DNA of 64,000 nucleotides. It comes from Candidatus Omnitrophota bacterium (GTDB taxonomy: Bacteria > Omnitrophota > Gorgyraeia > Tantalellales > Tantalellaceae). The stretch spans positions 29,549 through 93,548 of the forward strand of contig JADGBR010000003.1 in the NCBI GenBank assembly GCA_015231405.1, in the 5' to 3' direction. Under the pieces are notes generated by a model. That model was not told where the DNA came from. It did not search any database and saw nothing but the letters and a program-made list of their open reading frames with translations. The position numbers were made by a program, and so were the translations under genes. This document shows positions 1 through 64,000 of this stretch, piece by piece (positions within the stretch are counted from its first letter, which is position 1; every line of letters starts with the position of its first letter).

Positions 1-2
1 AG

Positions 3-1100
3 GTGTACGACGATATTCATACGAGGGGGGTCAGGGACCTAAGGGACATCATCGTCGATAATATGCCGCCGGCAGAAGCGGAGGCGTATTTCCTGGACAG
101 TATAGAAAACGTTGCCAGGCAAAGCTTTTCGGACGGGGTGAGGGAAGTGGAGCTGAGATTTAACCCGTTCAAGGAAATGCTTTATACCGATCCCCTGACG
201 GGCGCAAAAGCCGATATCGGGAGCTATGGGATCATCCTTGACGATCTTCTCCGTAAACTTGACGATCGACTCTCGAAGCTTGAGGCTGAAGCCGATAAGG
301 TATTCGGGAAAGACAAAGGCCCGCACAGGGTTGTCTTTATGTTCTCGATAGGAAGGGACAGGCTCGAGGGTGACAGGTTTGTGAAAGGAGAATGGGAGAG
401 AAAATTCGCGATATTATCAGACCTGAAGGAGAAGTACGGGTTCGCGGCTTTTTACGGTGAAAGGTTGTCCGGTGTGGATATAGCCGGTATCGAGCCTTTC
501 GGTAAGGAACAAGGAGATACCCGGGAGACGATATCCGAAAGGGTCAGGGAAAGATTCCATCTTGATCAAATGGCGGTGATACTGAAGCGTCTTAAGGATG
601 CAGGGTACGCGATAACCACGCACCTTGGCTGCAGGTACGGCTCGAGCCCGAGGGACGACGTCATGGGGCACGCCGCCTTTGTCAAGGCCCACCTTGACGC
701 GTGGGGAGATGTCCTTGACAGGGTGGGGCACGGGAAAATATTTACGACCGGCAAGGTCTATTCCGAGAGCGTGGACGGCGCGGATTCGAAGTGGGCCGCG
801 TATGACGAGGCGACGGCCAAAGCGCTCGTTAAAGAGCTTAGGATGAAGGGTATTGCCATTGAGACATGTCCGCAGAAACTTGAGTCGCGGAGCGTTTACC
901 GCATGATGAGAGATCTCCCGAACGTTTCATGGATCGAAAAAGGCGTTAAGGTCGTATACGGGACGGACGGCTCTTACCTGAGCGGCGGGTGCACTCTGTC
1001 GCAGTGGATAACAAGGCTCATGCTGTCGTTCCCCGCCTCCGGAAGAAAATATTTCGGCACCGGCGACATGATGGAAACCGTATCAAGCGTGAAAAAATCC
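3..1100 (+). other. Adenosine/AMP-deaminase-like (metal-dependent amidohydrolase) domain, N-terminally truncated by the window edge.
   Basis: The motifs VREVELRFNPF, ITTHLGC, LDRVGHG, IETCPQKLESRS and VVYGTDGSY match the A_deaminase signature blocks (VEVRF, HAGE-like, RIGHG, CPxSN, TDDP). Confidence 0.6.
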
Positions 1101-4100
1101 GCGGATATTGAGGAGAATATAAACAAGTACTCCGCCGCGGCGTGGGAACATTTTTACAAGGCGGACAGGGAAGGAACTGGCACGGCACTTCTGGTGACTC
1201 CCAACGAATTTCTCAGGAAGACGATCGCTCTGTCGGGGGGTCTGCTGGAGATCAAAGACCCGTATTACATGAGGATGGTCTGCCGCCGAGTGGAAGAGAT
1301 CAGGGAAAAGAATTCGGCGGGGCTGCTTAATGAGCTCTCTGTATCTACGGGCCAGATGAGGGAACAGGTTTCAGAGAGGGCCAGGGGGTATCTGGAGAAA
1401 GGAGAACGAAAGTTCACCGCCGAACAGATCCTAAAGGATTACGAAAGGGTGATAAACAACCTTTTCATACTCCAGTCGGCCTTAATGTATCCCAAAGCCA
1501 TGCTGTGGATATTCCAGTCGTTGTACAGGGAGATGGAGGAGTTCAGACTGAAAAGCGAGTCGGAGAAAAAAGAGACGCCGTTCCTTATCCTCATATCCGC
1601 GACTGATCGTATCGAGTCGCTACGGAACTTTTTCCAAAGCCTTGTTGAGGAGGTAGATACTTTCAATTACGGCCTTACGCTCGAGCTTGGCGGGGACGGC
1701 TCTATCGTCAAGCGGACGGATAAGGTAACGGTCGCTATCATAGAGAACAGCTCTGACCCTCTAGTAGCGGTCCAGAACAGGGAACTTATAGCCGAATACC
1801 GGAATAAAGGGTTAAGGATCGTATATTACGGAGCCGATGAGAAGGTGAAAATAGTTGAAATGATACGAAAAAGGGAAGGGGAGAAAAGCCTTTATTACAG
1901 GTTCGGCATAACGCCGGAAGATCTCGGCCGGGACAAGGTGAAGGCCGTCACCGCCGGGATCAAGAACGCGGGATACAACGCCACGAGGAACTTTTCATTC
2001 GAGGTCGCCCGGGAATGTTTCTCGACCATGCCCGACGATTCCGTGTCGGTGCTCATCGACGATGACGAGATGCTTAATTCGCTCCTCGTGAGCGATGAAG
2101 AAGGAGTGAAGATCGAAAGGCCGTTCAGTTTTTTCCATAACGCCGACAGGTATTACAAGGACCCGGTCCTTGAAGTCCTTTCCGGGAATATCAGCGGTGA
2201 CCCGGCCATAGGCGTCGCCGAGATGCTTCACGGCAACCTGCGTGATCTGAAGGAGTTCCTTGAAAGGACCGCGCTAATGGCCCCGGGAGACGATTATACC
2301 AGAAAAATGTTCGAAGGCGCTTCCCAGGAGCTTTCGGAGAACGTGATGATCGAAAATTTTAACGATTACGGGCAACGGGCCACGTGGAGCGGAAAATCTC
2401 CGATGAGGAGAGGATGGGCTTTTCCCAGGGTGCCGCGGGAAGGCGAAGAACGGACCGTTGGGGCGCAGTTCAGGGCTTTCGCGGATGCGGCCGACCAGAT
2501 GTTCTTCGGGCACCAGGAGACGAGGCCCATAGGGTATTCGCCCGACAGCTACATGACAGACAGCGACAACGCGGTCGTACCTAAAATGGTTTGGTCATTT
2601 TTCGGAACGGGCGGGAACCTGATGCTCAGCAAGAAGCTTATCAATTACGCCGATATGACATGCATGCCAACCGGGAAATGGCGCAGGGAAGACGTCATGC
2701 TCGAGAAGCTTATCGAGGTGTTCTACACACCCGTTAACATGACTTTTCTCCCCGTCAGGCATTCAAGGCTTAAAACAGGGCACAGGATGGGGATAACCCG
2801 GAGAGATACCGGCGAACTGAGCTTCGTCCGGTTCCTGGGGAGCGCATATCACGGTTATATTTTCCAGCGGTTCGTCGAGAGGATATTCGATCTGGAGTAT
2901 ATTGGGTCAATGGAGGATTTTATAAGAGTGGCGACGAAGGCCTCGCTCGGGGAATACCCGGGATTTATGGAATGGTATCTCTCCGTCAAAAAGAGGAGAT
3001 ACGAGAACCTTAAACAATATCTGTCCGACCTTAAAGACATGGCTTTGGAAATGAGGGCGAAAGGGTTCTTCACGGAAAAAAAATACTGGTGGAACAACGA
3101 CCCTTCATACGCCCAGTCCGTGAGGGAGATGGAGATCATCGTGGACTCGATCATAGCCGATATGGACCCGGCCGGAAAAGACTACAGCGAGATGTTCGCT
3201 GAGCTACACAAAAAAACTGAGGACACTACCCTTGCCGACGAACGGAAGGTCGTTGACGAGATGAGAGAGTCGTACCCGCATATGCGCAATTACATGAGGG
3301 AACATCCGTATTCATATACCGACCTTAAAAGGACGGAAGAGATACTTTACAGGAGGTCGGCCAAGGCCGGCGTGAGGACGGTACAGGTCACGATCATGAA
3401 CGAGGCCGGCAGGATGGAACGGATAAGGTTACCGCTACATCTTCGCGGCGCGAGCCGTCTCATAAGCGTTTATATCGCGTCTTCCGTATATAACTTCCTC
3501 GTCCGAAACGGCGCCGGTGAAAAGATCTATATAGCCTGTGATGACGAGCAGGAAGCCAGAGGCGTGGTCAAAAGGGTCAAGAAAACGCTGGAGATATCAG
3601 GCCTCGATTTTACCGTAAGGGGCAACTATAACGTTAAGCTTGTTCCTGCCAGGCGCCGTGATCTAGCTGGGATAAGAGAGGAAGAGAGAACCAGGGAACG
3701 GGAACGCGGCCGTATTTTAAAGAACAGGAAACTCAAGGCCCCGGAAAAAGGCGTGTTCATGTGCCTGGACCTCGGGAAATCCTCGGCAAAGATACTGGTG
3801 CATGACGGGAACGCCGTGGTATATAGCGGAAAGAAGGAAGGGTCATTTTATTATAAACGTACTCCCGGTGACATAAAAAGAGAGATCGGCGTTATTGTAG
3901 ACGAAACTCTTACCGCCCTGGGATATGGTAGAGACAGTTTGAGGGGAGTAACTGTCCTTGTTCCCGATATCGTAGACAAGGCCGGGAATAAAGCCCTGTA
4001 CCTGAAAGGGGAAGACCTTCCGTTCCCGGCCATTGTCAGGCACGATTCCGAGGGGCACGCCGCTTATTTCAGGAATAAAGGCCTGGATAACTTTTATCTC

Positions 4101-7100
4101 CTCGCTTTGGGCACACACCCCGGCACGCAGGCCGTAATATTCGGTAAAACAGCGGATGAGCCGATGGAGATGTCGAGGTCGGTGGTATGTATAGACGGAA
4201 GGGAAAAGCCTGTCGAGCTCCGGGAGCTCTTGTCGACCCAGGCGGTGCTTGAGGAGGGCTTGTTCAAGGGCATTATCGACCATGCCGATAACGAGAGAAA
4301 GGACGAAGCGTTCGCCATCATGGCCCAAAAGGCGGAGGAAGGCGACGAGAGGGCATTATCTCTCCTTAACTATCTGGGTGAATACACGGCTATTCATCTA
4401 GTGAACATGGTGAGGCATATACGCTTCGATAAGGTTGTGTTTTCCGGAGGGATGTGCCGCGGGAAATTCGGTGAAATGCTGGCCGAGAATACCATGAGGT
4501 CGCTTAAAACGAGAGGTTTCGGATGGATAAAGCCGGTCCTCATGGGGGATGAGGATATGCAGCTGGCAGGGGCTCTTGGCGGGATATCTCTGGCCGAAGA
4601 ATACTGGATCGGGCCGGACGAGGACGCGAGGCGGCTCAAGGTATATCACAAGATGATCCTGTCGCTTAAGGACGACGGGGACGCGAGCAAATGGAAAGAT
4701 GTTTTTGACAGGTTCAAGGAAGAAAGCGGCGCAAAGCCCGGTGATTTCGAAAAGGTCAGGATGTGTTTTGAGCGGGATGGGGGTAAATATAACGAATTTA
4801 TTTTCCATCTGCCTTTGAAGATGGCCGGCGCCGAGAGGGAGATAGCCGCGAGATATCTATCCAGCTGGATCAATAAGTTCATCGTGTCCAGGGCCGCTAA
4901 GAAGGTAGTAATAGATACAGCGATAGAGGGCATGTTCAAAGAGATAGAAACGTCTTTCGATGCGGAGTATAACGACCCTAATTCGCAGGTGAGCCTTGCC
5001 AGGACGGTCGGCGAATACTGGGATTCAGGGTCGTTCAGGCTGGAACAATACGCCCAAGGGACAGACCTCGATATAGAGCCTTACATAATGGAAAAAGAGA
5101 CGGCCCTGAAACGCGATACGGCGATCAACAGGTCCGTTAAGGCCATCGGCATTAATGTAGGTAAATACAGGATAAAGATAAGCGTAGTCGAGATCATGGG
5201 GCAGGGGAGATATAAGCATATAGGTAAGATAAAGGACTTCAATACCTGGGAAAAAACGGATGACCGCTCCAGTTTCGATACGCTGTACACAAAGCTGATA
5301 AAAGGGGTAAGGGAAGTCCTGGCAGAGAACGGGCTTTCGGAAAGCGACGTTGACGGCATTGGGATAGCGGCCGCGACAGCCGTAAAGAACGGCCAGCCGC
5401 TTGGGCGTCCCATGGGATTCGCAAGGGGTTTTAACCGTGAGGCGGAGCTCGCCAAGCTCAAGGGCCTTAGAGCGAAGATGTCGGAAGATCTTAGCGGCCT
5501 ACCCGTATTCGTCCGGCACGACGGCGATGTCGAATGCCTAGGCATGGCCCGGTCAAAGGGGATAAGGAATCTTCTAGTGATGAAGTGCGGCAACACTCCG
5601 GGCGTAGGTTTCGTCGAGAATGACGGTAACCTGGCTGAGGGACTGAACGAGTTCGGAAAAGTGGTTACCGATATGGGGCGTGACGCCCTCGCCCACGATA
5701 AGACGGGTGTTAAAGGTGAGGTTGCCAGCTATACCGCGTGGGATGGTACATGCAAGGTGGCGAAAAAGATGGGTCTTTACGAAAAATATAATTTCGGGCC
5801 GGAAGATCCGGTGCCAGGGATTTTACAAGGATGGCTGAACTTGAGGACAGATTCGACTTTTAGCGAGCGTGAGGACGCGCGGAAAGTGTTCCTTCAAAGC
5901 GGAAGGGAAACCGGCAAGTTCGTTGTCGAGATGCTCGACCTGTATCCGATAGAGCATATAGGCGTGTCGGGTGGAGTATATTTCGGCGAGTCCGGAAAAG
6001 CCATGAAAGCCGGCATAGAGGAAATATTCAAGGAGAGCGGTCTCCTTGGAAAGATAAATATCATCATAGACAATTACGATATGGAAAAAATGAAATATAA
6101 CGTGACGCTCGGCGGCGCTTATCTCGTATATGACGCCGTAACGCTCGGCGACGGGGAGATCAAAGCGAAGGATTTGGACCACGCTTCGAGGCTTTTCGGG
6201 ATATCGCCGCGCATACTGAAGCTCAAGGCCCGGATAGCAGAATGGAAATGGGGTGGGAGGACCCGGACGGACGGAAGGCCGTCGGCGATAAGGGAACTTC
6301 TCGGCGAGAGCGCGTCGGACGAGCCCGCTGCCGAAGCCTGGTACGGGGCGCATCCCAAACTTCCAAGCCCGGTCGAGATATTCGGTTTAGATACGACTCT
6401 GGATAAGGTCATGGAACGCGTGTACGAGGTGGTGCTGGGCCCGGAAGTCGTCAAGAGGTTCGGCAAGGTTATGCCCATAATGTTCAAGTTCCTGGACGCG
6501 GCCGAATCCCTATCGATACAGTGCCATCCCGGGAAAGAACAAGCCAGGAGGCTCGCGAGGGAGCGCCCGGGAGTGTACGACGAATTCAATAAGCCTGAGG
6601 CTTTTGTCGCCTGTACTGATGAAGGTTTCAGCTCGCTCGGAGGGGTCCTCCCCATCGACGATTTTATAAAGGTCCTCAAATCTCATTTTCCTGATATCGA
6701 GACAGACTATGCCGCCGAAAAAGATAAAGCGGGATACGACCCCGCTCTATTCGTGAAGAAATACGTAAAGCTCGTGCTGGATAAAGGGAACGGGTTCGCG
6801 GACATAGTGATGCCCGAGCTTCTTAATCAGTATAACGCCAAGAACGGGGAGGTGCTGTACTCGCATGACGGCCATGTTAACGCGCTACTCTCCGGTTTTA
6901 TAGCGGAGATAGAGACGAATTCGGATAACACTTTACGCGCCGCCAAGACAGTGAAGGAAAGGGATATACCAAATTTCCTCGAGGCGGCGGACCTGACCCC
7001 GGCGAGGGAAGAGCTCAGAAAATTCAGGGAGACTGACGATCCGGCGGTAAAGAGCTGCATAACGACCGAAGCTTTCGCGCTGGACCTCGTGAGCCCGGGA

Positions 7101-10100
7101 GAGAACGGGGAAGTCGTCGTAAAGACGAGGGATAGTTTTCATCTTCTGGTGGTTTTTAAAGGCTCTGTGATCATAAGGGGTCCGGACGGGCGGGATATTA
7201 AACTCGAGCGCGGCGAAGCATGCCTTATTCCGGCATTCTTCGAGGAATTCAGGATATTATCCGAAGGGGGAGCGGAAGTTTTCGATTCGTTCGTCCCTGT
7301 AATGGCGAGGAAGGGTATAAACAGGCTCAGCGTTTCGCGAATGCCGGAAGAGGCACATGCGGGATCTCCGGAAGGACAGAGCAATGAGAAGTCCGAGATC
7401 ATGGAGATCGGGAACTGTTTTGAGATAGGGAAGACAGGCAATATGAGGTACGACAAGGCCATGAGCGAAGCCTGCTATGAAATGCGGGAAAGAAGATATA
7501 TTTCAGGCGAACAGTGGAAAAAGGCGGTTGGCTCGGGAGGTGTATCAATCGAAATAGTTCCAGGCCTGGACAACAGGCTTTCAGATATCGTCGAAAAGGA
7601 AGGGAAAAAGGTCATCCTCATTAACAAGGATGTTATGGATTCGGACAGGATCTCGGACGAGGACCTCCGGGTAATTCTCATGTTCGTACTCTCGAGCGCG
7701 ATAGACAGGATAACATTCGGGCTTTTCGCGGAAGATATAAGGCTGCTTGTCCCGTCCGGTGAATCGGAGGTGATGATACTTCTCAGGGATATGGAAAGGC
7801 TCTGGTATAACGGGCGCGGAGGAGAGAATGACAGGAATATATTCCTGAATATTGTCAGGCGCCTGGACACAAACTACTCTTTCCTTTATTACAACACAAG
7901 TTACGCTCTGCTTGCCGAGGGGTTCGAGGCCTATAAGGTCAATCCCCAGGGCCGGCCCGGTTGGTTAAAACTGATCAAAAAATATATCGAGGACAACGCA
8001 GGCGATGGAAAGACTTACAAATATGACGTTTATGACAGGGAAGTGGCCAGTTTCAAAGCTTCGGATTTCTTCGCCCTCAGACGGTGGTTCCGGGGGTATT
8101 ATTTTTACTGGGCGAACGCGGTGGACGAGCGCGATCCGGGAACCGGGATCAATTTTATTTTTGACAGGGCCCAAGATCCGGAGTTCCCGCTCACTCCTCA
8201 TTCGGCCATCATACAGGCCTTGAAACAGCCGGTCGAGAGCCGCGAAACCGCCAGAGCGATGGGAGATAAGGACGACGGCAAAAAAAGAACTTTTCTCGAG
8301 GATACGCTCCTTGCCCTTCACGATTGGGACGATATTGACATGGAGAGGATAGACCGTGTGTATATAAGGTATCTCAAATCCGGGACTTTCAAGGAGGTTT
8401 ATTACGTGCAGGTCATTTTGAAGGATGACTTCGCTAAACCGCTCGAGTTCGCGCTTCTTGTCCCCAGGGAGACCGTCCTCAGGGCAGGATACGATATCTG
8501 TATTTCCCCGTGGGAAATAGACAAGTTAGAAGAGCTTAATAAACATGACAGCGCGCTCGTCCCGAAGCCCGGGTCCCGTGTCACGACGCTCAGTTTTCAT
8601 GACGAGGGGAAAAAACCTTTCTGGCAGAGGCGGGATATGTACAGCATGCAGTATGCCGGGAGGGACACGGTCGGCCTCCTGGACCTTTACGACCTCGAGG
8701 ACGATTCTAAAATACAGGTCCTACGGGACGTCGTCTCGAAATACATCATCCTTTGGCACAGGAACGGCGGTTACGAGTTCATATGCGACCCCACGAACGA
8801 GAATGTCTGTTTCCTCGACTGGGACGGCCGGATAGTGGATATGGGAGCTCCGACCTACGATTACGATATCGTATTCATAATGAGATATCTCTGGGAAAGG
8901 ATATGTTTCGATTCTGACGGGAGATCGTTATTCAGCTATGGGAAAGACAGAGACGAAGGTAAAGAGCGTATACCTGACAGGAGTTTTATCTTTGACGGCG
9001 TCGTAGACGCGTTTGTGCAGTCAAGGAAAGGGGAGGAGGTCGAGGAGGCAGTTACCGCCGGGATAAGGTTTCTCCAGAGGGTCAGGAACTATCCGTCTGT
9101 GGAACTCCCGGAAGAATTCAAGGAAGCCTTGGACGAATATCTTGCGAAATATGGAACTAAGAAACTTGATTATAAGATTCCGGAGCGTATAGAGTATAAG
9201 CCGCTTTCGGAGGTCAACTGGGATGTGGTGGATAAGCTCTGGCGCGAAACTGTCCCGGATAAAGGCTTCCAGCCGAACGCGGTATCCTATTTCGATTTTC
9301 TGGGAGTGAATTACATGGCGAAGAGTTTTATGAGGGCCATAGCGACGAGGGGTTTTCCCTTGCCGGATGTGAATTTTACGGTCCAAGATCTCATCCCGGA
9401 ACAGGAAAACGCCATCCTTGAGCATATGGAATTCCGTTTCAAGAGGGATATGATAACCCCGGACAGGTTGACGCTATTATTTCTCAAATCACTGGCCCTT
9501 AAATATGAGGGTTCGGGCGGCGAAAACATCATTGAGCTTGGTATAAACAACTCCGACCAGTATCTCCGGATCATTAAAAAACTCCAGAAAATAGCAGGCG
9601 GCCGCTTTACGATGAAGGGGGAGAGAAAGGGGTTAAGGGACAAAGCTGGCCTTGAGAAGATACTGGGTATATCCAAACTGAATACCATAGAGAACATCCT
9701 TACAGGCGCGAACCCGAAAGTGATCGTCATTGATGATAAGATATGGTCATCGCTGTCAGGGGACGGACTAAAAGAGGCTTTCACGATACTGAACGATCTT
9801 TTGGGAAAAGAAAGGAGAGTTGTCATAACGTCGGAGCATTCGATAGGGTCGCTCCTTAACCGTTATGTGAAAGGCACGGGCTTGAAAAAAGAGATGTACG
9901 ATAAATTGTCCTTTATCGCCAGGAACGGCAAGGAATTTTCGCGGTACGCTAAGGGGGAGAACGGGGACCCAGGGACATGGAGCGTGGAGGAAGGCATAGG
10001 GTTCGGGAGCGCTGAAATAATGGCTAAGATAAGCATGGAGACGGGCCTGCCTCTCTGGAGTTTCCTCTGCATAGGCGACAAATGGAGCGTTCCCATGGCG

Positions 10101-11648
10101 TCTCTGCCGGGAACAGCCGGGATAGCCGTGGAAGGCGGGAAGATATTCTATTTTATGCCTGGCGACATAAACGTGACGACCGAAGTCGCCGATAACGGCC
10201 TTCTCAGGGTGCTCAGGCTGCTGGATTCGGCCCTTGATATCGCGGGGCCTCTAAGTTCGTCTTCAAGCTACGTGGCGAAAGTGCTGAAATATTCTCTTCC
10301 GGCCTCGTTCGAGACCCAAAAAGAATTCGAAGGGTACGATGACCTCATAAGGCATACCGCGGACAAAATAGAGACGAAACATACGGAGCTGGAAGACGCT
10401 AAGATGTTCGTGAGCATGAGCGGTATGGTCGGAGCGGGCAAAAGCACGGTCTCGTCGAGGGTGGTAGAGGAGCTCGAGAGAAGGGGCAAGAAGGTCATTT
10501 ATCTCGGCGAGGACGAGGTTGTCATATCGCGCGCTATCCGGCGCGAGTGGGAAGTGAGGCTCGACCCGAAGCTGAACGATTTTTACGCGTACCATGACTG
10601 GGATAAATTGAGGGCGATAATAGGCTGGCTGAAAAGTACGGGGAATGGTAAAAAAACATTTGACGGGCTTTACAATAATAAAACGGGAGAATGCGACGGG
10701 AGACGCGAATTCGATATAGACGAGGATACGATAATAATATTTGAGGGGATATATCCGGAAGATACGGATATTTACCCGAAAGAGCTCTTCAACCTGCGGT
10801 TCCATTTCACTATCCCTTTCGACACGTCACTTGAGAGGGACGTTGCGCGGGTGCTTGAGCGTTCAGACAGAACGGAGATGGAAGCCAGGGTCAAATCAAA
10901 AGCCCTCTGGGGTACTTTGACGGGACTATTCCTAAAATGCAGGGACATGATAAAGAGAGGAGATTGCGAGATAATAGACATGTCCGACCTAATGGCTCCG
11001 AGACTCATTAGGTATAAGAGCACGGCCATGGGTGGGCCCCGGATGAGGAAAAGAAATCCGAAGATCACTTTACCTGAAGGATTTTCCGATACCGAGCCGT
11101 CGGTGGTCCTTAAAAAAGATGTTCTAAAAGAGTATTTAGATGACAAACGGTCGTACAGGATAAGGTACGATACCGCCAGACTTTCACTGTCTCAGCAAAA
11201 AATACTGGAAACGTACGCCTCTGTCATGGGCAGGGATATTAAGCTAGCCCCCTACATCGGTCGAGACGGGAGCATGGAGCCTCTTGTCACGGTGTTCGCG
11301 GAAGGAACGGACGGGTTTAAAGGCGAAGCGAGCGTCGAGGTGAAAGTGCCCGAAGGCTCGATTGGAGAATATTTCCTCAGGATTACGGGGATATTGAATA
11401 TAGCCATGGCTGCTTCGAACCTGGAGGCGGGTAAAGGCGCCACGGTGGGCTCGGAAATGAGCAACGGACCGATAATGGGTTTTATCAGGGAACAGTACAG
11501 AAAGATCACCGGACGTGACCCGGACGCTGACGGCGTTATGTACGATGTATCGAACATGAAAATAGAACTTCCGGAGTCTTACAAAATGAGTATGGCTCTA
11601 ATTGAGGAATTTAACGAACTCGCTTCGAAGGCGCTCGTCGCGGCTTAA
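3..11648 (+). CDS. Giant multidomain protein, 5'-partial. The ORF is open to the window edge; at least 3881 aa lie in the window. It is a mosaic of enzyme-like domains (see the sub-features below).
   Basis: A single uninterrupted + frame runs from position 3 to the TAA at 11646-11648. The adenosine-deaminase-like domain at the start lacks its N-terminal HxH segment, so the gene continues upstream. Multiple recognisable catalytic motifs are present along its length. Confidence 0.85.
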   Translation: MYDDIHTRGVRDLRDIIVDNMPPAEAEAYFLDSIENVARQSFSDGVREVELRFNPFKEMLYTDPLTGAKADIGSYGIILDDLLRKLDDRLSKLEAEADKVFGKDKGPHRVVFMFSIGRDRLEGDRFVKGEWERKFAILSDLKEKYGFAAFYGERLSGVDIAGIEPFGKEQGDTRETISERVRERFHLDQMAVILKRLKDAGYAITTHLGCRYGSSPRDDVMGHAAFVKAHLDAWGDVLDRVGHGKIFTTGKVYSESVDGADSKWAAYDEATAKALVKELRMKGIAIETCPQKLESRSVYRMMRDLPNVSWIEKGVKVVYGTDGSYLSGGCTLSQWITRLMLSFPASGRKYFGTGDMMETVSSVKKSADIEENINKYSAAAWEHFYKADREGTGTALLVTPNEFLRKTIALSGGLLEIKDPYYMRMVCRRVEEIREKNSAGLLNELSVSTGQMREQVSERARGYLEKGERKFTAEQILKDYERVINNLFILQSALMYPKAMLWIFQSLYREMEEFRLKSESEKKETPFLILISATDRIESLRNFFQSLVEEVDTFNYGLTLELGGDGSIVKRTDKVTVAIIENSSDPLVAVQNRELIAEYRNKGLRIVYYGADEKVKIVEMIRKREGEKSLYYRFGITPEDLGRDKVKAVTAGIKNAGYNATRNFSFEVARECFSTMPDDSVSVLIDDDEMLNSLLVSDEEGVKIERPFSFFHNADRYYKDPVLEVLSGNISGDPAIGVAEMLHGNLRDLKEFLERTALMAPGDDYTRKMFEGASQELSENVMIENFNDYGQRATWSGKSPMRRGWAFPRVPREGEERTVGAQFRAFADAADQMFFGHQETRPIGYSPDSYMTDSDNAVVPKMVWSFFGTGGNLMLSKKLINYADMTCMPTGKWRREDVMLEKLIEVFYTPVNMTFLPVRHSRLKTGHRMGITRRDTGELSFVRFLGSAYHGYIFQRFVERIFDLEYIGSMEDFIRVATKASLGEYPGFMEWYLSVKKRRYENLKQYLSDLKDMALEMRAKGFFTEKKYWWNNDPSYAQSVREMEIIVDSIIADMDPAGKDYSEMFAELHKKTEDTTLADERKVVDEMRESYPHMRNYMREHPYSYTDLKRTEEILYRRSAKAGVRTVQVTIMNEAGRMERIRLPLHLRGASRLISVYIASSVYNFLVRNGAGEKIYIACDDEQEARGVVKRVKKTLEISGLDFTVRGNYNVKLVPARRRDLAGIREEERTRERERGRILKNRKLKAPEKGVFMCLDLGKSSAKILVHDGNAVVYSGKKEGSFYYKRTPGDIKREIGVIVDETLTALGYGRDSLRGVTVLVPDIVDKAGNKALYLKGEDLPFPAIVRHDSEGHAAYFRNKGLDNFYLLALGTHPGTQAVIFGKTADEPMEMSRSVVCIDGREKPVELRELLSTQAVLEEGLFKGIIDHADNERKDEAFAIMAQKAEEGDERALSLLNYLGEYTAIHLVNMVRHIRFDKVVFSGGMCRGKFGEMLAENTMRSLKTRGFGWIKPVLMGDEDMQLAGALGGISLAEEYWIGPDEDARRLKVYHKMILSLKDDGDASKWKDVFDRFKEESGAKPGDFEKVRMCFERDGGKYNEFIFHLPLKMAGAEREIAARYLSSWINKFIVSRAAKKVVIDTAIEGMFKEIETSFDAEYNDPNSQVSLARTVGEYWDSGSFRLEQYAQGTDLDIEPYIMEKETALKRDTAINRSVKAIGINVGKYRIKISVVEIMGQGRYKHIGKIKDFNTWEKTDDRSSFDTLYTKLIKGVREVLAENGLSESDVDGIGIAAATAVKNGQPLGRPMGFARGFNREAELAKLKGLRAKMSEDLSGLPVFVRHDGDVECLGMARSKGIRNLLVMKCGNTPGVGFVENDGNLAEGLNEFGKVVTDMGRDALAHDKTGVKGEVASYTAWDGTCKVAKKMGLYEKYNFGPEDPVPGILQGWLNLRTDSTFSEREDARKVFLQSGRETGKFVVEMLDLYPIEHIGVSGGVYFGESGKAMKAGIEEIFKESGLLGKINIIIDNYDMEKMKYNVTLGGAYLVYDAVTLGDGEIKAKDLDHASRLFGISPRILKLKARIAEWKWGGRTRTDGRPSAIRELLGESASDEPAAEAWYGAHPKLPSPVEIFGLDTTLDKVMERVYEVVLGPEVVKRFGKVMPIMFKFLDAAESLSIQCHPGKEQARRLARERPGVYDEFNKPEAFVACTDEGFSSLGGVLPIDDFIKVLKSHFPDIETDYAAEKDKAGYDPALFVKKYVKLVLDKGNGFADIVMPELLNQYNAKNGEVLYSHDGHVNALLSGFIAEIETNSDNTLRAAKTVKERDIPNFLEAADLTPAREELRKFRETDDPAVKSCITTEAFALDLVSPGENGEVVVKTRDSFHLLVVFKGSVIIRGPDGRDIKLERGEACLIPAFFEEFRILSEGGAEVFDSFVPVMARKGINRLSVSRMPEEAHAGSPEGQSNEKSEIMEIGNCFEIGKTGNMRYDKAMSEACYEMRERRYISGEQWKKAVGSGGVSIEIVPGLDNRLSDIVEKEGKKVILINKDVMDSDRISDEDLRVILMFVLSSAIDRITFGLFAEDIRLLVPSGESEVMILLRDMERLWYNGRGGENDRNIFLNIVRRLDTNYSFLYYNTSYALLAEGFEAYKVNPQGRPGWLKLIKKYIEDNAGDGKTYKYDVYDREVASFKASDFFALRRWFRGYYFYWANAVDERDPGTGINFIFDRAQDPEFPLTPHSAIIQALKQPVESRETARAMGDKDDGKKRTFLEDTLLALHDWDDIDMERIDRVYIRYLKSGTFKEVYYVQVILKDDFAKPLEFALLVPRETVLRAGYDICISPWEIDKLEELNKHDSALVPKPGSRVTTLSFHDEGKKPFWQRRDMYSMQYAGRDTVGLLDLYDLEDDSKIQVLRDVVSKYIILWHRNGGYEFICDPTNENVCFLDWDGRIVDMGAPTYDYDIVFIMRYLWERICFDSDGRSLFSYGKDRDEGKERIPDRSFIFDGVVDAFVQSRKGEEVEEAVTAGIRFLQRVRNYPSVELPEEFKEALDEYLAKYGTKKLDYKIPERIEYKPLSEVNWDVVDKLWRETVPDKGFQPNAVSYFDFLGVNYMAKSFMRAIATRGFPLPDVNFTVQDLIPEQENAILEHMEFRFKRDMITPDRLTLLFLKSLALKYEGSGGENIIELGINNSDQYLRIIKKLQKIAGGRFTMKGERKGLRDKAGLEKILGISKLNTIENILTGANPKVIVIDDKIWSSLSGDGLKEAFTILNDLLGKERRVVITSEHSIGSLLNRYVKGTGLKKEMYDKLSFIARNGKEFSRYAKGENGDPGTWSVEEGIGFGSAEIMAKISMETGLPLWSFLCIGDKWSVPMASLPGTAGIAVEGGKIFYFMPGDINVTTEVADNGLLRVLRLLDSALDIAGPLSSSSSYVAKVLKYSLPASFETQKEFEGYDDLIRHTADKIETKHTELEDAKMFVSMSGMVGAGKSTVSSRVVEELERRGKKVIYLGEDEVVISRAIRREWEVRLDPKLNDFYAYHDWDKLRAIIGWLKSTGNGKKTFDGLYNNKTGECDGRREFDIDEDTIIIFEGIYPEDTDIYPKELFNLRFHFTIPFDTSLERDVARVLERSDRTEMEARVKSKALWGTLTGLFLKCRDMIKRGDCEIIDMSDLMAPRLIRYKSTAMGGPRMRKRNPKITLPEGFSDTEPSVVLKKDVLKEYLDDKRSYRIRYDTARLSLSQQKILETYASVMGRDIKLAPYIGRDGSMEPLVTVFAEGTDGFKGEASVEVKVPEGSIGEYFLRITGILNIAMAASNLEAGKGATVGSEMSNGPIMGFIREQYRKITGRDPDADGVMYDVSNMKIELPESYKMSMALIEEFNELASKALVAA
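3750..4620 (+). other. ROK/glucokinase-like (ASKHA fold) sugar-kinase-like domain 1.
   Basis: An N-terminal phosphate loop MCLDLGKSSAKILVHDG and a C-terminal glycine-rich VVFSGGMCRGKFGEML are typical of the ROK/ASKHA fold. Confidence 0.45.
5150..6130 (+). other. ROK/glucokinase-like (ASKHA fold) domain 2.
   Basis: The motifs KISVVEIMGQGRY, DGIGIAAATAVKNG, LLVMKCGNTPGVGFVENDGNL and HIGVSGGVYFGESG match the ROK family motif pattern. Confidence 0.5.
6280..7330 (+). other. Type I phosphomannose isomerase (ManA-like cupin) domain.
   Basis: AWYGAHPKLPSP matches ManA ELWMGAHP. KFLDAAESLSIQCHPGKEQA matches the PMI type I SIQAHP zinc motif. A C-terminal cupin segment GEACLIPA follows. Confidence 0.65.
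8600..8900 (+). other. Aminoglycoside-phosphotransferase/protein-kinase-like catalytic core.
   Basis: LWHRNGGYEFICDPTNENVCFLDWDG matches the Brenner HxDxxxxN motif followed by a DFG-like DWD. Confidence 0.4.
10380..11000 (+). other. Uridine-kinase/phosphoribulokinase-like P-loop NTPase domain.
   Basis: Walker A VSMSGMVGAGKSTVS and the downstream IIIFEGIYPED match the PRK/UK family motif. Confidence 0.55.
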
Positions 11649-11663
11649 ACCAATAGGCAGGAT

Positions 11664-14600
11664 ATGGGATCTAACGGGATAAAGAAGATTTACGGAAAAT
11701 ATATAATAAGAATGGTTTCGGCGGCGCTCGTCTCTCTGATGGTCGCGAACGACATCGGCTACGCCCTTTCCCCGGGATCACGTTTTACCGAAGAGTCCGG
11801 ACCAGGACGGAACGAGCTGTTCAAGGGAGCGGTTTTCAGGGTAGTGTATGAGATCATCGGGAAGTACCTTGAGATGGGTATCGATCCCGTGACGATCATT
11901 GGCGATATAAAGGAAGGGATAGGTATTGTCGAGGAAGCTTTCCGGAGGGAAGAGGGGCTTCCCTCGTCCGCGAAAACCGCCAATTTCGACCCTCTTCTTT
12001 ACGGATTCAATATCGACGAGCTCGAATATTCCCCAGTAGAAAAAGCCTTCAGGCTGCCCATCTACCGGGGAGGCCAAAAGATCCACACCTACAAATTCTA
12101 CATGACCCGAACGCCCGATAAAGAGCCCGATCACACCATCGAACTCCCAACCGGCCACCCCCTCTACGCCAGCATCGAACTCAGGGACAGTCCCCATAGG
12201 GACACCCTTACGCACGGAAACTCAGAAAATTCCTCGAATTCCGGAAATGATGCCCACGGGGCTATTAGACGGAACGTAAGTAACGAAGATATAGAAGCAG
12301 CCATTGACGGAGACTTGGATCTTCAAAGCGTCAAGGATGAAATATCTATGATCGATATCATATTCAACGATATGGCGCTCGATACGAACGTGGATCTTGA
12401 AAAGAAAGCCGAAGAGTATGGTGTAACGGCGGACGAGCTAGTGAAAAGGATAAAACTCGCCAGGGAGGTGTTCTCGGAAGGCCGGAGAAGCCAGGCGAAG
12501 TTCAAGTTATTTAACGCCATTATCAGGAACCCGTCGACATACGCTTTTGGTTACGTGAAGCCTGGGGTCTTCGCGTATTCCCGGGAATTTATAAATGACC
12601 TGGGGCATGATCTTAAAGCGGAATACCTCATGCATGAGCCTCTTTGTTATTACCTGTCGGAATTGATAGGTGAAGAGAAAGGGCATAAATTGGCGAGGGA
12701 GATCCAGTCCTTGTACTTCTACTCCAATTATGGCCCGACGGGAGACAGGGAGTTAGACCCATATGACTGGTTGCGAGGGAAACTGACCGATTTTATACGG
12801 GACTTTACTATACGGGTGCTCGAGAAAGAAAAGAAAATGCCGGAACTTGATCTTGGCGTTCTGGATAAATGGGTTGATGCCCAGGCAAAGGCCGAACAGG
12901 CGCACCTTAGAGCGCTCAGATTGAGATTGACTGAGTTGATCCTTATGAAAGGTTCGCTCAATGAGGTGATAATTGACGAAAAAAGATCGAATTCCGGATT
13001 TACCGCGTCAAATAAACATTTATTGAGCGACATGACCCGGAAGGTCAAAGACCTGGTTAAATTTATCGAAGATGTGCTTCCGGTAATAACCGTAGCTGAG
13101 AGGGAAGGGTTGGGGTATCTGATCAGATCCAGGGCGGAAAATGACAGGTTCAGGAGAGTAGCTATTGAAATAGGCCTCGGGGTCCTTGGGAAAGGGAGTG
13201 GAGAGAAATATCCGGTTCTCGAAATATTCAGCGAACACCTTAAAAAGTTTGAGACGACTCTTAGAGGGGAGAAATCGGAAGTATTTACCCGGCGCCTAGC
13301 CGCGCATATCAAGTGGTGCGAAAGCATAGAAAAAGAACTTGCCCGGCTCCAGAAGGAGTCATTACCATCGGGAGCTTTAGCGAAGAAAGGCGAGCATCGA
13401 GGATCGATCAGCCGGGACACCCAGGAAAAGTCTATGGTCCATGGACCATTGTCCATTGTCCCTGCCTCGCCGGCAGGCAGGCATGGTCAATCGTCCATGG
13501 TCCCCGAAGCACAACGGGTTACACCAAAAATCGGGGATCGCGGGTCGAAGACGTCGCTCAGGGCGAAGATCCTGGCCTGCGCGTTCCTGGTGGGGGTTAT
13601 CCTGGTTGTCGAACCATTGATGGTTTACGGCATGAACTGGTTGATCCCTAAACGGTTCATAGCTGATATTTTCCCGCTCGGGTTCGCTTCGGGCGCCTTG
13701 GAATTCGGTACGGTAAAAACTTTTACGGCTTTTGTCGTATTCAGGTTCTTTGGAGAGATCCTGGCACAGGTAGCCGTCAGGTGGATGAAGGAAGGGATAA
13801 AAGGGATAAGTTTAAAACGGGACATAGACTGGTCGAAGGTGCGGGTCGTATGCTACTTCGCGGGCGGATTCCTCAGCTGGTTCCTGCCTTCCGTTTGGGG
13901 CGTATTTAAGGCCTCTTCGCTTGATCCGCGTTTGTACGGGTTTGCTGATCTGATAGTCGCCGGGCCCATAACGCTGCCCGTCCTCTTCGGTGCGCATCTT
14001 TTCATGAAATGGGCTTATACGCGCGAGAAAATGGATCCGGGGAAGTCGCTCAAAGAAACATTTTACAGGATAGGGTTCACGTTCGTTTTCGCGATAGTGT
14101 ATTGGTGCACTATCCTGGGGATGGTATTTTCGACCGATAGGCCGCTGGACGAGCAGGCGTATATCATCGCATACTTCACGCCGTTCTACGCCATCGCGCA
14201 AAGTTTCGCGGCTAATTTAACCGATGTGGGTAAGGGCGTTAAGATGCGAAAATGGGCGCTGCCTATGATAGCCGCGGCGGTGTTATACAACTTAAGGTAT
14301 TTCTTTTTTAACCTTTCGAACACAAATCTAATAGTCGGGTTCGCGCTCTGGGCTATTCCTATAACGCTCGGGTTCAGACTGAACAAGCCCCTGGGCCCGG
14401 TCTGGGCGACGGCGCCGGAGGAAGACGGCATTTATCGGAAAATATCGGACCATTTGGCCAAAGATCCCGGGGATATGACCATAGTCGTGCCGGAAGCGGC
14501 GTCAGAGAGCGCACTTAAGGGGATTGATAGGATAATAGCTAAATACGGTGATAAGGTAAAGCCCATACTGATCGGCAACGCCGGCGATATAGAAAAAATT

Positions 14601-17600
14601 ATGCTCACGCAAAAACTCGACCATCTTATAAAGTCGAGCCGGAAGGAGATTATAAATATAAACGATAAGGGCGAGATCTATGAGGAGACGGTCAGGATCG
14701 TGGGTGAAGGCCGGGCGAGGATAATCCTCAAAGGAAAAAGCTCGTCGGATGTTCTCATGAAAATGATACTGACCGCGGGCAAGAAAAGACTGCGTGTTCC
14801 GGGGAGCAGCATAACGCATATGCGCCTATTCGAGATGCCGGACGGCGGGCCCTTACTTATGACGGACGGCGGTATAAACGTCATGTCCGATACGGAAGAC
14901 GCTGACAAAAGGGTAGCCAAAAAGATAGCCGGAATAGACAATTCCGTGAGGGTTATGCGCCATCTGGGTGTAACTAGGCCCTTAGTGACCATTCTGGCCG
15001 AAGGGAAGAACGGCGAAAAATGGATACGTGAGGACGCCGAGGGGATAATTTCAGAGCTTAAGAAGAGGGGAGTCGATCCGGGGTTTGATATCGAAGGGCC
15101 CGTATCGCTCGGGGAAGTATACGGCCGAGGTAACTTATCCCGGCGCATCCTTGTTTTTCCTTGGATAGGCCCCGCGAACATCATTTATAAAGCAACGGCC
15201 GGATTCAGGAGGGAACCGGAACATGTGAAAGATATTCCGGTACGAACAGCTTCCGGGAAAAAGGGAAAACTCAGCGTCTTCGAATATCAAATTGACGGCA
15301 CGAAGCGTTATCTTTCCGTGGCCGTCCCCCCTCCGGGGGCGGACCTGGAGGAAAAAAAGGAATTCATAAAAAGATCCAGCAGGATGCTTTTTAAAAAATA
15401 TGGCATAGGAAAGCCTAAAGTGGCTATATTGGATTTCACCGAGCAAGCTGAAAATTTCGAGAAAGTGCCTACGATAAAGGACGGGATAGCGCTCAAGAAG
15501 TACTTTTCGGAAAGAGACGCCGGATGCGTGGTCGACGGCCCAATGGCATACGACGTCGCTGATTCGAAAGAGGCGGCCAAGGCGAAGGGGTATGACTCCG
15601 TAGTCGCTGGGGACGCGGATATGTATTTCGCCCCGGATAACGATACCGGGAACATGCTTGAATCCCTGTATAAATATTCCGGCAAATTGAAGTTGGGTTG
15701 GAACGCCTCCGACCTTTCATACGGTGGCCTCGCGACGGACAATGGCGAACCGGTTTTTGTGGTGGTCCCATCGAGATCGGACTCTGAGTTCCACAAAGAG
15801 CGGTCGCTAGACGTCGCGGCGGAACTCATGTCACGCGACCGGGAAGAAGGAGTTAACATCCGCCCGGAGGGCAAAGGAACCCCCGGAAAATCTCCCCCCG
15901 GCGGATCCATAGCTGAAGCGCTCAAGGTGGTCAACGTGTCGCTGCTCAAGGAAGGAACTTTAGGGAATATATTCACGCGTCGGGAATTCGCCCAGAAAAG
16001 GATCAATGCCAAGAGACAGGCACAATATTCGCCTGGCACGGTTGCGGCGGAGCTGGATTCATTGACGAGAATAGGGGTACTGGACCGTGTTCGTGACGGC
16101 CTGGCCTATAAATATTACGTGAGGGACTGGTACAAGGACATAAGGCCCGGGGTAAGGAAAAAGTTACAAGTTATGGTCGAAAATGCCGTGAGGGCAAAGG
16201 AAGTCAGGGCAAATCCTCTGGATGAGAAAGATCTTTTATTCCTGCAGAACGCCCTGGTGAAGATGATGAAACGGTATTACAGCGCCACGGTCTTTTCGAT
16301 AATACCCGAAAAACAAAAAAACCGTGTTATGGAACAGATCGTGGACATGGAATGCCATTTTTGCGATACACCGCGTGAAAGGAAGAAGTGGACCGCCTAT
16401 CATACTTACATGGCCGGCGAGCCCGAGAGGGAGACAAGGATAGTGCGATACAACAATAAGGTCATAGGTCTTATGCTTTTTAAGCGGGATACCGGAAATG
16501 ACTGTATCAGAATATTGAGGATGAAGATCCACCCGGAATGGGAAGACAAGGGCGTAGATCATTACCTTGTGGACACGGTTAAGGCGGAGATGGTCGAAGG
16601 CGGGGGTTTGGGGAAATGCCGGGTCATATTGAACGAGAACGACATCAATGCCTGGGAGTTTTACAGAAGCGCGGGATTCAGGTCTCTGGAGAAGAGAGGA
16701 GAGGGCGCCCGCGGATTGGATGTAATGGAGTTCATGCCTGGAATTTCTACCGATGAGAACGGATCGAGTCAAGAAGATGTTCTCTTGGTCAGGAACGCCA
16801 TAGAGAGCGCGTATCACGACCTCGCCGAACGGTTCATGGAAGTGCCGGTTGAGCGGCTCGACAAGGATATGGATCCCGAGCTTATCAAGTCGGGGTATAA
16901 GTACACTGCCAGGACAAGCGGACGAGAAGTGGAATTTTCCGATATGTTCGAGGCGGGCGATCGGGAAGGTAAAAAGGCGATTGGAGCCATGAGGATCGTA
17001 TACGGTGAGGTTTATACGTCAGGCGAGATAGCCGAGGCGGCTAAAGAATACGGGATGCGTTACAGCTCCCCGGAATATATCAACCGTGTAGCCGTGATCA
17101 ATGGTGAAGTGGCAGGGTACATCAGATGCCGGCTTCTGATGAACGGGATGAAAGTTGATTTTGAGGAAAGGATATTTGATCAGAGGTATAACGGCATAGG
17201 GATCGGTGATCTTCTGATAAACGATTTGAAGATACTTCTTTCGACGCGGGCATACTCAGGGTTCGGTAAATGCGTAACATCTTTTCGTTCGCCGCAGGGA
17301 CGGCGCATGGTTGACTATTTGGGTAAGCACGGATTCAGGCCCGTTAACGGGCATAATAAGAAGTTTATTCTTGAAGGTGCTGACATCACTAAGATAAGCG
17401 GCCCCGAAGGGACTATCATCACGGATACCCTTTTCCAGGGAGGCGCGAGCCCGATATTGACTTACGGGCAACCCTATGAACTCCCGGAAGACGAGGAAGG
17501 CGGAACCGGACATGATAAGGATCCGCTGGACGGCTTGTACTTCATGACCGAAAGGCCCGAAATGGCTGAAAGAACGGTCAATTTCATAAAAACATTCCTT

Positions 17601-20600
17601 TTGTATCGCAAGCAGGTGACATTGGTTAACCGAGACACATATACGGGAGTAGACCGCTATCTGTCGATATCTGAAAGCTCCTGGAGTTATATGAAGGATA
17701 ATTTCAGGTTAAGCGAGATACCTCTTTATGTCTATGAGGAGAAAGTGCCGGGAAGCAGCAACACAAAACCGTTCATGGTAGCTCTAAGAATCGACGAGAA
17801 CCTGAAAAGCAACCTGATGTGGTTCGATAAGATGGAGGGCAGATGGATATCTGACGTAGCAAAGCAGATCATTATCAAAACCGGGGACGGGAACGATAAT
17901 ATCAAGGCTGTCTATATACCGCTTGAAGAGAGTAATCCGCCGGGAATGGCTGGCGCGAGGCCCAGAGACTTCCTTAAACTGGAATTTGATGCGACGAACG
18001 GAGACGGCTCAGGCAAGGATTTCGCGGAAGAGATAACGAGGCTTTTAAAGGAAAAATACAATCAGCCCGGGAGCGGTCCCCGTCTCAGCCTAAAGATGTC
18101 GGTAGTATCTCTCCCCGGATCGGCTTTATTCCGTCATATAGAGATCAGGAAACCGCAAAACGTATTAAAGCTGATCAACGGTTCCGAGAAATTGTCTAAC
18201 GGCAGGTTTACGGCCGAGGGGCTCTTCCTGGAAGGGGTGTCGTCCGGGCGAAGAGTGAATGGCCAAAAGATTAAGTCACAGGTTGACGCCCGTATAGATC
18301 TTGAGGCGCTAGCGGATCTTGGGATGATTGATAAATGGGGGGATAACCTTTTTAGCCTCAGGGACGATTACAAGGCTCTGTCAAAAAAGGATAGGATGAC
18401 GATAGAAAAGGAGCTGATACATTTATCCCATGCCGAGAACGGATCTTTCGATATCATGGAAAGGAATCTCAGGCTGACAATAAAAGATCTTATTAGCCGC
18501 AATGTTCGTCAAGTCTCCAGCGAGGATGTAACCCCGGGATCAGGGATAAGGAATGGGTGGACAGTAGGCACCGAGTTAGTAATGGCATCATCTGACGGTT
18601 ATCTGGAACAGTGTGCCGGGATAAAGTCTCTAACCGGACAAGGGGGGCTCAAGTCAAAGGGAAGAGGAAGCTTCAAACAGGAAATGAGAACAATGAAAGA
18701 TCTTCTGGCAGGGGTTGGAGTAGAAATGACAGCCGCGCTTTATGGACGCAGGGTAGTCGGTTATGTGATCATCCGTAAAAGAGAAGAAGAGAGGAGCGTA
18801 GAGATACTCGATATATGTGTCCACCCTCTCTTTTATGAGCGGGGAGTCGACGAGAACCTTTTAAAATGGGTCCTATCCTTGTTAAGTCCGGGGGAAAAAG
18901 GATATAAAAAGGTCTTTTACGATATAGCGGCATCGCCGGATGAGAAAGAACGATCTTTTGAGAGGCTGGGATTTTATGAGGAAATACCGGAGGAGGCCGA
19001 TCCCGTGATCGAGCGCGGAAAGATGAGGCTGGTGGCGAGGCCCAAAGAAGCGTCGGACGGGGATAGGAAAAAACTTCCCGGCGGCGCATTGCACAAGGCG
19101 GTCGCGTGTATCGGAGAGCATGATGATATTTTTGGGAACAGAGAAAATCCGTTTACGTTAAGAAAATTTATGCGATTTAGAAAATATTCGTACAATACTG
19201 TGCTGACAGAAGTCAGGGCCTTAATAAAACTTGGTATCCTGGAAAAAGCCGGGAAGAAAGGGAATGTCCCGCTTTACAGGGTCACCCGGCGTTTTGAGGA
19301 CGCACCTCCGGACGTCAGGTTCAAAGTATATGAAGCCCTCGAACGCGGGTTGGCCGAAAAAATGATACACGCGGCGCCCACCAGGGACGAACTGAAAATG
19401 GTCCGTTACGAGATCGATCACACGCTTGCGCCGTATGAGACGGTTGAAAGGCCAAAAGCAACGGCAAAACCGGCGGAAAAAATAATAACCTTCCCGGTTA
19501 ATGGAACACACGCTGAAGCAGTTGTTACAGAGGTCATTAACGATATGAAAGCCCCAGAACCGGCAGCATATAGCGGTTTCATGAGCGGCATGATGGATAT
19601 GGTATTCAATGAAACAAGGGATTTCACGCCGATACTTTCAGGGTCCGGGTATCTAAAGAGGACAAGTGAGATATTAGAAGATCTTATGGCGCTTGAAAAA
19701 ACGATATACTTGTCCATTCTTGAGGAATCAATGCGTAGCCCGGCGAGGTCAAAACGGTTGACACAGGCTAAAGAGCTCGTCGAAATGAGCAATGGAATGA
19801 CGGTAAAAGCGGCTGAAGTCGTAAAGGCCTGGCGGAAGACAGGGTATATGGCGGTCGAGCTTGACCCCGACGAGGTGAAAGCCGGGATCGGGCTCAGTAT
19901 AGGGAGGCGTCTTTTCGCCCTTGGTGAGGGGGAGGACGAGTTTTACGGACTTTTGTCCTGGACTTTCAATAAACTGAACGAGATCCTGGCCGAAGACGAC
20001 TTGTTCGGAGGGATGTTCCTGAGGGATACGGAACGTTCGATCATTAAACTCCGTGAACTTATGACCGACCTCCGAATCACCGTGTTCCGGGAATATTTCC
20101 TGGAATATTCATTTGCAGGAAACATGTTCAGGGATAATAAGGACATGATGGAACGTTTCGATCTGGATATAAAAGCCAATTTCAGGGAGAGGTACGACGT
20201 CTGGTATGAGTCGAAATGGGAGAGGATAAACGATCTCGCGAAATTCGCCGGCGATATCCTGGACGCCGCCGAGAAGATAAGCGATTTAAGAAGATACGAC
20301 TTCCCCAAAGCGAAGGGTTTCGAGCTGGAAGAATTGAAAATGGAACTCATTAGTGCCCTCAAATTTAACAGGCGTGTATGCCGCGACCAGTTAGACCTGG
20401 ATTATCTGGATGAACAGGTCTTACCGCTGATGATCTTCGGCGGGGACGGAAAAGGCGTGGATCATTACAGGATGATCTGGTCGGGAGCGATGACCATGAT
20501 AAGAAAACGGTTCAAAGGCATGTCGAGAAAAGAGCTTACCGCCCAGGATAGTAATATCGTGGAAGGCGGGCTGGCGGTTCCCTTTATGCTTATGGGGGGT

Positions 20601-21461
20601 ATGGTAGACCTCAGGATCGAGAATACCGGCAACGTTCTTGGATTTCTTCGCGACTTGCATTTTGTGCCGGAAAGGGCGGGGGATCATAGTGACAGGCCTG
20701 GTCCTCAAGCAGCGGCCTTGGACTTCCAGAACGAATTTTTCGTTCCGGGAAAAACCGAAGCCGCCGGTCCAGGAAAGAATCCTTCCTATAAAAAAGTTCC
20801 GGGCATCAGGATAGGGCCTTTGACAGCCGTACAGGAAGCAAAACACGCTCTGTCTTTTACCAGCAATGTCAAACTCTGGAAAAATAAAGATAAAGAGGAC
20901 GCTTCCTTCATAGCCCTTTCCACCGGGTGGATCAAAGGTTACGAAAGAGGAGGCGCTCAGCATAACGGAGGCTTGAACCGGGCTATTTCGTCAGTAAGGA
21001 ATTACTGCGAGGCTAAAGGGATAAAGTTGATAGAAGGTGACGACGCGGCCGTCGCGGAAGAGGTTAAGGCCATGAAAAGCCGTAATAAAGCCGCTTCCGG
21101 AGTAGTTCTTGCGGGCGAACGTTGCATAGGGCTTATAGAAGAAGCATTCTTGGAAGAGCTTACCCTCCGTGACGATGAAAAGAAAAAAGTTCTCCTTGGC
21201 CTGGTCGATAACAGCCGGCTTGAGGAAGAAAGCTATGTGCCTCTTATGGAACAGCTGTCGCTTATGATAAAGCTTCTAAGATACCAGGAGAGATATCCTG
21301 ACTACCTTTTAAGAAGAAAAGACCTTCTTGGGAAAAAATTTGACAGAGAAAACCGCCTTGGCCTGGAATTCGATCCGGAAAGGTGGGTCGTGAAATTCAA
21401 ACCCGCGAAGATGGACGTAGAGTCACTTCGGCCTCTGTATTTCGCCCAGATAGCCGCATAG
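11664..21461 (+). CDS. Giant (3265 aa) signal-peptide-bearing membrane protein with a phosphotransacetylase-like domain and three GNAT acetyltransferase domains.
   Basis: The ATG at 11664 lies 15 nt after the upstream stop. The N-terminal hydrophobic signal is MVSAALVSLMVANDIGYA. The single ORF runs to the TAG at 21459-21461. Confidence 0.85.
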   Translation: MGSNGIKKIYGKYIIRMVSAALVSLMVANDIGYALSPGSRFTEESGPGRNELFKGAVFRVVYEIIGKYLEMGIDPVTIIGDIKEGIGIVEEAFRREEGLPSSAKTANFDPLLYGFNIDELEYSPVEKAFRLPIYRGGQKIHTYKFYMTRTPDKEPDHTIELPTGHPLYASIELRDSPHRDTLTHGNSENSSNSGNDAHGAIRRNVSNEDIEAAIDGDLDLQSVKDEISMIDIIFNDMALDTNVDLEKKAEEYGVTADELVKRIKLAREVFSEGRRSQAKFKLFNAIIRNPSTYAFGYVKPGVFAYSREFINDLGHDLKAEYLMHEPLCYYLSELIGEEKGHKLAREIQSLYFYSNYGPTGDRELDPYDWLRGKLTDFIRDFTIRVLEKEKKMPELDLGVLDKWVDAQAKAEQAHLRALRLRLTELILMKGSLNEVIIDEKRSNSGFTASNKHLLSDMTRKVKDLVKFIEDVLPVITVAEREGLGYLIRSRAENDRFRRVAIEIGLGVLGKGSGEKYPVLEIFSEHLKKFETTLRGEKSEVFTRRLAAHIKWCESIEKELARLQKESLPSGALAKKGEHRGSISRDTQEKSMVHGPLSIVPASPAGRHGQSSMVPEAQRVTPKIGDRGSKTSLRAKILACAFLVGVILVVEPLMVYGMNWLIPKRFIADIFPLGFASGALEFGTVKTFTAFVVFRFFGEILAQVAVRWMKEGIKGISLKRDIDWSKVRVVCYFAGGFLSWFLPSVWGVFKASSLDPRLYGFADLIVAGPITLPVLFGAHLFMKWAYTREKMDPGKSLKETFYRIGFTFVFAIVYWCTILGMVFSTDRPLDEQAYIIAYFTPFYAIAQSFAANLTDVGKGVKMRKWALPMIAAAVLYNLRYFFFNLSNTNLIVGFALWAIPITLGFRLNKPLGPVWATAPEEDGIYRKISDHLAKDPGDMTIVVPEAASESALKGIDRIIAKYGDKVKPILIGNAGDIEKIMLTQKLDHLIKSSRKEIININDKGEIYEETVRIVGEGRARIILKGKSSSDVLMKMILTAGKKRLRVPGSSITHMRLFEMPDGGPLLMTDGGINVMSDTEDADKRVAKKIAGIDNSVRVMRHLGVTRPLVTILAEGKNGEKWIREDAEGIISELKKRGVDPGFDIEGPVSLGEVYGRGNLSRRILVFPWIGPANIIYKATAGFRREPEHVKDIPVRTASGKKGKLSVFEYQIDGTKRYLSVAVPPPGADLEEKKEFIKRSSRMLFKKYGIGKPKVAILDFTEQAENFEKVPTIKDGIALKKYFSERDAGCVVDGPMAYDVADSKEAAKAKGYDSVVAGDADMYFAPDNDTGNMLESLYKYSGKLKLGWNASDLSYGGLATDNGEPVFVVVPSRSDSEFHKERSLDVAAELMSRDREEGVNIRPEGKGTPGKSPPGGSIAEALKVVNVSLLKEGTLGNIFTRREFAQKRINAKRQAQYSPGTVAAELDSLTRIGVLDRVRDGLAYKYYVRDWYKDIRPGVRKKLQVMVENAVRAKEVRANPLDEKDLLFLQNALVKMMKRYYSATVFSIIPEKQKNRVMEQIVDMECHFCDTPRERKKWTAYHTYMAGEPERETRIVRYNNKVIGLMLFKRDTGNDCIRILRMKIHPEWEDKGVDHYLVDTVKAEMVEGGGLGKCRVILNENDINAWEFYRSAGFRSLEKRGEGARGLDVMEFMPGISTDENGSSQEDVLLVRNAIESAYHDLAERFMEVPVERLDKDMDPELIKSGYKYTARTSGREVEFSDMFEAGDREGKKAIGAMRIVYGEVYTSGEIAEAAKEYGMRYSSPEYINRVAVINGEVAGYIRCRLLMNGMKVDFEERIFDQRYNGIGIGDLLINDLKILLSTRAYSGFGKCVTSFRSPQGRRMVDYLGKHGFRPVNGHNKKFILEGADITKISGPEGTIITDTLFQGGASPILTYGQPYELPEDEEGGTGHDKDPLDGLYFMTERPEMAERTVNFIKTFLLYRKQVTLVNRDTYTGVDRYLSISESSWSYMKDNFRLSEIPLYVYEEKVPGSSNTKPFMVALRIDENLKSNLMWFDKMEGRWISDVAKQIIIKTGDGNDNIKAVYIPLEESNPPGMAGARPRDFLKLEFDATNGDGSGKDFAEEITRLLKEKYNQPGSGPRLSLKMSVVSLPGSALFRHIEIRKPQNVLKLINGSEKLSNGRFTAEGLFLEGVSSGRRVNGQKIKSQVDARIDLEALADLGMIDKWGDNLFSLRDDYKALSKKDRMTIEKELIHLSHAENGSFDIMERNLRLTIKDLISRNVRQVSSEDVTPGSGIRNGWTVGTELVMASSDGYLEQCAGIKSLTGQGGLKSKGRGSFKQEMRTMKDLLAGVGVEMTAALYGRRVVGYVIIRKREEERSVEILDICVHPLFYERGVDENLLKWVLSLLSPGEKGYKKVFYDIAASPDEKERSFERLGFYEEIPEEADPVIERGKMRLVARPKEASDGDRKKLPGGALHKAVACIGEHDDIFGNRENPFTLRKFMRFRKYSYNTVLTEVRALIKLGILEKAGKKGNVPLYRVTRRFEDAPPDVRFKVYEALERGLAEKMIHAAPTRDELKMVRYEIDHTLAPYETVERPKATAKPAEKIITFPVNGTHAEAVVTEVINDMKAPEPAAYSGFMSGMMDMVFNETRDFTPILSGSGYLKRTSEILEDLMALEKTIYLSILEESMRSPARSKRLTQAKELVEMSNGMTVKAAEVVKAWRKTGYMAVELDPDEVKAGIGLSIGRRLFALGEGEDEFYGLLSWTFNKLNEILAEDDLFGGMFLRDTERSIIKLRELMTDLRITVFREYFLEYSFAGNMFRDNKDMMERFDLDIKANFRERYDVWYESKWERINDLAKFAGDILDAAEKISDLRRYDFPKAKGFELEELKMELISALKFNRRVCRDQLDLDYLDEQVLPLMIFGGDGKGVDHYRMIWSGAMTMIRKRFKGMSRKELTAQDSNIVEGGLAVPFMLMGGMVDLRIENTGNVLGFLRDLHFVPERAGDHSDRPGPQAAALDFQNEFFVPGKTEAAGPGKNPSYKKVPGIRIGPLTAVQEAKHALSFTSNVKLWKNKDKEDASFIALSTGWIKGYERGGAQHNGGLNRAISSVRNYCEAKGIKLIEGDDAAVAEEVKAMKSRNKAASGVVLAGERCIGLIEEAFLEELTLRDDEKKKVLLGLVDNSRLEEESYVPLMEQLSLMIKLLRYQERYPDYLLRRKDLLGKKFDRENRLGLEFDPERWVVKFKPAKMDVESLRPLYFAQIAA
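13540..14400 (+). other. Polytopic transmembrane block (about 7-8 predicted helices) inside the giant protein.
   Basis: Successive hydrophobic stretches include LACAFLVGVILVV, FPLGFASGALEF, VVCYFAGGFLSWFLP, LIVAGPITLPVLFGA, IGFTFVFAIVYWCTILGMVF, WALPMIAAAVLY and IVGFALWAIPITLGF. Confidence 0.6.
14475..15790 (+). other. Phosphate acetyl/butyryl-transferase (Pta/PTB)-like domain.
   Basis: TIVVPEAASESALKG matches Pta IVFPEGxDxRVLKAA. ITHMRLFEMPDGGPLLMTDGGINV is Pta-like. MAYDVADSKEAAKAKGYDSVVAGDADMYFAPDNDTGNMLESL matches Pta AGxANVLIFPxLxAGNIxYK. Confidence 0.6.
16260..16710 (+). other. GNAT N-acetyltransferase domain 1.
   Basis: VIGLMLFKR...IRILRMKIHPEWEDKGVDHYLVDTVKAEM...INAWEFYRSAGF is a GNAT motif A/B pattern. 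Confidence 0.5.
16900..17350 (+). other. GNAT N-acetyltransferase domain 2.
   Basis: VAGYIRCRL...RYNGIGIGDLLINDL...MVDYLGKHGF is a GNAT-like pattern. Confidence 0.4.
18600..19000 (+). other. GNAT N-acetyltransferase domain 3.
   Basis: VVGYVIIRKREEERSVEILDICVHPLFYERGVDENLLKWVL...ERLGFYEE is a GNAT motif A pattern. Confidence 0.45.
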
Positions 21462-21557
21462 GCTTTTGCCTGTTGCCTATTATTGTTGGATCATGTTAGA
21501 AAAGCATAAATACATTTAACCGGCAACGGACAACCTGCAACCGACAACAAACAGTTT

Positions 21558-21725
21558 TTATCCTTTGATTATAGCTTCTGTAGGACAAACCGCCGCGCAA
21601 GCCCCGCAATCCGTGCATTTTTTTGGATCGATCTTATAAGGGCTGCCTTCGGATATCGCCTCAACGGGACATTCCGGCTGGCACTGCCCGCAAGATACGC
21701 AATTATCGGTAATTTTATAAGCCAT
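21558..21725 (-). CDS. 2x[4Fe-4S] bacterial-type ferredoxin, 55 aa. It is absent from the supplied ORF track because it is shorter than 60 aa.
   Basis: Manual translation of the reverse strand gives MAYKITDNCVSCGQCQPECPVEAISEGSPYKIDPKKCTDCGACAAVCPTEAIIKG, with two canonical CxxCxxCxxxCP clusters. A strong SD AGGAGG lies 7 nt upstream of the ATG, and the stop is a TAA. Confidence 0.8.
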   Translation of the reverse strand: MAYKITDNCVSCGQCQPECPVEAISEGSPYKIDPKKCTDCGACAAVCPTEAIIKG

Positions 21726-21821
21726 GGGTAAATCCTCCTAATAGGGTTCAGTAAAATTTCATGAAAGAATAACATAAAATCAATGTCGGGTCAAGCCAAT
21801 TCAAAAAACGCAACAAGTTTC

Positions 21822-21886
21822 AGTGTCAGGCCTCCCCATTGGACAAAACTATTGGTGGATAATGTCCAATGGGGAGGCCTGACACT
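21822..21886. repeat. Perfect 24-bp inverted repeat, agtgtcaggcctccccattggaca (21822-21845) / tgtccaatggggaggcctgacact (21863-21886), with a 17-nt spacer.
   Basis: Read directly from the sequence. It lies in the divergent intergenic region between the ferredoxin (-) and the 6951-aa gene (+). Confidence 0.9.
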
Positions 21887-21920
21887 ACTATTAGTATTTC
21901 AAAAAGTCAGACAAAGCGAG

Positions 21921-21949
21921 TTGACAAATCTGTTAAGATTTGATAAACT
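21921..21949 (+). promoter_or_regulatory. Candidate sigma70-type promoter for the 6951-aa gene: TTGACA, a 17-nt spacer, then TAAACT.
   Basis: The -35 hexamer ttgaca at 21921-21926 is an exact consensus match. A 4/6 -10 hexamer taaact lies at 21944-21949, about 60 nt upstream of the ATG at 22010. Confidence 0.35.
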
Positions 21950-22009
21950 GAGCTATCCGGAAAAGCTGAGTTTGTTTTAAATTACTAATTACAAATTTCA
22001 TAATATTAT

Positions 22010-25000
22010 ATGTTCAAGAAAATCGTTGTTTATTTCCTGTGCATCACCTTCCTTTTCGACCAAAGCGGGATAGGGAAATATGCCTATTCTCAGGGATCTC
22101 CCCGGGATACCTTGGCTGTAACTTCCATGTTCAATGAGCTTAGCGCCAGTGTCGCGGGGATGTCTGAGAAAGAGGGACACTCACCGTTCGATGTCATACG
22201 TAAGCATTTCGAAGAAGAATCCTTTATATTCCCGTTCATAATTTTCACTTTAGGTCGGGTATTCATAAAAGAGACATCCGGCGATATTGTGTACGATGAC
22301 GAAGTTCTCCGCGGGCATTTGGGCAGAACGCTTGTGGACAGGTTCGGCGGAGCGGATTCGGAGTTTTTTATCAAATATGATGTGAGAGGAGCTTATCGGG
22401 ATAAGGGCTCTATCGTTATCCCTTCAAAGAACGGGGATATTCGTTACAGGTTCTTCCTGATTGACGATAAGGAGAAGTTTTCCGGAGAGGATATCATAAA
22501 AGAATGGGAACCGGTCGAGCTGGAGGACCAGAAGACGAACCGGAAGATCGTTATGGCCGTGAGGCAGGAGAATGTCCCGTACTCCGTCCATGAGAGCGAG
22601 GCGAAGTGTGAAGAGAACTGCGCCTCCGGAACGTGGACCCTGGACCAGGAGCCCACCCTTAACGCGATGATATCCAGATTGATAACAAGCGGTACTGGCA
22701 ACGTTTCAGATGAGGAAAAATACGTGAAAGACATAGCCGGGATAAAGCCAGCCATACGGGACGCATTGAGACTTTATGGGGCTTCTACGCCGGATGATAT
22801 CAGGGAAGAAGACGAAAAACTCCTGGGAAGCATCGATCATTCGATGAAAGTCGATGACCTTCTCGCCAAGGTCGAGGCCCTTTTGAATAATCCGAAATTT
22901 AAGATTTTATTCCTTATCCCTGACGACGGCGAGGATAAGTTCAGTTTCCTTTTCCGTGAGAAAGGGGTGAAGCCTTATAAGCTCACGGCTTACGCGCATT
23001 TCGGGCATCATAATACAAAGGGCGCGGATAGGGAGGAAAATATTTACATATCAGCGCCGTATTATGACAATTTAACACGGTCCGACAGGATCGCGCTTAT
23101 CGTTCACGAGATGGTCCATCTCATACTTGGCCGGGGGGATAAGATCCACACGCTCGCGGATGGTATCGCCCAGTCTGTGACGTATGCCCATGAAAAGGCG
23201 AATATAGACGCTGCGGCGTTTATGGGGGAAATAACCAACTACCTTGTATCGAAGGAAAAGATGTACGTCGCCGCCGTTACGAACAACGAGGAGCTGGCTA
23301 TAGAAGCACGGGGCGAGTGGAAAGCGGCGATAAGTAAACTTGGAGATTCCGGCATGTCCGGCGAGTCTATGGAACTTTTTCTGAGGAATGATATCTCGAT
23401 GAGGGTGAAAGGGGCGTTAATAGAACTCGGCGCTTCGCCCGAGGCTGTGCCGGGTGAGTCTTTTCGTGAAAAATTCATCGAGGTATTCGGAAAAAGAGAA
23501 GGGTATATTCTCGCTAATCACCTGAATTACGAGATGAGCGCGCACCCTGCCGCCCGTCAGAATGACATCTTTTATATCATCGAGATCGTCGGTCATATGT
23601 CGGAAAGGCTGGCGACGGAGATGAAAGTGATGACAACTCAGGAAGAAGCGGCCTTCGTTAAAGAGACAAGGGAAAATGTCATAGATGAAGTCGTGAACGC
23701 TCTTTTTGACGAACCGGGCCTTAAAAGTACATGGAAAGATGAATTAGGAAAAAGCATTATCCCCATGACGCTCGATGGTTTATTTCCGGAAGAGATGTTC
23801 CGTAAAGGGTATCTGGCCGAGAACAGGGAGTATATATCCAAAAAATTAATGGGCCTGCCGATAATTACAAGCGCTTACGGCGAGGCCGATCCCGGGATAA
23901 AGAAAGTGTTCTACCGCGGCGGGGCAAGCCGGGTGGAGCTCGAAGCCACATTGTGGCATGAGATAATCCACCACCTTGGAGAGATCGGGGTCCTCAAGAT
24001 CGACCCGAGGTGGGAATATACGCCATGGTCGGTCGACCTTTGCATGAGGGTTATCCGGAACTCAAAACTTCCAGGTTCTAGTATCGAAAAATCCGAAGAA
24101 AGAATAGCGATGTACAGCGAGGAATACTTGCCGTTCGTGAATATACTATATGCCCACGGTAAAACCCTGGGGGCCGACGAGGGAAAGAAGAAATATCTCC
24201 TGAGGCAGCTGGAGACGGAAGAAAAAGCCGCGTATTTCTCGATAGACCTTCTGGTTGACGAGGCTATCCTGGTCTGTCAGGGGACGGAGTTTTCGACGGC
24301 TGAATTGAAATATTACCGCAATAATTCTAACAGGCAATTCACCGAACCCGACGATATCGTCAGATTTAACCGCGCCAGATACGTTTCGCAACAGGCGGCG
24401 GCTTATATCATGGCAGGGATGTTCATGACGGACTATATCGATCCGGCAAAGCAAAAACATCCCTTAAGATCCCTAAGGGATTATTTCGAGGAGCTCGACG
24501 ACGTCATAGGGAAGCCCGCTCCGGTTGACCGCGATTGGGTCGATAATTTCGAGGAAGAGCTGGAGAATTTCGGGACGTCGGTATTTAAAAAAACGACGGT
24601 CATGAGGTCGTCCGACACTACCGACAGGCTGGGATTGTGGTGGGCGGACGTTGACCAGTTCAAAGTGGTGATGAATTACTGGCCCGTGACCATATGCCCC
24701 TGGGATAAAAGTAACCCTGACAGGACAAAAGCCCGCTCAGACGCTAAAAAGAGGGGGCTCGGTAATTTCATGCTCGCCAGATACAGGGGCGAGGCTATGA
24801 AGGAGGCCGAGAAGACGGTCGAGGCGCATCATGAGTTCTTCTGCCGTCCCGAATTAGACATACTCTGGCAGACCCTTCTTATCCCGAGGTCGATCTTTAG
24901 CGCTATCCCCGATACTTTAAGGAAAGAAGTATCCGAGGATAAAAAGGAGAAATACAAGGACGTCCCGGAGCTCATACAGGCCGTATTCGACGGTAAATAT

Positions 25001-28000
25001 GATATGGGGAGAAGGGACGTCGAGAAAGGCATATATGATTCGTATTACAGGCATCTCAAATACCTGGATTCTATCCTTTACATGTGGACGAAGTATCGTC
25101 CTCTTGAGGATAAAGATTCACTTCCGATGGACCCGCGGGTAGACGCGGGTAGCGACGTCGAAGAGGCGTTGCGGAATACCTCGGGCGCATGGGAAAAGAT
25201 AATGTTCCGCGTGAACGAACATAATGAATATGAGGATATTTTCAATATCATCGAAACGGAGATATTGCCCGAATATATGAAGCTGTTCGAAGCGGATGTG
25301 AAGGAGGAAAAGGCTAAAGAGGCTTTAAGGCAGATGCCGGATAAAGGAAGCGTTAAAGACCCGGGTGATCTCACACCTGAAGAAATAGATGAGCTGAATA
25401 AAAAATTCGATGAGCTGCCGGATGAAATAAAAGAAGCCATAATGCAGGATATCATGGATCAGATGAACTCAAGTCCCATGAACAGCAACGGGAGCGGTAA
25501 CGGCGAAGGTGGAAAGAGCGGTCAGGCTCAGCAGGGTAAGCCCGGAAAGGGATCTAAAGGAGGACAGGCAAGGCCCGGAAAACTTTCGGGACAGCATGGG
25601 ACGCCAACCCCCGAACAACTCCAGAACGAAATAGACGGTATTGAGCGTACGGTTGACGCGCTCGATAAGATGGTCGATGACATAGCTAACGGAGCACAGG
25701 GGATTGGAGAAGGCTCGGGGGATATCAATGATGGTGTTCAGGGTCCACACCCTGGAGGTAAACCTGAAGGCGAAGGGGATAAAGGAGGCAAAGGGCAAAA
25801 AGGTAATGGAGGGGTTGATGTTGAAGGCTTGCAGGGGAAAGCCGGCGATCTTCAGAAAGCTGCCCAGGGGCTTGGCAATCACGGGAATAATTTGAGCCAA
25901 AGCGCCGGTGATCTTCTCAACTCGACTTTTGACGCCACAGGGGCGCTCCCGCATCCTGGTATGGGTAAAGGCGCCCGGAAGAACGCCGCCGAATTCGATA
26001 AAAAAGCAAAAGAAGTTAACGACAAGATAAAAGCGCTTCAGGATAAGATAAACGAGTTAAAGCAGCTCCTTGACAGGATGAAGGAAATAAAAGATCAGGG
26101 CAGTAACCCCCAGCAGATGGGACAGGCGGCCGGCAAGGTAGGAGGGAAAGCCAGGGAGGTAAAGAACGCGAGCAGCGGGATAAAACAGGGGGTGGAAGGG
26201 TCTAAGGAGTCGCTTCAGGGACTCAAGGAGAAGTTGGGACAGATAGTGAAGGATGTCAGGGGATTGGCCGGGAAAGGGAAGGGTGAGGTCGGAGCTGGAG
26301 GGTCGAAGGTCGAAGGGAAAGGGGGAGCAGAAGGGGATACCGGGGATAATAGGGGTGAGCCGGCCCCGGGGAAGGGGCAACCGGCAATAAACGATGCGAA
26401 CGATCAACCCTCACGAGGCTCCGACGGGAACGCTTTACCGGACGGTAAGGATAATACGGGTAAAAGCGCCTCTACCCCGTCAATGTTCAAGGACCAGGGC
26501 ACAGCGGAGTCTAACAGGAACAAAATACCGCATATACCTTTTAAGAGCGGCGCGCCCGCGACGGCGCTTCAAAATATAGTGGATAATTCCGCAAAGACCG
26601 GTGAAGAAGGCTCCGGCGCCCTAGAGGTATCTGTCGACGATGAATTCGAAACGGAAGTCGATCCTTCATGGCAGGATATGCGCAATGAGATGCTCTGGAA
26701 ACAGAATGAAGATGAGACGGGTCTTAATAGGAAAGAATATGCGAGATATTATAAATACCTGGAAATGCTCGGCGGCCAGGATACCATAGACGAAATGAAG
26801 GAGTCGTTCAGGTATCTCCTGGGCCTGGAGGAAAATCCAAAAAAGTTCTGGAGAAAATACAGCGGTATGCTGACGAAAGCCGTAAAAGTCGTAATGGGAC
26901 GTAAAGGCTACAGGATAACCAGGAAAACTAAACCCAAACCTTTAAAGGTATCTCTCCTTGTCGACGTGAGCGGCAGTATGCATGATAGAAAGAGAATAAC
27001 CCAGGCGGCGCTAACCATAATGATGATGCTTGAGGTCATCCTTGACCTTAACGAGGACCTGGAGAGTGCCGGCCTTCCTCCTATAGAGTTCGAGGTAGGC
27101 CTTTTCTCGGAAGAGCCCAAGGTCTGGATAAGCCATGAAAAGAGCCTGAGCGTCGAAGGAGAGACCCGTAAACAAAGGCTTATCTACGATACCATAACCA
27201 AAGGTCTTTTAATGGGCGGCGGGTGGACCGACGACACCAAGGCTATCGGGACTATGATCGACCGGGCCAGTAACGCCGAAATGACCACATGGGACGCGGG
27301 CGATGAAGCCAGGAGAATACTATTTTTCCTCTCGGACGGTAATCCGAACACATGGGAGGGAGGCGATATCCAATATCTCGTGAATACTTACGCTCAGGAC
27401 GTGGTCGAGAATCCGGTCGAGGTATTCGGCGTGAGTATGGGCGATGAGGAAGCCAGGAAATACACCGCCCATAAGTTCGGCGACAGGGCTGTTATCCCGG
27501 AGCGAGAGGATATGAGCGATATACCCGAAAAAGTCCTCACTCGTTTCCAGGAATGCGTAACTGTAGCCGCTACCGAGTACAGCTGGGCGGACCTGTTAAC
27601 GCTTGCCGCCACGATAGGGTGGTTCCTGATCCCGACTTTCCTGAAACCCGCTTATGATATCCTGACGTCCCTTGCCGGCACTTTACTTGTCAGGGGACAG
27701 AACGGAGCGGATACTAACGCCGAGAAACCCTACAGGGAGACCGGATACAAGAACTTCAGGTATCAGGAGAAGGACGGCAAGGACTGGCTTGTGTATTTTA
27801 TTAAGGACGAGAAAGGCAATGTGATAGAGGAATACAGGTGGCAAAGGGGCGCCGGCGGGGCAATGTGCCCCAAAATGACGACGTTCGACGACCGGTATAA
27901 CGAGAAACTTATCTCGGATATCATTTCCATGTCATGCCAGAGGGATGTCCAGTACACTTCGTACTCGAAGAACGGTGACTATTATCTCAGGTACCAGGAG

Positions 28001-31000
28001 GTCAGCAGTAACACGGTTGAACTGATGCACAAGGTCAAAGATAGTAAAGGCAGGGAACGCTGGGTGGTAAAAGAACCGTTCAATACCAGTCTCAAACTCC
28101 CGGATGGCGAGCCGCAGCCCGATGAGTCCGTGATATATGAGAAGGATGGGCTACGCTGGAAAAGGGACAAAAAGGGCAATTTATTCATAGAGACAAGGGA
28201 TGAGAAATGGTCCCTGTGTAATGTCGAGGACGCGTCTTTAAGCGCGAACGTTTTAGTCCAGGCCGACAAGGACACCGGAGGTTATATAATATTCGACGCC
28301 GCAAAGGCCAGGGTCGTTATGGCGACAGCCGGCGACGCCGGCGACATCTCCGTCGGGCAGGACATGAAAATAGACATTTTCAAGCGCGAGAAAGAATTCG
28401 GGAATAATATCATACGCCTTATCGGCGATACCGGCCTCGGCAAGGACGAATTGATGAGAGCCGCGGCGAGTCTCATGCACGAGGAGATATATTTCATAGC
28501 CGGCAATTCCGGTATGGAAGTGGATGACTTGACAAGGCATGAGACCATAGGGGGCGGTGAAAGGGGGACTTCGGAAGAGCTTTACACGATATTCAACCGG
28601 GTACTGCATAACGGCGGCTGGGTGGTGATAGACGAGGTCAATAAAGTGCCGAAACCCGTTTTAAGCGCGCTCAAAGCTTCGATCACTAATAAGACGCATC
28701 GGCAGACCATAGACGGCGTCGAGAAAAGCGTCCCGAACCATCCGAGAGCGAGGATATTCGGGACAAGCAACGCGTTCACGCGTGATTTCAGCCATGAGGA
28801 ACCGCCTGACAACGCCGCGCAGAGCAGGTTCAGGGATATACCGTTCGTATGGCGCGACCCGGATTCGGAGAAAGAGCTTCAGAAATATCTGGCCGTCAAG
28901 AAGCTCGATAAAATGGGCCTTAGCGCGGAAGAAAGGGAAAGGCGAGTCAGGATAATAAAAGACGCGGCCAATGTTCTTGTCGATATAGCGTGGCCGATGC
29001 GTCTGGGTTACGCCGGTTACACGGACGAGCAGTCGGCTCCGACCAAGAGCAAAAAAGGTGAAGATCTCAGGAAGGTCTGGGTCGAGCTCATGCAGGAGGA
29101 ACCGAAAGCTACGATAGGCAAAAATACCGTTAAAGCTCCGTCGCCGAGGACGATATTGAACATAATAAACCACGCCGCCATGTTCCCTGAAACGTGGAAA
29201 AATTCGCCTCTTAGCGTCTGTAAGTTGTGGTTCAACCTGGAGGCGGATGTTCTGAAGCCGAAAGTGCGAGAATCGAAACAGAACGGCATTATGACCGAAT
29301 TCATGACCGCTCCCGGGAGAGGAACGAGGGGAGGGATAAAGGATAACGATTTCCAGCCCAAATTGATCTTGGACGCCGATGAGTCTTTCGCGCTCGACAA
29401 GAATAATAAGAATATCCTGATAGTGACCCCGAAAAAAAGCCTGGACGCTTCAGGTCAACTCGCCCAGACATGGGACCCGATAAGGATATGGATACATGAC
29501 GAAGCGAGCCGCAATATGGAGATATCGGGCGTTCCCGAAGACATAAGGTACTGGCTGAGGGCGAAGAACGAAAATAACGCGAAACTGCTGTACCAGGCTT
29601 TGCAGGCGAGGGCGCTCGGTAAAAGCCTTATCTTCGTCGGTGACCAGAGCGCCGGTAAAAGCGTTCTCGCTTTCGCCATAGCCGAGCTTCTGGACGGGAA
29701 GGACATACCATCGGTGGAAGTGAACCTGAACACGGAAAAAGAGGACCTCACTTTTAAACAGCGCATAAGGAATTTCGTGTCGAAGTTTTGCGACAGCCCT
29801 GTGGCCCAGGCTCTACGGGAGAAAAAGACCATGGTGCTTGAAGAGAGCAACCAGGGCGAGCCCAATGTCATGGCGGTACTCAATGAGGTCGCTGAACGTA
29901 TGTTCCTCACACATGTCGACGGGGAACGTGTCGGGGACGAGGGTGACGGGCGAGCCGGGGCGATAAACTGCATAAATACCCCCGGGGAAAAAGGTTTCAA
30001 TGTCAGGCGTTTCAGCCGCGAGTATATAGAGAGGCATGCGGTTCTCCGTTTCGACATGCTGGCCCCGGGCGATATGGCCGATTACCTTTCCTATTCCGCG
30101 GAGCGCGAACATGGAAATGAAAGGCTGAATTCGAAGATCATAGGATGTAAACGGGAAGGCGTGAAGCATGCCGACGGTACTGATAAATGGGACGGGTTCG
30201 CCGGAGTGTATCAGGAGCTTAAATACAGGAAAAATAAAGCCGCTACCGCCGCCGAAAGGCGAAAACTACCGCCGCGCGTGCCGTCGATAAGGGAATTCAA
30301 AAGCCTTATACAGGACATGGTCGAGTATTGGAACAAATGGCGTCTTGACGGGGAAGGCGCCCCGGACCACAAGGTCATTTTCAGGAGGTTCGTTAATAAT
30401 TATTTCGTGATGATAGGGCGGGCTAACGAGCGGTACAAATGGGTGGAAACCATAAAAGAGGCATTTAAGGCGGCCGGGCTTTACCCCGTCGATCCGAACA
30501 ATGAGAATGACGCCGATTATCTCTCAGAGAAATTCCTCGATAAAGAGGGGGTGCTGGTTCAGAAGCTTGGCGTCCTGCGCGAAGAGATCGACACGACCGA
30601 TGACGAACTTAACAACGCCTTGAAATGGATACAGGACGAGGTCATGCCGGCATCGACTTTCCGAAGGCTGGAGTTTATCCAGAAAAGAATGGAGGAGATG
30701 AAAAGCGGTTGGGGTGGCCTTAAGGAGGAAGAGATAAAGGGAAGGCTCCACAATATGCGTGTGGTCTGGCAGATACTGTATCTCGTCAAAAAAGAACGGA
30801 GCGGCAAGGGGCTCGACAGCCACAGGATCGAAAACCTTGAAAAGATGGAGCAGATAATGACCCAGATAATACAGGGACATTTACTATCCCTCGGGATGGA
30901 TCCCGAAAGCTTTTTAATGCCTGCTGGATATAATGACCTTACAAAACCGTATGAGACGCTCGCGGATATGAAAAAGAGGGAATTTATCCCGACCGGAGAA

Positions 31001-34000
31001 GATGTAATAGACCGGGCTTTGAACCTGGTAACCGTCTCTCCCAAAGATGAAACTCTTATAAACAATGTTACCGGTTCGGTGCTTGCCGACTTCTTCGAAG
31101 GGCGATTTATTATCCCTCCCGTGATACCCGGCAATAAACCCGTGATACCCCACGAATACGCCGAGGGCCTGCGCCTTCTATACATAACTTACCTAAATAT
31201 GAAAAAAGCCCAAGAGTGGAACGGTGAAAGCGTTAAGATAAAAGAATATTTGGCTGAGATCGAGAAAGCGTTATCCATGTACCCGCTGAACAGGGAAGAA
31301 GTGGAATTTTATCGGGATATAGTCAATATAGGCGCGCCCGACGCGGCCGGGAAATGGGAAGGGATAAGGCAGGAGATCGCGGAAATAAAGGGCAGGATGT
31401 CTATAAAAGGGTCTAAACCGGATAGGGCGATAGAGGAAGAGGATTCGACGGTCATCAAGGGACTTGTCAGCGCCTTTATCGGCAATAAAGACGACAGGGA
31501 TATCGCCCTTATCTATCGCCACCTGATATCCGCTTATGTGACCCACGAGGGCCGGATACAGGATCTGGCTGAATTGGATAAACGCTTAGCGCGTATACTC
31601 TTTGAGGCCTGGAAAGACGCTCTGGAGGGGCCGACGGTCAAAGTCAAACGCCCGGCCGCCGATAATCAACGGCTTAAAGCAAGGAGAGCGCTCATAGCCG
31701 CCGCGAAACGGCTCGTTGACATCGTTAGATCCGGACATCCGGATGAAGAACCCCTGCTCAATAAACTTTTACGCCGCCTGACATCCAAAACAGCCTTAAA
31801 AGCCATGACATTAGAACCCGTTCACACCGAAACCCGTGCACCCGTGCACTCTGATATACAGCCTACCGCATCGTTATACGAAGTAGTTCCGTGGGATTAC
31901 ATGGATCCCGCCGAGGACGGCGAGCCGTCAGATAAGGTGAACGAGTTACGGGCCATGGCTTACGGCCCGGACGGGGTATTGTATGTACTGGACGAAAGTG
32001 AGTTCAGGGCATTCGATGAGACGATCAGCCTTCCATTTCAGAACGGCCTCGGCAAGAAAAAACTTCCGGAGAAGGCATGCGATATAGCCGTAAGGAGTGA
32101 TGATATTATATTTACTTTAAATGACGATGATGATACCAGCCCTCAGGGATTTACCATCAGGGCATATTATAAAAAAGGCGATGAGGCAACGGGTGCCGTG
32201 TCGGACGATGGAAAAGTCAAGTTGATTAGCTCTACCAATAAGGTCTTGAAAGGAAGACATATAGTAATATTTCAGAATAGAACAATATGTGTATTGCTGA
32301 GGGATGAGAACGCTATAGTCATTACAGATAAGGCCCATTCTCAAGTTATTGACCCCCTGCATCGTACGATGCTTGCCGGGATAAAGAGCGCTGATATAGC
32401 GGCCATGGCTGACGGTGGCGACGGCTGCCTTCTCCTATTGGACAAAAAGAATAAACAGCTTATTAAGGTCCGTCCGGTCACCGGGGCGGATGTCAATTTT
32501 GAGTGGAGTATCCCTCTTGAGGAAAAATACGGCATATCCAACCCCACCGCCATGACACGCACCCCCGACGGCAAGATCATCATCGCGGCGCTGGGCGCCG
32601 ACGGCAAAACCGTGTTTTACAGGCTGAACTCCGACGGCTCGCTCGACAAAGAGAACACAAATAACGGACAGATCATGCTTAAAGCGTCCGTCGGTCCCGT
32701 AAAAGCCATCGCCGCCGACAAAACCGGCAAGATCTCCGCGGGACCCGAGCGCCCAAAAGTGAAAACCATCTGGACTATAAAAGAAACCACAGAACAGGTG
32801 CCCCTAACCCCACAACAACCTGTGCACCCGTTCACCGGTGCACCCGTGCACCCGGAATACGTCTCAACCAAATTCAAACTAAACGACCTCGCAGCCAATG
32901 ACATAAAGGACATGGCCATCGACAGCAAGGGCAATAAGTATATACTCGCGGACGGGAAGCTGTTCTCTTATGACAGGTTCGGGAGGAAGAGGAATGATTT
33001 CAAAGCGCATGGGAGCGTGGTGGACGCAACAATAGGGTTAGCGATAGGCCTGAATGACGATCTTATCTTGATCCTTAACGCGCATAATCAAAGTCTTCAG
33101 GTCATCTCCCCCGACGGAACACCCAAAAAAAATAATACGGAGAATAACGGGTGTATAAAAGTATCTGATGCCGCTGCGACAATCGTGATGAGACCGGGTA
33201 AAGCCGCGGTCGGGCCTGACGGGGCGCTTTATTTTACTCATGCCGGGAATGACCGCCAGTTAGTATTTATTACTCCCATGGAGATGTCTACCGGATGGAT
33301 CAAGGGTCCGGCTTGTCTGGATCTTCCGGCGGATATAGCTGCCACCGATATCGAGAAGATCTCGATATGCGACGATAACTCTATAATTATTTTCGATAAG
33401 AACGGTAAAGCACTCCGCAAATTACGAAGAGAATCCGAACAGGCGTCTCAATTAGTTCCGGTAGACGGGTTCGGCAAAGATAATAACGGCAAGGTCGATC
33501 TCAAGAGCCTCGGAATTCACTGGGCCCAAGATTGTTGCCTGGGCCCGGACGGAGAGATATTTCTCATGGACAGAGATACGGGCGATTCCGGATTCGGGGC
33601 TATCTATGTTTTGAGACCCGACGGGGCATTGAGTGGTAAGGAAAAATCGTCTTCCAAATTACGATACGAGGGTGAACCGATCACTGTTGGGAAGATGGCT
33701 GTGAACGTAAAAGGCGATATCGCCGTGGGCGTGAGCCATCCTGTCGCGGGTATAGTCTTGTCATTGAAAAGGAAAATAAACCCGGTGAAGATCTCCGTTC
33801 CGGCGCCGCAAGGCTTAACTTTTGACAATAAAGGGAACGTTTATGTGATAACGGGCAGGGAGATCCATTCCTTCAGGCCGGATGGCACCCCAAACGGTAA
33901 ATTCGGGAAAAACGGCATTTATTATCATTGGAGCGCTGACGAGGAATTCACGGGGATAACTTTTTGCCGGGAAAGCCGGCGCCTGCTGGTTTCGTTATCG

Positions 34001-37000
34001 AAGCAGGATGTCGTCCATGAAATATCGCTCACAGGGGAACACAAAGGCACTATTACAAATTCTTTCGGAAATAAACTGAATAAGCCAGGGTACCTTACGA
34101 CAGACGGTAAAGGAAAATTATTCGTCGCTAACCTCGGAGATAATAGTATTTCGGTGATTAATATCATCAATAAGACGCCGGATGCTACGGATGGATACGT
34201 TCTGGAAGACAGTGTGTTAAAGCTGAAAGGCGGCATCCAGCTCCATCAAAAAGGCTCAATGACGATCGGCAATGACGGCAATATCGTCGTCGCCGATTAT
34301 GAGACCGGGAAAATAGTCATTATTAACAAAGACGGCACAAAGAACGATGAGTTAGATTGCGGGGGTGAACACAAAGCCATAGTAGCCGGCGTCGACAAAG
34401 ACAGGGTAGTTGTATCAAGTGGTATAGGTGTAGTTTCGGCTGATAAGAAAGGAGGTACCGTGATCAGGCATCCCGGTATAAAAAACCTGGACAACATCGA
34501 TGGTTTCGCCTGGGACGGTTCCGATAGGATAGCGTTCATATCGAGTGAAAACGGACTTCTCATCCTTTCGGAGTATTTTCGGAGAAATAGCGATATGCAT
34601 AAAGATGAATACGATATCGCCAAAATCCCCGGAACCGGCGAAGCGGTCCATTATGTTGAACAGGTGAAAGTCACCGATAGCGAAAGTGCTTTCAGCGGGG
34701 TCGCGTATGACAGTAAGGGGAACGTTTATATACTGGAAGAGAATAGGATCAGGTCATATACTCCGGAAGGCCGGATAAATATGGATTTCCATCCTTCGGG
34801 TGAAATAGTCCTCTCCGGCAAAGCCCGGGGTATCTCTATCGGCCCGGGGGATATGATCTACACCATAGATGGTACAAATGATGTCGAGGGTTGGTCCTTA
34901 AGGTCTTTCAGCGCGTCGCATGCGCTAAGAAAAGAACACAAGATCAAAATATTCCGTACCAAGAAAAAGCCGGTCGTTCAGAGTTTCCATGTTACGCAGG
35001 CCGAGGATGGGACGATGTATGTCGTTTTGGCGGATGCCAATGAAATCGCCATTATCGGGCATGAGGAATTAAAGCGCAGCAGTATCAAACTGAATACCGG
35101 TAATCTCACCATGATCGGTATCGACAGGAACGACATAGGTGGGATAGCCCCGGCGGGTACAGGGTGTCTCTTTGTCCTGGACAAAAAGGAGGCCAGGCTC
35201 TATAAGAAGAGGTTGAAACCCGGAGAGGTTTCCGAGAACGATCCCGATTTCGCGCCTAAAGACCTGAAAGCGATGTACGGTATCGCTTCACCCGTAGCAC
35301 TTACCACATCCCCCGAGGGTAAGATATACATAGCCGCCCGCATGGCTGATGGTACGACCGCACTTTACAGACTTAATAATGACGGCACTCTTGATAAAGA
35401 AGGCACCCGTAACGGCAAGATCGTCCTGGACAAAGAAATCGGAGAGGTAAAAGACCTGGCGGTAGACAGAAAAGGCAATATCTCCGCGGTCCCGCTGGAC
35501 AAAGGAGAGAAGAACTACTGGAAAATAACCAAAACCCCAAAACAGCGGCCCGACATAACACATGACACATTACACATAACACAACCGCCTGTTACGGCGC
35601 CGCCCGTTCCGGAAACGGCGGTCACGCGTATCCTGAACTTTTTATCCGGGCACCTGACGACCGGACCCGAAAACAAGATTGAAGCGGCTGAAGTTGCCGA
35701 TTATAACGCGGTGAAAGACACGGCGCTCAGTCAGAAGTTCAACTGGCCGGTAATGGGTGACGCGGCTTTTGATAGTAAAGGGAACATATACCTTATAACA
35801 AGTTGCCGTATTTTTTCCTTCACCCCGGCGGGTGACGGATGGGTGCCTAATACCGGGTTTTTCGGGACAGGTAGTTATGAGACATCGAGTGATTTCAGTT
35901 TTAAACGTATCAGGATAATAAAACACGGTGAGGAAGAACATATAGTAATAACCAATAGCGTCATTATGGGCGACCAGAAGAATGACGGGGAAATAATAAC
36001 GTTGAGAACTGACGGTACCGAGTTTAGGAGGGGAAAGACCGACGAGCTTCAATTGGACAGGCCTACCCTGATATCCAACGCGACGGGGTCGCCTCTTATA
36101 CAGGTCTATAACGAGAACACTAACAGTGTCACATGCCATAATATGGAGAACATGGCGCCGGACATTTCAATGGGCTCCGATCCGAACAAAGGGCGAATAA
36201 GCCTTAACGATATCGTGACGAAGACCTCTGATCCCAAAACGTCCGACGAAGTGACCGCCATGGCGACCGACAGCGCCGGAAGGCTCTACATAGCGGTACA
36301 TCACAAGTCCTCTGGTGAATATATAATCCACGCGATGAATAAGGACGGCAGCCCTTATACTGGTTTCACGGGTTTCGGAGGCGTGCCGGGACAAGCAAGG
36401 ACAGAATACCGGATAATAAAAATGGAATTCATGGGCGATGGTACATTGTTTCTGGGATTTTCCGTGGGCAAAGAGGAAAAACATGTGCATGCCCTGTGGA
36501 GCCTGAATGGGAGCGGAGACAACAATTTGAAATATTCCTATAGAGGCGGGAACGGATGTGTCGGAGTATCGGGTGAGAAGCTGACGGAACTTTCGAGGAT
36601 GGCTTTCGCCCCGGACGGTCGAATATTCGCTTTCAGTAAGGCTGAGGACTACGCGGCGGTGATCACGCCGGTAAGATCTTCGGAGACAAGAGCCGCAGTT
36701 ATCCCGGGTTATACGGCCGTTGAAAAGGTATGCCAGCCGACGACAGTAAGCGGGCCTACGGTCATCCTGCCGGTAGATGTGGAATGGAACAAGGTAAAAG
36801 ACATGGCGGTGAGTGGCGACGGGAAAATTTATATACTCGAGGAGGAAGGTATCCACTCTTTCAACCGGGACTGGACGCGTAATAAGAGTTTTAACGGTAA
36901 CGGATGGAAAAGGGCCGAGCTAAGCGATAAATTCGTCAGTTTCGCGGTTTTGGAGGGGAAGAACAGGATATATGTGATAGATGAGAATGGCAGCCGTGTT

Positions 37001-40000
37001 TGCTCTTATGATCTTCGTGGGATAAGGCAGGGTGGGGTTGTTTCTCTCGTTAGATACAAAGACGGAATGGGGGATCCTAGATTATTCCATTTCCAGGGAC
37101 CGTCGTTCATTAAGGCCGGGAATAACGGGATCCTATACCTGTATAACAAGACAATAAAGACGCTTATAGCTTACGACCCGGAGACGGAAGAACTTTACAC
37201 GGAGTTCGGTTTGAAAGGACAGGTGCGTTTCAACTTTGGCGCCGGTACCGGCGATATTGATATGACCGCTATGGGTTTTGACAGTAAAGGGAATGTTTTT
37301 GTGGGGGTGTCGGTCGCCGGGCGTCATTACATTGAAGCTCTGAATAATAGAGGTCAAGGGATCGGTATATTCACACCTACACTGGGAGTTGCCGGGAGTG
37401 ACAAATATTGCGAGGTGCCAGCTCCGGTAACCGGCATAAGTTTCACTTATAAAGGCGATGAGATCGTCAATATGACCGTAAGTATGCAGAACGGCGAGGA
37501 TAGTTTAGCCGGGTTTACCCGGGATGAAAAAACAGCCGGAAAGCTGGCGCTTGACCCTAAATATGATCGTAAAGGATTAAAGGGCCATATCCCGTTCGGA
37601 GGCGCTATGCTCGACGGAATATCCGCCATGCACGGCAGACCCGACGGTACGCTTATCGCGATGAGCAAAGGGTCGAAGACGATGGCTGAACTTACACCCG
37701 ACGATGCGGTATTTGCCGGGATAACGGACGAGTCACCTGAGGAAGAACCTGGTGAAAAAGAAAAACTTCTCGCGGATATCAAGCGCCGTATCGAAGAAGG
37801 TAAAGACCGTACTGCGCTAGAGTTATCCCTGCTGAAAAGCCTCGCGGAAAATACGGCAAACGGGAGTTCACCCGAAGACGTATTACAGGCATTGCTGGGA
37901 TCATTGCCTGAAGAAGAAGGTAAGGAGAGGCAAACCCACACCTATACGGACGGTTCGGAAAATGAGCCGGAGGTAATTGACGAGGGTTCGTTGGGAGCGT
38001 TCGTGTCAGAGCTATTCGGCTGGGACAAGGGCGGAGACGCGGACATAGCCATGAGCCCTGACGGAACGATCGTAGAACTCCGTTTTCATAACGGCATGGG
38101 GTCATTGGGCATACACGGTCCTGACGGCGCGGTCGAATGGGTGGACGAGGCGAATGGAAAATTCAAAGAACCCCGGGCGGTAGGCGTAAGCCCGAACGGC
38201 GGATGGTATTTTGTGCTCAATAAAGACGGAAGTGTAAGCGTCCTGGACAATAAAGGCGTTCCTCAGGATGTCGAGGCGCGTCCGGAAAACGGCATTATTA
38301 TTCAGGAAGCCGTCGATATGGCCGTTGTGAATAACGGCAGCCTTGTTATAATAGACAGTACCGGCAGACAGATATTTAATATCTTTTCGACCGCTCCGGG
38401 TAAGATGGAATATTCGGGTGGGGATATTGCCGCAGGCCTAGACCTCCTTTCGGTGGATATCAATAAGAAGACCGATGATATCTATATCCTTACCGAAAAC
38501 AATAAGGTCCTCACGCTTGATAAGTTCAGGAACGATAAAACAGTTCATGGGGACAGCCCTCTTGTGGATGTCTTGGAAATACTGCGCCTAGCCGGAGTGC
38601 CTGGCGAGATCATAAGCACTATCGATCTTAAAAAAATAGCCGTCGACCCCGACGGTAAAATAATGCTATACAGCATATGCGACGCGGAGAGCGAGGACGA
38701 CGCGGAGCCATACGGCCAATTCATTTTCCTCACACCGGACTTTCAACTGGACAGGACCGTTAACGGCACGGGCATAGTTGACGAAAGAGATCTGGGCGTC
38801 CGCGCGGCCGGCGCGATAAGCGCAACCGGTAAAATGTCCTTTCTTGTGGGAGATAATTCATCGAAGGCGATGAAACGGGTTGTGATCAAGGGAAGGCCCA
38901 TTACGAACTATAGCGCGAATCCAATTCCCGAATTTAACGGGATAAAAGCTGTCGATGTATTGATCAATAACGATGGAGGGGTAAGTCTCCTACCCGATGA
39001 CCAGGGGAAGTCATTAGGAGAAGTCGGGGGAAACCTGTTCGTCCTTAACGATAAAAAAATTAAAGTTACGGGGATCCATGATAATGAGCCTGACCTTATG
39101 TTCGGTAACGGCACCGGCACGATCGAGCCTCGGGGATTCGATCTTGATAACCCGGCCGCCATTGCCGTCTTAGGACGCGACCATATATTGATAGCCGATA
39201 ATTTGATGTCCGGCATAGGACCGCGGCCCGTTTATTGCGTCGACAGGAATGGGAATAAGGATGATAGTTTCGGCACAGTAAACCCTGATACCGGCGAAAA
39301 GGGTCAGATATATCTCTCCGATAATATCGTAAAGGCTGCGGTAAACCATCTAAAACGAAAATTCTATGTTCTGACCGTCATTAATACAGTCGAATGCTAC
39401 GATCATAACGGCAAAAAGGATAACGGATACGGGATAGACGGAGTTTTGGACATTAAGAAACAGCTTGGCATGGGAAGCGGCGCGGAAAATCTCGAACTCG
39501 CCGGTGTCACTATCGACCAGAATACCGGTTATATTTACGTCACCGATAAAGGGAACGCGAGGATATACATGTTCGACGAAAATGGCGCCGCCTTTTACCA
39601 TAACGGGAAACCATATTGTATAGACGTATCAGACGGCGCATCGGAACGGAAACCCGAAGGCATTGGCGTTAAAGGCGACGGCAGTATCATCTTCGGCGAT
39701 ACCAAAAACGCCGAGGTGATAAAGCTCGTTCCGGCGGGGTTGACTTCCGGCGTGACCGGAACTCCCGTCTCCGGAAGATCGACGGCTCCGGTGCCGATAC
39801 GTCTCCGGGCCACGAGCCTGGCCGTGACTAAAAATAATGATATTGTCGCGCTGGAATCAGGGAACTCGACCATTAATTTCGTCGACATCGGAGGTAAAGT
39901 TAAAATGGCGGCAGTACCCATACTGAGCCATTTGTCCGCGGCTATGGACGGGGAAGGCGAAAACTTTTTTGTTCTGGAGAAAGATAAGACGGATGCGACT

Positions 40001-42865
40001 TATATAAAAGTCTATAGCAGTTCGACATATGGCAAGACCGGCATAGAATTCGGCAAAGAGAAAAACGACAGGATAGATCCCCAGGGGTTCACTTTCGATA
40101 ACCCCGTAGACATCACCGTGATCAACCATGACAGGATACTGGTAGCGGATAAGACGGTAGGGGTTATCTATTGTATCAACAGAAATGGCGATTTGGTCAA
40201 AAGCTTTTGGGATGAGGTATCTCCGGAAAAAGGCCGTATTGTGGTCGGGATAGGAGAAAATTATAACATTACGATCGACAGAAAAAATTCGAGGATCCTT
40301 GTTTTAAAGGATGACGGTGAACTGTTGTTCTTTCGCTTTGACGGAAGGCCCGCTAAGCGAAAGATCTATGATATGGGTATATTCGATAAATTGAACGTGG
40401 CTACTTGGCTGGATATTTTTAAAGGCCCGCCTACTTCCCTGATGAATACGCCGGGAGTACTTGATGCCTGGCGTAATATCCATCCGTTTGTCACCTTAGA
40501 TCTGAAAACCCCGGAATTCGCGGGCATAACATCCGATCCTCTAACTGGTAATATTTACGTCTCGGATAAAGCGAACGATTGCGTCTATGTGCTTGACCAT
40601 AACGGCCTTTTCATCCCTCCGGCCATTATTAAAGGTCCCGACCACGGCTTCACTAAACCCGGGGCGCTTGTTTTTGACAAGGATGGCAACCTGGTGGTTG
40701 GCGATATTGCCAATATGACGTTGGTCACGATCGCGACAGGGAAAATTGTCCCGACCGGAAAGCCTCGCGCCGTAGCGGTCGGTAAACCCATCAATATACT
40801 TACGGAGCCGACGAAACTAGGCGTGAATAAGGATAATGAGATCATTGCCGTCCAGCAGGGGAGACACAGGAACTGGTATGTCGATAGGAACGGTGTGCCT
40901 CAATGGTTTGATTACGATGATCGCATCCAAAGTTTCGGCATGGACGCCGAAAACGAAAGAGAATTCGTCATAAATAAAGACCCCGAAGGGATGTACGTGC
41001 ATGTTTTTCTCAGTACGAAAAGCGCCGCGGAGTCCGTGGACCTGGATTTTGGTGCGAGAGAGGACGGCCAGATCCATCCCGACGGGTTCTCTTTCGCCGA
41101 CCCCGTCGACGTCGCCGTGATCGACCATGACCATATACTTGTGGCTGACAAAGGGTCAAGTTGCGTGTGGTGTATGGATAGAAATGGCAGGTTATCAGAT
41201 AAAGATTTCGGTTCGAATGGGAAGGGCGGTTTTGTAGCGTCGGTCGATTGCGAAAAACTTGCCATCGACAGGAAAAACAGGCGTTTTGCAGTGCTTGACA
41301 GCAAGGGCAATGTGAGATTCTTCGGTTTTGACGGGATAGAAATTCCGGTGACAATATTCGGTATAAAAACCGCCTGTGCGGAAATACCAGCCTGGTTAGA
41401 TTATTTCCATAAGGATATTGTTCCGGTCGGCGACGCGAAGCGTCAAATTTACCCCGAACTTCACAAGGCCCTCGAAGGCGAGCTAAAAGAGATCAAGCTG
41501 GAAGATATCACGTTCGACCCGGCGACCGGAAACCTTTTCGCTTCAGACAGCGCCAACGACAACATCTACGTCATGAACGGGAACGGCCAGCTCATACTCC
41601 CCGGCGTCATCAAAGGCTCCGAATTTGGCTTCAGTAAACCTAAGGGCCTGACGATCGATCTTGACGGCAACCTAGTCATAAGCAGTACGGGAAATAAAAA
41701 GCTCGTAAAACTGAGGTTGGAAGAGATGGCGCGTCCGGGAAGCGGGGCGAACGAGTGGAGTGCCGACCGTGGGACTGACGTTGATGTAGATGTAATAGAA
41801 GAGTTAAAGCGGGAACTTGGTACTGTTCCTGATGCCGAAGGCCCGGGCGTATCGGCCGGTGAACCATTAAAGGCAGGCGACGTGGAATCCGAGGAAGTCG
41901 ACGAAAGGCAGGCGGTGCCGCCCATGCTCGGTAACGCTTTGAGGGCATTACTGGCGGTCAGGCTTTCCGAGTTCCTGGTCGGAGCGTGTTCGGTGGTCAG
42001 GCAATATGCCGGGCAAAATGGCTGGAACAGATGGGTGAAGGACGAGGCGGCGAAGGTCATTAATGAGCGCGGTGAAAAAGATGGTAGAGCCGCGGATATG
42101 CTCCGGGAAGCCATTGAAAAAGGCGAGATGGAACTTGAGGAAAATCTCACATTTGAAAAATTTGCCGCGGCAAATTTTTCAAAAAGTAGAGAAAAAATAA
42201 CGAATTTTTCAATGTATGGGGCTTCGGCGGGGTTTCCGGGTGACGGGAAAGCGAGGAACCTGATACTCTTTGCAGATGATATCCTCGATAACGCCGTGAT
42301 TTACGGGCTACGGGAGGCACTGGCGGATGTAATAGGCGGAAGGAAAGTGCTTGCCGGGGGTCGGGTATTTTTATACACGAAGGTCAAAAAGGAAGACGAA
42401 AAGAATTATTTGATTGTGGCGGGTCTCGAAAAACTTATAAAGGAAAGCGTCCCCGCGACCGAGGTTGTCCTCATAAACAAATGGGACCATAACAACCTGC
42501 AACAAGACGAGCTCACCGGGGTGAAAGAGATAAAGGAGCTCATCGAAAGCGTCAATAACGCTATGGGGAGAAAAGGGATAGGGGAGAAGGTCGTGGAGAA
42601 TAACATTCTCGCCGTGATCCGTTCATCCCGCGACTGGTCAGACGAAAGCCTGGAGTATGACTTGAAAGTCCCGCTCATACTTATGAACGGCGGCGCCCGA
42701 GGCATATTCCCGTTCAAAACAATGATAGAACTGGCTCTCCGCATCCAGAACCGGGAAGAAGGTTTTAAAGACTGGGTCCGGGAGATGTTGCCGGTCGTCC
42801 CGCTGGTAGGCGATATGTACCGGAAATATCTCGATTACCGGCAACGAGTGTTGACGCAGGCGTAA
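22010..42865 (+). CDS. Giant (6951 aa, 20.9 kb) secreted or anchored protein. It contains two HExxH motifs, a disordered Gly/Lys-rich linker, a VWA domain, two AAA_5 ATPase modules, a long NHL-type beta-propeller array and a C-terminal domain of unknown function.
   Basis: The single ORF runs from the ATG at 22010 to the TAA at 42863-42865. The N-terminal hydrophobic segment is VVYFLCITFLFDQSGIG. Motifs are given in the sub-features. Confidence 0.85.
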   Translation: MFKKIVVYFLCITFLFDQSGIGKYAYSQGSPRDTLAVTSMFNELSASVAGMSEKEGHSPFDVIRKHFEEESFIFPFIIFTLGRVFIKETSGDIVYDDEVLRGHLGRTLVDRFGGADSEFFIKYDVRGAYRDKGSIVIPSKNGDIRYRFFLIDDKEKFSGEDIIKEWEPVELEDQKTNRKIVMAVRQENVPYSVHESEAKCEENCASGTWTLDQEPTLNAMISRLITSGTGNVSDEEKYVKDIAGIKPAIRDALRLYGASTPDDIREEDEKLLGSIDHSMKVDDLLAKVEALLNNPKFKILFLIPDDGEDKFSFLFREKGVKPYKLTAYAHFGHHNTKGADREENIYISAPYYDNLTRSDRIALIVHEMVHLILGRGDKIHTLADGIAQSVTYAHEKANIDAAAFMGEITNYLVSKEKMYVAAVTNNEELAIEARGEWKAAISKLGDSGMSGESMELFLRNDISMRVKGALIELGASPEAVPGESFREKFIEVFGKREGYILANHLNYEMSAHPAARQNDIFYIIEIVGHMSERLATEMKVMTTQEEAAFVKETRENVIDEVVNALFDEPGLKSTWKDELGKSIIPMTLDGLFPEEMFRKGYLAENREYISKKLMGLPIITSAYGEADPGIKKVFYRGGASRVELEATLWHEIIHHLGEIGVLKIDPRWEYTPWSVDLCMRVIRNSKLPGSSIEKSEERIAMYSEEYLPFVNILYAHGKTLGADEGKKKYLLRQLETEEKAAYFSIDLLVDEAILVCQGTEFSTAELKYYRNNSNRQFTEPDDIVRFNRARYVSQQAAAYIMAGMFMTDYIDPAKQKHPLRSLRDYFEELDDVIGKPAPVDRDWVDNFEEELENFGTSVFKKTTVMRSSDTTDRLGLWWADVDQFKVVMNYWPVTICPWDKSNPDRTKARSDAKKRGLGNFMLARYRGEAMKEAEKTVEAHHEFFCRPELDILWQTLLIPRSIFSAIPDTLRKEVSEDKKEKYKDVPELIQAVFDGKYDMGRRDVEKGIYDSYYRHLKYLDSILYMWTKYRPLEDKDSLPMDPRVDAGSDVEEALRNTSGAWEKIMFRVNEHNEYEDIFNIIETEILPEYMKLFEADVKEEKAKEALRQMPDKGSVKDPGDLTPEEIDELNKKFDELPDEIKEAIMQDIMDQMNSSPMNSNGSGNGEGGKSGQAQQGKPGKGSKGGQARPGKLSGQHGTPTPEQLQNEIDGIERTVDALDKMVDDIANGAQGIGEGSGDINDGVQGPHPGGKPEGEGDKGGKGQKGNGGVDVEGLQGKAGDLQKAAQGLGNHGNNLSQSAGDLLNSTFDATGALPHPGMGKGARKNAAEFDKKAKEVNDKIKALQDKINELKQLLDRMKEIKDQGSNPQQMGQAAGKVGGKAREVKNASSGIKQGVEGSKESLQGLKEKLGQIVKDVRGLAGKGKGEVGAGGSKVEGKGGAEGDTGDNRGEPAPGKGQPAINDANDQPSRGSDGNALPDGKDNTGKSASTPSMFKDQGTAESNRNKIPHIPFKSGAPATALQNIVDNSAKTGEEGSGALEVSVDDEFETEVDPSWQDMRNEMLWKQNEDETGLNRKEYARYYKYLEMLGGQDTIDEMKESFRYLLGLEENPKKFWRKYSGMLTKAVKVVMGRKGYRITRKTKPKPLKVSLLVDVSGSMHDRKRITQAALTIMMMLEVILDLNEDLESAGLPPIEFEVGLFSEEPKVWISHEKSLSVEGETRKQRLIYDTITKGLLMGGGWTDDTKAIGTMIDRASNAEMTTWDAGDEARRILFFLSDGNPNTWEGGDIQYLVNTYAQDVVENPVEVFGVSMGDEEARKYTAHKFGDRAVIPEREDMSDIPEKVLTRFQECVTVAATEYSWADLLTLAATIGWFLIPTFLKPAYDILTSLAGTLLVRGQNGADTNAEKPYRETGYKNFRYQEKDGKDWLVYFIKDEKGNVIEEYRWQRGAGGAMCPKMTTFDDRYNEKLISDIISMSCQRDVQYTSYSKNGDYYLRYQEVSSNTVELMHKVKDSKGRERWVVKEPFNTSLKLPDGEPQPDESVIYEKDGLRWKRDKKGNLFIETRDEKWSLCNVEDASLSANVLVQADKDTGGYIIFDAAKARVVMATAGDAGDISVGQDMKIDIFKREKEFGNNIIRLIGDTGLGKDELMRAAASLMHEEIYFIAGNSGMEVDDLTRHETIGGGERGTSEELYTIFNRVLHNGGWVVIDEVNKVPKPVLSALKASITNKTHRQTIDGVEKSVPNHPRARIFGTSNAFTRDFSHEEPPDNAAQSRFRDIPFVWRDPDSEKELQKYLAVKKLDKMGLSAEERERRVRIIKDAANVLVDIAWPMRLGYAGYTDEQSAPTKSKKGEDLRKVWVELMQEEPKATIGKNTVKAPSPRTILNIINHAAMFPETWKNSPLSVCKLWFNLEADVLKPKVRESKQNGIMTEFMTAPGRGTRGGIKDNDFQPKLILDADESFALDKNNKNILIVTPKKSLDASGQLAQTWDPIRIWIHDEASRNMEISGVPEDIRYWLRAKNENNAKLLYQALQARALGKSLIFVGDQSAGKSVLAFAIAELLDGKDIPSVEVNLNTEKEDLTFKQRIRNFVSKFCDSPVAQALREKKTMVLEESNQGEPNVMAVLNEVAERMFLTHVDGERVGDEGDGRAGAINCINTPGEKGFNVRRFSREYIERHAVLRFDMLAPGDMADYLSYSAEREHGNERLNSKIIGCKREGVKHADGTDKWDGFAGVYQELKYRKNKAATAAERRKLPPRVPSIREFKSLIQDMVEYWNKWRLDGEGAPDHKVIFRRFVNNYFVMIGRANERYKWVETIKEAFKAAGLYPVDPNNENDADYLSEKFLDKEGVLVQKLGVLREEIDTTDDELNNALKWIQDEVMPASTFRRLEFIQKRMEEMKSGWGGLKEEEIKGRLHNMRVVWQILYLVKKERSGKGLDSHRIENLEKMEQIMTQIIQGHLLSLGMDPESFLMPAGYNDLTKPYETLADMKKREFIPTGEDVIDRALNLVTVSPKDETLINNVTGSVLADFFEGRFIIPPVIPGNKPVIPHEYAEGLRLLYITYLNMKKAQEWNGESVKIKEYLAEIEKALSMYPLNREEVEFYRDIVNIGAPDAAGKWEGIRQEIAEIKGRMSIKGSKPDRAIEEEDSTVIKGLVSAFIGNKDDRDIALIYRHLISAYVTHEGRIQDLAELDKRLARILFEAWKDALEGPTVKVKRPAADNQRLKARRALIAAAKRLVDIVRSGHPDEEPLLNKLLRRLTSKTALKAMTLEPVHTETRAPVHSDIQPTASLYEVVPWDYMDPAEDGEPSDKVNELRAMAYGPDGVLYVLDESEFRAFDETISLPFQNGLGKKKLPEKACDIAVRSDDIIFTLNDDDDTSPQGFTIRAYYKKGDEATGAVSDDGKVKLISSTNKVLKGRHIVIFQNRTICVLLRDENAIVITDKAHSQVIDPLHRTMLAGIKSADIAAMADGGDGCLLLLDKKNKQLIKVRPVTGADVNFEWSIPLEEKYGISNPTAMTRTPDGKIIIAALGADGKTVFYRLNSDGSLDKENTNNGQIMLKASVGPVKAIAADKTGKISAGPERPKVKTIWTIKETTEQVPLTPQQPVHPFTGAPVHPEYVSTKFKLNDLAANDIKDMAIDSKGNKYILADGKLFSYDRFGRKRNDFKAHGSVVDATIGLAIGLNDDLILILNAHNQSLQVISPDGTPKKNNTENNGCIKVSDAAATIVMRPGKAAVGPDGALYFTHAGNDRQLVFITPMEMSTGWIKGPACLDLPADIAATDIEKISICDDNSIIIFDKNGKALRKLRRESEQASQLVPVDGFGKDNNGKVDLKSLGIHWAQDCCLGPDGEIFLMDRDTGDSGFGAIYVLRPDGALSGKEKSSSKLRYEGEPITVGKMAVNVKGDIAVGVSHPVAGIVLSLKRKINPVKISVPAPQGLTFDNKGNVYVITGREIHSFRPDGTPNGKFGKNGIYYHWSADEEFTGITFCRESRRLLVSLSKQDVVHEISLTGEHKGTITNSFGNKLNKPGYLTTDGKGKLFVANLGDNSISVINIINKTPDATDGYVLEDSVLKLKGGIQLHQKGSMTIGNDGNIVVADYETGKIVIINKDGTKNDELDCGGEHKAIVAGVDKDRVVVSSGIGVVSADKKGGTVIRHPGIKNLDNIDGFAWDGSDRIAFISSENGLLILSEYFRRNSDMHKDEYDIAKIPGTGEAVHYVEQVKVTDSESAFSGVAYDSKGNVYILEENRIRSYTPEGRINMDFHPSGEIVLSGKARGISIGPGDMIYTIDGTNDVEGWSLRSFSASHALRKEHKIKIFRTKKKPVVQSFHVTQAEDGTMYVVLADANEIAIIGHEELKRSSIKLNTGNLTMIGIDRNDIGGIAPAGTGCLFVLDKKEARLYKKRLKPGEVSENDPDFAPKDLKAMYGIASPVALTTSPEGKIYIAARMADGTTALYRLNNDGTLDKEGTRNGKIVLDKEIGEVKDLAVDRKGNISAVPLDKGEKNYWKITKTPKQRPDITHDTLHITQPPVTAPPVPETAVTRILNFLSGHLTTGPENKIEAAEVADYNAVKDTALSQKFNWPVMGDAAFDSKGNIYLITSCRIFSFTPAGDGWVPNTGFFGTGSYETSSDFSFKRIRIIKHGEEEHIVITNSVIMGDQKNDGEIITLRTDGTEFRRGKTDELQLDRPTLISNATGSPLIQVYNENTNSVTCHNMENMAPDISMGSDPNKGRISLNDIVTKTSDPKTSDEVTAMATDSAGRLYIAVHHKSSGEYIIHAMNKDGSPYTGFTGFGGVPGQARTEYRIIKMEFMGDGTLFLGFSVGKEEKHVHALWSLNGSGDNNLKYSYRGGNGCVGVSGEKLTELSRMAFAPDGRIFAFSKAEDYAAVITPVRSSETRAAVIPGYTAVEKVCQPTTVSGPTVILPVDVEWNKVKDMAVSGDGKIYILEEEGIHSFNRDWTRNKSFNGNGWKRAELSDKFVSFAVLEGKNRIYVIDENGSRVCSYDLRGIRQGGVVSLVRYKDGMGDPRLFHFQGPSFIKAGNNGILYLYNKTIKTLIAYDPETEELYTEFGLKGQVRFNFGAGTGDIDMTAMGFDSKGNVFVGVSVAGRHYIEALNNRGQGIGIFTPTLGVAGSDKYCEVPAPVTGISFTYKGDEIVNMTVSMQNGEDSLAGFTRDEKTAGKLALDPKYDRKGLKGHIPFGGAMLDGISAMHGRPDGTLIAMSKGSKTMAELTPDDAVFAGITDESPEEEPGEKEKLLADIKRRIEEGKDRTALELSLLKSLAENTANGSSPEDVLQALLGSLPEEEGKERQTHTYTDGSENEPEVIDEGSLGAFVSELFGWDKGGDADIAMSPDGTIVELRFHNGMGSLGIHGPDGAVEWVDEANGKFKEPRAVGVSPNGGWYFVLNKDGSVSVLDNKGVPQDVEARPENGIIIQEAVDMAVVNNGSLVIIDSTGRQIFNIFSTAPGKMEYSGGDIAAGLDLLSVDINKKTDDIYILTENNKVLTLDKFRNDKTVHGDSPLVDVLEILRLAGVPGEIISTIDLKKIAVDPDGKIMLYSICDAESEDDAEPYGQFIFLTPDFQLDRTVNGTGIVDERDLGVRAAGAISATGKMSFLVGDNSSKAMKRVVIKGRPITNYSANPIPEFNGIKAVDVLINNDGGVSLLPDDQGKSLGEVGGNLFVLNDKKIKVTGIHDNEPDLMFGNGTGTIEPRGFDLDNPAAIAVLGRDHILIADNLMSGIGPRPVYCVDRNGNKDDSFGTVNPDTGEKGQIYLSDNIVKAAVNHLKRKFYVLTVINTVECYDHNGKKDNGYGIDGVLDIKKQLGMGSGAENLELAGVTIDQNTGYIYVTDKGNARIYMFDENGAAFYHNGKPYCIDVSDGASERKPEGIGVKGDGSIIFGDTKNAEVIKLVPAGLTSGVTGTPVSGRSTAPVPIRLRATSLAVTKNNDIVALESGNSTINFVDIGGKVKMAAVPILSHLSAAMDGEGENFFVLEKDKTDATYIKVYSSSTYGKTGIEFGKEKNDRIDPQGFTFDNPVDITVINHDRILVADKTVGVIYCINRNGDLVKSFWDEVSPEKGRIVVGIGENYNITIDRKNSRILVLKDDGELLFFRFDGRPAKRKIYDMGIFDKLNVATWLDIFKGPPTSLMNTPGVLDAWRNIHPFVTLDLKTPEFAGITSDPLTGNIYVSDKANDCVYVLDHNGLFIPPAIIKGPDHGFTKPGALVFDKDGNLVVGDIANMTLVTIATGKIVPTGKPRAVAVGKPINILTEPTKLGVNKDNEIIAVQQGRHRNWYVDRNGVPQWFDYDDRIQSFGMDAENEREFVINKDPEGMYVHVFLSTKSAAESVDLDFGAREDGQIHPDGFSFADPVDVAVIDHDHILVADKGSSCVWCMDRNGRLSDKDFGSNGKGGFVASVDCEKLAIDRKNRRFAVLDSKGNVRFFGFDGIEIPVTIFGIKTACAEIPAWLDYFHKDIVPVGDAKRQIYPELHKALEGELKEIKLEDITFDPATGNLFASDSANDNIYVMNGNGQLILPGVIKGSEFGFSKPKGLTIDLDGNLVISSTGNKKLVKLRLEEMARPGSGANEWSADRGTDVDVDVIEELKRELGTVPDAEGPGVSAGEPLKAGDVESEEVDERQAVPPMLGNALRALLAVRLSEFLVGACSVVRQYAGQNGWNRWVKDEAAKVINERGEKDGRAADMLREAIEKGEMELEENLTFEKFAAANFSKSREKITNFSMYGASAGFPGDGKARNLILFADDILDNAVIYGLREALADVIGGRKVLAGGRVFLYTKVKKEDEKNYLIVAGLEKLIKESVPATEVVLINKWDHNNLQQDELTGVKEIKELIESVNNAMGRKGIGEKVVENNILAVIRSSRDWSDESLEYDLKVPLILMNGGARGIFPFKTMIELALRIQNREEGFKDWVREMLPVVPLVGDMYRKYLDYRQRVLTQA
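23105..23119 (+). other. HExxH zinc-metallopeptidase-like motif 1 (LIVHEMVHLILG).
   Basis: The HEMVH pentapeptide is embedded in a hydrophobic helix context. Confidence 0.35.
23957..23974 (+). other. HExxH(H) zinc-metallopeptidase-like motif 2 (LWHEIIHHLGE).
   Basis: Read directly from the translation. Confidence 0.35.
25480..26560 (+). other. Disordered Gly/Lys/Gln/Glu-rich low-complexity linker of about 360 aa, with an embedded short coiled-coil (KIKALQDKINELKQLLDRMKEIK).
   Basis: Composition of the translation, for example NGSGNGEGGKSGQAQQGKPGKGSKGGQARPGK and GKPEGEGDKGGKGQKGNGG. Confidence 0.7.
26940..27520 (+). other. Von Willebrand factor A (VWA) domain with an intact MIDAS motif.
   Basis: LKVSLLVDVSGSMHD has the MIDAS motif DxSGS. 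The downstream ILFFLSDGNPN is the typical VWA beta-strand followed by SDG. Confidence 0.65.
28390..28830 (+). other. AAA_5 (MoxR/midasin/dynein-type) ATPase module 1.
   Basis: Walker A IIRLIGDTGLGKDE and Walker B GGWVVIDEVNKVP, followed by RIFGTSN which resembles sensor-1. Confidence 0.6.
29600..29950 (+). other. AAA_5-type ATPase module 2.
   Basis: Walker A SLIFVGDQSAGKSVLAFAIAELL and Walker B-like TMVLEESNQGEPNVM. Confidence 0.5.
31950..41720 (+). repeat. Array of several dozen NHL/six-bladed beta-propeller-type repeats with large internal duplications.
   Basis: The blade motifs GNVYVITGREIHSFRPDGTP, GKLFVANLGDNSISVIN, GNIVVADYETGKIVIINKDGT, GNIYVSDKANDCVYVLDHNG and GNLFASDSANDNIYVMNGNG recur. 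Duplicated modules lie at about 32380-32900 vs 35130-35640, and at about 40000-40750 vs 41050-41720. Confidence 0.65.
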
Positions 42866-43010
42866 TTTTAGTGCGCCCTTGTTCGCTAAAGCTTCTGAGG
42901 GCTGGAGTTATTTTGTAGGGGACGGGCGAGACGCGGGATGGTCGCATTATTGAATTCCACCCAATTAATTTACCAATTAGTTTTTGCCTAAGCGGTATCA
43001 TTAGGTAAAC

Positions 43011-45272
43011 TTGATTCATCAATCATCCAAAACGATAAAAGCTTGGAATATGTCCCATACCCATAAACATCTCGAAGAGCTCCTGAAAGCACATGAAAGT
43101 GCTTTCAGGCTGCGAATGAACCGGATGGCGATAGCTCTCGTCTTATCCGCGATCACACTCGTCTCTTTTGGCGGTTATTACTACATCGTTAAAAAAGCTA
43201 TACCGGACTCGATCAACCTTATGATGGGCGGGAGGGTCAATGGCGTAAGCTGCGTCCTGGACGGGTACGACAGTCTCAGGTTCACGGGCTTTTCAGGGAT
43301 GGAGATCAGAGGCGCGAATTTATCTGTCGTCGTGTACGGCGAACGATTTTCCTCTTTTCGGGGCAGGTATACGGTATACGCCCGCACTGTAAATATCGCC
43401 CGCGGCGATAGATCAGAAAAAGAGATCGCCATGACGGCTGCCGGGATAGATGTTATTCCACTGGGAGACCTAAAGGGCTTGGGGCTGAGTCAGGGTTCCT
43501 TTATCCGGCCGGGGAATAAACTTCTAAGGAACTGCGAACTGAAGATCCTGTGCCGCGGGGCTGAACCGGTAAAGGGGAATATCATCGACAAACTGAAAGT
43601 GTTCAAGAGAGGCAAAAAAGAGCTGGTCTCGGCCAGTTTTCGTGGAAGTTCAGAGCTGTCGGTGGAAGGGCGCGATATAGCTCTTGATTTCTCGGTTAGT
43701 AAGGATGAAAAAGGTCTTGCATTGGATATTGATGACGGACAGCTCTCAAAGGTATTTGATTTTATTTTAAGAAAGGAACTGGAGCGGGTGTTCCCCTCCG
43801 TCGATATAAGGAACGTTGTTTCGGGATCTATCAAAATTGACGGGGGGAAGTTATCGGCTGAGCTTAAAGGATTAAAGATCGATCTCTTGTCAAAAGGTCC
43901 GGCTATGGGGCCGGCCGGTACGAAATATGATCTTTCGGCGGACAATATATCGATCCGGCTCGCTGACAGGGAGCAAAAGATATTTATTTTAAGCGCGGTA
44001 GGGCTTGGCCTTAAGTCTGAGAATATGCCCGACAGCTCGAAATGGCTGGATCTTTCCGGAGAGATCGTGAAGAACGGCAAACTGGAGTACAAGTTCATGA
44101 TGGATTACAGGGATCCCCTGAAAATAGCACTGGCGCTCAAAAGAACTCACGAAGGATTCATGGGCCTTGTCGAAGGCCGCGGCGTGGATCTTGACTTAAC
44201 GGCATCAGGCGACCTGGGGGTCTTTCTTAATAAGGAAACCGTCGTCGCGGGCGTAGCCTTAACGGTGAGGGACGGGTTTCCCGTCCTGGAAGTGGAGAAA
44301 GCCTCTATGGCGAAGATCTCGGAATTATTGATCATTTCGGCCATAAACCGCGGGATGCCTGGATTTAAACTTAAGAAAATAGATATAGGGGATTGTGATC
44401 TCTCGCCTTACGGGAACATCAAATGGCGGGGTGTGAAGATCGACTTGGGAACGGTCGGGGTATCGGGTTCAGTGATCTTAAGAAATTGCGCGGTCTATAT
44501 AGAGAGTATAGAACTGGGTTCTTCCGGCCGGGGCGGCATTGAACATAATCTCATCATACACAACCTGAACGTGGACGCGGGTTTTTACGGGACTATGGAT
44601 CTTGACAACCCCGGTGAGAAGAGATTCGCGCTCGTAGGCGGGGAATTTTCGTTGCCGTTCCGTTTGGATAATTACACAGGAGGTGTCGACGGCCAGTTCG
44701 AGGATCTCTTAAGCGGTATTCGTGATCTCTTTGAAAAGGGAGTGACGGGACTCTCGGTCAACTTTTCAGCTCAGGTAGAATTCCCGGTTAAAGGCAGGTA
44801 TTTTTCACCTAAGATCACGATAGGAAAAAGGGCAGGGTCTAACGTTCTTATGATGGACCGGCAGGATATCACCGATATATACAGGTACGCCGGGATAAAA
44901 AAAGACCTGACCTCCTCCGAGCTGGATCTCTTATCCATGAACCCGCTAAAGATACCGCAAATGGTGTGGATATGGGACAAAGCGATGTCGGAGGCGGACA
45001 GGGTGGTGCGGGATGACCCCGGGATTTCGCATGACGCTTATAGACATGTATACTGGAGCTATCTGCTTACCGGGGCCTTCGGTCCGGTATTTGCTAAAGC
45101 CCTCACGGACGCCCATGAAGAAGGCGATAACACGAACACCCAGTCGGAGCACATGATGGACTACAATAATAACAGGGTAGGGGTGATGTACGCCGAAGCC
45201 CGTTACCCGGAATCCGAGGTGCTCTGGCGTTTCAAAAAAGATAGGAACGTGATCCATATTGTCCAGCAATGA
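43011..45272 (+). CDS. Hypothetical membrane-anchored protein (753 aa from a TTG start; alternative ATG at 43050), with a large extracytoplasmic region.
   Basis: The ORF runs to the TGA at 45270-45272. The N-terminal TM helix is MAIALVLSAITLVSFGGYYYIV. I recognised no family. Confidence 0.6.
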   Translation: MIHQSSKTIKAWNMSHTHKHLEELLKAHESAFRLRMNRMAIALVLSAITLVSFGGYYYIVKKAIPDSINLMMGGRVNGVSCVLDGYDSLRFTGFSGMEIRGANLSVVVYGERFSSFRGRYTVYARTVNIARGDRSEKEIAMTAAGIDVIPLGDLKGLGLSQGSFIRPGNKLLRNCELKILCRGAEPVKGNIIDKLKVFKRGKKELVSASFRGSSELSVEGRDIALDFSVSKDEKGLALDIDDGQLSKVFDFILRKELERVFPSVDIRNVVSGSIKIDGGKLSAELKGLKIDLLSKGPAMGPAGTKYDLSADNISIRLADREQKIFILSAVGLGLKSENMPDSSKWLDLSGEIVKNGKLEYKFMMDYRDPLKIALALKRTHEGFMGLVEGRGVDLDLTASGDLGVFLNKETVVAGVALTVRDGFPVLEVEKASMAKISELLIISAINRGMPGFKLKKIDIGDCDLSPYGNIKWRGVKIDLGTVGVSGSVILRNCAVYIESIELGSSGRGGIEHNLIIHNLNVDAGFYGTMDLDNPGEKRFALVGGEFSLPFRLDNYTGGVDGQFEDLLSGIRDLFEKGVTGLSVNFSAQVEFPVKGRYFSPKITIGKRAGSNVLMMDRQDITDIYRYAGIKKDLTSSELDLLSMNPLKIPQMVWIWDKAMSEADRVVRDDPGISHDAYRHVYWSYLLTGAFGPVFAKALTDAHEEGDNTNTQSEHMMDYNNNRVGVMYAEARYPESEVLWRFKKDRNVIHIVQQ

Positions 45273-45342
45273 CCGCGGCAGCGAGACCGTGTCATAGTGG
45301 GACGACAGTCTGAACGGGGGACTATTACTTTTAGGAGGTTAT

Positions 45343-45771
45343 ATGTTCACAGCCGATATGGTAATGACAAAAAAGGTATACAAAGTCAAAAAAGGCCAGC
45401 CTCTTAAGGATGCCATGGAGATCATGCTGAGCAAAAAAATAAGGGGTATTCCGGTCGTCGACGACGCGAACAACCTTGTCGGTATAATCACGGAAAGCGA
45501 CATGCTCAAGATCCTTATAGACGACGATATTAACGATGCTGATCCGGTCGAGAATTTCATGACTAAAGACGTTAAATGTTTCAATGCCAGGGACAAGATT
45601 ATGGACATATTTAATTATTTCATAGAGAGTCCCCGGAGGAGAGTGCCGATATTAAAGGACGGTAAGCTGGTCGGGATAATCTCGCGCAGAGACCTGATCA
45701 GCCTGATCCGAGACCTCAAAAAACGGGACTTGCAACGGACCAACTGGTGGGCAAGGATCATCCCCGCGTAG
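45343..45771 (+). CDS. CBS-domain pair protein (142 aa).
   Basis: SD AGGAGG upstream. IRGIPVVDDANNLVGIITESDMLKIL and RRVPILKDGKLVGIISRRDL are two CBS motifs. Confidence 0.8.
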   Translation: MFTADMVMTKKVYKVKKGQPLKDAMEIMLSKKIRGIPVVDDANNLVGIITESDMLKILIDDDINDADPVENFMTKDVKCFNARDKIMDIFNYFIESPRRRVPILKDGKLVGIISRRDLISLIRDLKKRDLQRTNWWARIIPA

Positions 45772-45779
45772 AGGCCGCG

Positions 45780-46226
45780 TTAAAAGGCCTTTACCTGCCA
45801 TATTTTTTTCCATCCTTTTTTTAATATGTCTCTCAAGCTGTCGAAAGCGATGCGTTCGACGGAAGCTTCTTCATCCAGCCATTCGTAAGCGGTTATCTCT
45901 TTATTGTCGACATTGACCTTTTCACTGGACGTAAAAGCGAGGAAATACACCGAATGCTTCTCTATGCTCTCGCCCTTCTTTCCGGGACGGTTGGACAAAG
46001 TTCCGTACACGTCCTCCTCTCGGAACCCATCGATGACCTTTAAGCTCTTTATCCCCGTTTCCTCCTCTGTCTCCCTGAGAGCCGCCTCAAGCTCAGTTTC
46101 CCCATCCTCCAAATGCCCCTTTGGGAAACCCCATATCTTATTGCGCTCGCTGTAGATCACCAGGCACTTTAAGCCATCTGCGGTTTTACAAAAAACCAAA
46201 AATCCTCCCGAATATTCCTTTCTCAT
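45780..46226 (-). CDS. NUDIX hydrolase (148 aa).
   Basis: The Nudix box GFPKGHLEDGETELEAALRETEEETGI (GX5EX7REUXEEXGU) is present, with SD AAGGAGA upstream on the reverse strand. It converges on the CBS gene with an 8-nt gap. Confidence 0.85.
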   Translation of the reverse strand: MRKEYSGGFLVFCKTADGLKCLVIYSERNKIWGFPKGHLEDGETELEAALRETEEETGIKSLKVIDGFREEDVYGTLSNRPGKKGESIEKHSVYFLAFTSSEKVNVDNKEITAYEWLDEEASVERIAFDSLRDILKKGWKKIWQVKAF

Positions 46227-46540
46227 CCAGTCTCCTTTATGTGCGGTATGATAGCTTTAATTTTATCACGGTAATAAAATATTCTCCACCCTTATAAATT
46301 CTTAGGGTCTTTACACGATATAAGCCTGTTTGTATATGTAACCCACATCCTTGCTTAATTAACCAAAATATAGGCAAATTATACCACTTATAGCTGTATA
46401 TTTAATTAAAACCTTCCTTAATATCCCACTCTGGAGAAAAAATAGAAAAATAATAAAAGAAAAAAAAGGTAGTAATACATTGAAACTTTTTCCTGAAAAA
46501 ACGGTTATATATGGTAGAGGCATGAATAAAGGAGATAGCC

Positions 46541-46687
46541 ATGACGATCTATAAAATATTAGAAATAGCCGGAGGAGAAACAGGGCTAAAGATCCATTTG
46601 CCATACACTTTTTGCCAGAAGTTAAAATGGTTGTTCCTTGTACACTACTATTCAAATCAAAGTTTAAGGGAGACCGATAAGGGGTGA
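46541..46687 (+). CDS. Small 48-aa ORF, possibly a SpoVT/AbrB/MazE-like (swapped-hairpin) DNA-binding or antitoxin-like protein.
   Basis: SD aaaggaga lies 5 nt upstream of the ATG. The translation is MTIYKILEIAGGETGLKIHLPYTFCQKLKWLFLVHYYSNQSLRETDKG. The ORF sits in AT-rich DNA where random ORFs are short, and its stop overlaps the next ORF. The fold assignment is speculative. Confidence 0.4.
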   Translation: MTIYKILEIAGGETGLKIHLPYTFCQKLKWLFLVHYYSNQSLRETDKG

Positions 46688-46692
46688 TAAAT

Positions 46693-46887
46693 ATGATCAT
46701 GATCAAATGTCGCAAGTGCGGATCGATAAGTTACTCTTCATATGACGGGGCGAAATGTGCATGCGGGGGGGTAAGTGAAGACGCTGAGGAAAAAGCTGTT
46801 ACAAATACATTGCCGCTAAAGGGGGAAAAAAACATAGGAATATTTTTCGGCGAGGTATTGGCTTTGATCAATATGATCCTGATCTAG
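46693..46887 (+). CDS. Small zinc-ribbon protein (64 aa).
   Basis: SD aagggg lies 8 nt upstream. The translation is MIMIKCRKCGSISYSSYDGAKCACGG... with a CxxC-x12-CxC motif. It lies directly upstream of the nuclease gene. Confidence 0.45.
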   Translation: MIMIKCRKCGSISYSSYDGAKCACGGVSEDAEEKAVTNTLPLKGEKNIGIFFGEVLALINMILI

Positions 46888-46912
46888 CGACCGCGAAAGG
46901 ATCGATCAGGAT
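46876..46912 (+). promoter_or_regulatory. 9-bp stem hairpin (atcctgatc / gatcaggat, 19-nt loop) overlapping the SD and start codon of the DUF2779-like gene.
   Basis: Read from the sequence. The stem's 3' arm includes the first two bases of the ATG (46911-46913), and the loop contains the SD aaagga. Confidence 0.35.
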
Positions 46913-48449
46913 GTTCTTAGTGGCAACCGGATATGTTTTGTGGCATAGTATTGACATGTTCAAACATATCTCGGGGCGGGCCGGATCCCTCGGCGATATC
47001 CTTACAAAGTCCAGGTTCCTCAACGGCCTTCAATGTCCGCTTTTTCTTTGGACCCAGGCCCGTTTGCCTGAAAGGATACCGAGGCCTGACGCGGCAACGG
47101 CGAGGAGGTTTGATGCCGGGGACATGGTCGGCGAACTTGCCAAGAAAGTGTTCCCGGACGGCATCGACATTCCCCGCGATGATTTTTTCGGCAATATTGA
47201 GCTTGCCGGGAAAGCCATGAAAAAACGGCTGCCGATCTTTGAGGCGGGTCTTTTTGCCGGGAGGGTGTTTTCAAGGGTCGATATACTCGAGCCATCGGGA
47301 AAGACCGGATGGAACATTATCGAGGTTAAGAGCTCCGCGAGCGTCAAGGATCTTCATATAACAGACGTAGCGTTCCAGTACTTTTCGGCGATAGAAGCCG
47401 GTCTGTCGGTGAATAAGTGCTATCTAATGCATGTAAATACAGGGTATGTAAGGCGCGGGGATATATCGCCGTCGGAGTTTTTTGTCAGAGAAGATGTAAC
47501 GAGAAAAGCCGGGATCCGAGCCAGCGGCATCGGAAAAAAAGTTGGCGAGCTGCTTAAGGTCTTAGACGGCGACAGAATTCCGGAAAAAGACATAGGCGAG
47601 TGGTGCAGGTCGCCTTATCACTGTCCGATGATAAAAGAATGCTGGCGGTTCCTTCCGGATCATAGCGTCTTTGATCTTGCCGGGGCGGGAAAGAAGGCGT
47701 ATGAGCTTTATCGGGCTGGGATCCTCGCGATCACGGATATACCCGGCGGATATCCGCTTAAAAAGAATCAGATCATCCAACAAAAATGCGAGAGGGAAGG
47801 GCGTCCACACGCCGATATTAAGGCAATAAACGATTTCCTGTCGTTTTTGGAGTACCCGCTGCATTTCATGGATTTCGAGACGGTGAATCCGGCGGTGCCG
47901 CTTTACGAAGGGACAAGCCCTTTTGAGCAGATCCCTTTCCAGTTCTCTGTGTTCGTCGTCGAAAAAGAGGGAGCCCGGGCCGAAAGGAGGGATTTCCTGG
48001 CGGAAGGGATGATCGACCCCAGACCGGAATTCCTCCGTGAGCTTAAAAGCGCGTTAGGCCCGAGAGGGACAGTTGTGGCCTACAATAAATCGTTCGAGAA
48101 CGCCGTTCTCCGGAAGCTCGCGGTGATGTCGCCGGAAGACGCAGACTGGGTCCAGGACGTGATCTCAAGGACGGTAGATCTCCTAAGCCCGTTCAAGTCG
48201 TTCCAGTACTATCACCCTGGCCAGAAGGGAAAAGCTTCTATCAAGAATGTTCTTCCTGCGCTTACGGGTATAAGCTATGACGGCCTCGAAATATGTGAAG
48301 GGGGCGCCGCGTCCGACGCGTTCTTGGCGATCGTCGACGGAAGGCTCTCCGAAAAAGATAAGGCGAGAACACGCGCCGGTCTTATAACATACTGCGGGCA
48401 GGATGCCGAAGGGATGGTGCGGATCCTGGAAAAGCTTAAGAAAATTTAG
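46911..48449 (+). CDS. Cas4/RecB-like PD-(D/E)XK nuclease fused to an RNase-H-like/DEDD-type exonuclease (512 aa). It resembles the family I know as DUF2779.
   Basis: The N-terminus is RFLNGLQCPLFLW. The PD-(D/E)XK core IIEVKSS is followed by the Cys cluster CRSPYHCPMIKEC (a Cas4-like Fe-S site). In the C-terminal half, MDFET, YNKSFENAV and ASDAFLAI resemble DEDD exonuclease motifs. Confidence 0.55.
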   Translation: MFLVATGYVLWHSIDMFKHISGRAGSLGDILTKSRFLNGLQCPLFLWTQARLPERIPRPDAATARRFDAGDMVGELAKKVFPDGIDIPRDDFFGNIELAGKAMKKRLPIFEAGLFAGRVFSRVDILEPSGKTGWNIIEVKSSASVKDLHITDVAFQYFSAIEAGLSVNKCYLMHVNTGYVRRGDISPSEFFVREDVTRKAGIRASGIGKKVGELLKVLDGDRIPEKDIGEWCRSPYHCPMIKECWRFLPDHSVFDLAGAGKKAYELYRAGILAITDIPGGYPLKKNQIIQQKCEREGRPHADIKAINDFLSFLEYPLHFMDFETVNPAVPLYEGTSPFEQIPFQFSVFVVEKEGARAERRDFLAEGMIDPRPEFLRELKSALGPRGTVVAYNKSFENAVLRKLAVMSPEDADWVQDVISRTVDLLSPFKSFQYYHPGQKGKASIKNVLPALTGISYDGLEICEGGAASDAFLAIVDGRLSEKDKARTRAGLITYCGQDAEGMVRILEKLKKI

Positions 48450-48464
48450 AGGAGGATAACTGAT

Positions 48465-49664
48465 ATGGCGAATGAGTTGATCAAGTGCCCTGCCTGCGGG
48501 GCGGAGTTCGAATTATCGCAGGCGATAGCGCGGGATATGGAGACGGCATTCTCTAAGAAATACCAGGCCCAAATGAAAGAGTTCGAGGAGAAGGCGCGTC
48601 GTGAGATGAAAGAGCAGATGGAAACCGCGCAGAAGAAGTTCTCCGAAGATGCCCGTAAAAAGGCCGAAGCCGCTTTGAAGGGAGAGATCGACGAGCTTAA
48701 GGTCGAACTGGATTCGAAAACTAAAAGGCTCGATGAGAGCCGGAGAGAGGAGATAGCCCTCCGTAAGAGGCAGCGCGAACTCGAGGAGAAGGAGAAGGCT
48801 CTCGAGCTTGAGACCGCGAGAAGGATCGACGCGGAAAGGAAGAAGATACAGGAGGATACGCTTAAGAATTCGGAGGAGCGCTATAGGCTGAAAGACGCCG
48901 AAAAGGATAAACAGCTCTCCGATATGAAAAAGCAGATAGACGAACTTAAGAGGAAGGCCGAGATAGCTTCGCAGCAGAACCAGGGTGAGGTGCTTGAGCT
49001 CGAGCTTGAGGCAATGCTTAAGGATGAGTTCCAGTTCGATGATATCGAGCCAGTCGGAAAAGGGCAGAAGGGCGGGGACATTATCCAGACAGTAAAAACG
49101 CAGTCCGGACGTGTTTGCGGGAAGATACTCTGGGAAACTAAGAGGACGAAAGCATGGTCCGACACCTGGATACAGAAACTCAAGGACGATCAGAGGGACA
49201 CAAAAGCGGATATCGCCGTTCTTGTCTCGGAAAGCCTGCCGAAAGGGATGAGCCAGTTCAGGGTTATAGACGGCGTCTGGGTCGCGGCTTTATCATCGTC
49301 ATTAAGCCTGGCGCTCGCGCTCAGGGTTGTCCTCACGCAGGTGGCGAGGGAAAGGCAGCTTGAGACCGGGAAGAAAGAGAAGATGGAGCTGGTTTACAAT
49401 TATCTTACGGGCGTCGAGTTCCGTAACAGGGTCGAGGCAATAGTCGAATCTTTTCTGGCAATGAAACATGGCCTCGATAGGGAAAGGACGGCGATGAACA
49501 AGATCTGGGATAAAAGGGAAAAACAGATACAGAGAGTGCTCCTCAATATCGGCGGAATGCAGGGCGATATCGAGGGCTTATCGGGGATGACCCTCCCCAG
49601 GATCGACGCGCTGGAACTGCCTGAGGGGGATACGGAGGCTGAGGAAAATGACGTGGTCAGCTGA
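48465..49664 (+). CDS. DUF2130-like protein (399 aa) with an N-terminal CxxC knuckle, a long Lys/Glu-rich coiled coil and a C-terminal PD-(D/E)XK-like core.
   Basis: SD ggagga upstream. The N-terminus is MANELIKCPACGAEFELS. About 200 aa of heptad-like EEKA/RKK repeats follow. The C-terminus carries GDIIQ...ILWETKRTK (D...ExK). Confidence 0.55.
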   Translation: MANELIKCPACGAEFELSQAIARDMETAFSKKYQAQMKEFEEKARREMKEQMETAQKKFSEDARKKAEAALKGEIDELKVELDSKTKRLDESRREEIALRKRQRELEEKEKALELETARRIDAERKKIQEDTLKNSEERYRLKDAEKDKQLSDMKKQIDELKRKAEIASQQNQGEVLELELEAMLKDEFQFDDIEPVGKGQKGGDIIQTVKTQSGRVCGKILWETKRTKAWSDTWIQKLKDDQRDTKADIAVLVSESLPKGMSQFRVIDGVWVAALSSSLSLALALRVVLTQVARERQLETGKKEKMELVYNYLTGVEFRNRVEAIVESFLAMKHGLDRERTAMNKIWDKREKQIQRVLLNIGGMQGDIEGLSGMTLPRIDALELPEGDTEAEENDVVS

Positions 49665-50316
49665 TCAGGGGATATGCTGTTTTATCTCTCTTCCCGACAG
49701 CCGGAGTACGGAATTTATCGGTGAGCTCATCAGGCATTTCAGCGATGATGATCATGATCTCATACTGGGTTTCGTGGGTTTCAATAACCTGGAGGAGAAG
49801 GAATATAAAAAATATGAGGTTGAGATACTGAAGAGGAGCGCGGGGTATAAATTCGGCTATGTCGGATTTGATCCCGGTATTAAGGTTCTGTTCGAGAGAA
49901 TGATGAAGGGGCTTTTCACCCCCGTAATAAATGGGGTGAAGGCCTATCGCATGAGCGGGGAGATGCGGGATCATTTTATCCGGAACTATTTGGCTAAACT
50001 AAAACGCGCGCGTGGGACTATCTGGGACCTGGGTGTTTACAGGAACGACAGCCCGGTCATGGAATGCCATGACGATCTTACCGCTATAACATTTTACGAT
50101 GAAAATGAGATCAATGCCGGGTTCCTGGATAAGATGATCGACCGGAACATATTGGCGAACTACGCTATCACGGAAAAAGCGCCGGAAAATTTCATATGCC
50201 CCGGATGCGGAAGACCGAGCATCGATCAGTACCTCGTAGTAGCGAAAAACTTCACGCCGTCTGGTGACAATTTCGTTTGCGGGAGATGCTATAATAAAAT
50301 ATCCGTGACAATATAA
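49648..50316 (+). CDS. Hypothetical protein (222 aa) with a C-terminal zinc ribbon; it overlaps the upstream gene by 17 nt.
   Basis: The ATG at 49648 lies inside the end of the DUF2130-like gene, which suggests translational coupling. The C-terminus is CPGCGRPS...CGRCYNK. Confidence 0.6.
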   Translation: MTWSADQGICCFISLPDSRSTEFIGELIRHFSDDDHDLILGFVGFNNLEEKEYKKYEVEILKRSAGYKFGYVGFDPGIKVLFERMMKGLFTPVINGVKAYRMSGEMRDHFIRNYLAKLKRARGTIWDLGVYRNDSPVMECHDDLTAITFYDENEINAGFLDKMIDRNILANYAITEKAPENFICPGCGRPSIDQYLVVAKNFTPSGDNFVCGRCYNKISVTI

Positions 50317-50499
50317 CGGATATCTCCAAGATATCGTTCACCGTGCCAGAAATACTCAGTTCTTTCCTGGGTCTCATAGCTAACGTCTAAAAAAAGTCTT
50401 AGATGTTACAAATCAATTGACTAAAATGCAAAAATAAGTTAGAATAATAAAATCCAAGAAAGCATAAAATGCAAAAAAGATAAATATCCCCGACTTATT

Positions 50500-52704
50500 A
50501 TGCCTACACGCAAAATTCTTTCGTTGATCATTGTATGTTCGGTTATATCAACCGACATTAGCTGGTGTTCGCCGGATCGTATGGAGTTGGCGACCAGGTC
50601 GATCTTTGGTCAGGATAAGGTCCGTGACAAAGGTATGATAAAGTATTATCTGGCCAGGCTCTTTTGGCCCGGGAGGTTCTTGTTGCCGATACCCGGAGAT
50701 GTAAATATAAGAGTGCCGAACGAAGATATTGGTATTGTTTTGGAATTCTCGCGCGAAAATGAGAAAGTGTTTTCCGGGTTGATAAATATCCCTTTCGCGC
50801 GGCATATTCCATGTAAAGTGGGACATTTTCAATATTACGCGTACATTACACCTGACACCTCCGGTAAAGCGCCCGAGATAACAATTTACGATATCGATGA
50901 ATTTGAGGCCGTTGAGAGACGTGGTTCTCTCGGGCATTATAGCGATCTATCGGTTCAGGCCGAAACCGTTCACGGTGAAATCGGATCGGAAGTAATGAGA
51001 ATAGAGTCGGACGGGGCTTATGAGTTGCGCATTAAATACAGCCCCGGAGGGAATAAGGAAGAAAGGGTAACTGATCTCCGGGAATTGGCGGTATCGCGCG
51101 TGGGTGAGGGATCCGGACAGAGGGAACTCGAGAATTGGGATAATTTTACGCTCATCCCGCATCTTAAAACTTTGTGGACCGGTTCCACGGAGATCATAAA
51201 GGCTAGAATCAGCAAGGCTATCCGTGTGATCCAGATGGAGTTCATGGGTATGCTCGTGACAACGAGCAAAGAACGTTTAGAGAGTATAGACAGGGTCATC
51301 ATCGATAACTATATCCCGAAGGGTGATAAGCCTTTCCTTGTCGCGGATACGGCAGTAAGTATGGGGTTCACCAGCGTCGATCTCGCGACGGCTTTGGAAA
51401 AAGCGGGAAAAAATTTCCGTATAATATCTTCTGACCGCATGATCAAGATAAGGTTAGTCGCGAGGAATGGCTGTTGGGCCATGTTCTATTCGAGCGGAAA
51501 ACTTTTAGCCGTCAGATATAAGGGGTCGGTGTACAGGGAAGGAAAGTTCGACGATCTGCCGGTCACCGTGATAGATGGCTTGTATGAATCATATAACAGC
51601 GGCCATTTCAGCGAATTTTCGAGAAGCTCTCCCGAAGTCGAAGAGTATATGAGGCAACATCCCGAAAGGTTGTATCAAGCTGAGATCGACGCGATGGACC
51701 CCAACCTTGATGAGAATAAATATGAGGTTGTAAGATGTTTTAATCTTTTTCAGTATTTCAATAATACCGACAGGCTGAAGATCGTGCGGAATTTGGGGCG
51801 TACGGTAAAAGAAGGAGGATATCTCATCGTCGGTTTTGGCAGCGAATACATACAATACGCGGTTTGGCGAAAAAACGGGAATAGGCTTTTAAGGGTAGAC
51901 GCTGACAGGGAAGGAGCCGACTATCTATACGGGCTTATAAATAACCCGGGGATGTTCAGGGATATCGATCTTGCCGACCTTTCAGGGAATCTGACCCCGG
52001 GAGAAGAAACGAGGGTGTACATGGATGAGAGGTTTAATAGAGCCGTCTTGGGAGCGGGTAAAACCGCGCGGGAGATCGCCGGAGCGCTGATGAGCATGGC
52101 GATCGATCTTAGTGAGGGAGAGAAAGCTCTCCTCGCGCTTGACGAAGATCTGGGAAAAGAAGGCACTGTAAATCTCATAAGGTCCATTGAAGAAGAGCTT
52201 TGCGGGCTTAAAACGGATGTTGACTGGAAGGAAATATTCGGAAGGATCACTATCATAAGAGGAAGAGGCTCCGCCCTTGTTAGAGATGTATTATCTCTTA
52301 CTGATGAGAGTGCCGGGAAAGATAAGATAGAATTGTCGAACGTTATGTTGATAGCCGGGTCGAACGGTGAGATCGCGAGCGCTTCCGGCGCTTTTCGGGG
52401 TGAGGCCATCGTAACGCTCATAGATGACGCCAACCTCGATATGATGAGTTATTATCCTTTCGGCGAGATCGTCCTTTTCACTGTCGGCAAAGCGCTTTTA
52501 AGGCGCGGTATCGGGGCATACAGCGAGGAACAGCTGATAAGTTTATGCAAGGCGATGAGTATTGAAATGCCAGAGGGCGATGACTGCCGTAAATACGTTA
52601 CATCAAATGTCGCCAAGATCACGCTTCGGCGCTGTGAAATATTCGAATATGACGAACAACGAGCTATATTCGCTAATATGAGCAGCGTGATACGATCACT
52701 ATAA
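50500..52704 (+). CDS. Hypothetical protein (734 aa) with a central Rossmann-fold, SAM-methyltransferase-like segment.
   Basis: FLVADTAVSMGFTSVDLA resembles motif I, and VVRCFNLFQYF...LGRTVKEGGYLIVGFG resembles motif II/III of class I methyltransferases. I recognised no other family, and the start codon is uncertain. Confidence 0.55.
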   Translation: MPTRKILSLIIVCSVISTDISWCSPDRMELATRSIFGQDKVRDKGMIKYYLARLFWPGRFLLPIPGDVNIRVPNEDIGIVLEFSRENEKVFSGLINIPFARHIPCKVGHFQYYAYITPDTSGKAPEITIYDIDEFEAVERRGSLGHYSDLSVQAETVHGEIGSEVMRIESDGAYELRIKYSPGGNKEERVTDLRELAVSRVGEGSGQRELENWDNFTLIPHLKTLWTGSTEIIKARISKAIRVIQMEFMGMLVTTSKERLESIDRVIIDNYIPKGDKPFLVADTAVSMGFTSVDLATALEKAGKNFRIISSDRMIKIRLVARNGCWAMFYSSGKLLAVRYKGSVYREGKFDDLPVTVIDGLYESYNSGHFSEFSRSSPEVEEYMRQHPERLYQAEIDAMDPNLDENKYEVVRCFNLFQYFNNTDRLKIVRNLGRTVKEGGYLIVGFGSEYIQYAVWRKNGNRLLRVDADREGADYLYGLINNPGMFRDIDLADLSGNLTPGEETRVYMDERFNRAVLGAGKTAREIAGALMSMAIDLSEGEKALLALDEDLGKEGTVNLIRSIEEELCGLKTDVDWKEIFGRITIIRGRGSALVRDVLSLTDESAGKDKIELSNVMLIAGSNGEIASASGAFRGEAIVTLIDDANLDMMSYYPFGEIVLFTVGKALLRRGIGAYSEEQLISLCKAMSIEMPEGDDCRKYVTSNVAKITLRRCEIFEYDEQRAIFANMSSVIRSL

Positions 52705-53012
52705 TTATAGTTACCATAATGTCCATTTCGTGCGGTGGGACGGCAAGGTGCCGTACGAAGAATCCCATCTCCATCATGACAGCACCAAGGCTATCACAAC
52801 GTTATAGATAAAAAAGCAAGAAATAAGCTATTTAATATATTTACGCTATGGTGTATACTTGTAAATAGCAAAAGCGAATTTTGTCGTAACGTTAAACAAG
52901 AAATTAGCCTTTAAACAAATCCGTACCAAAAAATGCGAATATAAATACGAACGATTTGTTATATTAACTATAGCTAAAGAATTTTAAAAAGGATAAAAAA
53001 AGGGGGGAGATA

Positions 53013-56000
53013 ATGAATAAGCATCTTGTTTGTTTGAAAGGTATGGTAATTATTTTTACGTTGTTGGTATCAGCTACATTAGGGGTAGCATTTGCTGAGA
53101 ACGATATTCTTCAGGATTTTAAGAGTAATCTTGAAACTATTCATGGCATGAAGATAGACTTGGATAAAATCGTGGTCAATCCGGATTTTCCGGGTGGGAT
53201 ATTGGTCAGTTATTCGGACGAGATGACCAATTGGGCGATAGACGCCGTTTATTTGGCTGACGGGAAACTGGGACAGGTGCGTTTCGGGTCGCTGAATTCC
53301 AAAATTGCCATCGAGGTTACACAGTCGACATGGGCGCTCGATACCTGGAACGAGACAGTTCAGGAAGGGGAGTTTTACAGGGGGGATCCAGGGAAAAACA
53401 CCGTTACATTCGGAGTAGACCCGCAATCCGGGGAAATACGATTTTATTATAGCGCGCAATTCGGGTACGCTCCGGAGAAAATAGCGTGGGCAAGCCCGCT
53501 ACGGCTGGATGACCTGAGAGAGTTATTGGGGAGATTTTATCAAGTCAACGATATGGCGGAAGAGCTGACAGTGAAGTTGCGACAGTATCAGGCAGAGTTG
53601 TTGACGCTTGCCCCGGTAGAAGATAAGCTTGATCGGGCAAGCGAGGAGTATACGGTAATGTATAACGCGTATATCCGCTATGACGGGTCCCTTAGAGTGC
53701 AGTTCCCTGTAACTGATATCCAGTTGGCTGCCGCATGGCATCTGCCTAAAACAAAACGGCAAGAACTTATAAACCGCATCAATGCCGCGCTTGTCAATGA
53801 TCCTATCGACATAGAGGAACTCAAATTGCTTCTTAACGAAAATGTCATGGGAATAGAGGAATCCGTGGATTCATTTAACGGTATCCGAGATATGTTCTTA
53901 TCCGGGATCGAAGAGGTGAGACTGGCGATAAGGGGTATGGACGAAGTCAACGATATGGCCGCTGGTTTCAAGAAGGAAATAGAAGCGCTTTACGGAAGAG
54001 ATATTGACGGGCAGGCGATAAATATTGTCGATATAACAGAAACCGCCGAGGGTATTGAAGCTATGATCACGGTAACGGAAGATGATCTTTCTCTGCGTTT
54101 TAAGGTGGTTGTTAAAGGCGGGTCAATAACAGAGATAACATCCGAAAACAGCCACGGTGTAAGTTTTATGGATATCTGCATGTTTATCAGGCAGAGCGTG
54201 GCTGAAGGTATGCTCATAGATACCAAAGAAGCACGTATAATCGGTATAGGGGTAACTCCTGCCGGTGATTATGAGTTCCTGATCGAGGCCGGTGATTTAG
54301 AAGTTAAATGCCTATACAACGACGCGCCGAATGACAAATATATCATAACCTCCGCGTTGAGCAGATCGACCGGCGTGGATTATCTCGCAAAAGGAACTGA
54401 ATACTTTAAGGAAGTGTTCAACGGTGTGAATGGTCTGGCGGTCAGAGCTCATATGTTCCCGGGATACCCACAGATGGCACTTTTGTTCCAAGGCCCCAAA
54501 GGCGAGTCTTCTATAGGGATATGGGTCATGCTGGACTCTAAGGGCGGCGCGTACTGCACGGACGACCGCGACGGGAGGACATTGCCGGATAAGGCCCTAT
54601 CCATAAGAAAAGAGGTGGCCGACGGGTTAAAGATCGATATCAACGAAGTGCAGATAAACGGCATGGATGTGATGGCGTCCGGGGAATACATATTTTATGT
54701 GGATATGGCCGACGGGGAATACTCCTTTACCTATATATGGTCCGCCGACGGGTCGGGGATAAGGCTTGAATCCGTGCGCAATAACATTAGCGGCTTACAT
54801 GCAAGTGTAATATACGAAAATATCCGGATGGTTAACGGCTATGATCATCTTATGCCCATGCGTATCATAGATTCTGAGAATGGCGGTATACTTGTCTATA
54901 TGAATTATTCGTTCATACCTGGAGATGACCCTGCCGGACCCAATCACATCGAGTTGACCGGGCTCTATTACCCCGGGGGGGCAACTTTGCGCATTCTCGG
55001 AGCGGTGGACCCGTTAAAACTGGCTACGGGCGGATATTGCATACCGGAGATGCTTTTAGCGCGAAATGCCGTTCGGGAGATGTTAAATATTGATCCATCC
55101 GGAATAGCTATAGGTGAAGTAGTCCAGGGCCCCGAGGATACTTACCGTATATCGGTGAAACCTGATGGTGCGGGTTTCCCGGAGAGTATTATTGTGACCG
55201 TTAAGGATGGGGCTATCGAAGATATAAATAACGATGAAAAATACGGCGTAAGTTTTCCCGAAAAATGCCTGTTCATCAGAGAGCAGGTAGCCGCGGGCCT
55301 ATCCATAGGTATAGATAAGGTGTCTATAAACGGCATAGGAATGACCGCGGCGGGAGATTATGAGCTCCTGGCCGACGCCAATGACCTGGAAGTGAAATGC
55401 CTATACAACGACGCGCCGAATGACAGATATATCATAACTTCCGCGTTGAGCAGATCGACCGGCGTGGATTATCTCGCGAAGGGGACTGATTACTTTAAGG
55501 AAGTGTTCAACGGTGTGAATGGGCTGGCGGTCAGAGCTCATATGTTCGCCGGAACTGATCAGATGGCACTTATATTCCAAGGCCCCAAAGGCGAGTCTCC
55601 TATCGGGATATGGGTAGTGCTAGACTCTAAGGGCGGCGCGTACTGCACGGACGACCGCGACGGGAGGACAATGCCGGATAAGGCCCTATCCATAAGAAAA
55701 GAGGTGGCCGACGGGCTGATGATGGATATCAAAGAGGTGTATATCAACGGTATGAACGTCAAGTACGGGGGAGATCATGAGTTTTTAGTGGATGCCGGCG
55801 AGTATTCGTTTGTTTATATTTGGCCGGGTGACGGGTCAGGAATAAGGATGGTAGAAGCGTTTAACAACCGTACCGGAAAAGACCTTCTGAGTAAGGCTGT
55901 TGAAGCGTTGAGCGACGTATTCAACCCGACAAGCTATGTGTTGTCGTACTGGGGAAGCGGAGAGGGTTGCATGGGCTTTGCGTTCAGGCTCCCTGACGGG

Positions 56001-59000
56001 CCTGGAGTGAAGCTGAACGTTAGCGTAGAGACCGGTGAGCTTATGCCCAATTTTAGCGAGATGGTAAATGTCGTAATGGCCGCGCGAAATGAAGTGGCAC
56101 AGTCCATGGGAGATGAAATAGCGGATGTTCACGTGGACGGAGCGGCTGAGGAGTATGACCATGAAGCCGGCGTATATGTCGTTACCAAACTCACAATAAC
56201 GGCAAAGGAATACGTCTTTACGTATGTTGACAAGAAAGACGGTCAAGGAATGAGGATAGAAGCGGTGTATAACAAGAATACCGGCCTGGAACTACTGGGT
56301 AAGGCTATTGAACAGCTGAAGAACTTAATGAACCCGACAAGTTATGAGCTTTCATATTGGGGCACGGGAGAGGGTTGCATGGGCTTCGCGTTCATGCTCC
56401 CTGACGGCCCCAAAGTGAAGTTGAATATAAACGCCGAGACCGGCGAGCTTATGCCTGACCTTGACAATATGGCCTCGGTGATCATGGGGGTAAGAGAGGA
56501 AGTCGCGAAGCTTGCGGAAATTGACATTTCTCTAACCCATGTCGACGGAGCGGTCGAGAACTATGATGATGTAACCCGTCTTTACGTTGTCAGCAATCTG
56601 ACCATAACAACGGATAAATATATTTTTACTTACGAGATCGCCCAAGACGGGTCCGGGATGAGACTGGTAGAACGCGTCGACCGGCCGGCCCCGTTGTCGC
56701 AGGTGAACGCCGGTAAAGAAGCTTTGGCGGCGCTCCTCCGCTCGCCGAACGGCGCCGAAGATATAGTTTTCATCGGCACGGACCCGGATAACGCCTTGAA
56801 GCTAAAATATCAGTATGCTCAAGTGACTGTTTATCTTAAGGTCATTCCGGAAGAAGGAACATATACTAAAAATATAAAGTACAGGGTAGATTTTCCCGCC
56901 GGCATGAGAGAATCGATAGAAGCCGCTTATGCCTCCGCGATAGTGCGCCTTGAGGACGTTACTTACTGGGGGATCACAGGCATGAACGGGGATCTCTCCG
57001 AAGATCTCTGGATACCGGGATATTCTGTCACGATCAACGCGGAAAAGGGAGCGATAGTATATAATTGCGGGATCCGGAACGATATGACCGTTGATCGGGA
57101 AGCGTCGAATTATGTCTTTACGAGGCCTGAAAACGCGGAGGATTCCGTGATATTAACTTTCAAGGGAGAGGAAATAATGGCATGGGGCAGGATCCGGCTA
57201 CTGCCATTAACTCTCTCGGATAAAGAAACCGGGAAGACACTGGTCTCATTCCGTCATGTATTTGACAATAGCGGCGCGGTGGCATGGACTATCGCCGAAT
57301 ACTACCAGGGCGAGAACGTAATACTTACGCGCAGCGAAAAAGGCGCGATCGATCCCGTGGACATAGGGAGATTAGGCGAGAATTGCGCCTACGCGCTCCT
57401 GGCCATAGAAAAAATGGCGTATAACACTCATCCAGACCTATCTTCATTCGAGCTATTGAACGTGAAGGAAGAAGGTGACAATGTCATTGTCTCTCTCAGA
57501 ATGTCTCTGGGCAGGGATAGCGTCTTCGGGACATTTTCGGTGAGTAAGATCAGCCTGGTAGTCACTCCGGCAGATAATTATCCGGACTTGAAATACGGCA
57601 TTGATTACGTATACGACGAAACCGGCAGGGTCACGATCACGAGGCTGACGACGCCTCAAGGCGAAGAACTTACCATAATAGGTAAGCTTGAACCTTTGGT
57701 CCTTGTCAGGGGAGAATACCCGGTCTCAAAAATCCTTGAAGCAAGGCGTGTTCTGGCCGAAGAGCTCAGCCAGAACGCGAGCTCGATAAATATCGGCGAA
57801 GTCTGGGAATTTGGCGGTAGAACCCTCGTGAGTCTTGTGCCGACCGCCATTAGTATCGGTTCAAATTTGATCGTCGGGGTAAAGGATACGCCTTCGGAGG
57901 ATACCGACGGGGACGGAAAGCTTGACGCCAGCGAAGACCTGGACGGCGACTGGAAGCTTGACGTGAACGAGGACCTTGACGGCGACGGGAATCTGGACAT
58001 AGACGAGCAGGCCCTCGCTGCAGCGGAGTTCTCGACATGGACGGTGAATGGGCGGTTCGACGTGGATAATGATGGCCGTATGGATATTAACGAGGACATT
58101 GACGGCGACGGGCATCTGGACTTATATGAAGATTTAGACGATGACGGCATCCTGGATATAGAAGAGGATGTTAACGGTGACGATGTTCTTAATGGTCCCG
58201 GGATAAAGGCCGAGATTTTGGATCCTTCTGTCCTGTCCAGGGCCATTAAAATCGCCAGGGAACGCGCGAAGAGCCTGAACATAGAATTGGGTAAGATCCA
58301 GAAAATTGAAACGATAGGGCAAGACGAGGTACATATATGTTATGACTCCGATCTCGGCGATGTCATTACCAATGTGCGCCTCGACGGTAACGGCCTGGCG
58401 ATCCTCGCGCGATTCGATCTAAGGCTGAATGGAATGAACCGGACAATATATTTCGAGGAGGTTAACGGAAAAATGCTGGCCCAGGGGATAGCGGACTCCT
58501 CGAGCAATAAAACGCTGGTGAAATTAAAGTATCAATACTTCTCGAATACCGGAGAGATCTACCTTACGGAATTGATCTTCAGGGACGGGAAAAGGCTTGT
58601 CTTCCATGGCGAGGTCGATCCCTTCGCCCTGGCCAGGGGCGAATATCCGCTGGATGCCATTAAGGTAGCGCTCAGAAAGGTCGCGGAAACCATCGGCCAT
58701 ACGGACGCGAGCACTATACAGATAAAGGCATGGAGCGATAATAACGGTGAATTTGACCTGGAACTGGTGACGACCGAGAACGCGGCCCATATGAATTTCG
58801 CGGTAAAAATCACGAAGAGCGATAACGGCGGGTATGAGGTAGTGTTCCCCGACAAAATGATAGAGGCCATAGACCGGACGCGCGGACTTTGCCTATGGCA
58901 GGTCCTTGATCCTGTAAGAGTGCATGACATAAGGATACGTGAGAGCGAGGCGTATGTCTGGTGGGAAACGAAGTATGGCGATAAGGATGTCAATCTGACG

Positions 59001-61934
59001 GTAACTTACGATATCGCTCATGATACCGGGCTTGTCGATCTCATCGCGAGTATAGACGCGAAAGGGTTATTAAACGCGTACGATTTCATGAATACGCTTC
59101 TTGCCGCGTACGGGCCTTTCGGGGCGGTACCCGGAACGAGGTTATACACGCTCATTAACACGATAAACCAGACCGACGCGTACGGGAATGAGCTGGGAGC
59201 TGAGGAGTATAAGGAAAAGCTGCTGGCAGCCGCCGGGGCGTTCGGAGACCGGGACCTTGTTGTCCGTGAGATGAGCGTCATTGTCACGGACGCGAAGCTT
59301 TTCAATTACAACGCCGTGATCACGTATGAACAGCATGAGTCTGGCAGGCTTGTCCCTGACAGGATAGAGGATGGCCATGGCAATGTTCTTGTCAGTTTCA
59401 GCTACGAGATGGTAGAGAAGTGGGATAAAGAAAACAACGCGTACGTGTGGGATATGATTACCACCGTGACATTCAATAACGCGAGCCCTTATGCCGATCC
59501 TTGTGACTCCGGGCCTATTACCGTGGCGGGAGTGCCGGAGGGTATTATGAACCTTGTGACCAATAAACTCACTGATACCTGGCTATTCTGGGTATTTGCC
59601 AGGAACGAGGTGGATGATCTGTATCAGTCATATTTCCTGAGGGAGCCGAACGTCGAGATGGTGTCCTACTGGGTGGACGCGGCGCGTGAACGCGGCCTAA
59701 CACGCCTCTTATCCGACCTTGGGACCGGCTTGGATAATATCAGATCGCTTGCGGGCGTAAGCGCTAGAGGCGAGGATATTGACGGTGACGGGAATCTTGA
59801 CATAGACGAGCAGGCCCTAGCTGCCGCGGAGTTCTCGACATGGACGGCGAACGGGCGGTTCGACGCGGATAATGACGGCAATATGGACAACAACGAGGAC
59901 ATTGACGGCGACGGGCATTTAGACGCCATGAATGAGGATATCGACGGAGACAGGAATTTCGATACGGGTGAGGATACTAACCATAACGGCGTTCTTGATC
60001 CGGGAGAGGATATCGACGGGGACGGAGTGCTTGACCTGTCCGAGGACCTGGACGGTGACGGGAATCTTGACATAGACGAGCAGGCCCTAGCAGCTTCGGT
60101 GTTCTCTACATGGACGGCTAACGGGAAATTCGATGTGGATAATGACGGCATAACGGACTCCAACGAGGACATTGACGCTGACGGGCATTTAGACGCCGTG
60201 AATGAGGATATCGACGGCGATCTCCATTTCGATTCCGGGGAATACGCTCAGCCAAATGCCGGATGGCCGTGTACGGACCGAGACGCGCTCATGATAGTGG
60301 CGCATTTCAGCGATATTATGGACAAAGGGGCAAGAGACCTCTCCGGGGACAATATCGTCGATAACTGCGACCTTACGATCTCAGGGCTCGTTTATGAGCT
60401 TGCTATCCACTACCGTGACTCTCTTAGCGCGGATATGCTCCGCATATTCGACGCCGACATGAACGGCGCGGTCGAGCGCACCGATGCGGACCTGGCCGCT
60501 CTTAAGATAGCTTACGGGGACGGAAGAACATTAGGTAAGATAAAGGAATTCGCGGACATTTTGGCGGAGGATCCTCTGGGCGGGCTGGATAAAGAGAGGG
60601 CGGGCGAGATATATGATCTGGCAATAAAATATTCATCGATCCTGGATGAAAGCGTCCTCGCCAAACTCGACCGTGACGGCGACCGGTGTATTACGGAAGC
60701 TGACAAAGAACGGTTTATTTCAGTTATAGACCGGGCCGTAGAAGAGATCGCTCTCGTCAGGGAGGGAACGTCCCGTATATCGGCAGATCAGCTGGACCTT
60801 AACGGTGACGGAGGCGTTGATATGTACGATTACAACAATGCGCAAATGGTCCGCAAATACGCCGAGGTATATTTTAATTATTTGGATGAGGAAACCGCGG
60901 CGCTATTGACGGCGAACCCGCTGAACGTTGTGCTTGAAAGGATCAAGATGGCGCTTGCCGGGATCAGGACGGTCGTCGATTATGTGAAAAAGATGACTGA
61001 CGTGCTGTCCGGTGTGAACGGGGACATAGCTTCCGTTGTCGGTGAGAACGGGTTCATTGATAAGTTATACGAACTCGCTATCCGGTACGAGGGTTATCTT
61101 CCGAGGGAATCATTCCAGGCCCTGAACCGCGACGGGAATACGGTCCTGGATATTACGGATAAAGAAGCCGTCATCGCCGAGATAAACTCGATGGCCGGCC
61201 AGCGCGACGCAAAAAAGTCTTTCGACGTGACGAGGGCCGATGGGACGAAGGAAACATATACAATGGCGACGGTCGGTGAGTCCACGAAAACCCTTATAAC
61301 GCAGAAGGTCAATACTGACGGGACATATGTCGTTTTTGAAACGTATCACAAGGGGACCGGCACCGATAACCTGAGCCTGAAATACAGTTCGGTCGATAAT
61401 AAATTACTGGCTCAGTATAAGAAATATTCTAACGGCAGGGTATCGGGAGCCCTTTACACCGACCCGGATGAGTTCGGGAACGTCTATTACCACTTCGCAA
61501 ACGAGGATTATTACTCTACCTCGGAAAAAGACGCGCCTTTTGTGGGCAGGATCGATATGATACAGAGGGCCTCCGCCGATGAGGCGGGCGCCATATCGTA
61601 CAAGATCTACTACAAAGGCGACAGCGGCGTGGCCAGATCGGTTTACGCTTATTCGAAATTGTCCTTCAGCGGAACTGTTTACATGTATGAATATGACGAA
61701 AATAACAAGCTCGTCAAAGTGAAAGATTTCCTGAACAATAAAGAGCTTGAGATCGGAGCGGCGGATATGGCGACATCTTCGGCACAACTCGATAAAAAGA
61801 AAGATATGGTCCAGCAGGTAATGGAGGATGAGATGAACGCCATGAAAACCGTCCAGAACATACTTGTCAAGAACAAGGCTTCGGAAAACCTGAAAGCCCA
61901 GCTGATGAACGTCAAAAGCAAGGAAGGGATATGA
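53013..61934 (+). CDS. Giant (2973 aa) secreted protein with duplicated modules, Asp-rich DxDGD calcium-binding repeats (thrombospondin-type-3-like) and dockerin-like EF-hand motifs.
   Basis: SD ggggggag lies upstream of the ATG at 53013. The signal peptide is MVIIFTLLVSATLGVAFA. The ORF runs to the TGA at 61932-61934. Motifs are given in the sub-features. Confidence 0.85.
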   Translation: MNKHLVCLKGMVIIFTLLVSATLGVAFAENDILQDFKSNLETIHGMKIDLDKIVVNPDFPGGILVSYSDEMTNWAIDAVYLADGKLGQVRFGSLNSKIAIEVTQSTWALDTWNETVQEGEFYRGDPGKNTVTFGVDPQSGEIRFYYSAQFGYAPEKIAWASPLRLDDLRELLGRFYQVNDMAEELTVKLRQYQAELLTLAPVEDKLDRASEEYTVMYNAYIRYDGSLRVQFPVTDIQLAAAWHLPKTKRQELINRINAALVNDPIDIEELKLLLNENVMGIEESVDSFNGIRDMFLSGIEEVRLAIRGMDEVNDMAAGFKKEIEALYGRDIDGQAINIVDITETAEGIEAMITVTEDDLSLRFKVVVKGGSITEITSENSHGVSFMDICMFIRQSVAEGMLIDTKEARIIGIGVTPAGDYEFLIEAGDLEVKCLYNDAPNDKYIITSALSRSTGVDYLAKGTEYFKEVFNGVNGLAVRAHMFPGYPQMALLFQGPKGESSIGIWVMLDSKGGAYCTDDRDGRTLPDKALSIRKEVADGLKIDINEVQINGMDVMASGEYIFYVDMADGEYSFTYIWSADGSGIRLESVRNNISGLHASVIYENIRMVNGYDHLMPMRIIDSENGGILVYMNYSFIPGDDPAGPNHIELTGLYYPGGATLRILGAVDPLKLATGGYCIPEMLLARNAVREMLNIDPSGIAIGEVVQGPEDTYRISVKPDGAGFPESIIVTVKDGAIEDINNDEKYGVSFPEKCLFIREQVAAGLSIGIDKVSINGIGMTAAGDYELLADANDLEVKCLYNDAPNDRYIITSALSRSTGVDYLAKGTDYFKEVFNGVNGLAVRAHMFAGTDQMALIFQGPKGESPIGIWVVLDSKGGAYCTDDRDGRTMPDKALSIRKEVADGLMMDIKEVYINGMNVKYGGDHEFLVDAGEYSFVYIWPGDGSGIRMVEAFNNRTGKDLLSKAVEALSDVFNPTSYVLSYWGSGEGCMGFAFRLPDGPGVKLNVSVETGELMPNFSEMVNVVMAARNEVAQSMGDEIADVHVDGAAEEYDHEAGVYVVTKLTITAKEYVFTYVDKKDGQGMRIEAVYNKNTGLELLGKAIEQLKNLMNPTSYELSYWGTGEGCMGFAFMLPDGPKVKLNINAETGELMPDLDNMASVIMGVREEVAKLAEIDISLTHVDGAVENYDDVTRLYVVSNLTITTDKYIFTYEIAQDGSGMRLVERVDRPAPLSQVNAGKEALAALLRSPNGAEDIVFIGTDPDNALKLKYQYAQVTVYLKVIPEEGTYTKNIKYRVDFPAGMRESIEAAYASAIVRLEDVTYWGITGMNGDLSEDLWIPGYSVTINAEKGAIVYNCGIRNDMTVDREASNYVFTRPENAEDSVILTFKGEEIMAWGRIRLLPLTLSDKETGKTLVSFRHVFDNSGAVAWTIAEYYQGENVILTRSEKGAIDPVDIGRLGENCAYALLAIEKMAYNTHPDLSSFELLNVKEEGDNVIVSLRMSLGRDSVFGTFSVSKISLVVTPADNYPDLKYGIDYVYDETGRVTITRLTTPQGEELTIIGKLEPLVLVRGEYPVSKILEARRVLAEELSQNASSINIGEVWEFGGRTLVSLVPTAISIGSNLIVGVKDTPSEDTDGDGKLDASEDLDGDWKLDVNEDLDGDGNLDIDEQALAAAEFSTWTVNGRFDVDNDGRMDINEDIDGDGHLDLYEDLDDDGILDIEEDVNGDDVLNGPGIKAEILDPSVLSRAIKIARERAKSLNIELGKIQKIETIGQDEVHICYDSDLGDVITNVRLDGNGLAILARFDLRLNGMNRTIYFEEVNGKMLAQGIADSSSNKTLVKLKYQYFSNTGEIYLTELIFRDGKRLVFHGEVDPFALARGEYPLDAIKVALRKVAETIGHTDASTIQIKAWSDNNGEFDLELVTTENAAHMNFAVKITKSDNGGYEVVFPDKMIEAIDRTRGLCLWQVLDPVRVHDIRIRESEAYVWWETKYGDKDVNLTVTYDIAHDTGLVDLIASIDAKGLLNAYDFMNTLLAAYGPFGAVPGTRLYTLINTINQTDAYGNELGAEEYKEKLLAAAGAFGDRDLVVREMSVIVTDAKLFNYNAVITYEQHESGRLVPDRIEDGHGNVLVSFSYEMVEKWDKENNAYVWDMITTVTFNNASPYADPCDSGPITVAGVPEGIMNLVTNKLTDTWLFWVFARNEVDDLYQSYFLREPNVEMVSYWVDAARERGLTRLLSDLGTGLDNIRSLAGVSARGEDIDGDGNLDIDEQALAAAEFSTWTANGRFDADNDGNMDNNEDIDGDGHLDAMNEDIDGDRNFDTGEDTNHNGVLDPGEDIDGDGVLDLSEDLDGDGNLDIDEQALAASVFSTWTANGKFDVDNDGITDSNEDIDADGHLDAVNEDIDGDLHFDSGEYAQPNAGWPCTDRDALMIVAHFSDIMDKGARDLSGDNIVDNCDLTISGLVYELAIHYRDSLSADMLRIFDADMNGAVERTDADLAALKIAYGDGRTLGKIKEFADILAEDPLGGLDKERAGEIYDLAIKYSSILDESVLAKLDRDGDRCITEADKERFISVIDRAVEEIALVREGTSRISADQLDLNGDGGVDMYDYNNAQMVRKYAEVYFNYLDEETAALLTANPLNVVLERIKMALAGIRTVVDYVKKMTDVLSGVNGDIASVVGENGFIDKLYELAIRYEGYLPRESFQALNRDGNTVLDITDKEAVIAEINSMAGQRDAKKSFDVTRADGTKETYTMATVGESTKTLITQKVNTDGTYVVFETYHKGTGTDNLSLKYSSVDNKLLAQYKKYSNGRVSGALYTDPDEFGNVYYHFANEDYYSTSEKDAPFVGRIDMIQRASADEAGAISYKIYYKGDSGVARSVYAYSKLSFSGTVYMYEYDENNKLVKVKDFLNNKELEIGAADMATSSAQLDKKKDMVQQVMEDEMNAMKTVQNILVKNKASENLKAQLMNVKSKEGI
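54150..54790 (+). repeat. Module copy A of a recent intragenic duplication.
   Basis: About 340 nt (54295-54630) are roughly 93% identical to 55384-55720. The encoded peptide is EVKCLYNDAPNDKYIITSALSRSTGVDYLAKG...CTDDRDGRTLPDKALSIRKEVADGL. Confidence 0.8.
55230..55860 (+). repeat. Module copy B of the same duplication.
   Basis: See copy A. The encoded peptide is EVKCLYNDAPNDRYIITSALSRSTGVDYLAKG...CTDDRDGRTMPDKALSIRKEVADGL. Confidence 0.8.
57895..58200 (+). repeat. Asp-rich calcium-binding repeat block 1 (DxDxDG, TSP3/EF-hand-like).
   Basis: The peptide is DTDGDGKLDASEDLDGDWKLDVNEDLDGDGNLDIDEQALAAAEFSTWTVNGRFDVDNDGRMDINEDIDGDGHLD. The 150-nt unit at 57975-58125 recurs at 59776-59925 and 60049-60200. 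Confidence 0.7.
59770..60240 (+). repeat. Asp-rich calcium-binding repeat block 2, holding two further copies of the 150-nt unit.
   Basis: The peptides EDIDGDGNLDIDEQALAAAEFSTWTANGRFDADNDGNMD... and DLDGDGNLDIDEQALAASVFSTWTANGKFDVDNDGITD... show high nucleotide identity between copies. Confidence 0.7.
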
Positions 61935-61940
61935 TCCGTC

Positions 61941-61982
61941 CGGAACGGTTATCCCCGGGGTTACCCGGGGATAACCGTTCCG
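61941..61982 (+). terminator. GC-rich hairpin immediately after the stop of the 2973-aa gene: a 19-bp stem (cggaacggttatccccggg / cccggggataaccgttccg) with a 4-nt loop.
   Basis: Read from the sequence. It lies 7 nt after the TGA at 61932-61934. No clear U-tract follows, so it could equally be a stabilising or processing stem. Confidence 0.5.
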
Positions 61983-62104
61983 CGACTCCCCGGACAAGAC
62001 CCCTAAATGGATAGTGCAACCATTTGGCTGATTTTGATCACGCTATCGGCGAGGTGTGGACATCCTCTTCAAGCCTTCCCCCGGGAATTTCTTAACGCCT
62101 TCCA

Positions 62105-62225
62105 CATGCCGTTTTTAGACCTTGCGCATTCACCCTCCTCCGCCCTGAACCACTCGCTTTGCTGCTCGGGTACAGGGCTTCGGAGGGTGAGACGCAAGAA
62201 AGGGGGTTGTCATAAAAACGGCATG
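62105..62225 (+). ncRNA. Candidate structured RNA element (or leader RNA) of unknown family.
   Basis: The nested helices are catgccgttttt (62105-62116) / aaaaacggcatg (62214-62225), then caccctcc (62131-62138) / ggagggtg (62182-62189), then gccctg (62142-62147) / cagggc (62173-62178). The element lies in a 640-nt stretch with no convincing ORF. Confidence 0.25.
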
Positions 62226-62626
62226 TTAAAGGCTAAAATTCCCCAAGGGGCCCCTTTGCTTAAAGAGGATATCCACACCTTGACCCGTCCCCGTCATGGA
62301 TCAGTCCATGAATTTTCAGGTTATTCAACGAGGGGTGAAGGCGTGAAGGAGATGGGGTTCTTCGTACGGCACTTTGCCGTCCTAACATCCAAAGTAGTCT
62401 TGTGCGTGGACCTTGCAAGCATTACTATGAAGACCACATACCGAACTAGAAGTTTGCAAAGTGCCGGTAGAAGGTTCCCATCTCCTTCCCGCCATCGCGA
62501 CGAGAAGCAAGGAACTCTTAGAAAGTCAGCATGCTTTTCACACTATCATCTAAATGTTATTTCCCGCCGCAGGTTTTTAAAGCATGCTATAATTATTACC
62601 GGAGAATGTTCAACCGGGAGATAAAA

Positions 62627-63064
62627 ATGGACCGATATATGAAAGACGCGATCGAGGAAGCCAGGAGAGGGCTGGATGAGGGCGGGATACCTATCGGGTC
62701 GGTCATCGTTCATAGGGGCAAGGTGATCGGGCGTGGGCATAACAGGCGTGTCCAGAAGGGGAGCGTGGTGCTCCATGGGGAGATGGACGCACTGGAGAAC
62801 GCCGGGCGCCTTCCGGCTTCGGTATATAAAGAGTGCGTTCTTTACACTACTCTTTCGCCCTGTCCCATGTGCTCGGGGGCGATACTCCTTTACGGTATAC
62901 CGCATGTAGTTATAGGAGAGAACAAAACTTTTTTGGGAGAGGAGGAGCTGCTCCGCTCGCGCGGCGTCAAGGTCGAGGTTCTCGGGGATGCCTCATGCAT
63001 AACGCTTATGGAAGATTTTATTAAGAATAAGCCCCAACTCTGGAATGAGGATATCGGCGTATGA
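62627..63064 (+). CDS. Cytosine/nucleoside deaminase of the CMP/dCMP-deaminase zinc-binding family (yeast FCY1-like), 145 aa.
   Basis: VLHGEMDALENAGRL matches the HAE/CAE zinc motif, and TTLSPCPMCSGAILLYGIPHVVIGEN matches PCxxC. The whole sequence aligns closely by eye with yeast Fcy1 (IGRGHNxRxQKGSxxLHGEIS...TLSPCDMCTGAI). The start at 62627 is preferred, with gggag 10 nt upstream. Confidence 0.75.
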   Translation: MDRYMKDAIEEARRGLDEGGIPIGSVIVHRGKVIGRGHNRRVQKGSVVLHGEMDALENAGRLPASVYKECVLYTTLSPCPMCSGAILLYGIPHVVIGENKTFLGEEELLRSRGVKVEVLGDASCITLMEDFIKNKPQLWNEDIGV

Positions 63065-63273
63065 TGGATTTCAGCCCGGCGAAGATACTGGCCTGCACGA
63101 TCTTCAGCGGAATAGGGTTTGCGGTATTTATTTACGGAAAAAAAGAGAAAGCCATCCCTCCTGCTGTCATAGGCGCGGCTTTAATGGCGTATTCTTATTT
63201 TATCTCCGAGACCCTTTATCTTTATCTCATCGGTATAGCCCTTATCGGGGTGTTATTTATCTGGAGGGATTAG
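63061..63273 (+). CDS. Small two-TM membrane protein (70 aa).
   Basis: The ATGA start/stop overlaps the deaminase. Two hydrophobic helices are ILACTIFSGIGFAVFIY and LYLYLIGIALIGVLFIW. Confidence 0.5.
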   Translation: MMDFSPAKILACTIFSGIGFAVFIYGKKEKAIPPAVIGAALMAYSYFISETLYLYLIGIALIGVLFIWRD

Positions 63274-63390
63274 GGAATGCGCTATGAAGGAACTTTTTCT
63301 GGTGTCCGGGGGTTTAATATATCGGAGGAGATATATCATCGTAAAATCCCGTTTCCATGTTTTGTCAGTCTCCATAAGCGAGGAGGGAAA

Positions 63391-63999
63391 ATGAAGAGTA
63401 AGAGCGGGCTTGTTATTGTCGCCGGGGTAATAGTCGTCCTGATACTTTCCGGTTGCGCCACTTGTCGTATGGCGGAACCGTCCATCGCGGAGTTGAACGC
63501 TGTCAGCCAATTCAAGAAGAAGCTGGCGGTCATAGGCATAAGCGATGACGCTTCTCAGATAAAAGGGGTCGGGGATATCGCTATTACGAACGTCGAATCG
63601 CTTCTCTTCAGGCAGTTCACCTTACTTGAGCGGACCCGGATAAATTCTGTCATCGCCGAGCGGGATTTTATGATTTCGGAGGACCCCCGTAAGGCTGTGG
63701 AGCTGGGGAAGATGCTGGGCGTAGATTACCTGGTATTCGGAACAGCGGCCGCGTCGATATCCGAGCCGCGGGTAAGTCAATCCTCGAATACCGACAGTAA
63801 AGGGAAGTTCGCGGGTTCTATACTTAAACAGCAGACGGTCCAAAGCGTGATCACGCTTAAGATAGTGGACGTGGCAACGGGACTAGTCGTGTTCTCGGAC
63901 AAGCGCGGCGCCAATTTTACGCAAGATATCTACAGCCAGAGCTTTGAGGATCAGAACGCGTTCAACGAGGCGGTAAAGACCGCGTATCTTGTCAGCAAT
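63391..63999 (+). CDS. CsgG-family lipoprotein, 3'-partial (it continues beyond the window).
   Basis: SD aggaggg lies 4 nt upstream. The signal and lipobox are VIVVLILSGC. LAVIGISDDA...RTRINSVIAERDFMISEDPRKAVELGKMLGVDYLVFGT matches the CsgG N-terminal pattern. Confidence 0.7.
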   Translation, partial: MKSKSGLVIVAGVIVVLILSGCATCRMAEPSIAELNAVSQFKKKLAVIGISDDASQIKGVGDIAITNVESLLFRQFTLLERTRINSVIAERDFMISEDPRKAVELGKMLGVDYLVFGTAAASISEPRVSQSSNTDSKGKFAGSILKQQTVQSVITLKIVDVATGLVVFSDKRGANFTQDIYSQSFEDQNAFNEAVKTAYLVSN

Positions 64000-64000
64000 A

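What the first reader, a model, noticed from the sequence alone, without database searches (positions are those of the whole stretch)
22010..42865. A single 20.9-kb gene fuses a midasin/MoxR-like AAA_5 pair and a MIDAS-containing VWA domain to a roughly 3300-aa NHL beta-propeller array
A VWA domain with an intact DxSGS MIDAS (about 26950) precedes two AAA_5 modules with Walker A/B (about 28400 and 29630). These are the parts of a MoxR-VWA or midasin-type remodelling system, normally encoded separately. Here they are in one secreted or anchored polypeptide together with two HExxH motifs, a 360-aa Gly/Lys-rich disordered linker and dozens of NHL-type blades. An ATPase in a protein with an N-terminal signal-like segment raises a topology question: is the N-terminus a signal anchor that leaves the ATPases cytoplasmic? 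The combination is unusual and worth structural modelling.
Basis: partly seen in the sequence, partly recalled or inferred. Interest (0 to 1): 0.75.

Follow-up and report, generated by a model that had tools for sequence, protein, structure and literature searches.

The report
Giant bacterial midasin-like ATPase–MIDAS–propeller protein
One uninterrupted 20.9-kb gene from a Candidatus Omnitrophota genome really does fuse a metal-dependent adhesion (VWA/MIDAS) domain, two midasin/NorQ-type AAA+ ATPase modules, protease-like HExxH modules and about 3,300 residues of NHL propeller blades; the front half is a conserved cassette shared by several dozen giant proteins, and its function has not been studied.

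Summary
ORF 22010..42865 (+) is intact and encodes 6951 aa. It is GenBank MBF0215926.1, "AAA family ATPase", from a Candidatus Omnitrophota MAG.

Tools confirm these parts:
- A Sec-like N-terminus.
- Two HExxH modules.
- A Gly/Lys-rich linker.
- A VWA domain with a complete MIDAS (D1652-x-S-x-S, T1740, D1776), invariant in 25 relatives.
- Two AAA_5 modules. Pfam gives 84 bits. A family profile hits midasin at 8e-52 and CbbQ/NorQ/CobS at about 1e-9. The AF2 model has pLDDT 84.6 and matches dynein AAA pairs.
- At least 43 NHL-like blades between aa 3309 and 6565.

New findings:
- aa ~500-3100 (HExxH...E domain, linker, MIDAS, beta domain, AAA1, AAA2, helical region) is a conserved cassette. It occurs in about 41 clusters of giant proteins from Omnitrophota, Elusimicrobiota and Auribacterota.
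- The propeller array is this protein's own variable module.
- AAA1 has a degenerate P-loop (GK-D/G), whereas AAA2 is canonical.
- The hydrophobic segment after the VWA is not conserved, so the VWA and ATPases probably lie on the same side of the membrane. The signal-peptide versus ATP paradox is unresolved.

Most likely it is a self-contained midasin/MoxR-VWA-type remodelling machine. It is a new variant of a known kind. Interest 0.6.

The parts
22010..42865 (+). Whole gene, 6951 codons plus stop. Product is identical to MBF0215926.1 (Candidatus Omnitrophota MAG).
21921..21949 (+). Sigma-70-like promoter candidate (TTGACA-17-TAAACT, with TG) about 60 nt upstream of the ATG.
   Evidence: consensus match only
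22010..22096 (+). Sec-type signal-like N-terminus: MFKK + IVVYFLCITFLF + ...AYS/QG.
   Evidence: Read from the sequence. A similar hydrophobic N-terminus occurs in nearly all complete relatives. No SignalP was available.
22607..23449 (+). First small HExxH module (aa 200-480), with HEMVH at nt 23105-23119. Invariant signature AHFGH...H[E/D]xxHLxxGxxxxxH. Present in only a subset of relatives.
   Evidence: Weak Pfam matches: PhageMetallopep in 4 of 6 members (best 7e-4), SprT-like in 2 of 6. No PDB hit.
23450..25399 (+). Conserved N-terminal core (aa 481-1130). Mostly helical, with invariant H650-E651-x-x-H654 (nt 23957-23971) and E669 (nt 24014-24016). Putative gluzincin-like metallopeptidase.
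25400..26689 (+). Low-complexity linker (aa 1131-1560): Gly 18%, Lys 10%, net charge -11, with an embedded coiled-coil segment.
   Evidence: partly conserved in relatives
26882..27559 (+). VWA domain with complete MIDAS: D1652-V-S1654-G-S1656 (nt 26963-26977), T1740 (nt 27227-27229), D1776 (nt 27335-27337).
27581..27703 (+). Marginal hydrophobic segment (WADLLTLAATIGWFLIPTFL..., KD19 = 1.61). Not conserved in the family.
27707..28339 (+). Conserved beta-rich domain of unknown fold (aa 1900-2110; family motif GY+HFYxQE...W+RGxGG).
   Evidence: no Pfam or PDB match
28382..28909 (+). AAA_5 module 1. Degenerate Walker A GDTGLGKD (nt 28424-28447), Walker B VVIDE (nt 28619-28636), N2254, R2273. The model shows helix-2-insert and pre-sensor-1 hairpins.
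28910..29569 (+). Enlarged helical lid of module 1, a small beta insert, and the helices leading into module 2. Contains the family motif (K/R)APSPR.
29570..30109 (+). AAA_5 module 2. Canonical Walker A GDQSAGKS (nt 29639-29662), Walker B MVLEE (nt 29828-29845), sensor-1 N2656, R2675. All are invariant.
30290..31879 (+). Helical extension after the ATPases (aa 2761-3290). Its first ~350 aa are conserved in the family.
31907..41749 (+). NHL-type beta-propeller array (aa ~3300-6580). At least 43 detectable blades; units of about 300-330 aa share 26-41% identity. Interrupted by an acidic helical stretch at aa ~5130-5340. Specific to this protein.
41930..42862 (+). C-terminal ~310-aa domain of unknown function. 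Shared only with the closest relative, P0002.

Best explanation
The gene encodes a real giant multidomain protein. It belongs to an undescribed family of Omnitrophota, Elusimicrobiota and Auribacterota proteins built around a conserved engine. The order of the engine is: Sec-like N-terminus, HExxH...E (zincin-like) domain, flexible low-complexity linker, MIDAS-bearing VWA domain, beta domain, then two tandem AAA_5 modules.

It most likely works like midasin or a MoxR(CbbQ/NorQ)-VWA pair whose parts have been joined into one chain.
- Several chains (probably three, giving six AAA modules) assemble into a ring. This is inferred.
- AAA2 hydrolyses ATP. This is inferred from intact, invariant motifs.
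- AAA1, with its GK-D/G P-loop, is a degenerate structural or regulatory site. This is inferred.
- The MIDAS ion captures an acidic residue of a target or docks on the ring. This is by analogy with NorD and Rea1.
- The lineage-specific C-terminal array, here about 10 NHL propellers, selects and holds the target. This is inferred.
- The HExxH domain may then cleave the target. This is weakly supported.

What is shown: the ORF, the domains, motif conservation, the family and its taxonomic range. What is not shown: oligomeric state, substrate, protease activity and cellular location. The confidence given covers the mechanistic reading; the domain anatomy itself is much more secure (above 0.9).
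For: - The ORF is intact and matches a deposited protein.
- AAA_5 scores 84 bits.
- A family profile hits midasin at 8e-52, CbbQ at 6e-10, NorQ at 7e-10 and CobS at 1e-9.
- Outside the family, the hits whose source names were checked (P0049, P0055, P0059) are eukaryotic midasins, in a search of 1.84 billion representatives.
- The AF2 model of aa 2105-2760 has pLDDT 84.6 and pTM 0.86. Both modules show H2-insert and pre-sensor-1 hairpins. It aligns to consecutive dynein AAA modules at E~1e-15.
- The MIDAS residues DxSxS, T and D are invariant in 25 of 25 sequences.
- The VWA profile hits integrin I domains, midasin MIDAS and CobT.
- AAA2 residues G2544, G2549, K2550, S2551, E2612, N2656 and R2675 are invariant. 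AAA1 keeps K2145, E2209, N2254 and R2273 but lacks the Ser/Thr.
- The cassette (aa ~500-3100) is conserved in about 41 clusters with E<1e-30, all inside proteins of 2000-7500 aa.
- The C-terminal modules vary between relatives: NHL, HEAT-like and other repeats.
- No conserved partner gene lies downstream, which fits a self-contained machine.
- The finger-in-pore VWA/AAA mechanism is described for NorQD and Rea1 in PMC13036017.
Against: - An N-terminal Sec-type signal in nearly all complete relatives predicts export, and there is no ATP outside the cell.
- No conserved transmembrane segment separates the ATPases from the exported part.
- Only two AAA modules are present per chain, and oligomerisation was not tested.
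- The AAA1 P-loop is non-canonical.
- The window's own VWA score is just below Pfam's cutoff.
- There are no expression or protein data.
Confidence: 0.5

Rival explanations
1. It is an exported surface adhesin or predation factor. The signal peptide is cleaved and the whole protein lies outside the cytoplasm. VWA/MIDAS and the NHL propellers bind prey or matrix, and the HExxH domains degrade it. The AAA_5 pair either acts only as a nucleotide-independent scaffold, or works with ATP available in or released from the prey.
For: - Sec-like N-termini occur across the family, and there is no conserved internal TM.
- VWA, NHL and zincin domains are common in extracellular proteins.
- Giant Omnitrophota proteins are predicted to be mostly extracellular and are linked to predation. 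AAA_5 is among their 20 most frequent domains (West-Roberts et al., 10.1101/2023.11.21.568195).
- A relative lies on a contig binned with Methanosarcinales, the prey group of Velamenicoccus.
Against: The full catalytic set of AAA2 (Walker A and B, sensor 1, Arg finger) is invariant across relatives sharing only 27-47% identity. That argues for selection on ATP hydrolysis, which needs a compartment that contains ATP.
Confidence: 0.3
2. It is a single-chain version of the MoxR-vWA-centred conflict (defence) systems described by Kaur, Burroughs, Iyer and Aravind. A conserved NTPase/vWA core would be coupled to rapidly swapped sensor or effector modules (propellers, HEAT repeats, peptidases), acting in the cytoplasm against invaders.
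For: - The architecture is a well-preserved core plus highly variable C-terminal modules, which is the hallmark that paper gives for conflict systems (PMC7159879).
- MoxR-type ATPase, vWA, peptidase and beta-propeller are all present.
- A paralogue (P0027 = MBF0216171.1) has a GenBank accession close to that of the window protein, so it probably comes from the same MAG submission.
Against: - No PADLOC model matches.
- There is no Pfam bpMoxR hit for the window protein.
- The AAA modules are AAA_5 (CbbQ/midasin type), not classical MoxR AAA_3.
- A signal peptide is present.
- Those systems are multi-gene and are enriched in multicellular bacteria.
Confidence: 0.12
3. It is a cytoplasmic or membrane-tethered assembly chaperone, as NorQD, CbbQO and CobST are. 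It would insert a metal or remodel one specific large complex, with the propellers acting as a scaffold.
For: The closest solved single-module relatives are CbbQ, NorQ and CobS, all of which pair with VWA proteins (CbbO, NorD, CobT).
Against: - No client operon lies nearby.
- The size and the variable modules are unlike any known maturation factor.
- A signal peptide is present.
Confidence: 0.08

Closest known systems
Midasin (Rea1/Mdn1), eukaryotic ribosome-assembly AAA+ protein
   Same: - AAA_5 modules lie in tandem on one giant chain.
- A MIDAS-type VWA domain is on the same polypeptide, next to a long low-complexity linker.
- It is the best PDB hit of the family profile (8e-52).
- The non-family hits whose source names were checked (P0049, P0055, P0059) are midasins.
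   Different: - Two modules rather than six, so there is no single-chain ring.
- The VWA lies N-terminal to the ATPases rather than at the far C-terminus.
- The linker is Gly/Lys/Gln-rich rather than Asp/Glu-rich.
- No midasin lid domains (AAA_lid_5, AAA_lid_7) were detected.
- It carries a Sec-like signal, HExxH domains and a propeller array.
- It is bacterial.
MoxR-class CbbQ/NorQ/CobS ATPases with their VWA partners CbbO/NorD/CobT
   Same: - Same AAA_5 module type, with H2-insert and pre-sensor-1 hairpins.
- The partner domain is a VWA with a DxSxS-T-D MIDAS.
- The likely shared mechanism is VWA docking on the ring (PMC13036017).
   Different: - Those are two separate small proteins (about 30 kDa and 70 kDa) that form a homohexamer plus one adaptor and serve a defined client enzyme.
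- Here everything is fused, the modules are duplicated with one degenerate P-loop, and no client operon is present.
Giant Omnitrophota proteins ('Archaeovorins'; West-Roberts et al., bioRxiv 10.1101/2023.11.21.568195)
   Same: - Same phylum.
- Giant mosaic proteins with signal-like N-termini.
- AAA_5 is listed among their frequent domains, and peptidase domains occur.
- ORFs A and B in this window carry sugar- and acyl-metabolism domains like those described there.
   Different: - 6951 aa against 10,000-85,000 aa or more.
- No SecA-like domain, no glycosyl hydrolases or transferases, and at most one weak TM rather than many.
- The zincin-MIDAS-AAA_5x2 cassette is not described in that paper; text searches for MoxR, von Willebrand and NHL returned 0.
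MoxR-vWA ternary conflict systems (Kaur et al., eLife 2020, PMC7159879)
   Same: The component types match (MoxR-like ATPase, vWA, peptidase, beta-propeller), and so does the pattern of a conserved core with variable modules.
   Different: - Those are multi-gene operons with VMAP or iSTAND components.
- Here there is a single chain, of AAA_5 type, with no PADLOC or bpMoxR match.
FtsH-type AAA+/zincin fusions
   Same: An AAA+ ATPase and an HExxH metallopeptidase lie on one membrane-targeted chain.
   Different: - A different AAA clade (classical versus H2-insert/AAA_5) and a different peptidase family (M41).
- A different domain order.
- No detectable homology.

Membership tests
AAA+ ATPases, AAA_5 (PF07728; midasin/dynein-related/CbbQ/NorQ group, H2-insert clade) | Profile match above the curated threshold | tested here: met
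   84.3 bits against a cutoff of 22, two stretches. The family profile hits midasin at 8e-52 and CbbQ, NorQ and CobS at about 1e-9.
AAA+ ATPases, AAA_5 (PF07728; midasin/dynein-related/CbbQ/NorQ group, H2-insert clade) | AAA+ alpha/beta core with helix-2 insert and pre-sensor-1 beta-hairpins, followed by a helical lid | tested here: met
   The AF2 model (pLDDT 84.6) shows both hairpins in both modules. Foldseek matches dynein AAA pairs at E~1e-15.
AAA+ ATPases, AAA_5 (PF07728; midasin/dynein-related/CbbQ/NorQ group, H2-insert clade) | Canonical Walker A GxxGxGK[ST], Walker B hhhhDE, sensor 1 and Arg finger | tested here: met
   Module 2 has GDQSAGKS, MVLEE (E2612 invariant), N2656 and R2675, all invariant. 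Module 1 does not meet the feature: GK is followed by D or G in 23 of 25 sequences.
VWA domain with MIDAS | VWA profile match | tested here: inconclusive
   The window alone scores 23.7 bits against a 23.8 cutoff. But 13 of 14 relatives match PF00092 (best 1.3e-10), and the profile hits integrin I domains at 2e-6 and midasin MIDAS at 4e-4.
VWA domain with MIDAS | Five MIDAS ligands: DxSxS, T and D | tested here: met
   D1652, S1654, S1656, T1740 and D1776 are invariant in 25 of 25 sequences.
Midasin (Rea1/Mdn1) family | Six AAA modules in one chain forming a ring | tested here: not met
   Only two modules are detected by Pfam, the PDB profile search and the AF2 model.
Midasin (Rea1/Mdn1) family | Order of ring, helical linker, D/E-rich region, then C-terminal MIDAS | tested here: not met
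   The order here is linker, MIDAS, AAA1, AAA2. The linker is Gly/Lys-rich.
MoxR-VWA two-component chaperones (NorQD, CbbQO, CobST, RavA-ViaA) | Separate ATPase and VWA genes next to a client operon | tested here: not met
   The two are fused in one ORF. The neighbours are unrelated giant ORFs, a DUF6973 protein and, in the closest relative, proC.
MoxR-VWA two-component chaperones (NorQD, CbbQO, CobST, RavA-ViaA) | VWA finger inserted into the pore of a hexameric ring | not testable with these tools
   This needs multimer modelling or cryo-EM.
NHL-repeat beta-propellers (PF01436) | Repeated NHL blades above threshold | tested here: met
   NHL scores 77.3, 35.7 and 22.7 bits in three segments against a cutoff of 20. 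There are 43 blade-like matches, and the ScyF NHL model gives 6.6e-25.
Zincin (gluzincin) metallopeptidases | HExxH plus a downstream Glu ligand on a zincin fold | tested here: inconclusive
Archaeovorin-type giant Omnitrophota proteins | Over 10,000 aa, many TM helices, SecA-like domains, glycosyl transferase and hydrolase content | tested here: not met
   The protein has 6951 aa and at most one weak TM. None of those Pfam domains were detected.
MoxR-vWA-beta-propeller ternary conflict systems | bpMoxR-type ATPase, or a PADLOC or other defence model match | tested here: not met
   No bpMoxR hit at E<=0.1. PADLOC gives no hit for the ATPase, VWA or propeller segments.

The most novel reading that the evidence does not exclude
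The family may be a bacterial, exported or prey-delivered counterpart of midasin: a mechanochemical puller that ultra-small predatory or epibiotic bacteria deploy at or inside their prey. The MIDAS and propellers would grip prey structures. The tandem AAA_5 ring would use prey-derived ATP to extract or unfold them for the attached zincin. As the nearest prokaryotic tandem AAA_5+MIDAS fusion, it could also bear on the origin of eukaryotic midasin.
Probability: 0.12. Interest if true: 0.85.

Novelty: new variant of a known kind. Interest (0 to 1): 0.6.

Why it matters
AAA+ and VWA partnerships (midasin, NorQD, CbbQO, the chelatases) are a general but poorly understood remodelling principle. This family supplies a natural single-chain version with three unusual features: a duplicated ATPase in which one site is degenerate, an attached putative protease, and swappable target-binding arrays.

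It comes from a phylum suspected of predation, whose giant proteins are almost entirely uncharacterised. The conserved Sec-like signal on a protein whose ATPase site is under clear purifying selection poses a sharp, testable topology question.

The cassette of about 2,600 aa is small enough to express. Motif-level predictions (K2550/E2612 against K2145, and D1652/S1654/S1656) make the mechanism directly testable.

Tried and rejected
- The look-up of encoding contigs with neighbour ORF E found nothing on record.
- The search for homologous proteins with aa 1601-2950 returned nothing. It missed even the identical deposited protein, which shows a sensitivity limit of the word index.
- tblastn against phages gave no match, so there is no sign of phage origin.
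- PADLOC gave no match for the ATPase, VWA or propeller segments; only two weak coiled-coil-type matches (ZorA, JetC, E~2-3e-3) fell in the linker. The window has no tRNA genes or Rfam matches.
- Single-sequence PDB search of the VWA-AAA region gave only noise. A family profile was needed.
A 6-sequence alignment worked.
- I suspected that one C-terminal sorting domain is shared by the giant ORFs of the window and the family. Rejected: jackhmmer and hhalign link only P0001 with P0002, and ORF A with P0013 and P0017. The other groups are unrelated at this sensitivity.
- I looked for a conserved downstream partner gene. Rejected: the window has a DUF6973 protein there, and the closest relative has proC.
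- I tested whether an internal TM acts as a topological switch. Rejected: it is not conserved.
Full report

Yes. The window contains one uninterrupted ORF at 22010..42865 on the + strand, 6951 codons long. A 20.9-kb open frame cannot arise by chance in DNA of about 50% GC. There are no long internal DNA repeats that would suggest assembly collapse; the only direct repeat is a 40-nt motif encoding 'PVH' linkers. A sigma-70-like promoter candidate lies about 60 nt upstream.

A full-HMMER search of 1.84 billion representatives returned an identical 6951-aa protein. It is GenBank MBF0215926.1, 'MAG: AAA family ATPase [Candidatus Omnitrophica bacterium]', on a 178-kb contig. The gene is therefore deposited, but annotated only generically.

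**2. Anatomy (aa numbers; nt coordinates are in 'parts')**

- **aa 1-29: N-terminus.** MFKK-IVVYFLCITFLF-...AYS/QG has the n, h and c regions of a Sec signal peptide. No SignalP was available.
- **aa 200-480: first HExxH module.** It is present in only six relatives. The invariant signature is AHFGH...H[E/D]xxHLxxGxxxxxH. It weakly matches small zincin families: PhageMetallopep in 4 of 6 members (best 7e-4) and SprT-like in 2 of 6.
- **aa 481-1130: conserved, mostly helical core.**
  - H650, E651, H654 and E669 are invariant in 25 sequences.
  - The AF2 model (pLDDT 78.3, pTM 0.70) places the HExxH helix beside a small sheet.
  - Foldseek and PDB sequence searches find nothing significant.
  - The metallopeptidase reading is therefore plausible but not established.
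- **aa 1131-1560: low-complexity linker.** Gly 18%, Lys 10%, net charge -11, with a coiled-coil piece that is conserved in relatives.
- **aa 1625-1850: VWA domain.**
  - Alone it scores 23.7 bits against Pfam's 23.8 cutoff.
  - However, 13 of 14 relatives match PF00092 (best 1.3e-10).
  - The family profile hits integrin I domains (2e-6), midasin MIDAS (4e-4) and CobT (2e-3).
  - All five MIDAS ligands (D1652, S1654, S1656, T1740, D1776) are invariant.
- **aa ~1858-1898: marginal hydrophobic segment.** KD19 is 1.61.
- **aa 1900-2110: conserved beta-rich domain.** It matches nothing known.
- **aa 2125-2700: two AAA_5 modules.**
  - Pfam gives E=1e-23 and 84.3 bits.
  - A 16-sequence family profile hits midasin at 8e-52 over several of its modules, then CbbQ (6e-10), NorQ (7e-10) and CobS (1e-9). 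Per module, the midasin and CbbQ/NorQ scores are similar, at about 39-41 bits.
  - The AF2 model of aa 2105-2760 is confident (pLDDT 84.6, pTM 0.86). Each module shows the helix-2-insert and pre-sensor-1 hairpins typical of this clade. An enlarged lid and a small beta insert lie between the modules.
  - Foldseek aligns the pair to consecutive AAA modules of dynein motors (E~1e-15, TM 0.45-0.49 normalised to the query).
- **aa 2761-3290: helical region.** It is partly conserved.
- **aa ~3300-6580: NHL-type propeller array.**
  - Pfam NHL scores up to 77 bits, and the ScyF NHL model gives 6.6e-25.
  - There are at least 43 blade-like matches at 40-60-aa spacing.
  - Units of about 300-330 aa share 26-41% identity.
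  - An acidic helical interruption lies at aa ~5130-5340.
- **aa 6641-6951: C-terminal domain.** It matches no family.

**3. The two ATPase sites differ**

In the 25-sequence alignment, AAA2 keeps a canonical and invariant set: G2544, G2549, K2550, S2551, Walker-B E2612, sensor-1 N2656 and R2675. AAA1 keeps K2145, E2209, N2254 and R2273. However, the residue after the P-loop Lys is Asp or Gly, not Ser/Thr, in 23 of 25 sequences, and the Walker-B Asp is replaced in several.

I infer that AAA2 is the hydrolytic site and AAA1 is a degenerate structural or regulatory site, as in several modules of dynein and midasin. If the chains form a ring, the invariant R2273 would complete the AAA2 site of the neighbouring chain. 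That is inference only.

**4. It is a family, and the conserved part is not the part that looks most striking**

The representative search gave 342 hits at E<=1e-3, 89 at <=1e-10 and 41 at <=1e-30. The 41 best cover the whole VWA-to-AAA2 stretch and lie within proteins of about 2000-7500 aa, or fragments of such proteins.

Tiling the giant against these hits shows that aa ~500-3100 is shared by about 20-40 relatives. The propeller array (aa 3300-6600) is essentially unshared, and the C-terminal domain is shared only with the closest relative, P0002, which is 44% identical over the cassette.

Other members carry HEAT-like repeats, other beta repeats, a PPP-phosphatase-like segment or their own NHL blades after the cassette. 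This comes from reading the sequences returned.

Named members come from Candidatus Omnitrophota MAGs, one comes from an Elusimicrobiota MAG, and one IMG protein is called 'MoxR-like ATPase'. A scan of one genome per species found 16 loci:
- 7 in Omnitrophota;
- 2 in Elusimicrobia/Elusimicrobiota;
- 1 in Auribacterota;
- 2 in MAGs labelled only 'uncultured bacterium';
- 4 in bins labelled Methanosarcinales, Actinomycetes, Actinomycetota or Planctomycetia, which may be mis-binned.

P0027 (MBF0216171.1, 5168 aa) carries the same cassette. Its accession is close to that of the window protein, so it is probably a paralogue in the same MAG.

Beyond the family, the hits whose source names were looked up (P0049, P0055, P0059) are eukaryotic midasins, and two of the four whose domains were checked (P0049, P0053) match the midasin-specific MDN1_4th lid.

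**5. Context**

The gene lies between other giant ORFs on the same strand:
- ORF A (3..11648) has PMI-, ROK- and PRK-like domains.
- ORF B (11664..21461) has PTA_PTB and GNAT domains.
- ORF I (53013..61934) gives a weak RHS match.

A small ferredoxin gene reads divergently just upstream. The downstream gene encodes a TM protein with DUF6973. In the closest relative the downstream gene is proC. No partner gene is conserved, which fits a self-contained machine.

**6.

Nearly all complete family members begin with a positively charged n-region followed by a hydrophobic stretch. This is the pattern of a Sec signal or a type II anchor, and it predicts that what follows is exported.

The hydrophobic segment after the VWA is marginal here (1.61). 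No segment reaching KD19 1.5 is detected there in 19 of 25 relatives, and two others (P0016, P0042) have multi-TM inserts at that position. It is therefore not a conserved topological switch, and the VWA and the ATPases most likely lie on the same side of the membrane, as expected if they cooperate.

A real conflict remains. The sequence predicts export, yet the AAA2 catalytic residues are under strong purifying selection and need ATP. I could not resolve this with the tools available. The options are:
- export with action in or at prey cells;
- a non-functional or retained signal with a cytoplasmic protein;
- nucleotide-independent use of the fold.

West-Roberts et al. met the same difficulty with giant Omnitrophota proteins. 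They list AAA_5 among the 20 most frequent domains in those proteins.

**7. Most likely mechanism**

By homology, the engine belongs with the AAA_5/VWA remodelling machines. In NorQD and Rea1, a loop of the VWA domain inserts into the pore of the AAA ring. ATP hydrolysis then twists or pulls on whatever the MIDAS or adaptor holds (PMC13036017).

Here the adaptor and two ATPase modules are on one chain, preceded by a flexible linker and a putative zincin, and followed by a large, lineage-specific binding array. I therefore propose an oligomeric, probably trimeric, ring:
- AAA2 drives it.
- MIDAS captures an acidic ligand.
- The NHL propellers provide avidity and specificity.
- The zincin possibly processes the captured target.

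The domains, motifs, family and conservation pattern are shown. The ring, substrate, protease activity and location are inferred.

**8. Comparison with what is known, and novelty**

It is not a midasin: it has two modules rather than six, the order is reversed, and the midasin lid domains are absent. It is not a classical two-gene MoxR-VWA chaperone, not an Archaeovorin as defined, and not a PADLOC or bpMoxR conflict system (see the membership tests).

It works most like midasin and NorQD/CbbQO. It resembles the Kaur et al. conflict systems in having a conserved core with swappable modules. Searches of the two Omnitrophota giant-protein papers found no mention of MoxR, VWA/von Willebrand or NHL. 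The wider literature search returned no paper whose title or abstract describes such a fused bacterial cassette.

I classify it as a new variant of a known kind. It is a deposited but uncharacterised protein, and its conserved cassette appears to be undescribed.

**9. Verdict**

Interest is 0.6. The architecture is unusual and the mechanism is testable, but function and location remain open, and the general phenomenon of giant mosaic Omnitrophota proteins that include AAA_5 is already known.

Noticed in passing
window 3..11648 and 11664..21461 (+): Two more giant ORFs lie directly upstream on the same strand. ORF A (at least 3881 aa, cut at the window start) has phosphomannose isomerase, ROK and PRK/uridine-kinase-like domains. 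ORF B (3265 aa, signal-like N-terminus) has PTA_PTB and GNAT domains. These are mosaic 'enzyme-array' giants like those reported for Omnitrophota.
   Followed up: partly
window ~10900..11645 (C-terminus of ORF A): The last ~250 aa of ORF A are homologous to the C-termini of two members of the MIDAS-AAA_5 family, P0013 and P0017 (phmmer 1e-9; jackhmmer 1e-47 to 1e-60). A C-terminal module is therefore shared between otherwise unrelated giant proteins. The C-terminal domains of other members fall into separate groups that hhalign does not link.
   Followed up: partly
window 21558..21725 (-): A 55-aa 2x[4Fe-4S] ferredoxin (two CxxCxxCxxxCP motifs) with an AGGAGG Shine-Dalgarno sequence reads divergently from the giant gene. 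The giant gene itself has no obvious Shine-Dalgarno sequence.
   Followed up: partly
window 21822-21845 / 21863-21886: A perfect 24-nt inverted repeat with a 17-nt spacer lies in the divergent intergenic region between the ferredoxin gene and the giant gene. It is not followed by a T run. Its function is unknown; it could be an operator or an RNA hairpin.
   Followed up: no
window 53013..61934 (+): A further 2973-aa ORF with a signal-like N-terminus and only a weak RHS-repeat match. It is preceded by a 734-aa protein with a CheR-like methyltransferase domain at 50500..52704.
   Followed up: no
window 46911..49664 (+): An adjacent DUF2779 (512 aa) and DUF2130 (399 aa) gene pair lies downstream. 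It has no evident link to the giant gene.
   Followed up: no
L003 (JAIWAR010000003.1), L006, L008, L012: Relatives of the cassette lie on contigs binned as Methanosarcinales archaeon, Actinomycetes, Planctomycetia and Actinomycetota. The Methanosarcinales case could be a mis-binned Omnitrophota epibiont of a methanogen, which would fit the reported Velamenicoccus-Methanosaeta association.
   Followed up: no
P0027 = MBF0216171.1 (not in the window): A second protein (5168 aa, partial) carries the same cassette and its own NHL-like C-terminal blades. Its GenBank accession is close to that of the window protein, so the same MAG probably holds at least two paralogues.
   Followed up: partly
window 31815-31854, 32817-32864: A short repeated DNA motif encodes Pro-Val-His-rich linkers (…EPVHTETRAPVHSD… and …QPVHPFTGAPVHPEY…) at the start of the propeller array and between propeller units.
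   Followed up: no
tool behaviour: The word-index search (search for homologous proteins) returned nothing for a 1350-aa query, although the identical protein is in the protein collection. A negative result from that tool for giant or low-complexity-rich proteins should not be read as absence.
   Followed up: yes

Follow-up and report, generated by a model that had tools for sequence, protein, structure and literature searches.

A predicted secreted protein of an Omnitrophota bacterium with tandem double PepSY-like modules and arrays of EF-hand-type loops

The window (the whole stretch of DNA analysed, 64,000 nt) contains an ORF whose product is identical in sequence to the NCBI entry "hypothetical protein HQL30_02960" of a Candidatus Omnitrophica MAG. 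The reading frame is unbroken through 8,919 nt and is preceded by a strong Shine-Dalgarno-like site (Table 1). The N-terminus, MNKHLVCLKGMVIIFTLLVSATLGVAFA followed by EN, has the typical n-h-c layout of a signal peptide on sequence inspection. The initial annotation described the product as a secreted giant protein. The former description stands as a prediction from inspection of the signal peptide, which is also present at the start of most of the remote homologues described below, and the latter holds in a relative sense, HQL30_02960 being the smallest of the four very large ORFs in the window. The three further very large ORFs are typical of Omnitrophota. A phmmer comparison of HQL30_02960 with every other ORF in the window gave no match, indicating that the giant ORFs upstream are unrelated to it in sequence.

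The GC hairpin reported downstream of the gene is confirmed, and the 81-nt segment around it has a folding energy of −47 kcal/mol (z = −5.7). No T-tract follows the stem, and the hairpin is not a canonical intrinsic terminator. A 205-aa ORF 3′ of the gene sits within a hairpin-rich non-coding stretch. No Rfam family was found in the 64-kb window or in this hairpin-rich spacer, and a tRNA search found none. A secretion system, an anchor motif, a cohesin, or another partner is likewise absent within the 64-kb window. A neighbouring deaminase has only generic homologues from many phyla in a scan of genome contigs. A 45-nt element flanks the gene and was not found among viral contigs.

Table 1. 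Features of the HQL30_02960 locus, with positions in the window and residue numbers of the protein.
Feature	Position (nt)	Strand	Basis or description
Shine-Dalgarno-like GGGGGGAG, 3 nt 5′ of ATG	53002–53009	+	direct sequence reading
Complete ORF, 2973 aa + stop	53013–61934	+	matches NCBI-annotated protein exactly
Predicted Sec signal peptide, aa 1–28, ending AFA before EN	53013–53096	+	inspection; hydrophobic window aa 3–21
N-terminal region, aa 29–336	53097–54020	+	no Pfam, NCBIfam, PDB, or remote-homologue match
Six copies of the ~137-aa double PepSY-like module	54021–56693	+	local iterated HMM
Module copies, aa 337–455, 456–595, 682–818, 819–956, 957–1092, 1093–1227			86-aa insert at aa 596–681
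Putative gene-conversion tract, copy 1, aa 424–543	54282–54641	+	dS 0.245, dN 0.071, saturated flanks
Putative gene-conversion tract, copy 2, aa 787–906	55371–55730	+	dS/dN against copy 1
Middle region 1, aa 1228–1628, YD-like hairpin and G-x-L-E-P...RGEYP linker, then PepSY-like unit	56694–57896	+	self-comparison
Acidic loop array 1, aa 1629–1727, six back-to-back 12-residue D-x-D-G-D-G-x-L-D-x-x-E loops	57897–58193	+	pattern scan
Middle region 2, aa 1728–2247	58194–59753	+	no family found (Pfam, NCBIfam, PDB, remote homologues)
Acidic loop array 2, aa 2248–2415, two unit copies, about ten loops	59754–60257	+	repeat/pattern analysis
Four apparent loop-helix-loop-helix repeats, EF-hand-pair/dockerin-like, aa ~2440–2732	60330–61208	+	alignment
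Beta-hairpin-rich, YD-like region, aa 2741–2920	61233–61772	+	sequence pattern; strands in low-confidence model
Lys-rich C-terminal helix, aa 2921–2973	61773–61931	+	weak model, pLDDT 52–58 there
GC-rich hairpin, perfect stem, 7 nt past the stop codon	61941–61982	+	stem ~19–21 bp, 4-nt loop

Close relatives of HQL30_02960 were not found among about 15 billion proteins. Searches of a word-indexed database of 5.8 billion proteins with the whole protein, its C-terminal part, and the module profile returned the protein itself or nothing. The protein collection holds no second copy, no contig encoding one is on record, and an exact 30-mer from the gene gave no second assembly among JGI metagenome contigs. 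Among curated families, no Pfam or NCBIfam model reached its cut-off anywhere along the protein.

The six copies of the ~137-aa module, overlooked in the initial annotation, are recognized by the family HMM with domain E-values of 8e-9 to 3e-34. The AlphaFold model of the module (pLDDT 95.5, pTM 0.87) shows an alpha-beta3 plus alpha-beta4 topology. The top Foldseek match is to the C-terminal PepSY domains of YpeB (5BOI; probability 0.98, E = 5.7e-3), with a global TM-score of only 0.32, and the BLIP-like DUF2874 structure 3DUE is also among the matches. The top match of the module profile in the PDB is the PepSY propeptide 9VY3 (E = 0.016). As modelled, the module has the alpha + beta-sheet fold of PepSY and BLIP-like proteins: a helix is followed by a 3–4-stranded sheet as in YpeB, the M4 propeptides, and 3DUE, and PepSY units stand in tandem as they do in YpeB. 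However, the sequence similarity to PepSY (PF03413) is under the Pfam cut-off (15 bits on HQL30_02960, against 24), and only 1 of 79 module copies was matched by this family (E = 0.039). Each half of the module terminates in a V-[DN]-x-x-T-G motif, and hhalign detected no homology between the halves past this motif. In contrast to known PepSY domains, the halves are fused as a fixed 137-aa unit that is repeated up to 11 times, and the module is without the peptidase or lytic enzyme associated with PepSY in YpeB and the M4 peptidases. Judging from the sequence searches and the predicted model, the double PepSY-like module is an undescribed unit that Pfam misses.

An exhaustive HMMER search gave 25 remote homologues (E = 5e-63 to 2e-4), which share only the ~137-aa module, in 2–11 copies each. 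One of them is annotated as Omnitrophota. HQL30_02960, with its six copies, belongs to the family of proteins having at least two tandem modules by the family HMM. The homologue P0003 has EF-hand domains over the Pfam cut-offs, together with Dockerin_1 and PepSY scores below them (20.1 bits against 22.9 and 21.3 bits against 24, respectively), and the homologues P0004, P0005, and P0007 have longer YD-like tails. The gene neighbourhoods of the homologues hold no conserved peptidases or peptidoglycan hydrolases.

The repeats are also evident in the nucleotide sequence. Two modules of ~640 nt with a ~340-nt core of about 93% identity had been reported, and these were found: the modules share 79% identity across 632 aligned columns, the best 340-column window reaches 92.4%, and BLASTN aligns 54236–54764 with 55325–55847 at 83.5% identity across 533 nt. 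The description of three 150-nt DxDGD units (57975–58125, 59776–59925, and 60049–60200) as near-identical is overstated, the pairwise identities being 88.5%, 78.0%, and 87.1%. A further repeat pair (55834–56047 and 56241–56455, 76%) and a 36-nt tandem periodicity at 57906–58007 had escaped notice.

In the two ~360-codon modules, synonymous sites are saturated outside a core of ~120 codons (~360 nt), whereas dS and dN between the two copies of the core are 0.245 and 0.071, respectively. The core spans the module boundary at aa 455/456. A low-dS core lying between saturated flanks and across a domain boundary points to gene conversion. Between the DxDGD units dS is 0.7–1.4, and dN/dS among the repeat copies is about 0.13–0.29, indicating purifying selection. 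The dS values of the DxDGD units and the saturated module flanks contradict the very recent duplications first proposed. From the original choice of recent expansion or gene conversion, the expansion is not sustained, while conversion fits the ~360-nt core (dS 0.25). The repeats are probably old internal duplications under purifying selection, among which one ~360-nt tract would have been homogenized later by gene conversion. This history agrees with the conclusion of Nielsen & Lui 2026 that in most of a collection of giant proteins the repeats are old and are not recent tandem expansions (10.64898/2026.06.07.730766).

Acidic array 1 contains one 17-aa helix-like spacer (EQALAAAEFSTWTVNGRF) among its six loops, and D or E accounts for 36% of its residues. 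In the whole protein, 19 twelve-residue loops (about twenty in all) fit the EF-hand pattern, in which positions 1, 3, 5, and 12 carry ligands, position 6 is Gly, and position 8 is hydrophobic. A stricter pattern is matched by 16 loops, compared with an average of 0.12 and at most 2 across 1000 shuffles; in shuffles keeping the composition of each acidic region, the comparison is 6 strict loops against 0.10. One loop, at aa 2442, matches PS00018 exactly. The 14 loops of the acidic arrays share the consensus D-[IL]-D-G-D-G-N-L-D-I-[ND]-E, with D1, D9, and E12 present in every loop and D3 and D5 in 13 of the 14. Of the eight loops in the C-terminal repeats, five are intact and have Asp at position 12.

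Calmodulin-type EF-hand proteins make up nearly all of the best 60 of the 132 PDB matches (E ≤ 10) of the C-terminal-repeat profile, the best at E = 7e-4. The acidic-unit profile matches EF-hand proteins, lanmodulin, and the dockerin 2Y3N_B. The Pfam EF-hand models score below their cut-offs (EF-hand_6, 15.6 against 25 bits; EF-hand_7, 15.6 against 30; EF-hand_5, 12.4 against 25.9; EF-hand_1, 11.8 against 25.4). Among the TSP_3, EF-hand, and Dockerin profiles to which the initial annotation had looked for support, none reached its cut-off. The calcium-binding assignment thus holds at the level of motifs and weak profile matches, but not at the level of families, where every Pfam score is below cut-off. 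The loop pattern suggests that the loops bind metal.

The loops have the same 12-residue form as those of calmodulin-type EF-hands and type I dockerins (D1, D/N3, D/N5, G6, hydrophobic 8, and acidic 12), and the C-terminal repeats likewise consist of paired loops, with an apparent helix on either side. In the acidic arrays, on the contrary, the loops abut without helices between them. Several loops of the protein are degenerate. The helix-loop-helix arrangement is plausible in the four C-terminal repeats from the alignment and absent in the back-to-back arrays; the single-sequence AlphaFold model of aa 2230–2973 is unusable (pLDDT 35), its best part being the C-terminal helix. The contiguous D-x-D-x-D-G-x-x-D-x-x-[DE] runs without flanking helices are shared with TSP3 and bacterial TSP3 (PF18884; OmpA-like proteins and CglD), and NCBIfam offers no hint for array 2 other than CglD (18 bits). 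However, TSP_3 and TSP3_bac (PF02412 and PF18884) gave no match at E ≤ 10 on the isolated segments, and no thrombospondin is among the PDB matches of the acidic-unit profile. Array 1 contains no Cys and array 2 only one, so that disulfide-forming pairs are absent. The proposed thrombospondin type 3-like character was rejected, since there is neither a profile match nor a Cys pair.

The N-terminal region and the two middle regions, together ~1,400 dark residues, might conceal an enzymatic or toxic activity. The element in middle region 1, consisting of the YD-like hairpin, the linker, and the PepSY-like unit, occurs again at aa 646–703 and 1843–1921 and has weakly matching counterparts in homologues. 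A Pfam search of the YD-like region near the C-terminus found no family.

We consider it somewhat more probable than an even chance (roughly 0.55) that HQL30_02960 is a large structural protein of the extracellular space or cell envelope, namely a secreted stalk or adhesin-like scaffold that would be stiffened by calcium. The Sec signal peptide would direct export past the inner membrane, and the six tandem modules, together with the other PepSY-like units, would build up a long stalk. Binding of Ca2+ by the two acidic loop arrays and the four C-terminal EF-hand-pair repeats would make the distal part stiffen or fold, and may offer a surface for calcium-dependent interactions. At the terminal end would lie the YD-like beta region with the basic C-terminal helix. 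RTX adhesins of the LapA/MpIBP type follow the same logic, combining a long stalk of small domains with calcium elements and distinct distal domains. They differ in having a C-terminal type I secretion signal, RTX nonapeptides, and Ig-like repeats, whereas HQL30_02960 has an N-terminal Sec signal, no RTX nonapeptides, and PepSY-like repeats.

The C-terminal repeats may instead dock, in a calcium-dependent and cellulosome-like manner, on a cohesin scaffold or surface anchor encoded elsewhere. Type I dockerin loops are spaced by about 33–35 residues, whereas the spacing in the C-terminal repeats is 38–42 residues, and three of the eight loops are degenerate. For aa ~2553–2607, Dockerin_1 (PF00404) ranks first among the Pfam models (17.5 bits, E = 0.0047), though it is under the cut-off of 22.9 bits, and calmodulin-type EF-hands are the better match to the repeats (E = 7e-4). 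The apparent loop-helix-loop-helix order with Asp at loop position 12 is as in dockerins, and the PDB match to 2Y3N_B, the Dockerin_1 score of P0003, and the dockerin-bearing giants described in Omnitrophota (10.1101/2023.11.21.568195) also favour docking. No ORF of the 64-kb window has a cohesin match at E ≤ 0.01, and we regard docking as unlikely. Similarly doubtful is an array of inhibitors or tethers, in which lytic enzymes or peptidases would be captured by the PepSY-like (BLIP-like) modules and kept inactive or in place, in a host-dependent or predatory lifestyle. YpeB acts in this way on SleB, and PepSY propeptides on M4 peptidases. Inhibitory roles of the fold are described in the literature (PMC13556211, PMC2954215), and the matches to YpeB by fold and to a PepSY propeptide by profile, the presence of 3DUE among the fold matches, and the implication of Omnitrophota giant proteins in cell-wall degradation (West-Roberts et al. 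2023, 10.1101/2023.11.21.568195) are consistent with such an array. A common fold does not mean a common function, however; the Pfam PepSY score is sub-threshold, no peptidase or peptidoglycan hydrolase lies in HQL30_02960 or adjoining it, and the homologue neighbourhoods are not conserved around such enzymes.

Doubt about the ORF itself could arise from the single known assembly, a MAG contig, and from internal repeats up to 92% identical over 340 nt, which might have misled a short-read assembler or belong to a decaying gene. The repeats are never identical, with differences dispersed throughout, the frame remains open, dN is far below dS among the copies, and the regular module boundaries match an independent family from other assemblies. 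An ORF unreal as written is therefore very improbable, and this reading was rejected. Also rejected, and scarcely credible, is a polymorphic toxin of the RHS/YD type that delivers a C-terminal effector to neighbouring cells. The YD-like beta-hairpin region close to the C-terminus, the longer YD-like tails of P0004, P0005, and P0007, and a weak RHS_repeat match at aa 1531–1551 speak for it. The match (PF05593, 17.4 bits) is nevertheless below the cut-off of 22 bits, there is a single YDxxG motif with no RHS core or recognizable toxin domain, and no plausible immunity gene lies downstream, the 205-aa ORF being in the hairpin-rich non-coding stretch.

Beyond the calcium-stiffened stalk or scaffold, a more tentative reading, which we hold to be possible rather than probable, concerns the whole set of homologues. 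HQL30_02960 and its 25 remote relatives may form an unrecognized family of secreted fibres made of double PepSY-like modules, possibly confined to Omnitrophota, within which HQL30_02960 would be the member with added long, helix-less EF-type metal-loop arrays, by which it would attach to host or prey cells in a calcium-dependent manner. The motif [FY]-x-x-[QE]-M-[AVG], preceding the basic end, may serve such a family as a C-terminal sorting motif of its own, and one subgroup may be under ECF-sigma/FecR control. In a remoter variant, the loops would prefer a metal other than calcium, lanmodulin being among the best PDB sequence matches.

Omnitrophota are bacteria of ultra-small size that are mostly uncultured and probably depend on hosts. 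The very large proteins of this phylum, the components of which are largely unannotated, are thought to mediate both attachment to other cells and the degradation of those cells. Large Omnitrophota proteins bearing dockerin, EF-hand, and TSP3 repeats have been documented and proposed for attachment (10.1101/2023.11.21.568195 and 10.64898/2026.06.07.730766). The "Dockerin-type" giants are giant in length and contain numerous Pfam Dockerin and bacterial TSP3 repeats (10.1101/2023.11.21.568195), and a dockerin + bacterial TSP3 architecture cluster is described by Nielsen & Lui 2026 (10.64898/2026.06.07.730766). HQL30_02960 comes from the same phylum, is likewise large and repetitive, with EF-hand/dockerin-type calcium loops and a predicted extracellular location, and its locus also holds other very large multi-enzyme ORFs. 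However, at 2,973 aa it is ~10–20 times shorter than these giants, three named examples of which have at least 30,000 aa (10.1101/2023.11.21.568195), and is below the at least 10,000 aa of the catalogue of Nielsen & Lui 2026 (10.64898/2026.06.07.730766). It has no Dockerin_1, TSP3_bac, discoidin, GNAT, C39, or SecA-like domain at threshold and no C-terminal transmembrane anchor, and its main block is the PepSY-like module. PepSY is not mentioned in West-Roberts 2023 (10.1101/2023.11.21.568195) or in the passages of Nielsen & Lui 2026 considered here (10.64898/2026.06.07.730766). In length and in Dockerin/TSP3 repeats at threshold, HQL30_02960 thus falls outside the "Dockerin-type" giants, whereas it shares their Omnitrophota origin, extracellular prediction, and calcium-loop repeats. 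It is best read as a smaller, divergent relative in kind of these giants and an unusual example of a reported kind.

HQL30_02960 provides a worked case in which repeat similarity at the nucleotide level would come from purifying selection and local gene conversion, not from recent expansion. Its acidic arrays clearly illustrate a concatenation of EF-hand-type loops with no helices between them, and the 137-aa module is a well-defined building block with a confident model that recurs in a few secreted proteins. Current views are not overturned by this analysis; rather, the annotation of one dark protein family is refined.

The window protein is encoded by one uninterrupted ORF (see the table), with the Shine-Dalgarno-like sequence GGGGGGAG 3 bases 5' of its ATG. 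It is identical over its full length (100%) to HQL30_02960, [quoted passage not shown] in NCBI, which is encoded on a 178-kb contig and is its sole match among 5.8 billion clustered proteins. When aa 426-1625 were searched exhaustively with HMMER against 1.84 billion cluster representatives, 25 remote homologues were recovered (24-47% identity, E = 5e-63 to 2e-4); each of them aligns via aa ~805-1195. A module of ~137 aa was defined by an iterated local HMM; the larger homologues carry 2-11 copies each, and no Pfam family recurs among the 79 copies scanned. The AlphaFold model of the module, based on the alignment of these 79 sequences, has a pLDDT of 95.5 and a pTM of 0.87, and consists of a helix and three strands followed by a helix and four strands. 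The two halves have only a terminal motif, V-[DN]-x-x-T-G, in common. The best Foldseek match in PDB is the C-terminal domain of YpeB (5BOI; probability 0.98, E = 5.7e-3), which is made up of PepSY domains. This match has a low global TM-score (0.32), probably because of a different orientation of the two halves. The BLIP-like structure 3DUE is also among the matches. The module profile best matches a PepSY propeptide among PDB sequences (E = 0.016). The fold and profile matches together indicate that the N-terminal half of the window protein is built of repeated copies of a double PepSY-like module not described before.

Most homologues start with a signal peptide. One (MCX5678621.1) is annotated as Candidatus Omnitrophica, and the rest are from metagenome assemblies. 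The modules are followed by YD-like tails in three homologues (P0004, P0005, and P0007) and by EF-hand/dockerin-like tails in others, among which P0003 scores 37 bits with EF-hand_1, above the cut-off, and 20.1 bits with Dockerin_1. Gene neighbourhoods show no overall conservation among the homologues. At three loci (L083 3120-10660, L084 495-7439, and L087 5479-10311 (-)), representing two distinct family members since P0003 is in both L083 and L084, a FecR/TPR gene immediately precedes the module-family gene. In L083 and L087, there is an ECF sigma factor gene ahead of the FecR/TPR gene; L084 ends before that position. This linkage suggests envelope-stress-type regulation in a subgroup of the family; the arrangement is absent from the window and from the loci of the homologues P0010 and P0007. 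Many members (P0002, P0005, P0006, P0009, P0010, P0014, P0018, P0019, P0025, P0026, and others) share the motif [FY]-x-x-[QE]-M-[AVG] 15-25 residues ahead of a basic C-terminus; this motif could serve as a sorting signal specific to the lineage. The C-terminal end of the window protein (...AQLMNVKSKEGI) matches it only loosely.

The loops of the window protein are highly regular: nineteen 12-residue stretches conform to the EF-hand pattern. Of these, 14 belong to the two acidic arrays (aa 1629-1727 and 2248-2415) and share the consensus D-[IL]-D-G-D-G-N-L-D-I-[ND]-E, in which D1, D9, and E12 never vary, while D3, D5, and the hydrophobic residue at position 8 are each found in 13 loops, and G6 in 11. 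A stricter pattern gives 16 matches, compared with means of 0.12 when the whole protein is shuffled and 0.10 when the composition of each array is preserved. The array loops directly adjoin each other without intervening helices, except for a conserved 17-residue spacer, EQALAAAEFSTWT[AV]NG[RK]F; such long helix-less arrays are found only in the window protein within the family. A profile of three array units matches EF-hand proteins in PDB, including CDPK (E = 0.027), S100-A1, lanmodulin, and berovin, and a cellulosomal dockerin (E = 0.21). In a PDB sequence search, the acidic unit at window 59754-60272 (aa 2248-2420) best matches two lanthanide-binding EF-hand proteins, 8FNS and lanmodulin (6MI5), with E ~0.06. 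D1, D3, D5, G6, D9, and E12 are common to these loops, whereas Pro at position 2 in the aligned lanmodulin loops is missing in the window protein. The C-terminal helical region (aa ~2440-2732) comprises four loop-helix-loop-helix repeats; of the eight loops, five are intact, and each of these carries Asp at position 12, like dockerins. A profile of this region has 132 matches in PDB at E ≤ 10 (best E = 7e-4), and nearly all of the best 60 are calmodulin-type EF-hand proteins.

Pfam scans of ten segments at E ≤ 10 gave sub-threshold matches only: Dockerin_1 at aa ~2553-2607 (17.5 bits, cut-off 22.9, E = 0.0047), EF-hand_6 and EF-hand_7 (both 15.6 bits, cut-offs 25 and 30), and PepSY (15 bits, cut-off 24). 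NCBIfam matches are faint (CglD, 18 bits; calcium-binding effector XopAW, 19 bits), and the full protein matches no PDB sequence at E ≤ 1. The initial annotation had proposed thrombospondin type 3-like repeats with dockerin-like EF-hands. Half of this stands: calcium-type loops are supported at the level of motifs and weak profiles, and the dockerin label for the C-terminal repeats remains a resemblance, but neither TSP_3 nor TSP3_bac matches any of the ten segments, and no thrombospondin was matched by the array units in PDB. Aa 29-336, 1228-1628, and 1728-2247 match nothing among Pfam (segments), PDB, NCBIfam, and the remote homologues, except for a recurrent YD-like hairpin and G-x-[LV]-[DE]-P...RGEYP linker preceding PepSY-like units. 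For aa 2230-2973, the single-sequence model is too poor to be used (pLDDT 35).

Features of the window-protein gene and its surroundings
Feature	Position	Strand	Remarks
Window-protein ORF	53013..61934	+	2973 codons + stop; read in sequence
Giant ORF 1		+	≥ 3881 aa, runs off window start; phosphomannose isomerase, ROK, PRK
Giant ORF 2		+	3265 aa; PTA_PTB, GNAT
Giant ORF 3		+	6951 aa; AAA_5, NHL and other beta-propeller repeats
DUF6973 ORF	within 43011-52704		753 aa
DUF2779 ORF	within 43011-52704		512 aa
DUF2130 ORF	within 43011-52704		399 aa
ORF without match	within 43011-52704		222 aa
ORF with hydrophobic N-terminus	within 43011-52704		734 aa; weak CheR/SAM-methyltransferase match
Apparently non-coding gap	45273-46910		1.6 kb
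Module copies (six)	aa 337-455, 456-595, 682-818, 819-956, 957-1092, 1093-1227		iterated local HMM
~45-nt element (GCAARGTGCCGTACGAAGAAYCCCATCTCC...), three copies	52738-52786; 62334-62382; 62456-62496	+; -; +	
Left flank pair	aa 304-408 vs 659-771		aa identity 32%; dS 1.65; dN 0.72
Core pair	aa 424-543 vs 787-906		aa identity 88%; dS 0.245; dN 0.071
Right flank pair	aa 559-660 vs 922-1020		aa identity 32%; dS saturated (pS 0.80); dN 0.81
DxDGD unit pairs (n = 3)			aa identity 72-79%; dS 0.69, 0.76, 1.41; dN 0.12-0.18
137-aa module pair	aa 905-1106 vs 1035-1242		aa identity 48%; dS 1.64; dN 0.45

The repeats described in the initial annotation are real and largely accurately described, but their similarity and recency were overstated. 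The two ~640-nt modules with a highly similar ~340-nt core are confirmed, with 79% identity across 632 aligned columns and 92.4% in the best 340-column window (BLASTN, 54236-54764 versus 55325-55847, 83.5% over 533 nt). The three 150-nt DxDGD units, reported as near-identical, are only similar (88.5%, 78.0%, and 87.1% pairwise). An additional pair (55834-56047 versus 56241-56455, 76% identity) and a tandem periodicity of 36 nt at 57906-58007 are also found. Copies were aligned codon by codon for Nei-Gojobori distances. The synonymous divergence of the DxDGD units and module flanks contradicts very recent duplication; gene conversion is supported for one ~360-nt tract, the core. Since this core begins within one module copy and ends within the next (boundary at aa 455/456), it looks like a recombination tract rather than a domain under special constraint. 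The Asp-rich units are thus alike at the nucleotide level mostly through purifying selection on a motif for which there are few codons, not recency. This agrees with the collection-wide conclusion of 10.64898/2026.06.07.730766 that, in long genes of Omnitrophota, tandem repeats have largely dissolved at the nucleotide level while domain architecture persists.

Three even larger ORFs lie upstream on the same strand (window 3-42865 (+)), sharing no detectable sequence with the window protein. They resemble the giant multi-enzyme proteins known from Omnitrophota (10.1101/2023.11.21.568195; 10.64898/2026.06.07.730766). Five ORFs, most of them without an assigned function, lie between them and the window-protein gene. 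The strong GC hairpin noted after the gene (61941-61982) has a perfect GC-rich stem and a 4-nt loop (-47 kcal/mol in an 81-nt context, z = -5.7). As no T-run follows, it does not qualify as a canonical intrinsic terminator. The ~540-nt spacer 3' of the gene (61990-62530; -231 kcal/mol, z = -9.3) forms two very long hairpins (~62047-62290 and ~62330-62500), matches no Rfam family, and resembles a MITE or palindromic element; an overlapping 205-aa ORF (62007-62624) looks spurious. All three copies of the ~45-nt element are in the spacers flanking the gene, and the outermost two make up an inverted repeat of 49 nt, with 86% complementarity, that brackets the ORF. The element had no match in viral contigs; it could be a regulatory site, a relic of mobility, or a repeat dispersed among intergenic regions.

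An assembly artefact is unlikely, because the frame is open, dN is well below dS, and the module family is recovered from independent assemblies. An RHS-type toxin is poorly supported; RHS_repeat is the only Pfam match of the whole protein, and it is sub-threshold (17.4 versus 22 bits). True cohesin-dockerin docking is a rival explanation, but no cohesin is present within the window. Another rival, by analogy with YpeB-SleB (PMC13556211), is that the protein inhibits or tethers lytic enzymes in the manner of PepSY domains.

The evidence best supports a structural protein that is exported by the Sec pathway and belongs to the envelope or cell surface; its metal binding, its function, and its passage beyond the inner membrane are inferred. 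The PepSY-like modules would make a stalk, the calcium-type loop arrays would fold or stiffen upon metal binding, and the C-terminal block of EF-hand pairs (dockerin-like) may mediate calcium-dependent contact. Its parts are like those of the "Dockerin-type" giants, for which a role in attachment has been proposed (10.1101/2023.11.21.568195), whereas it lacks their defining features (length and Pfam Dockerin/TSP3 repeats), and it is therefore treated as a variant of that kind, not a member. The protein class has already been reported for this phylum; what is new is the module family and the unusual loop arrangement.
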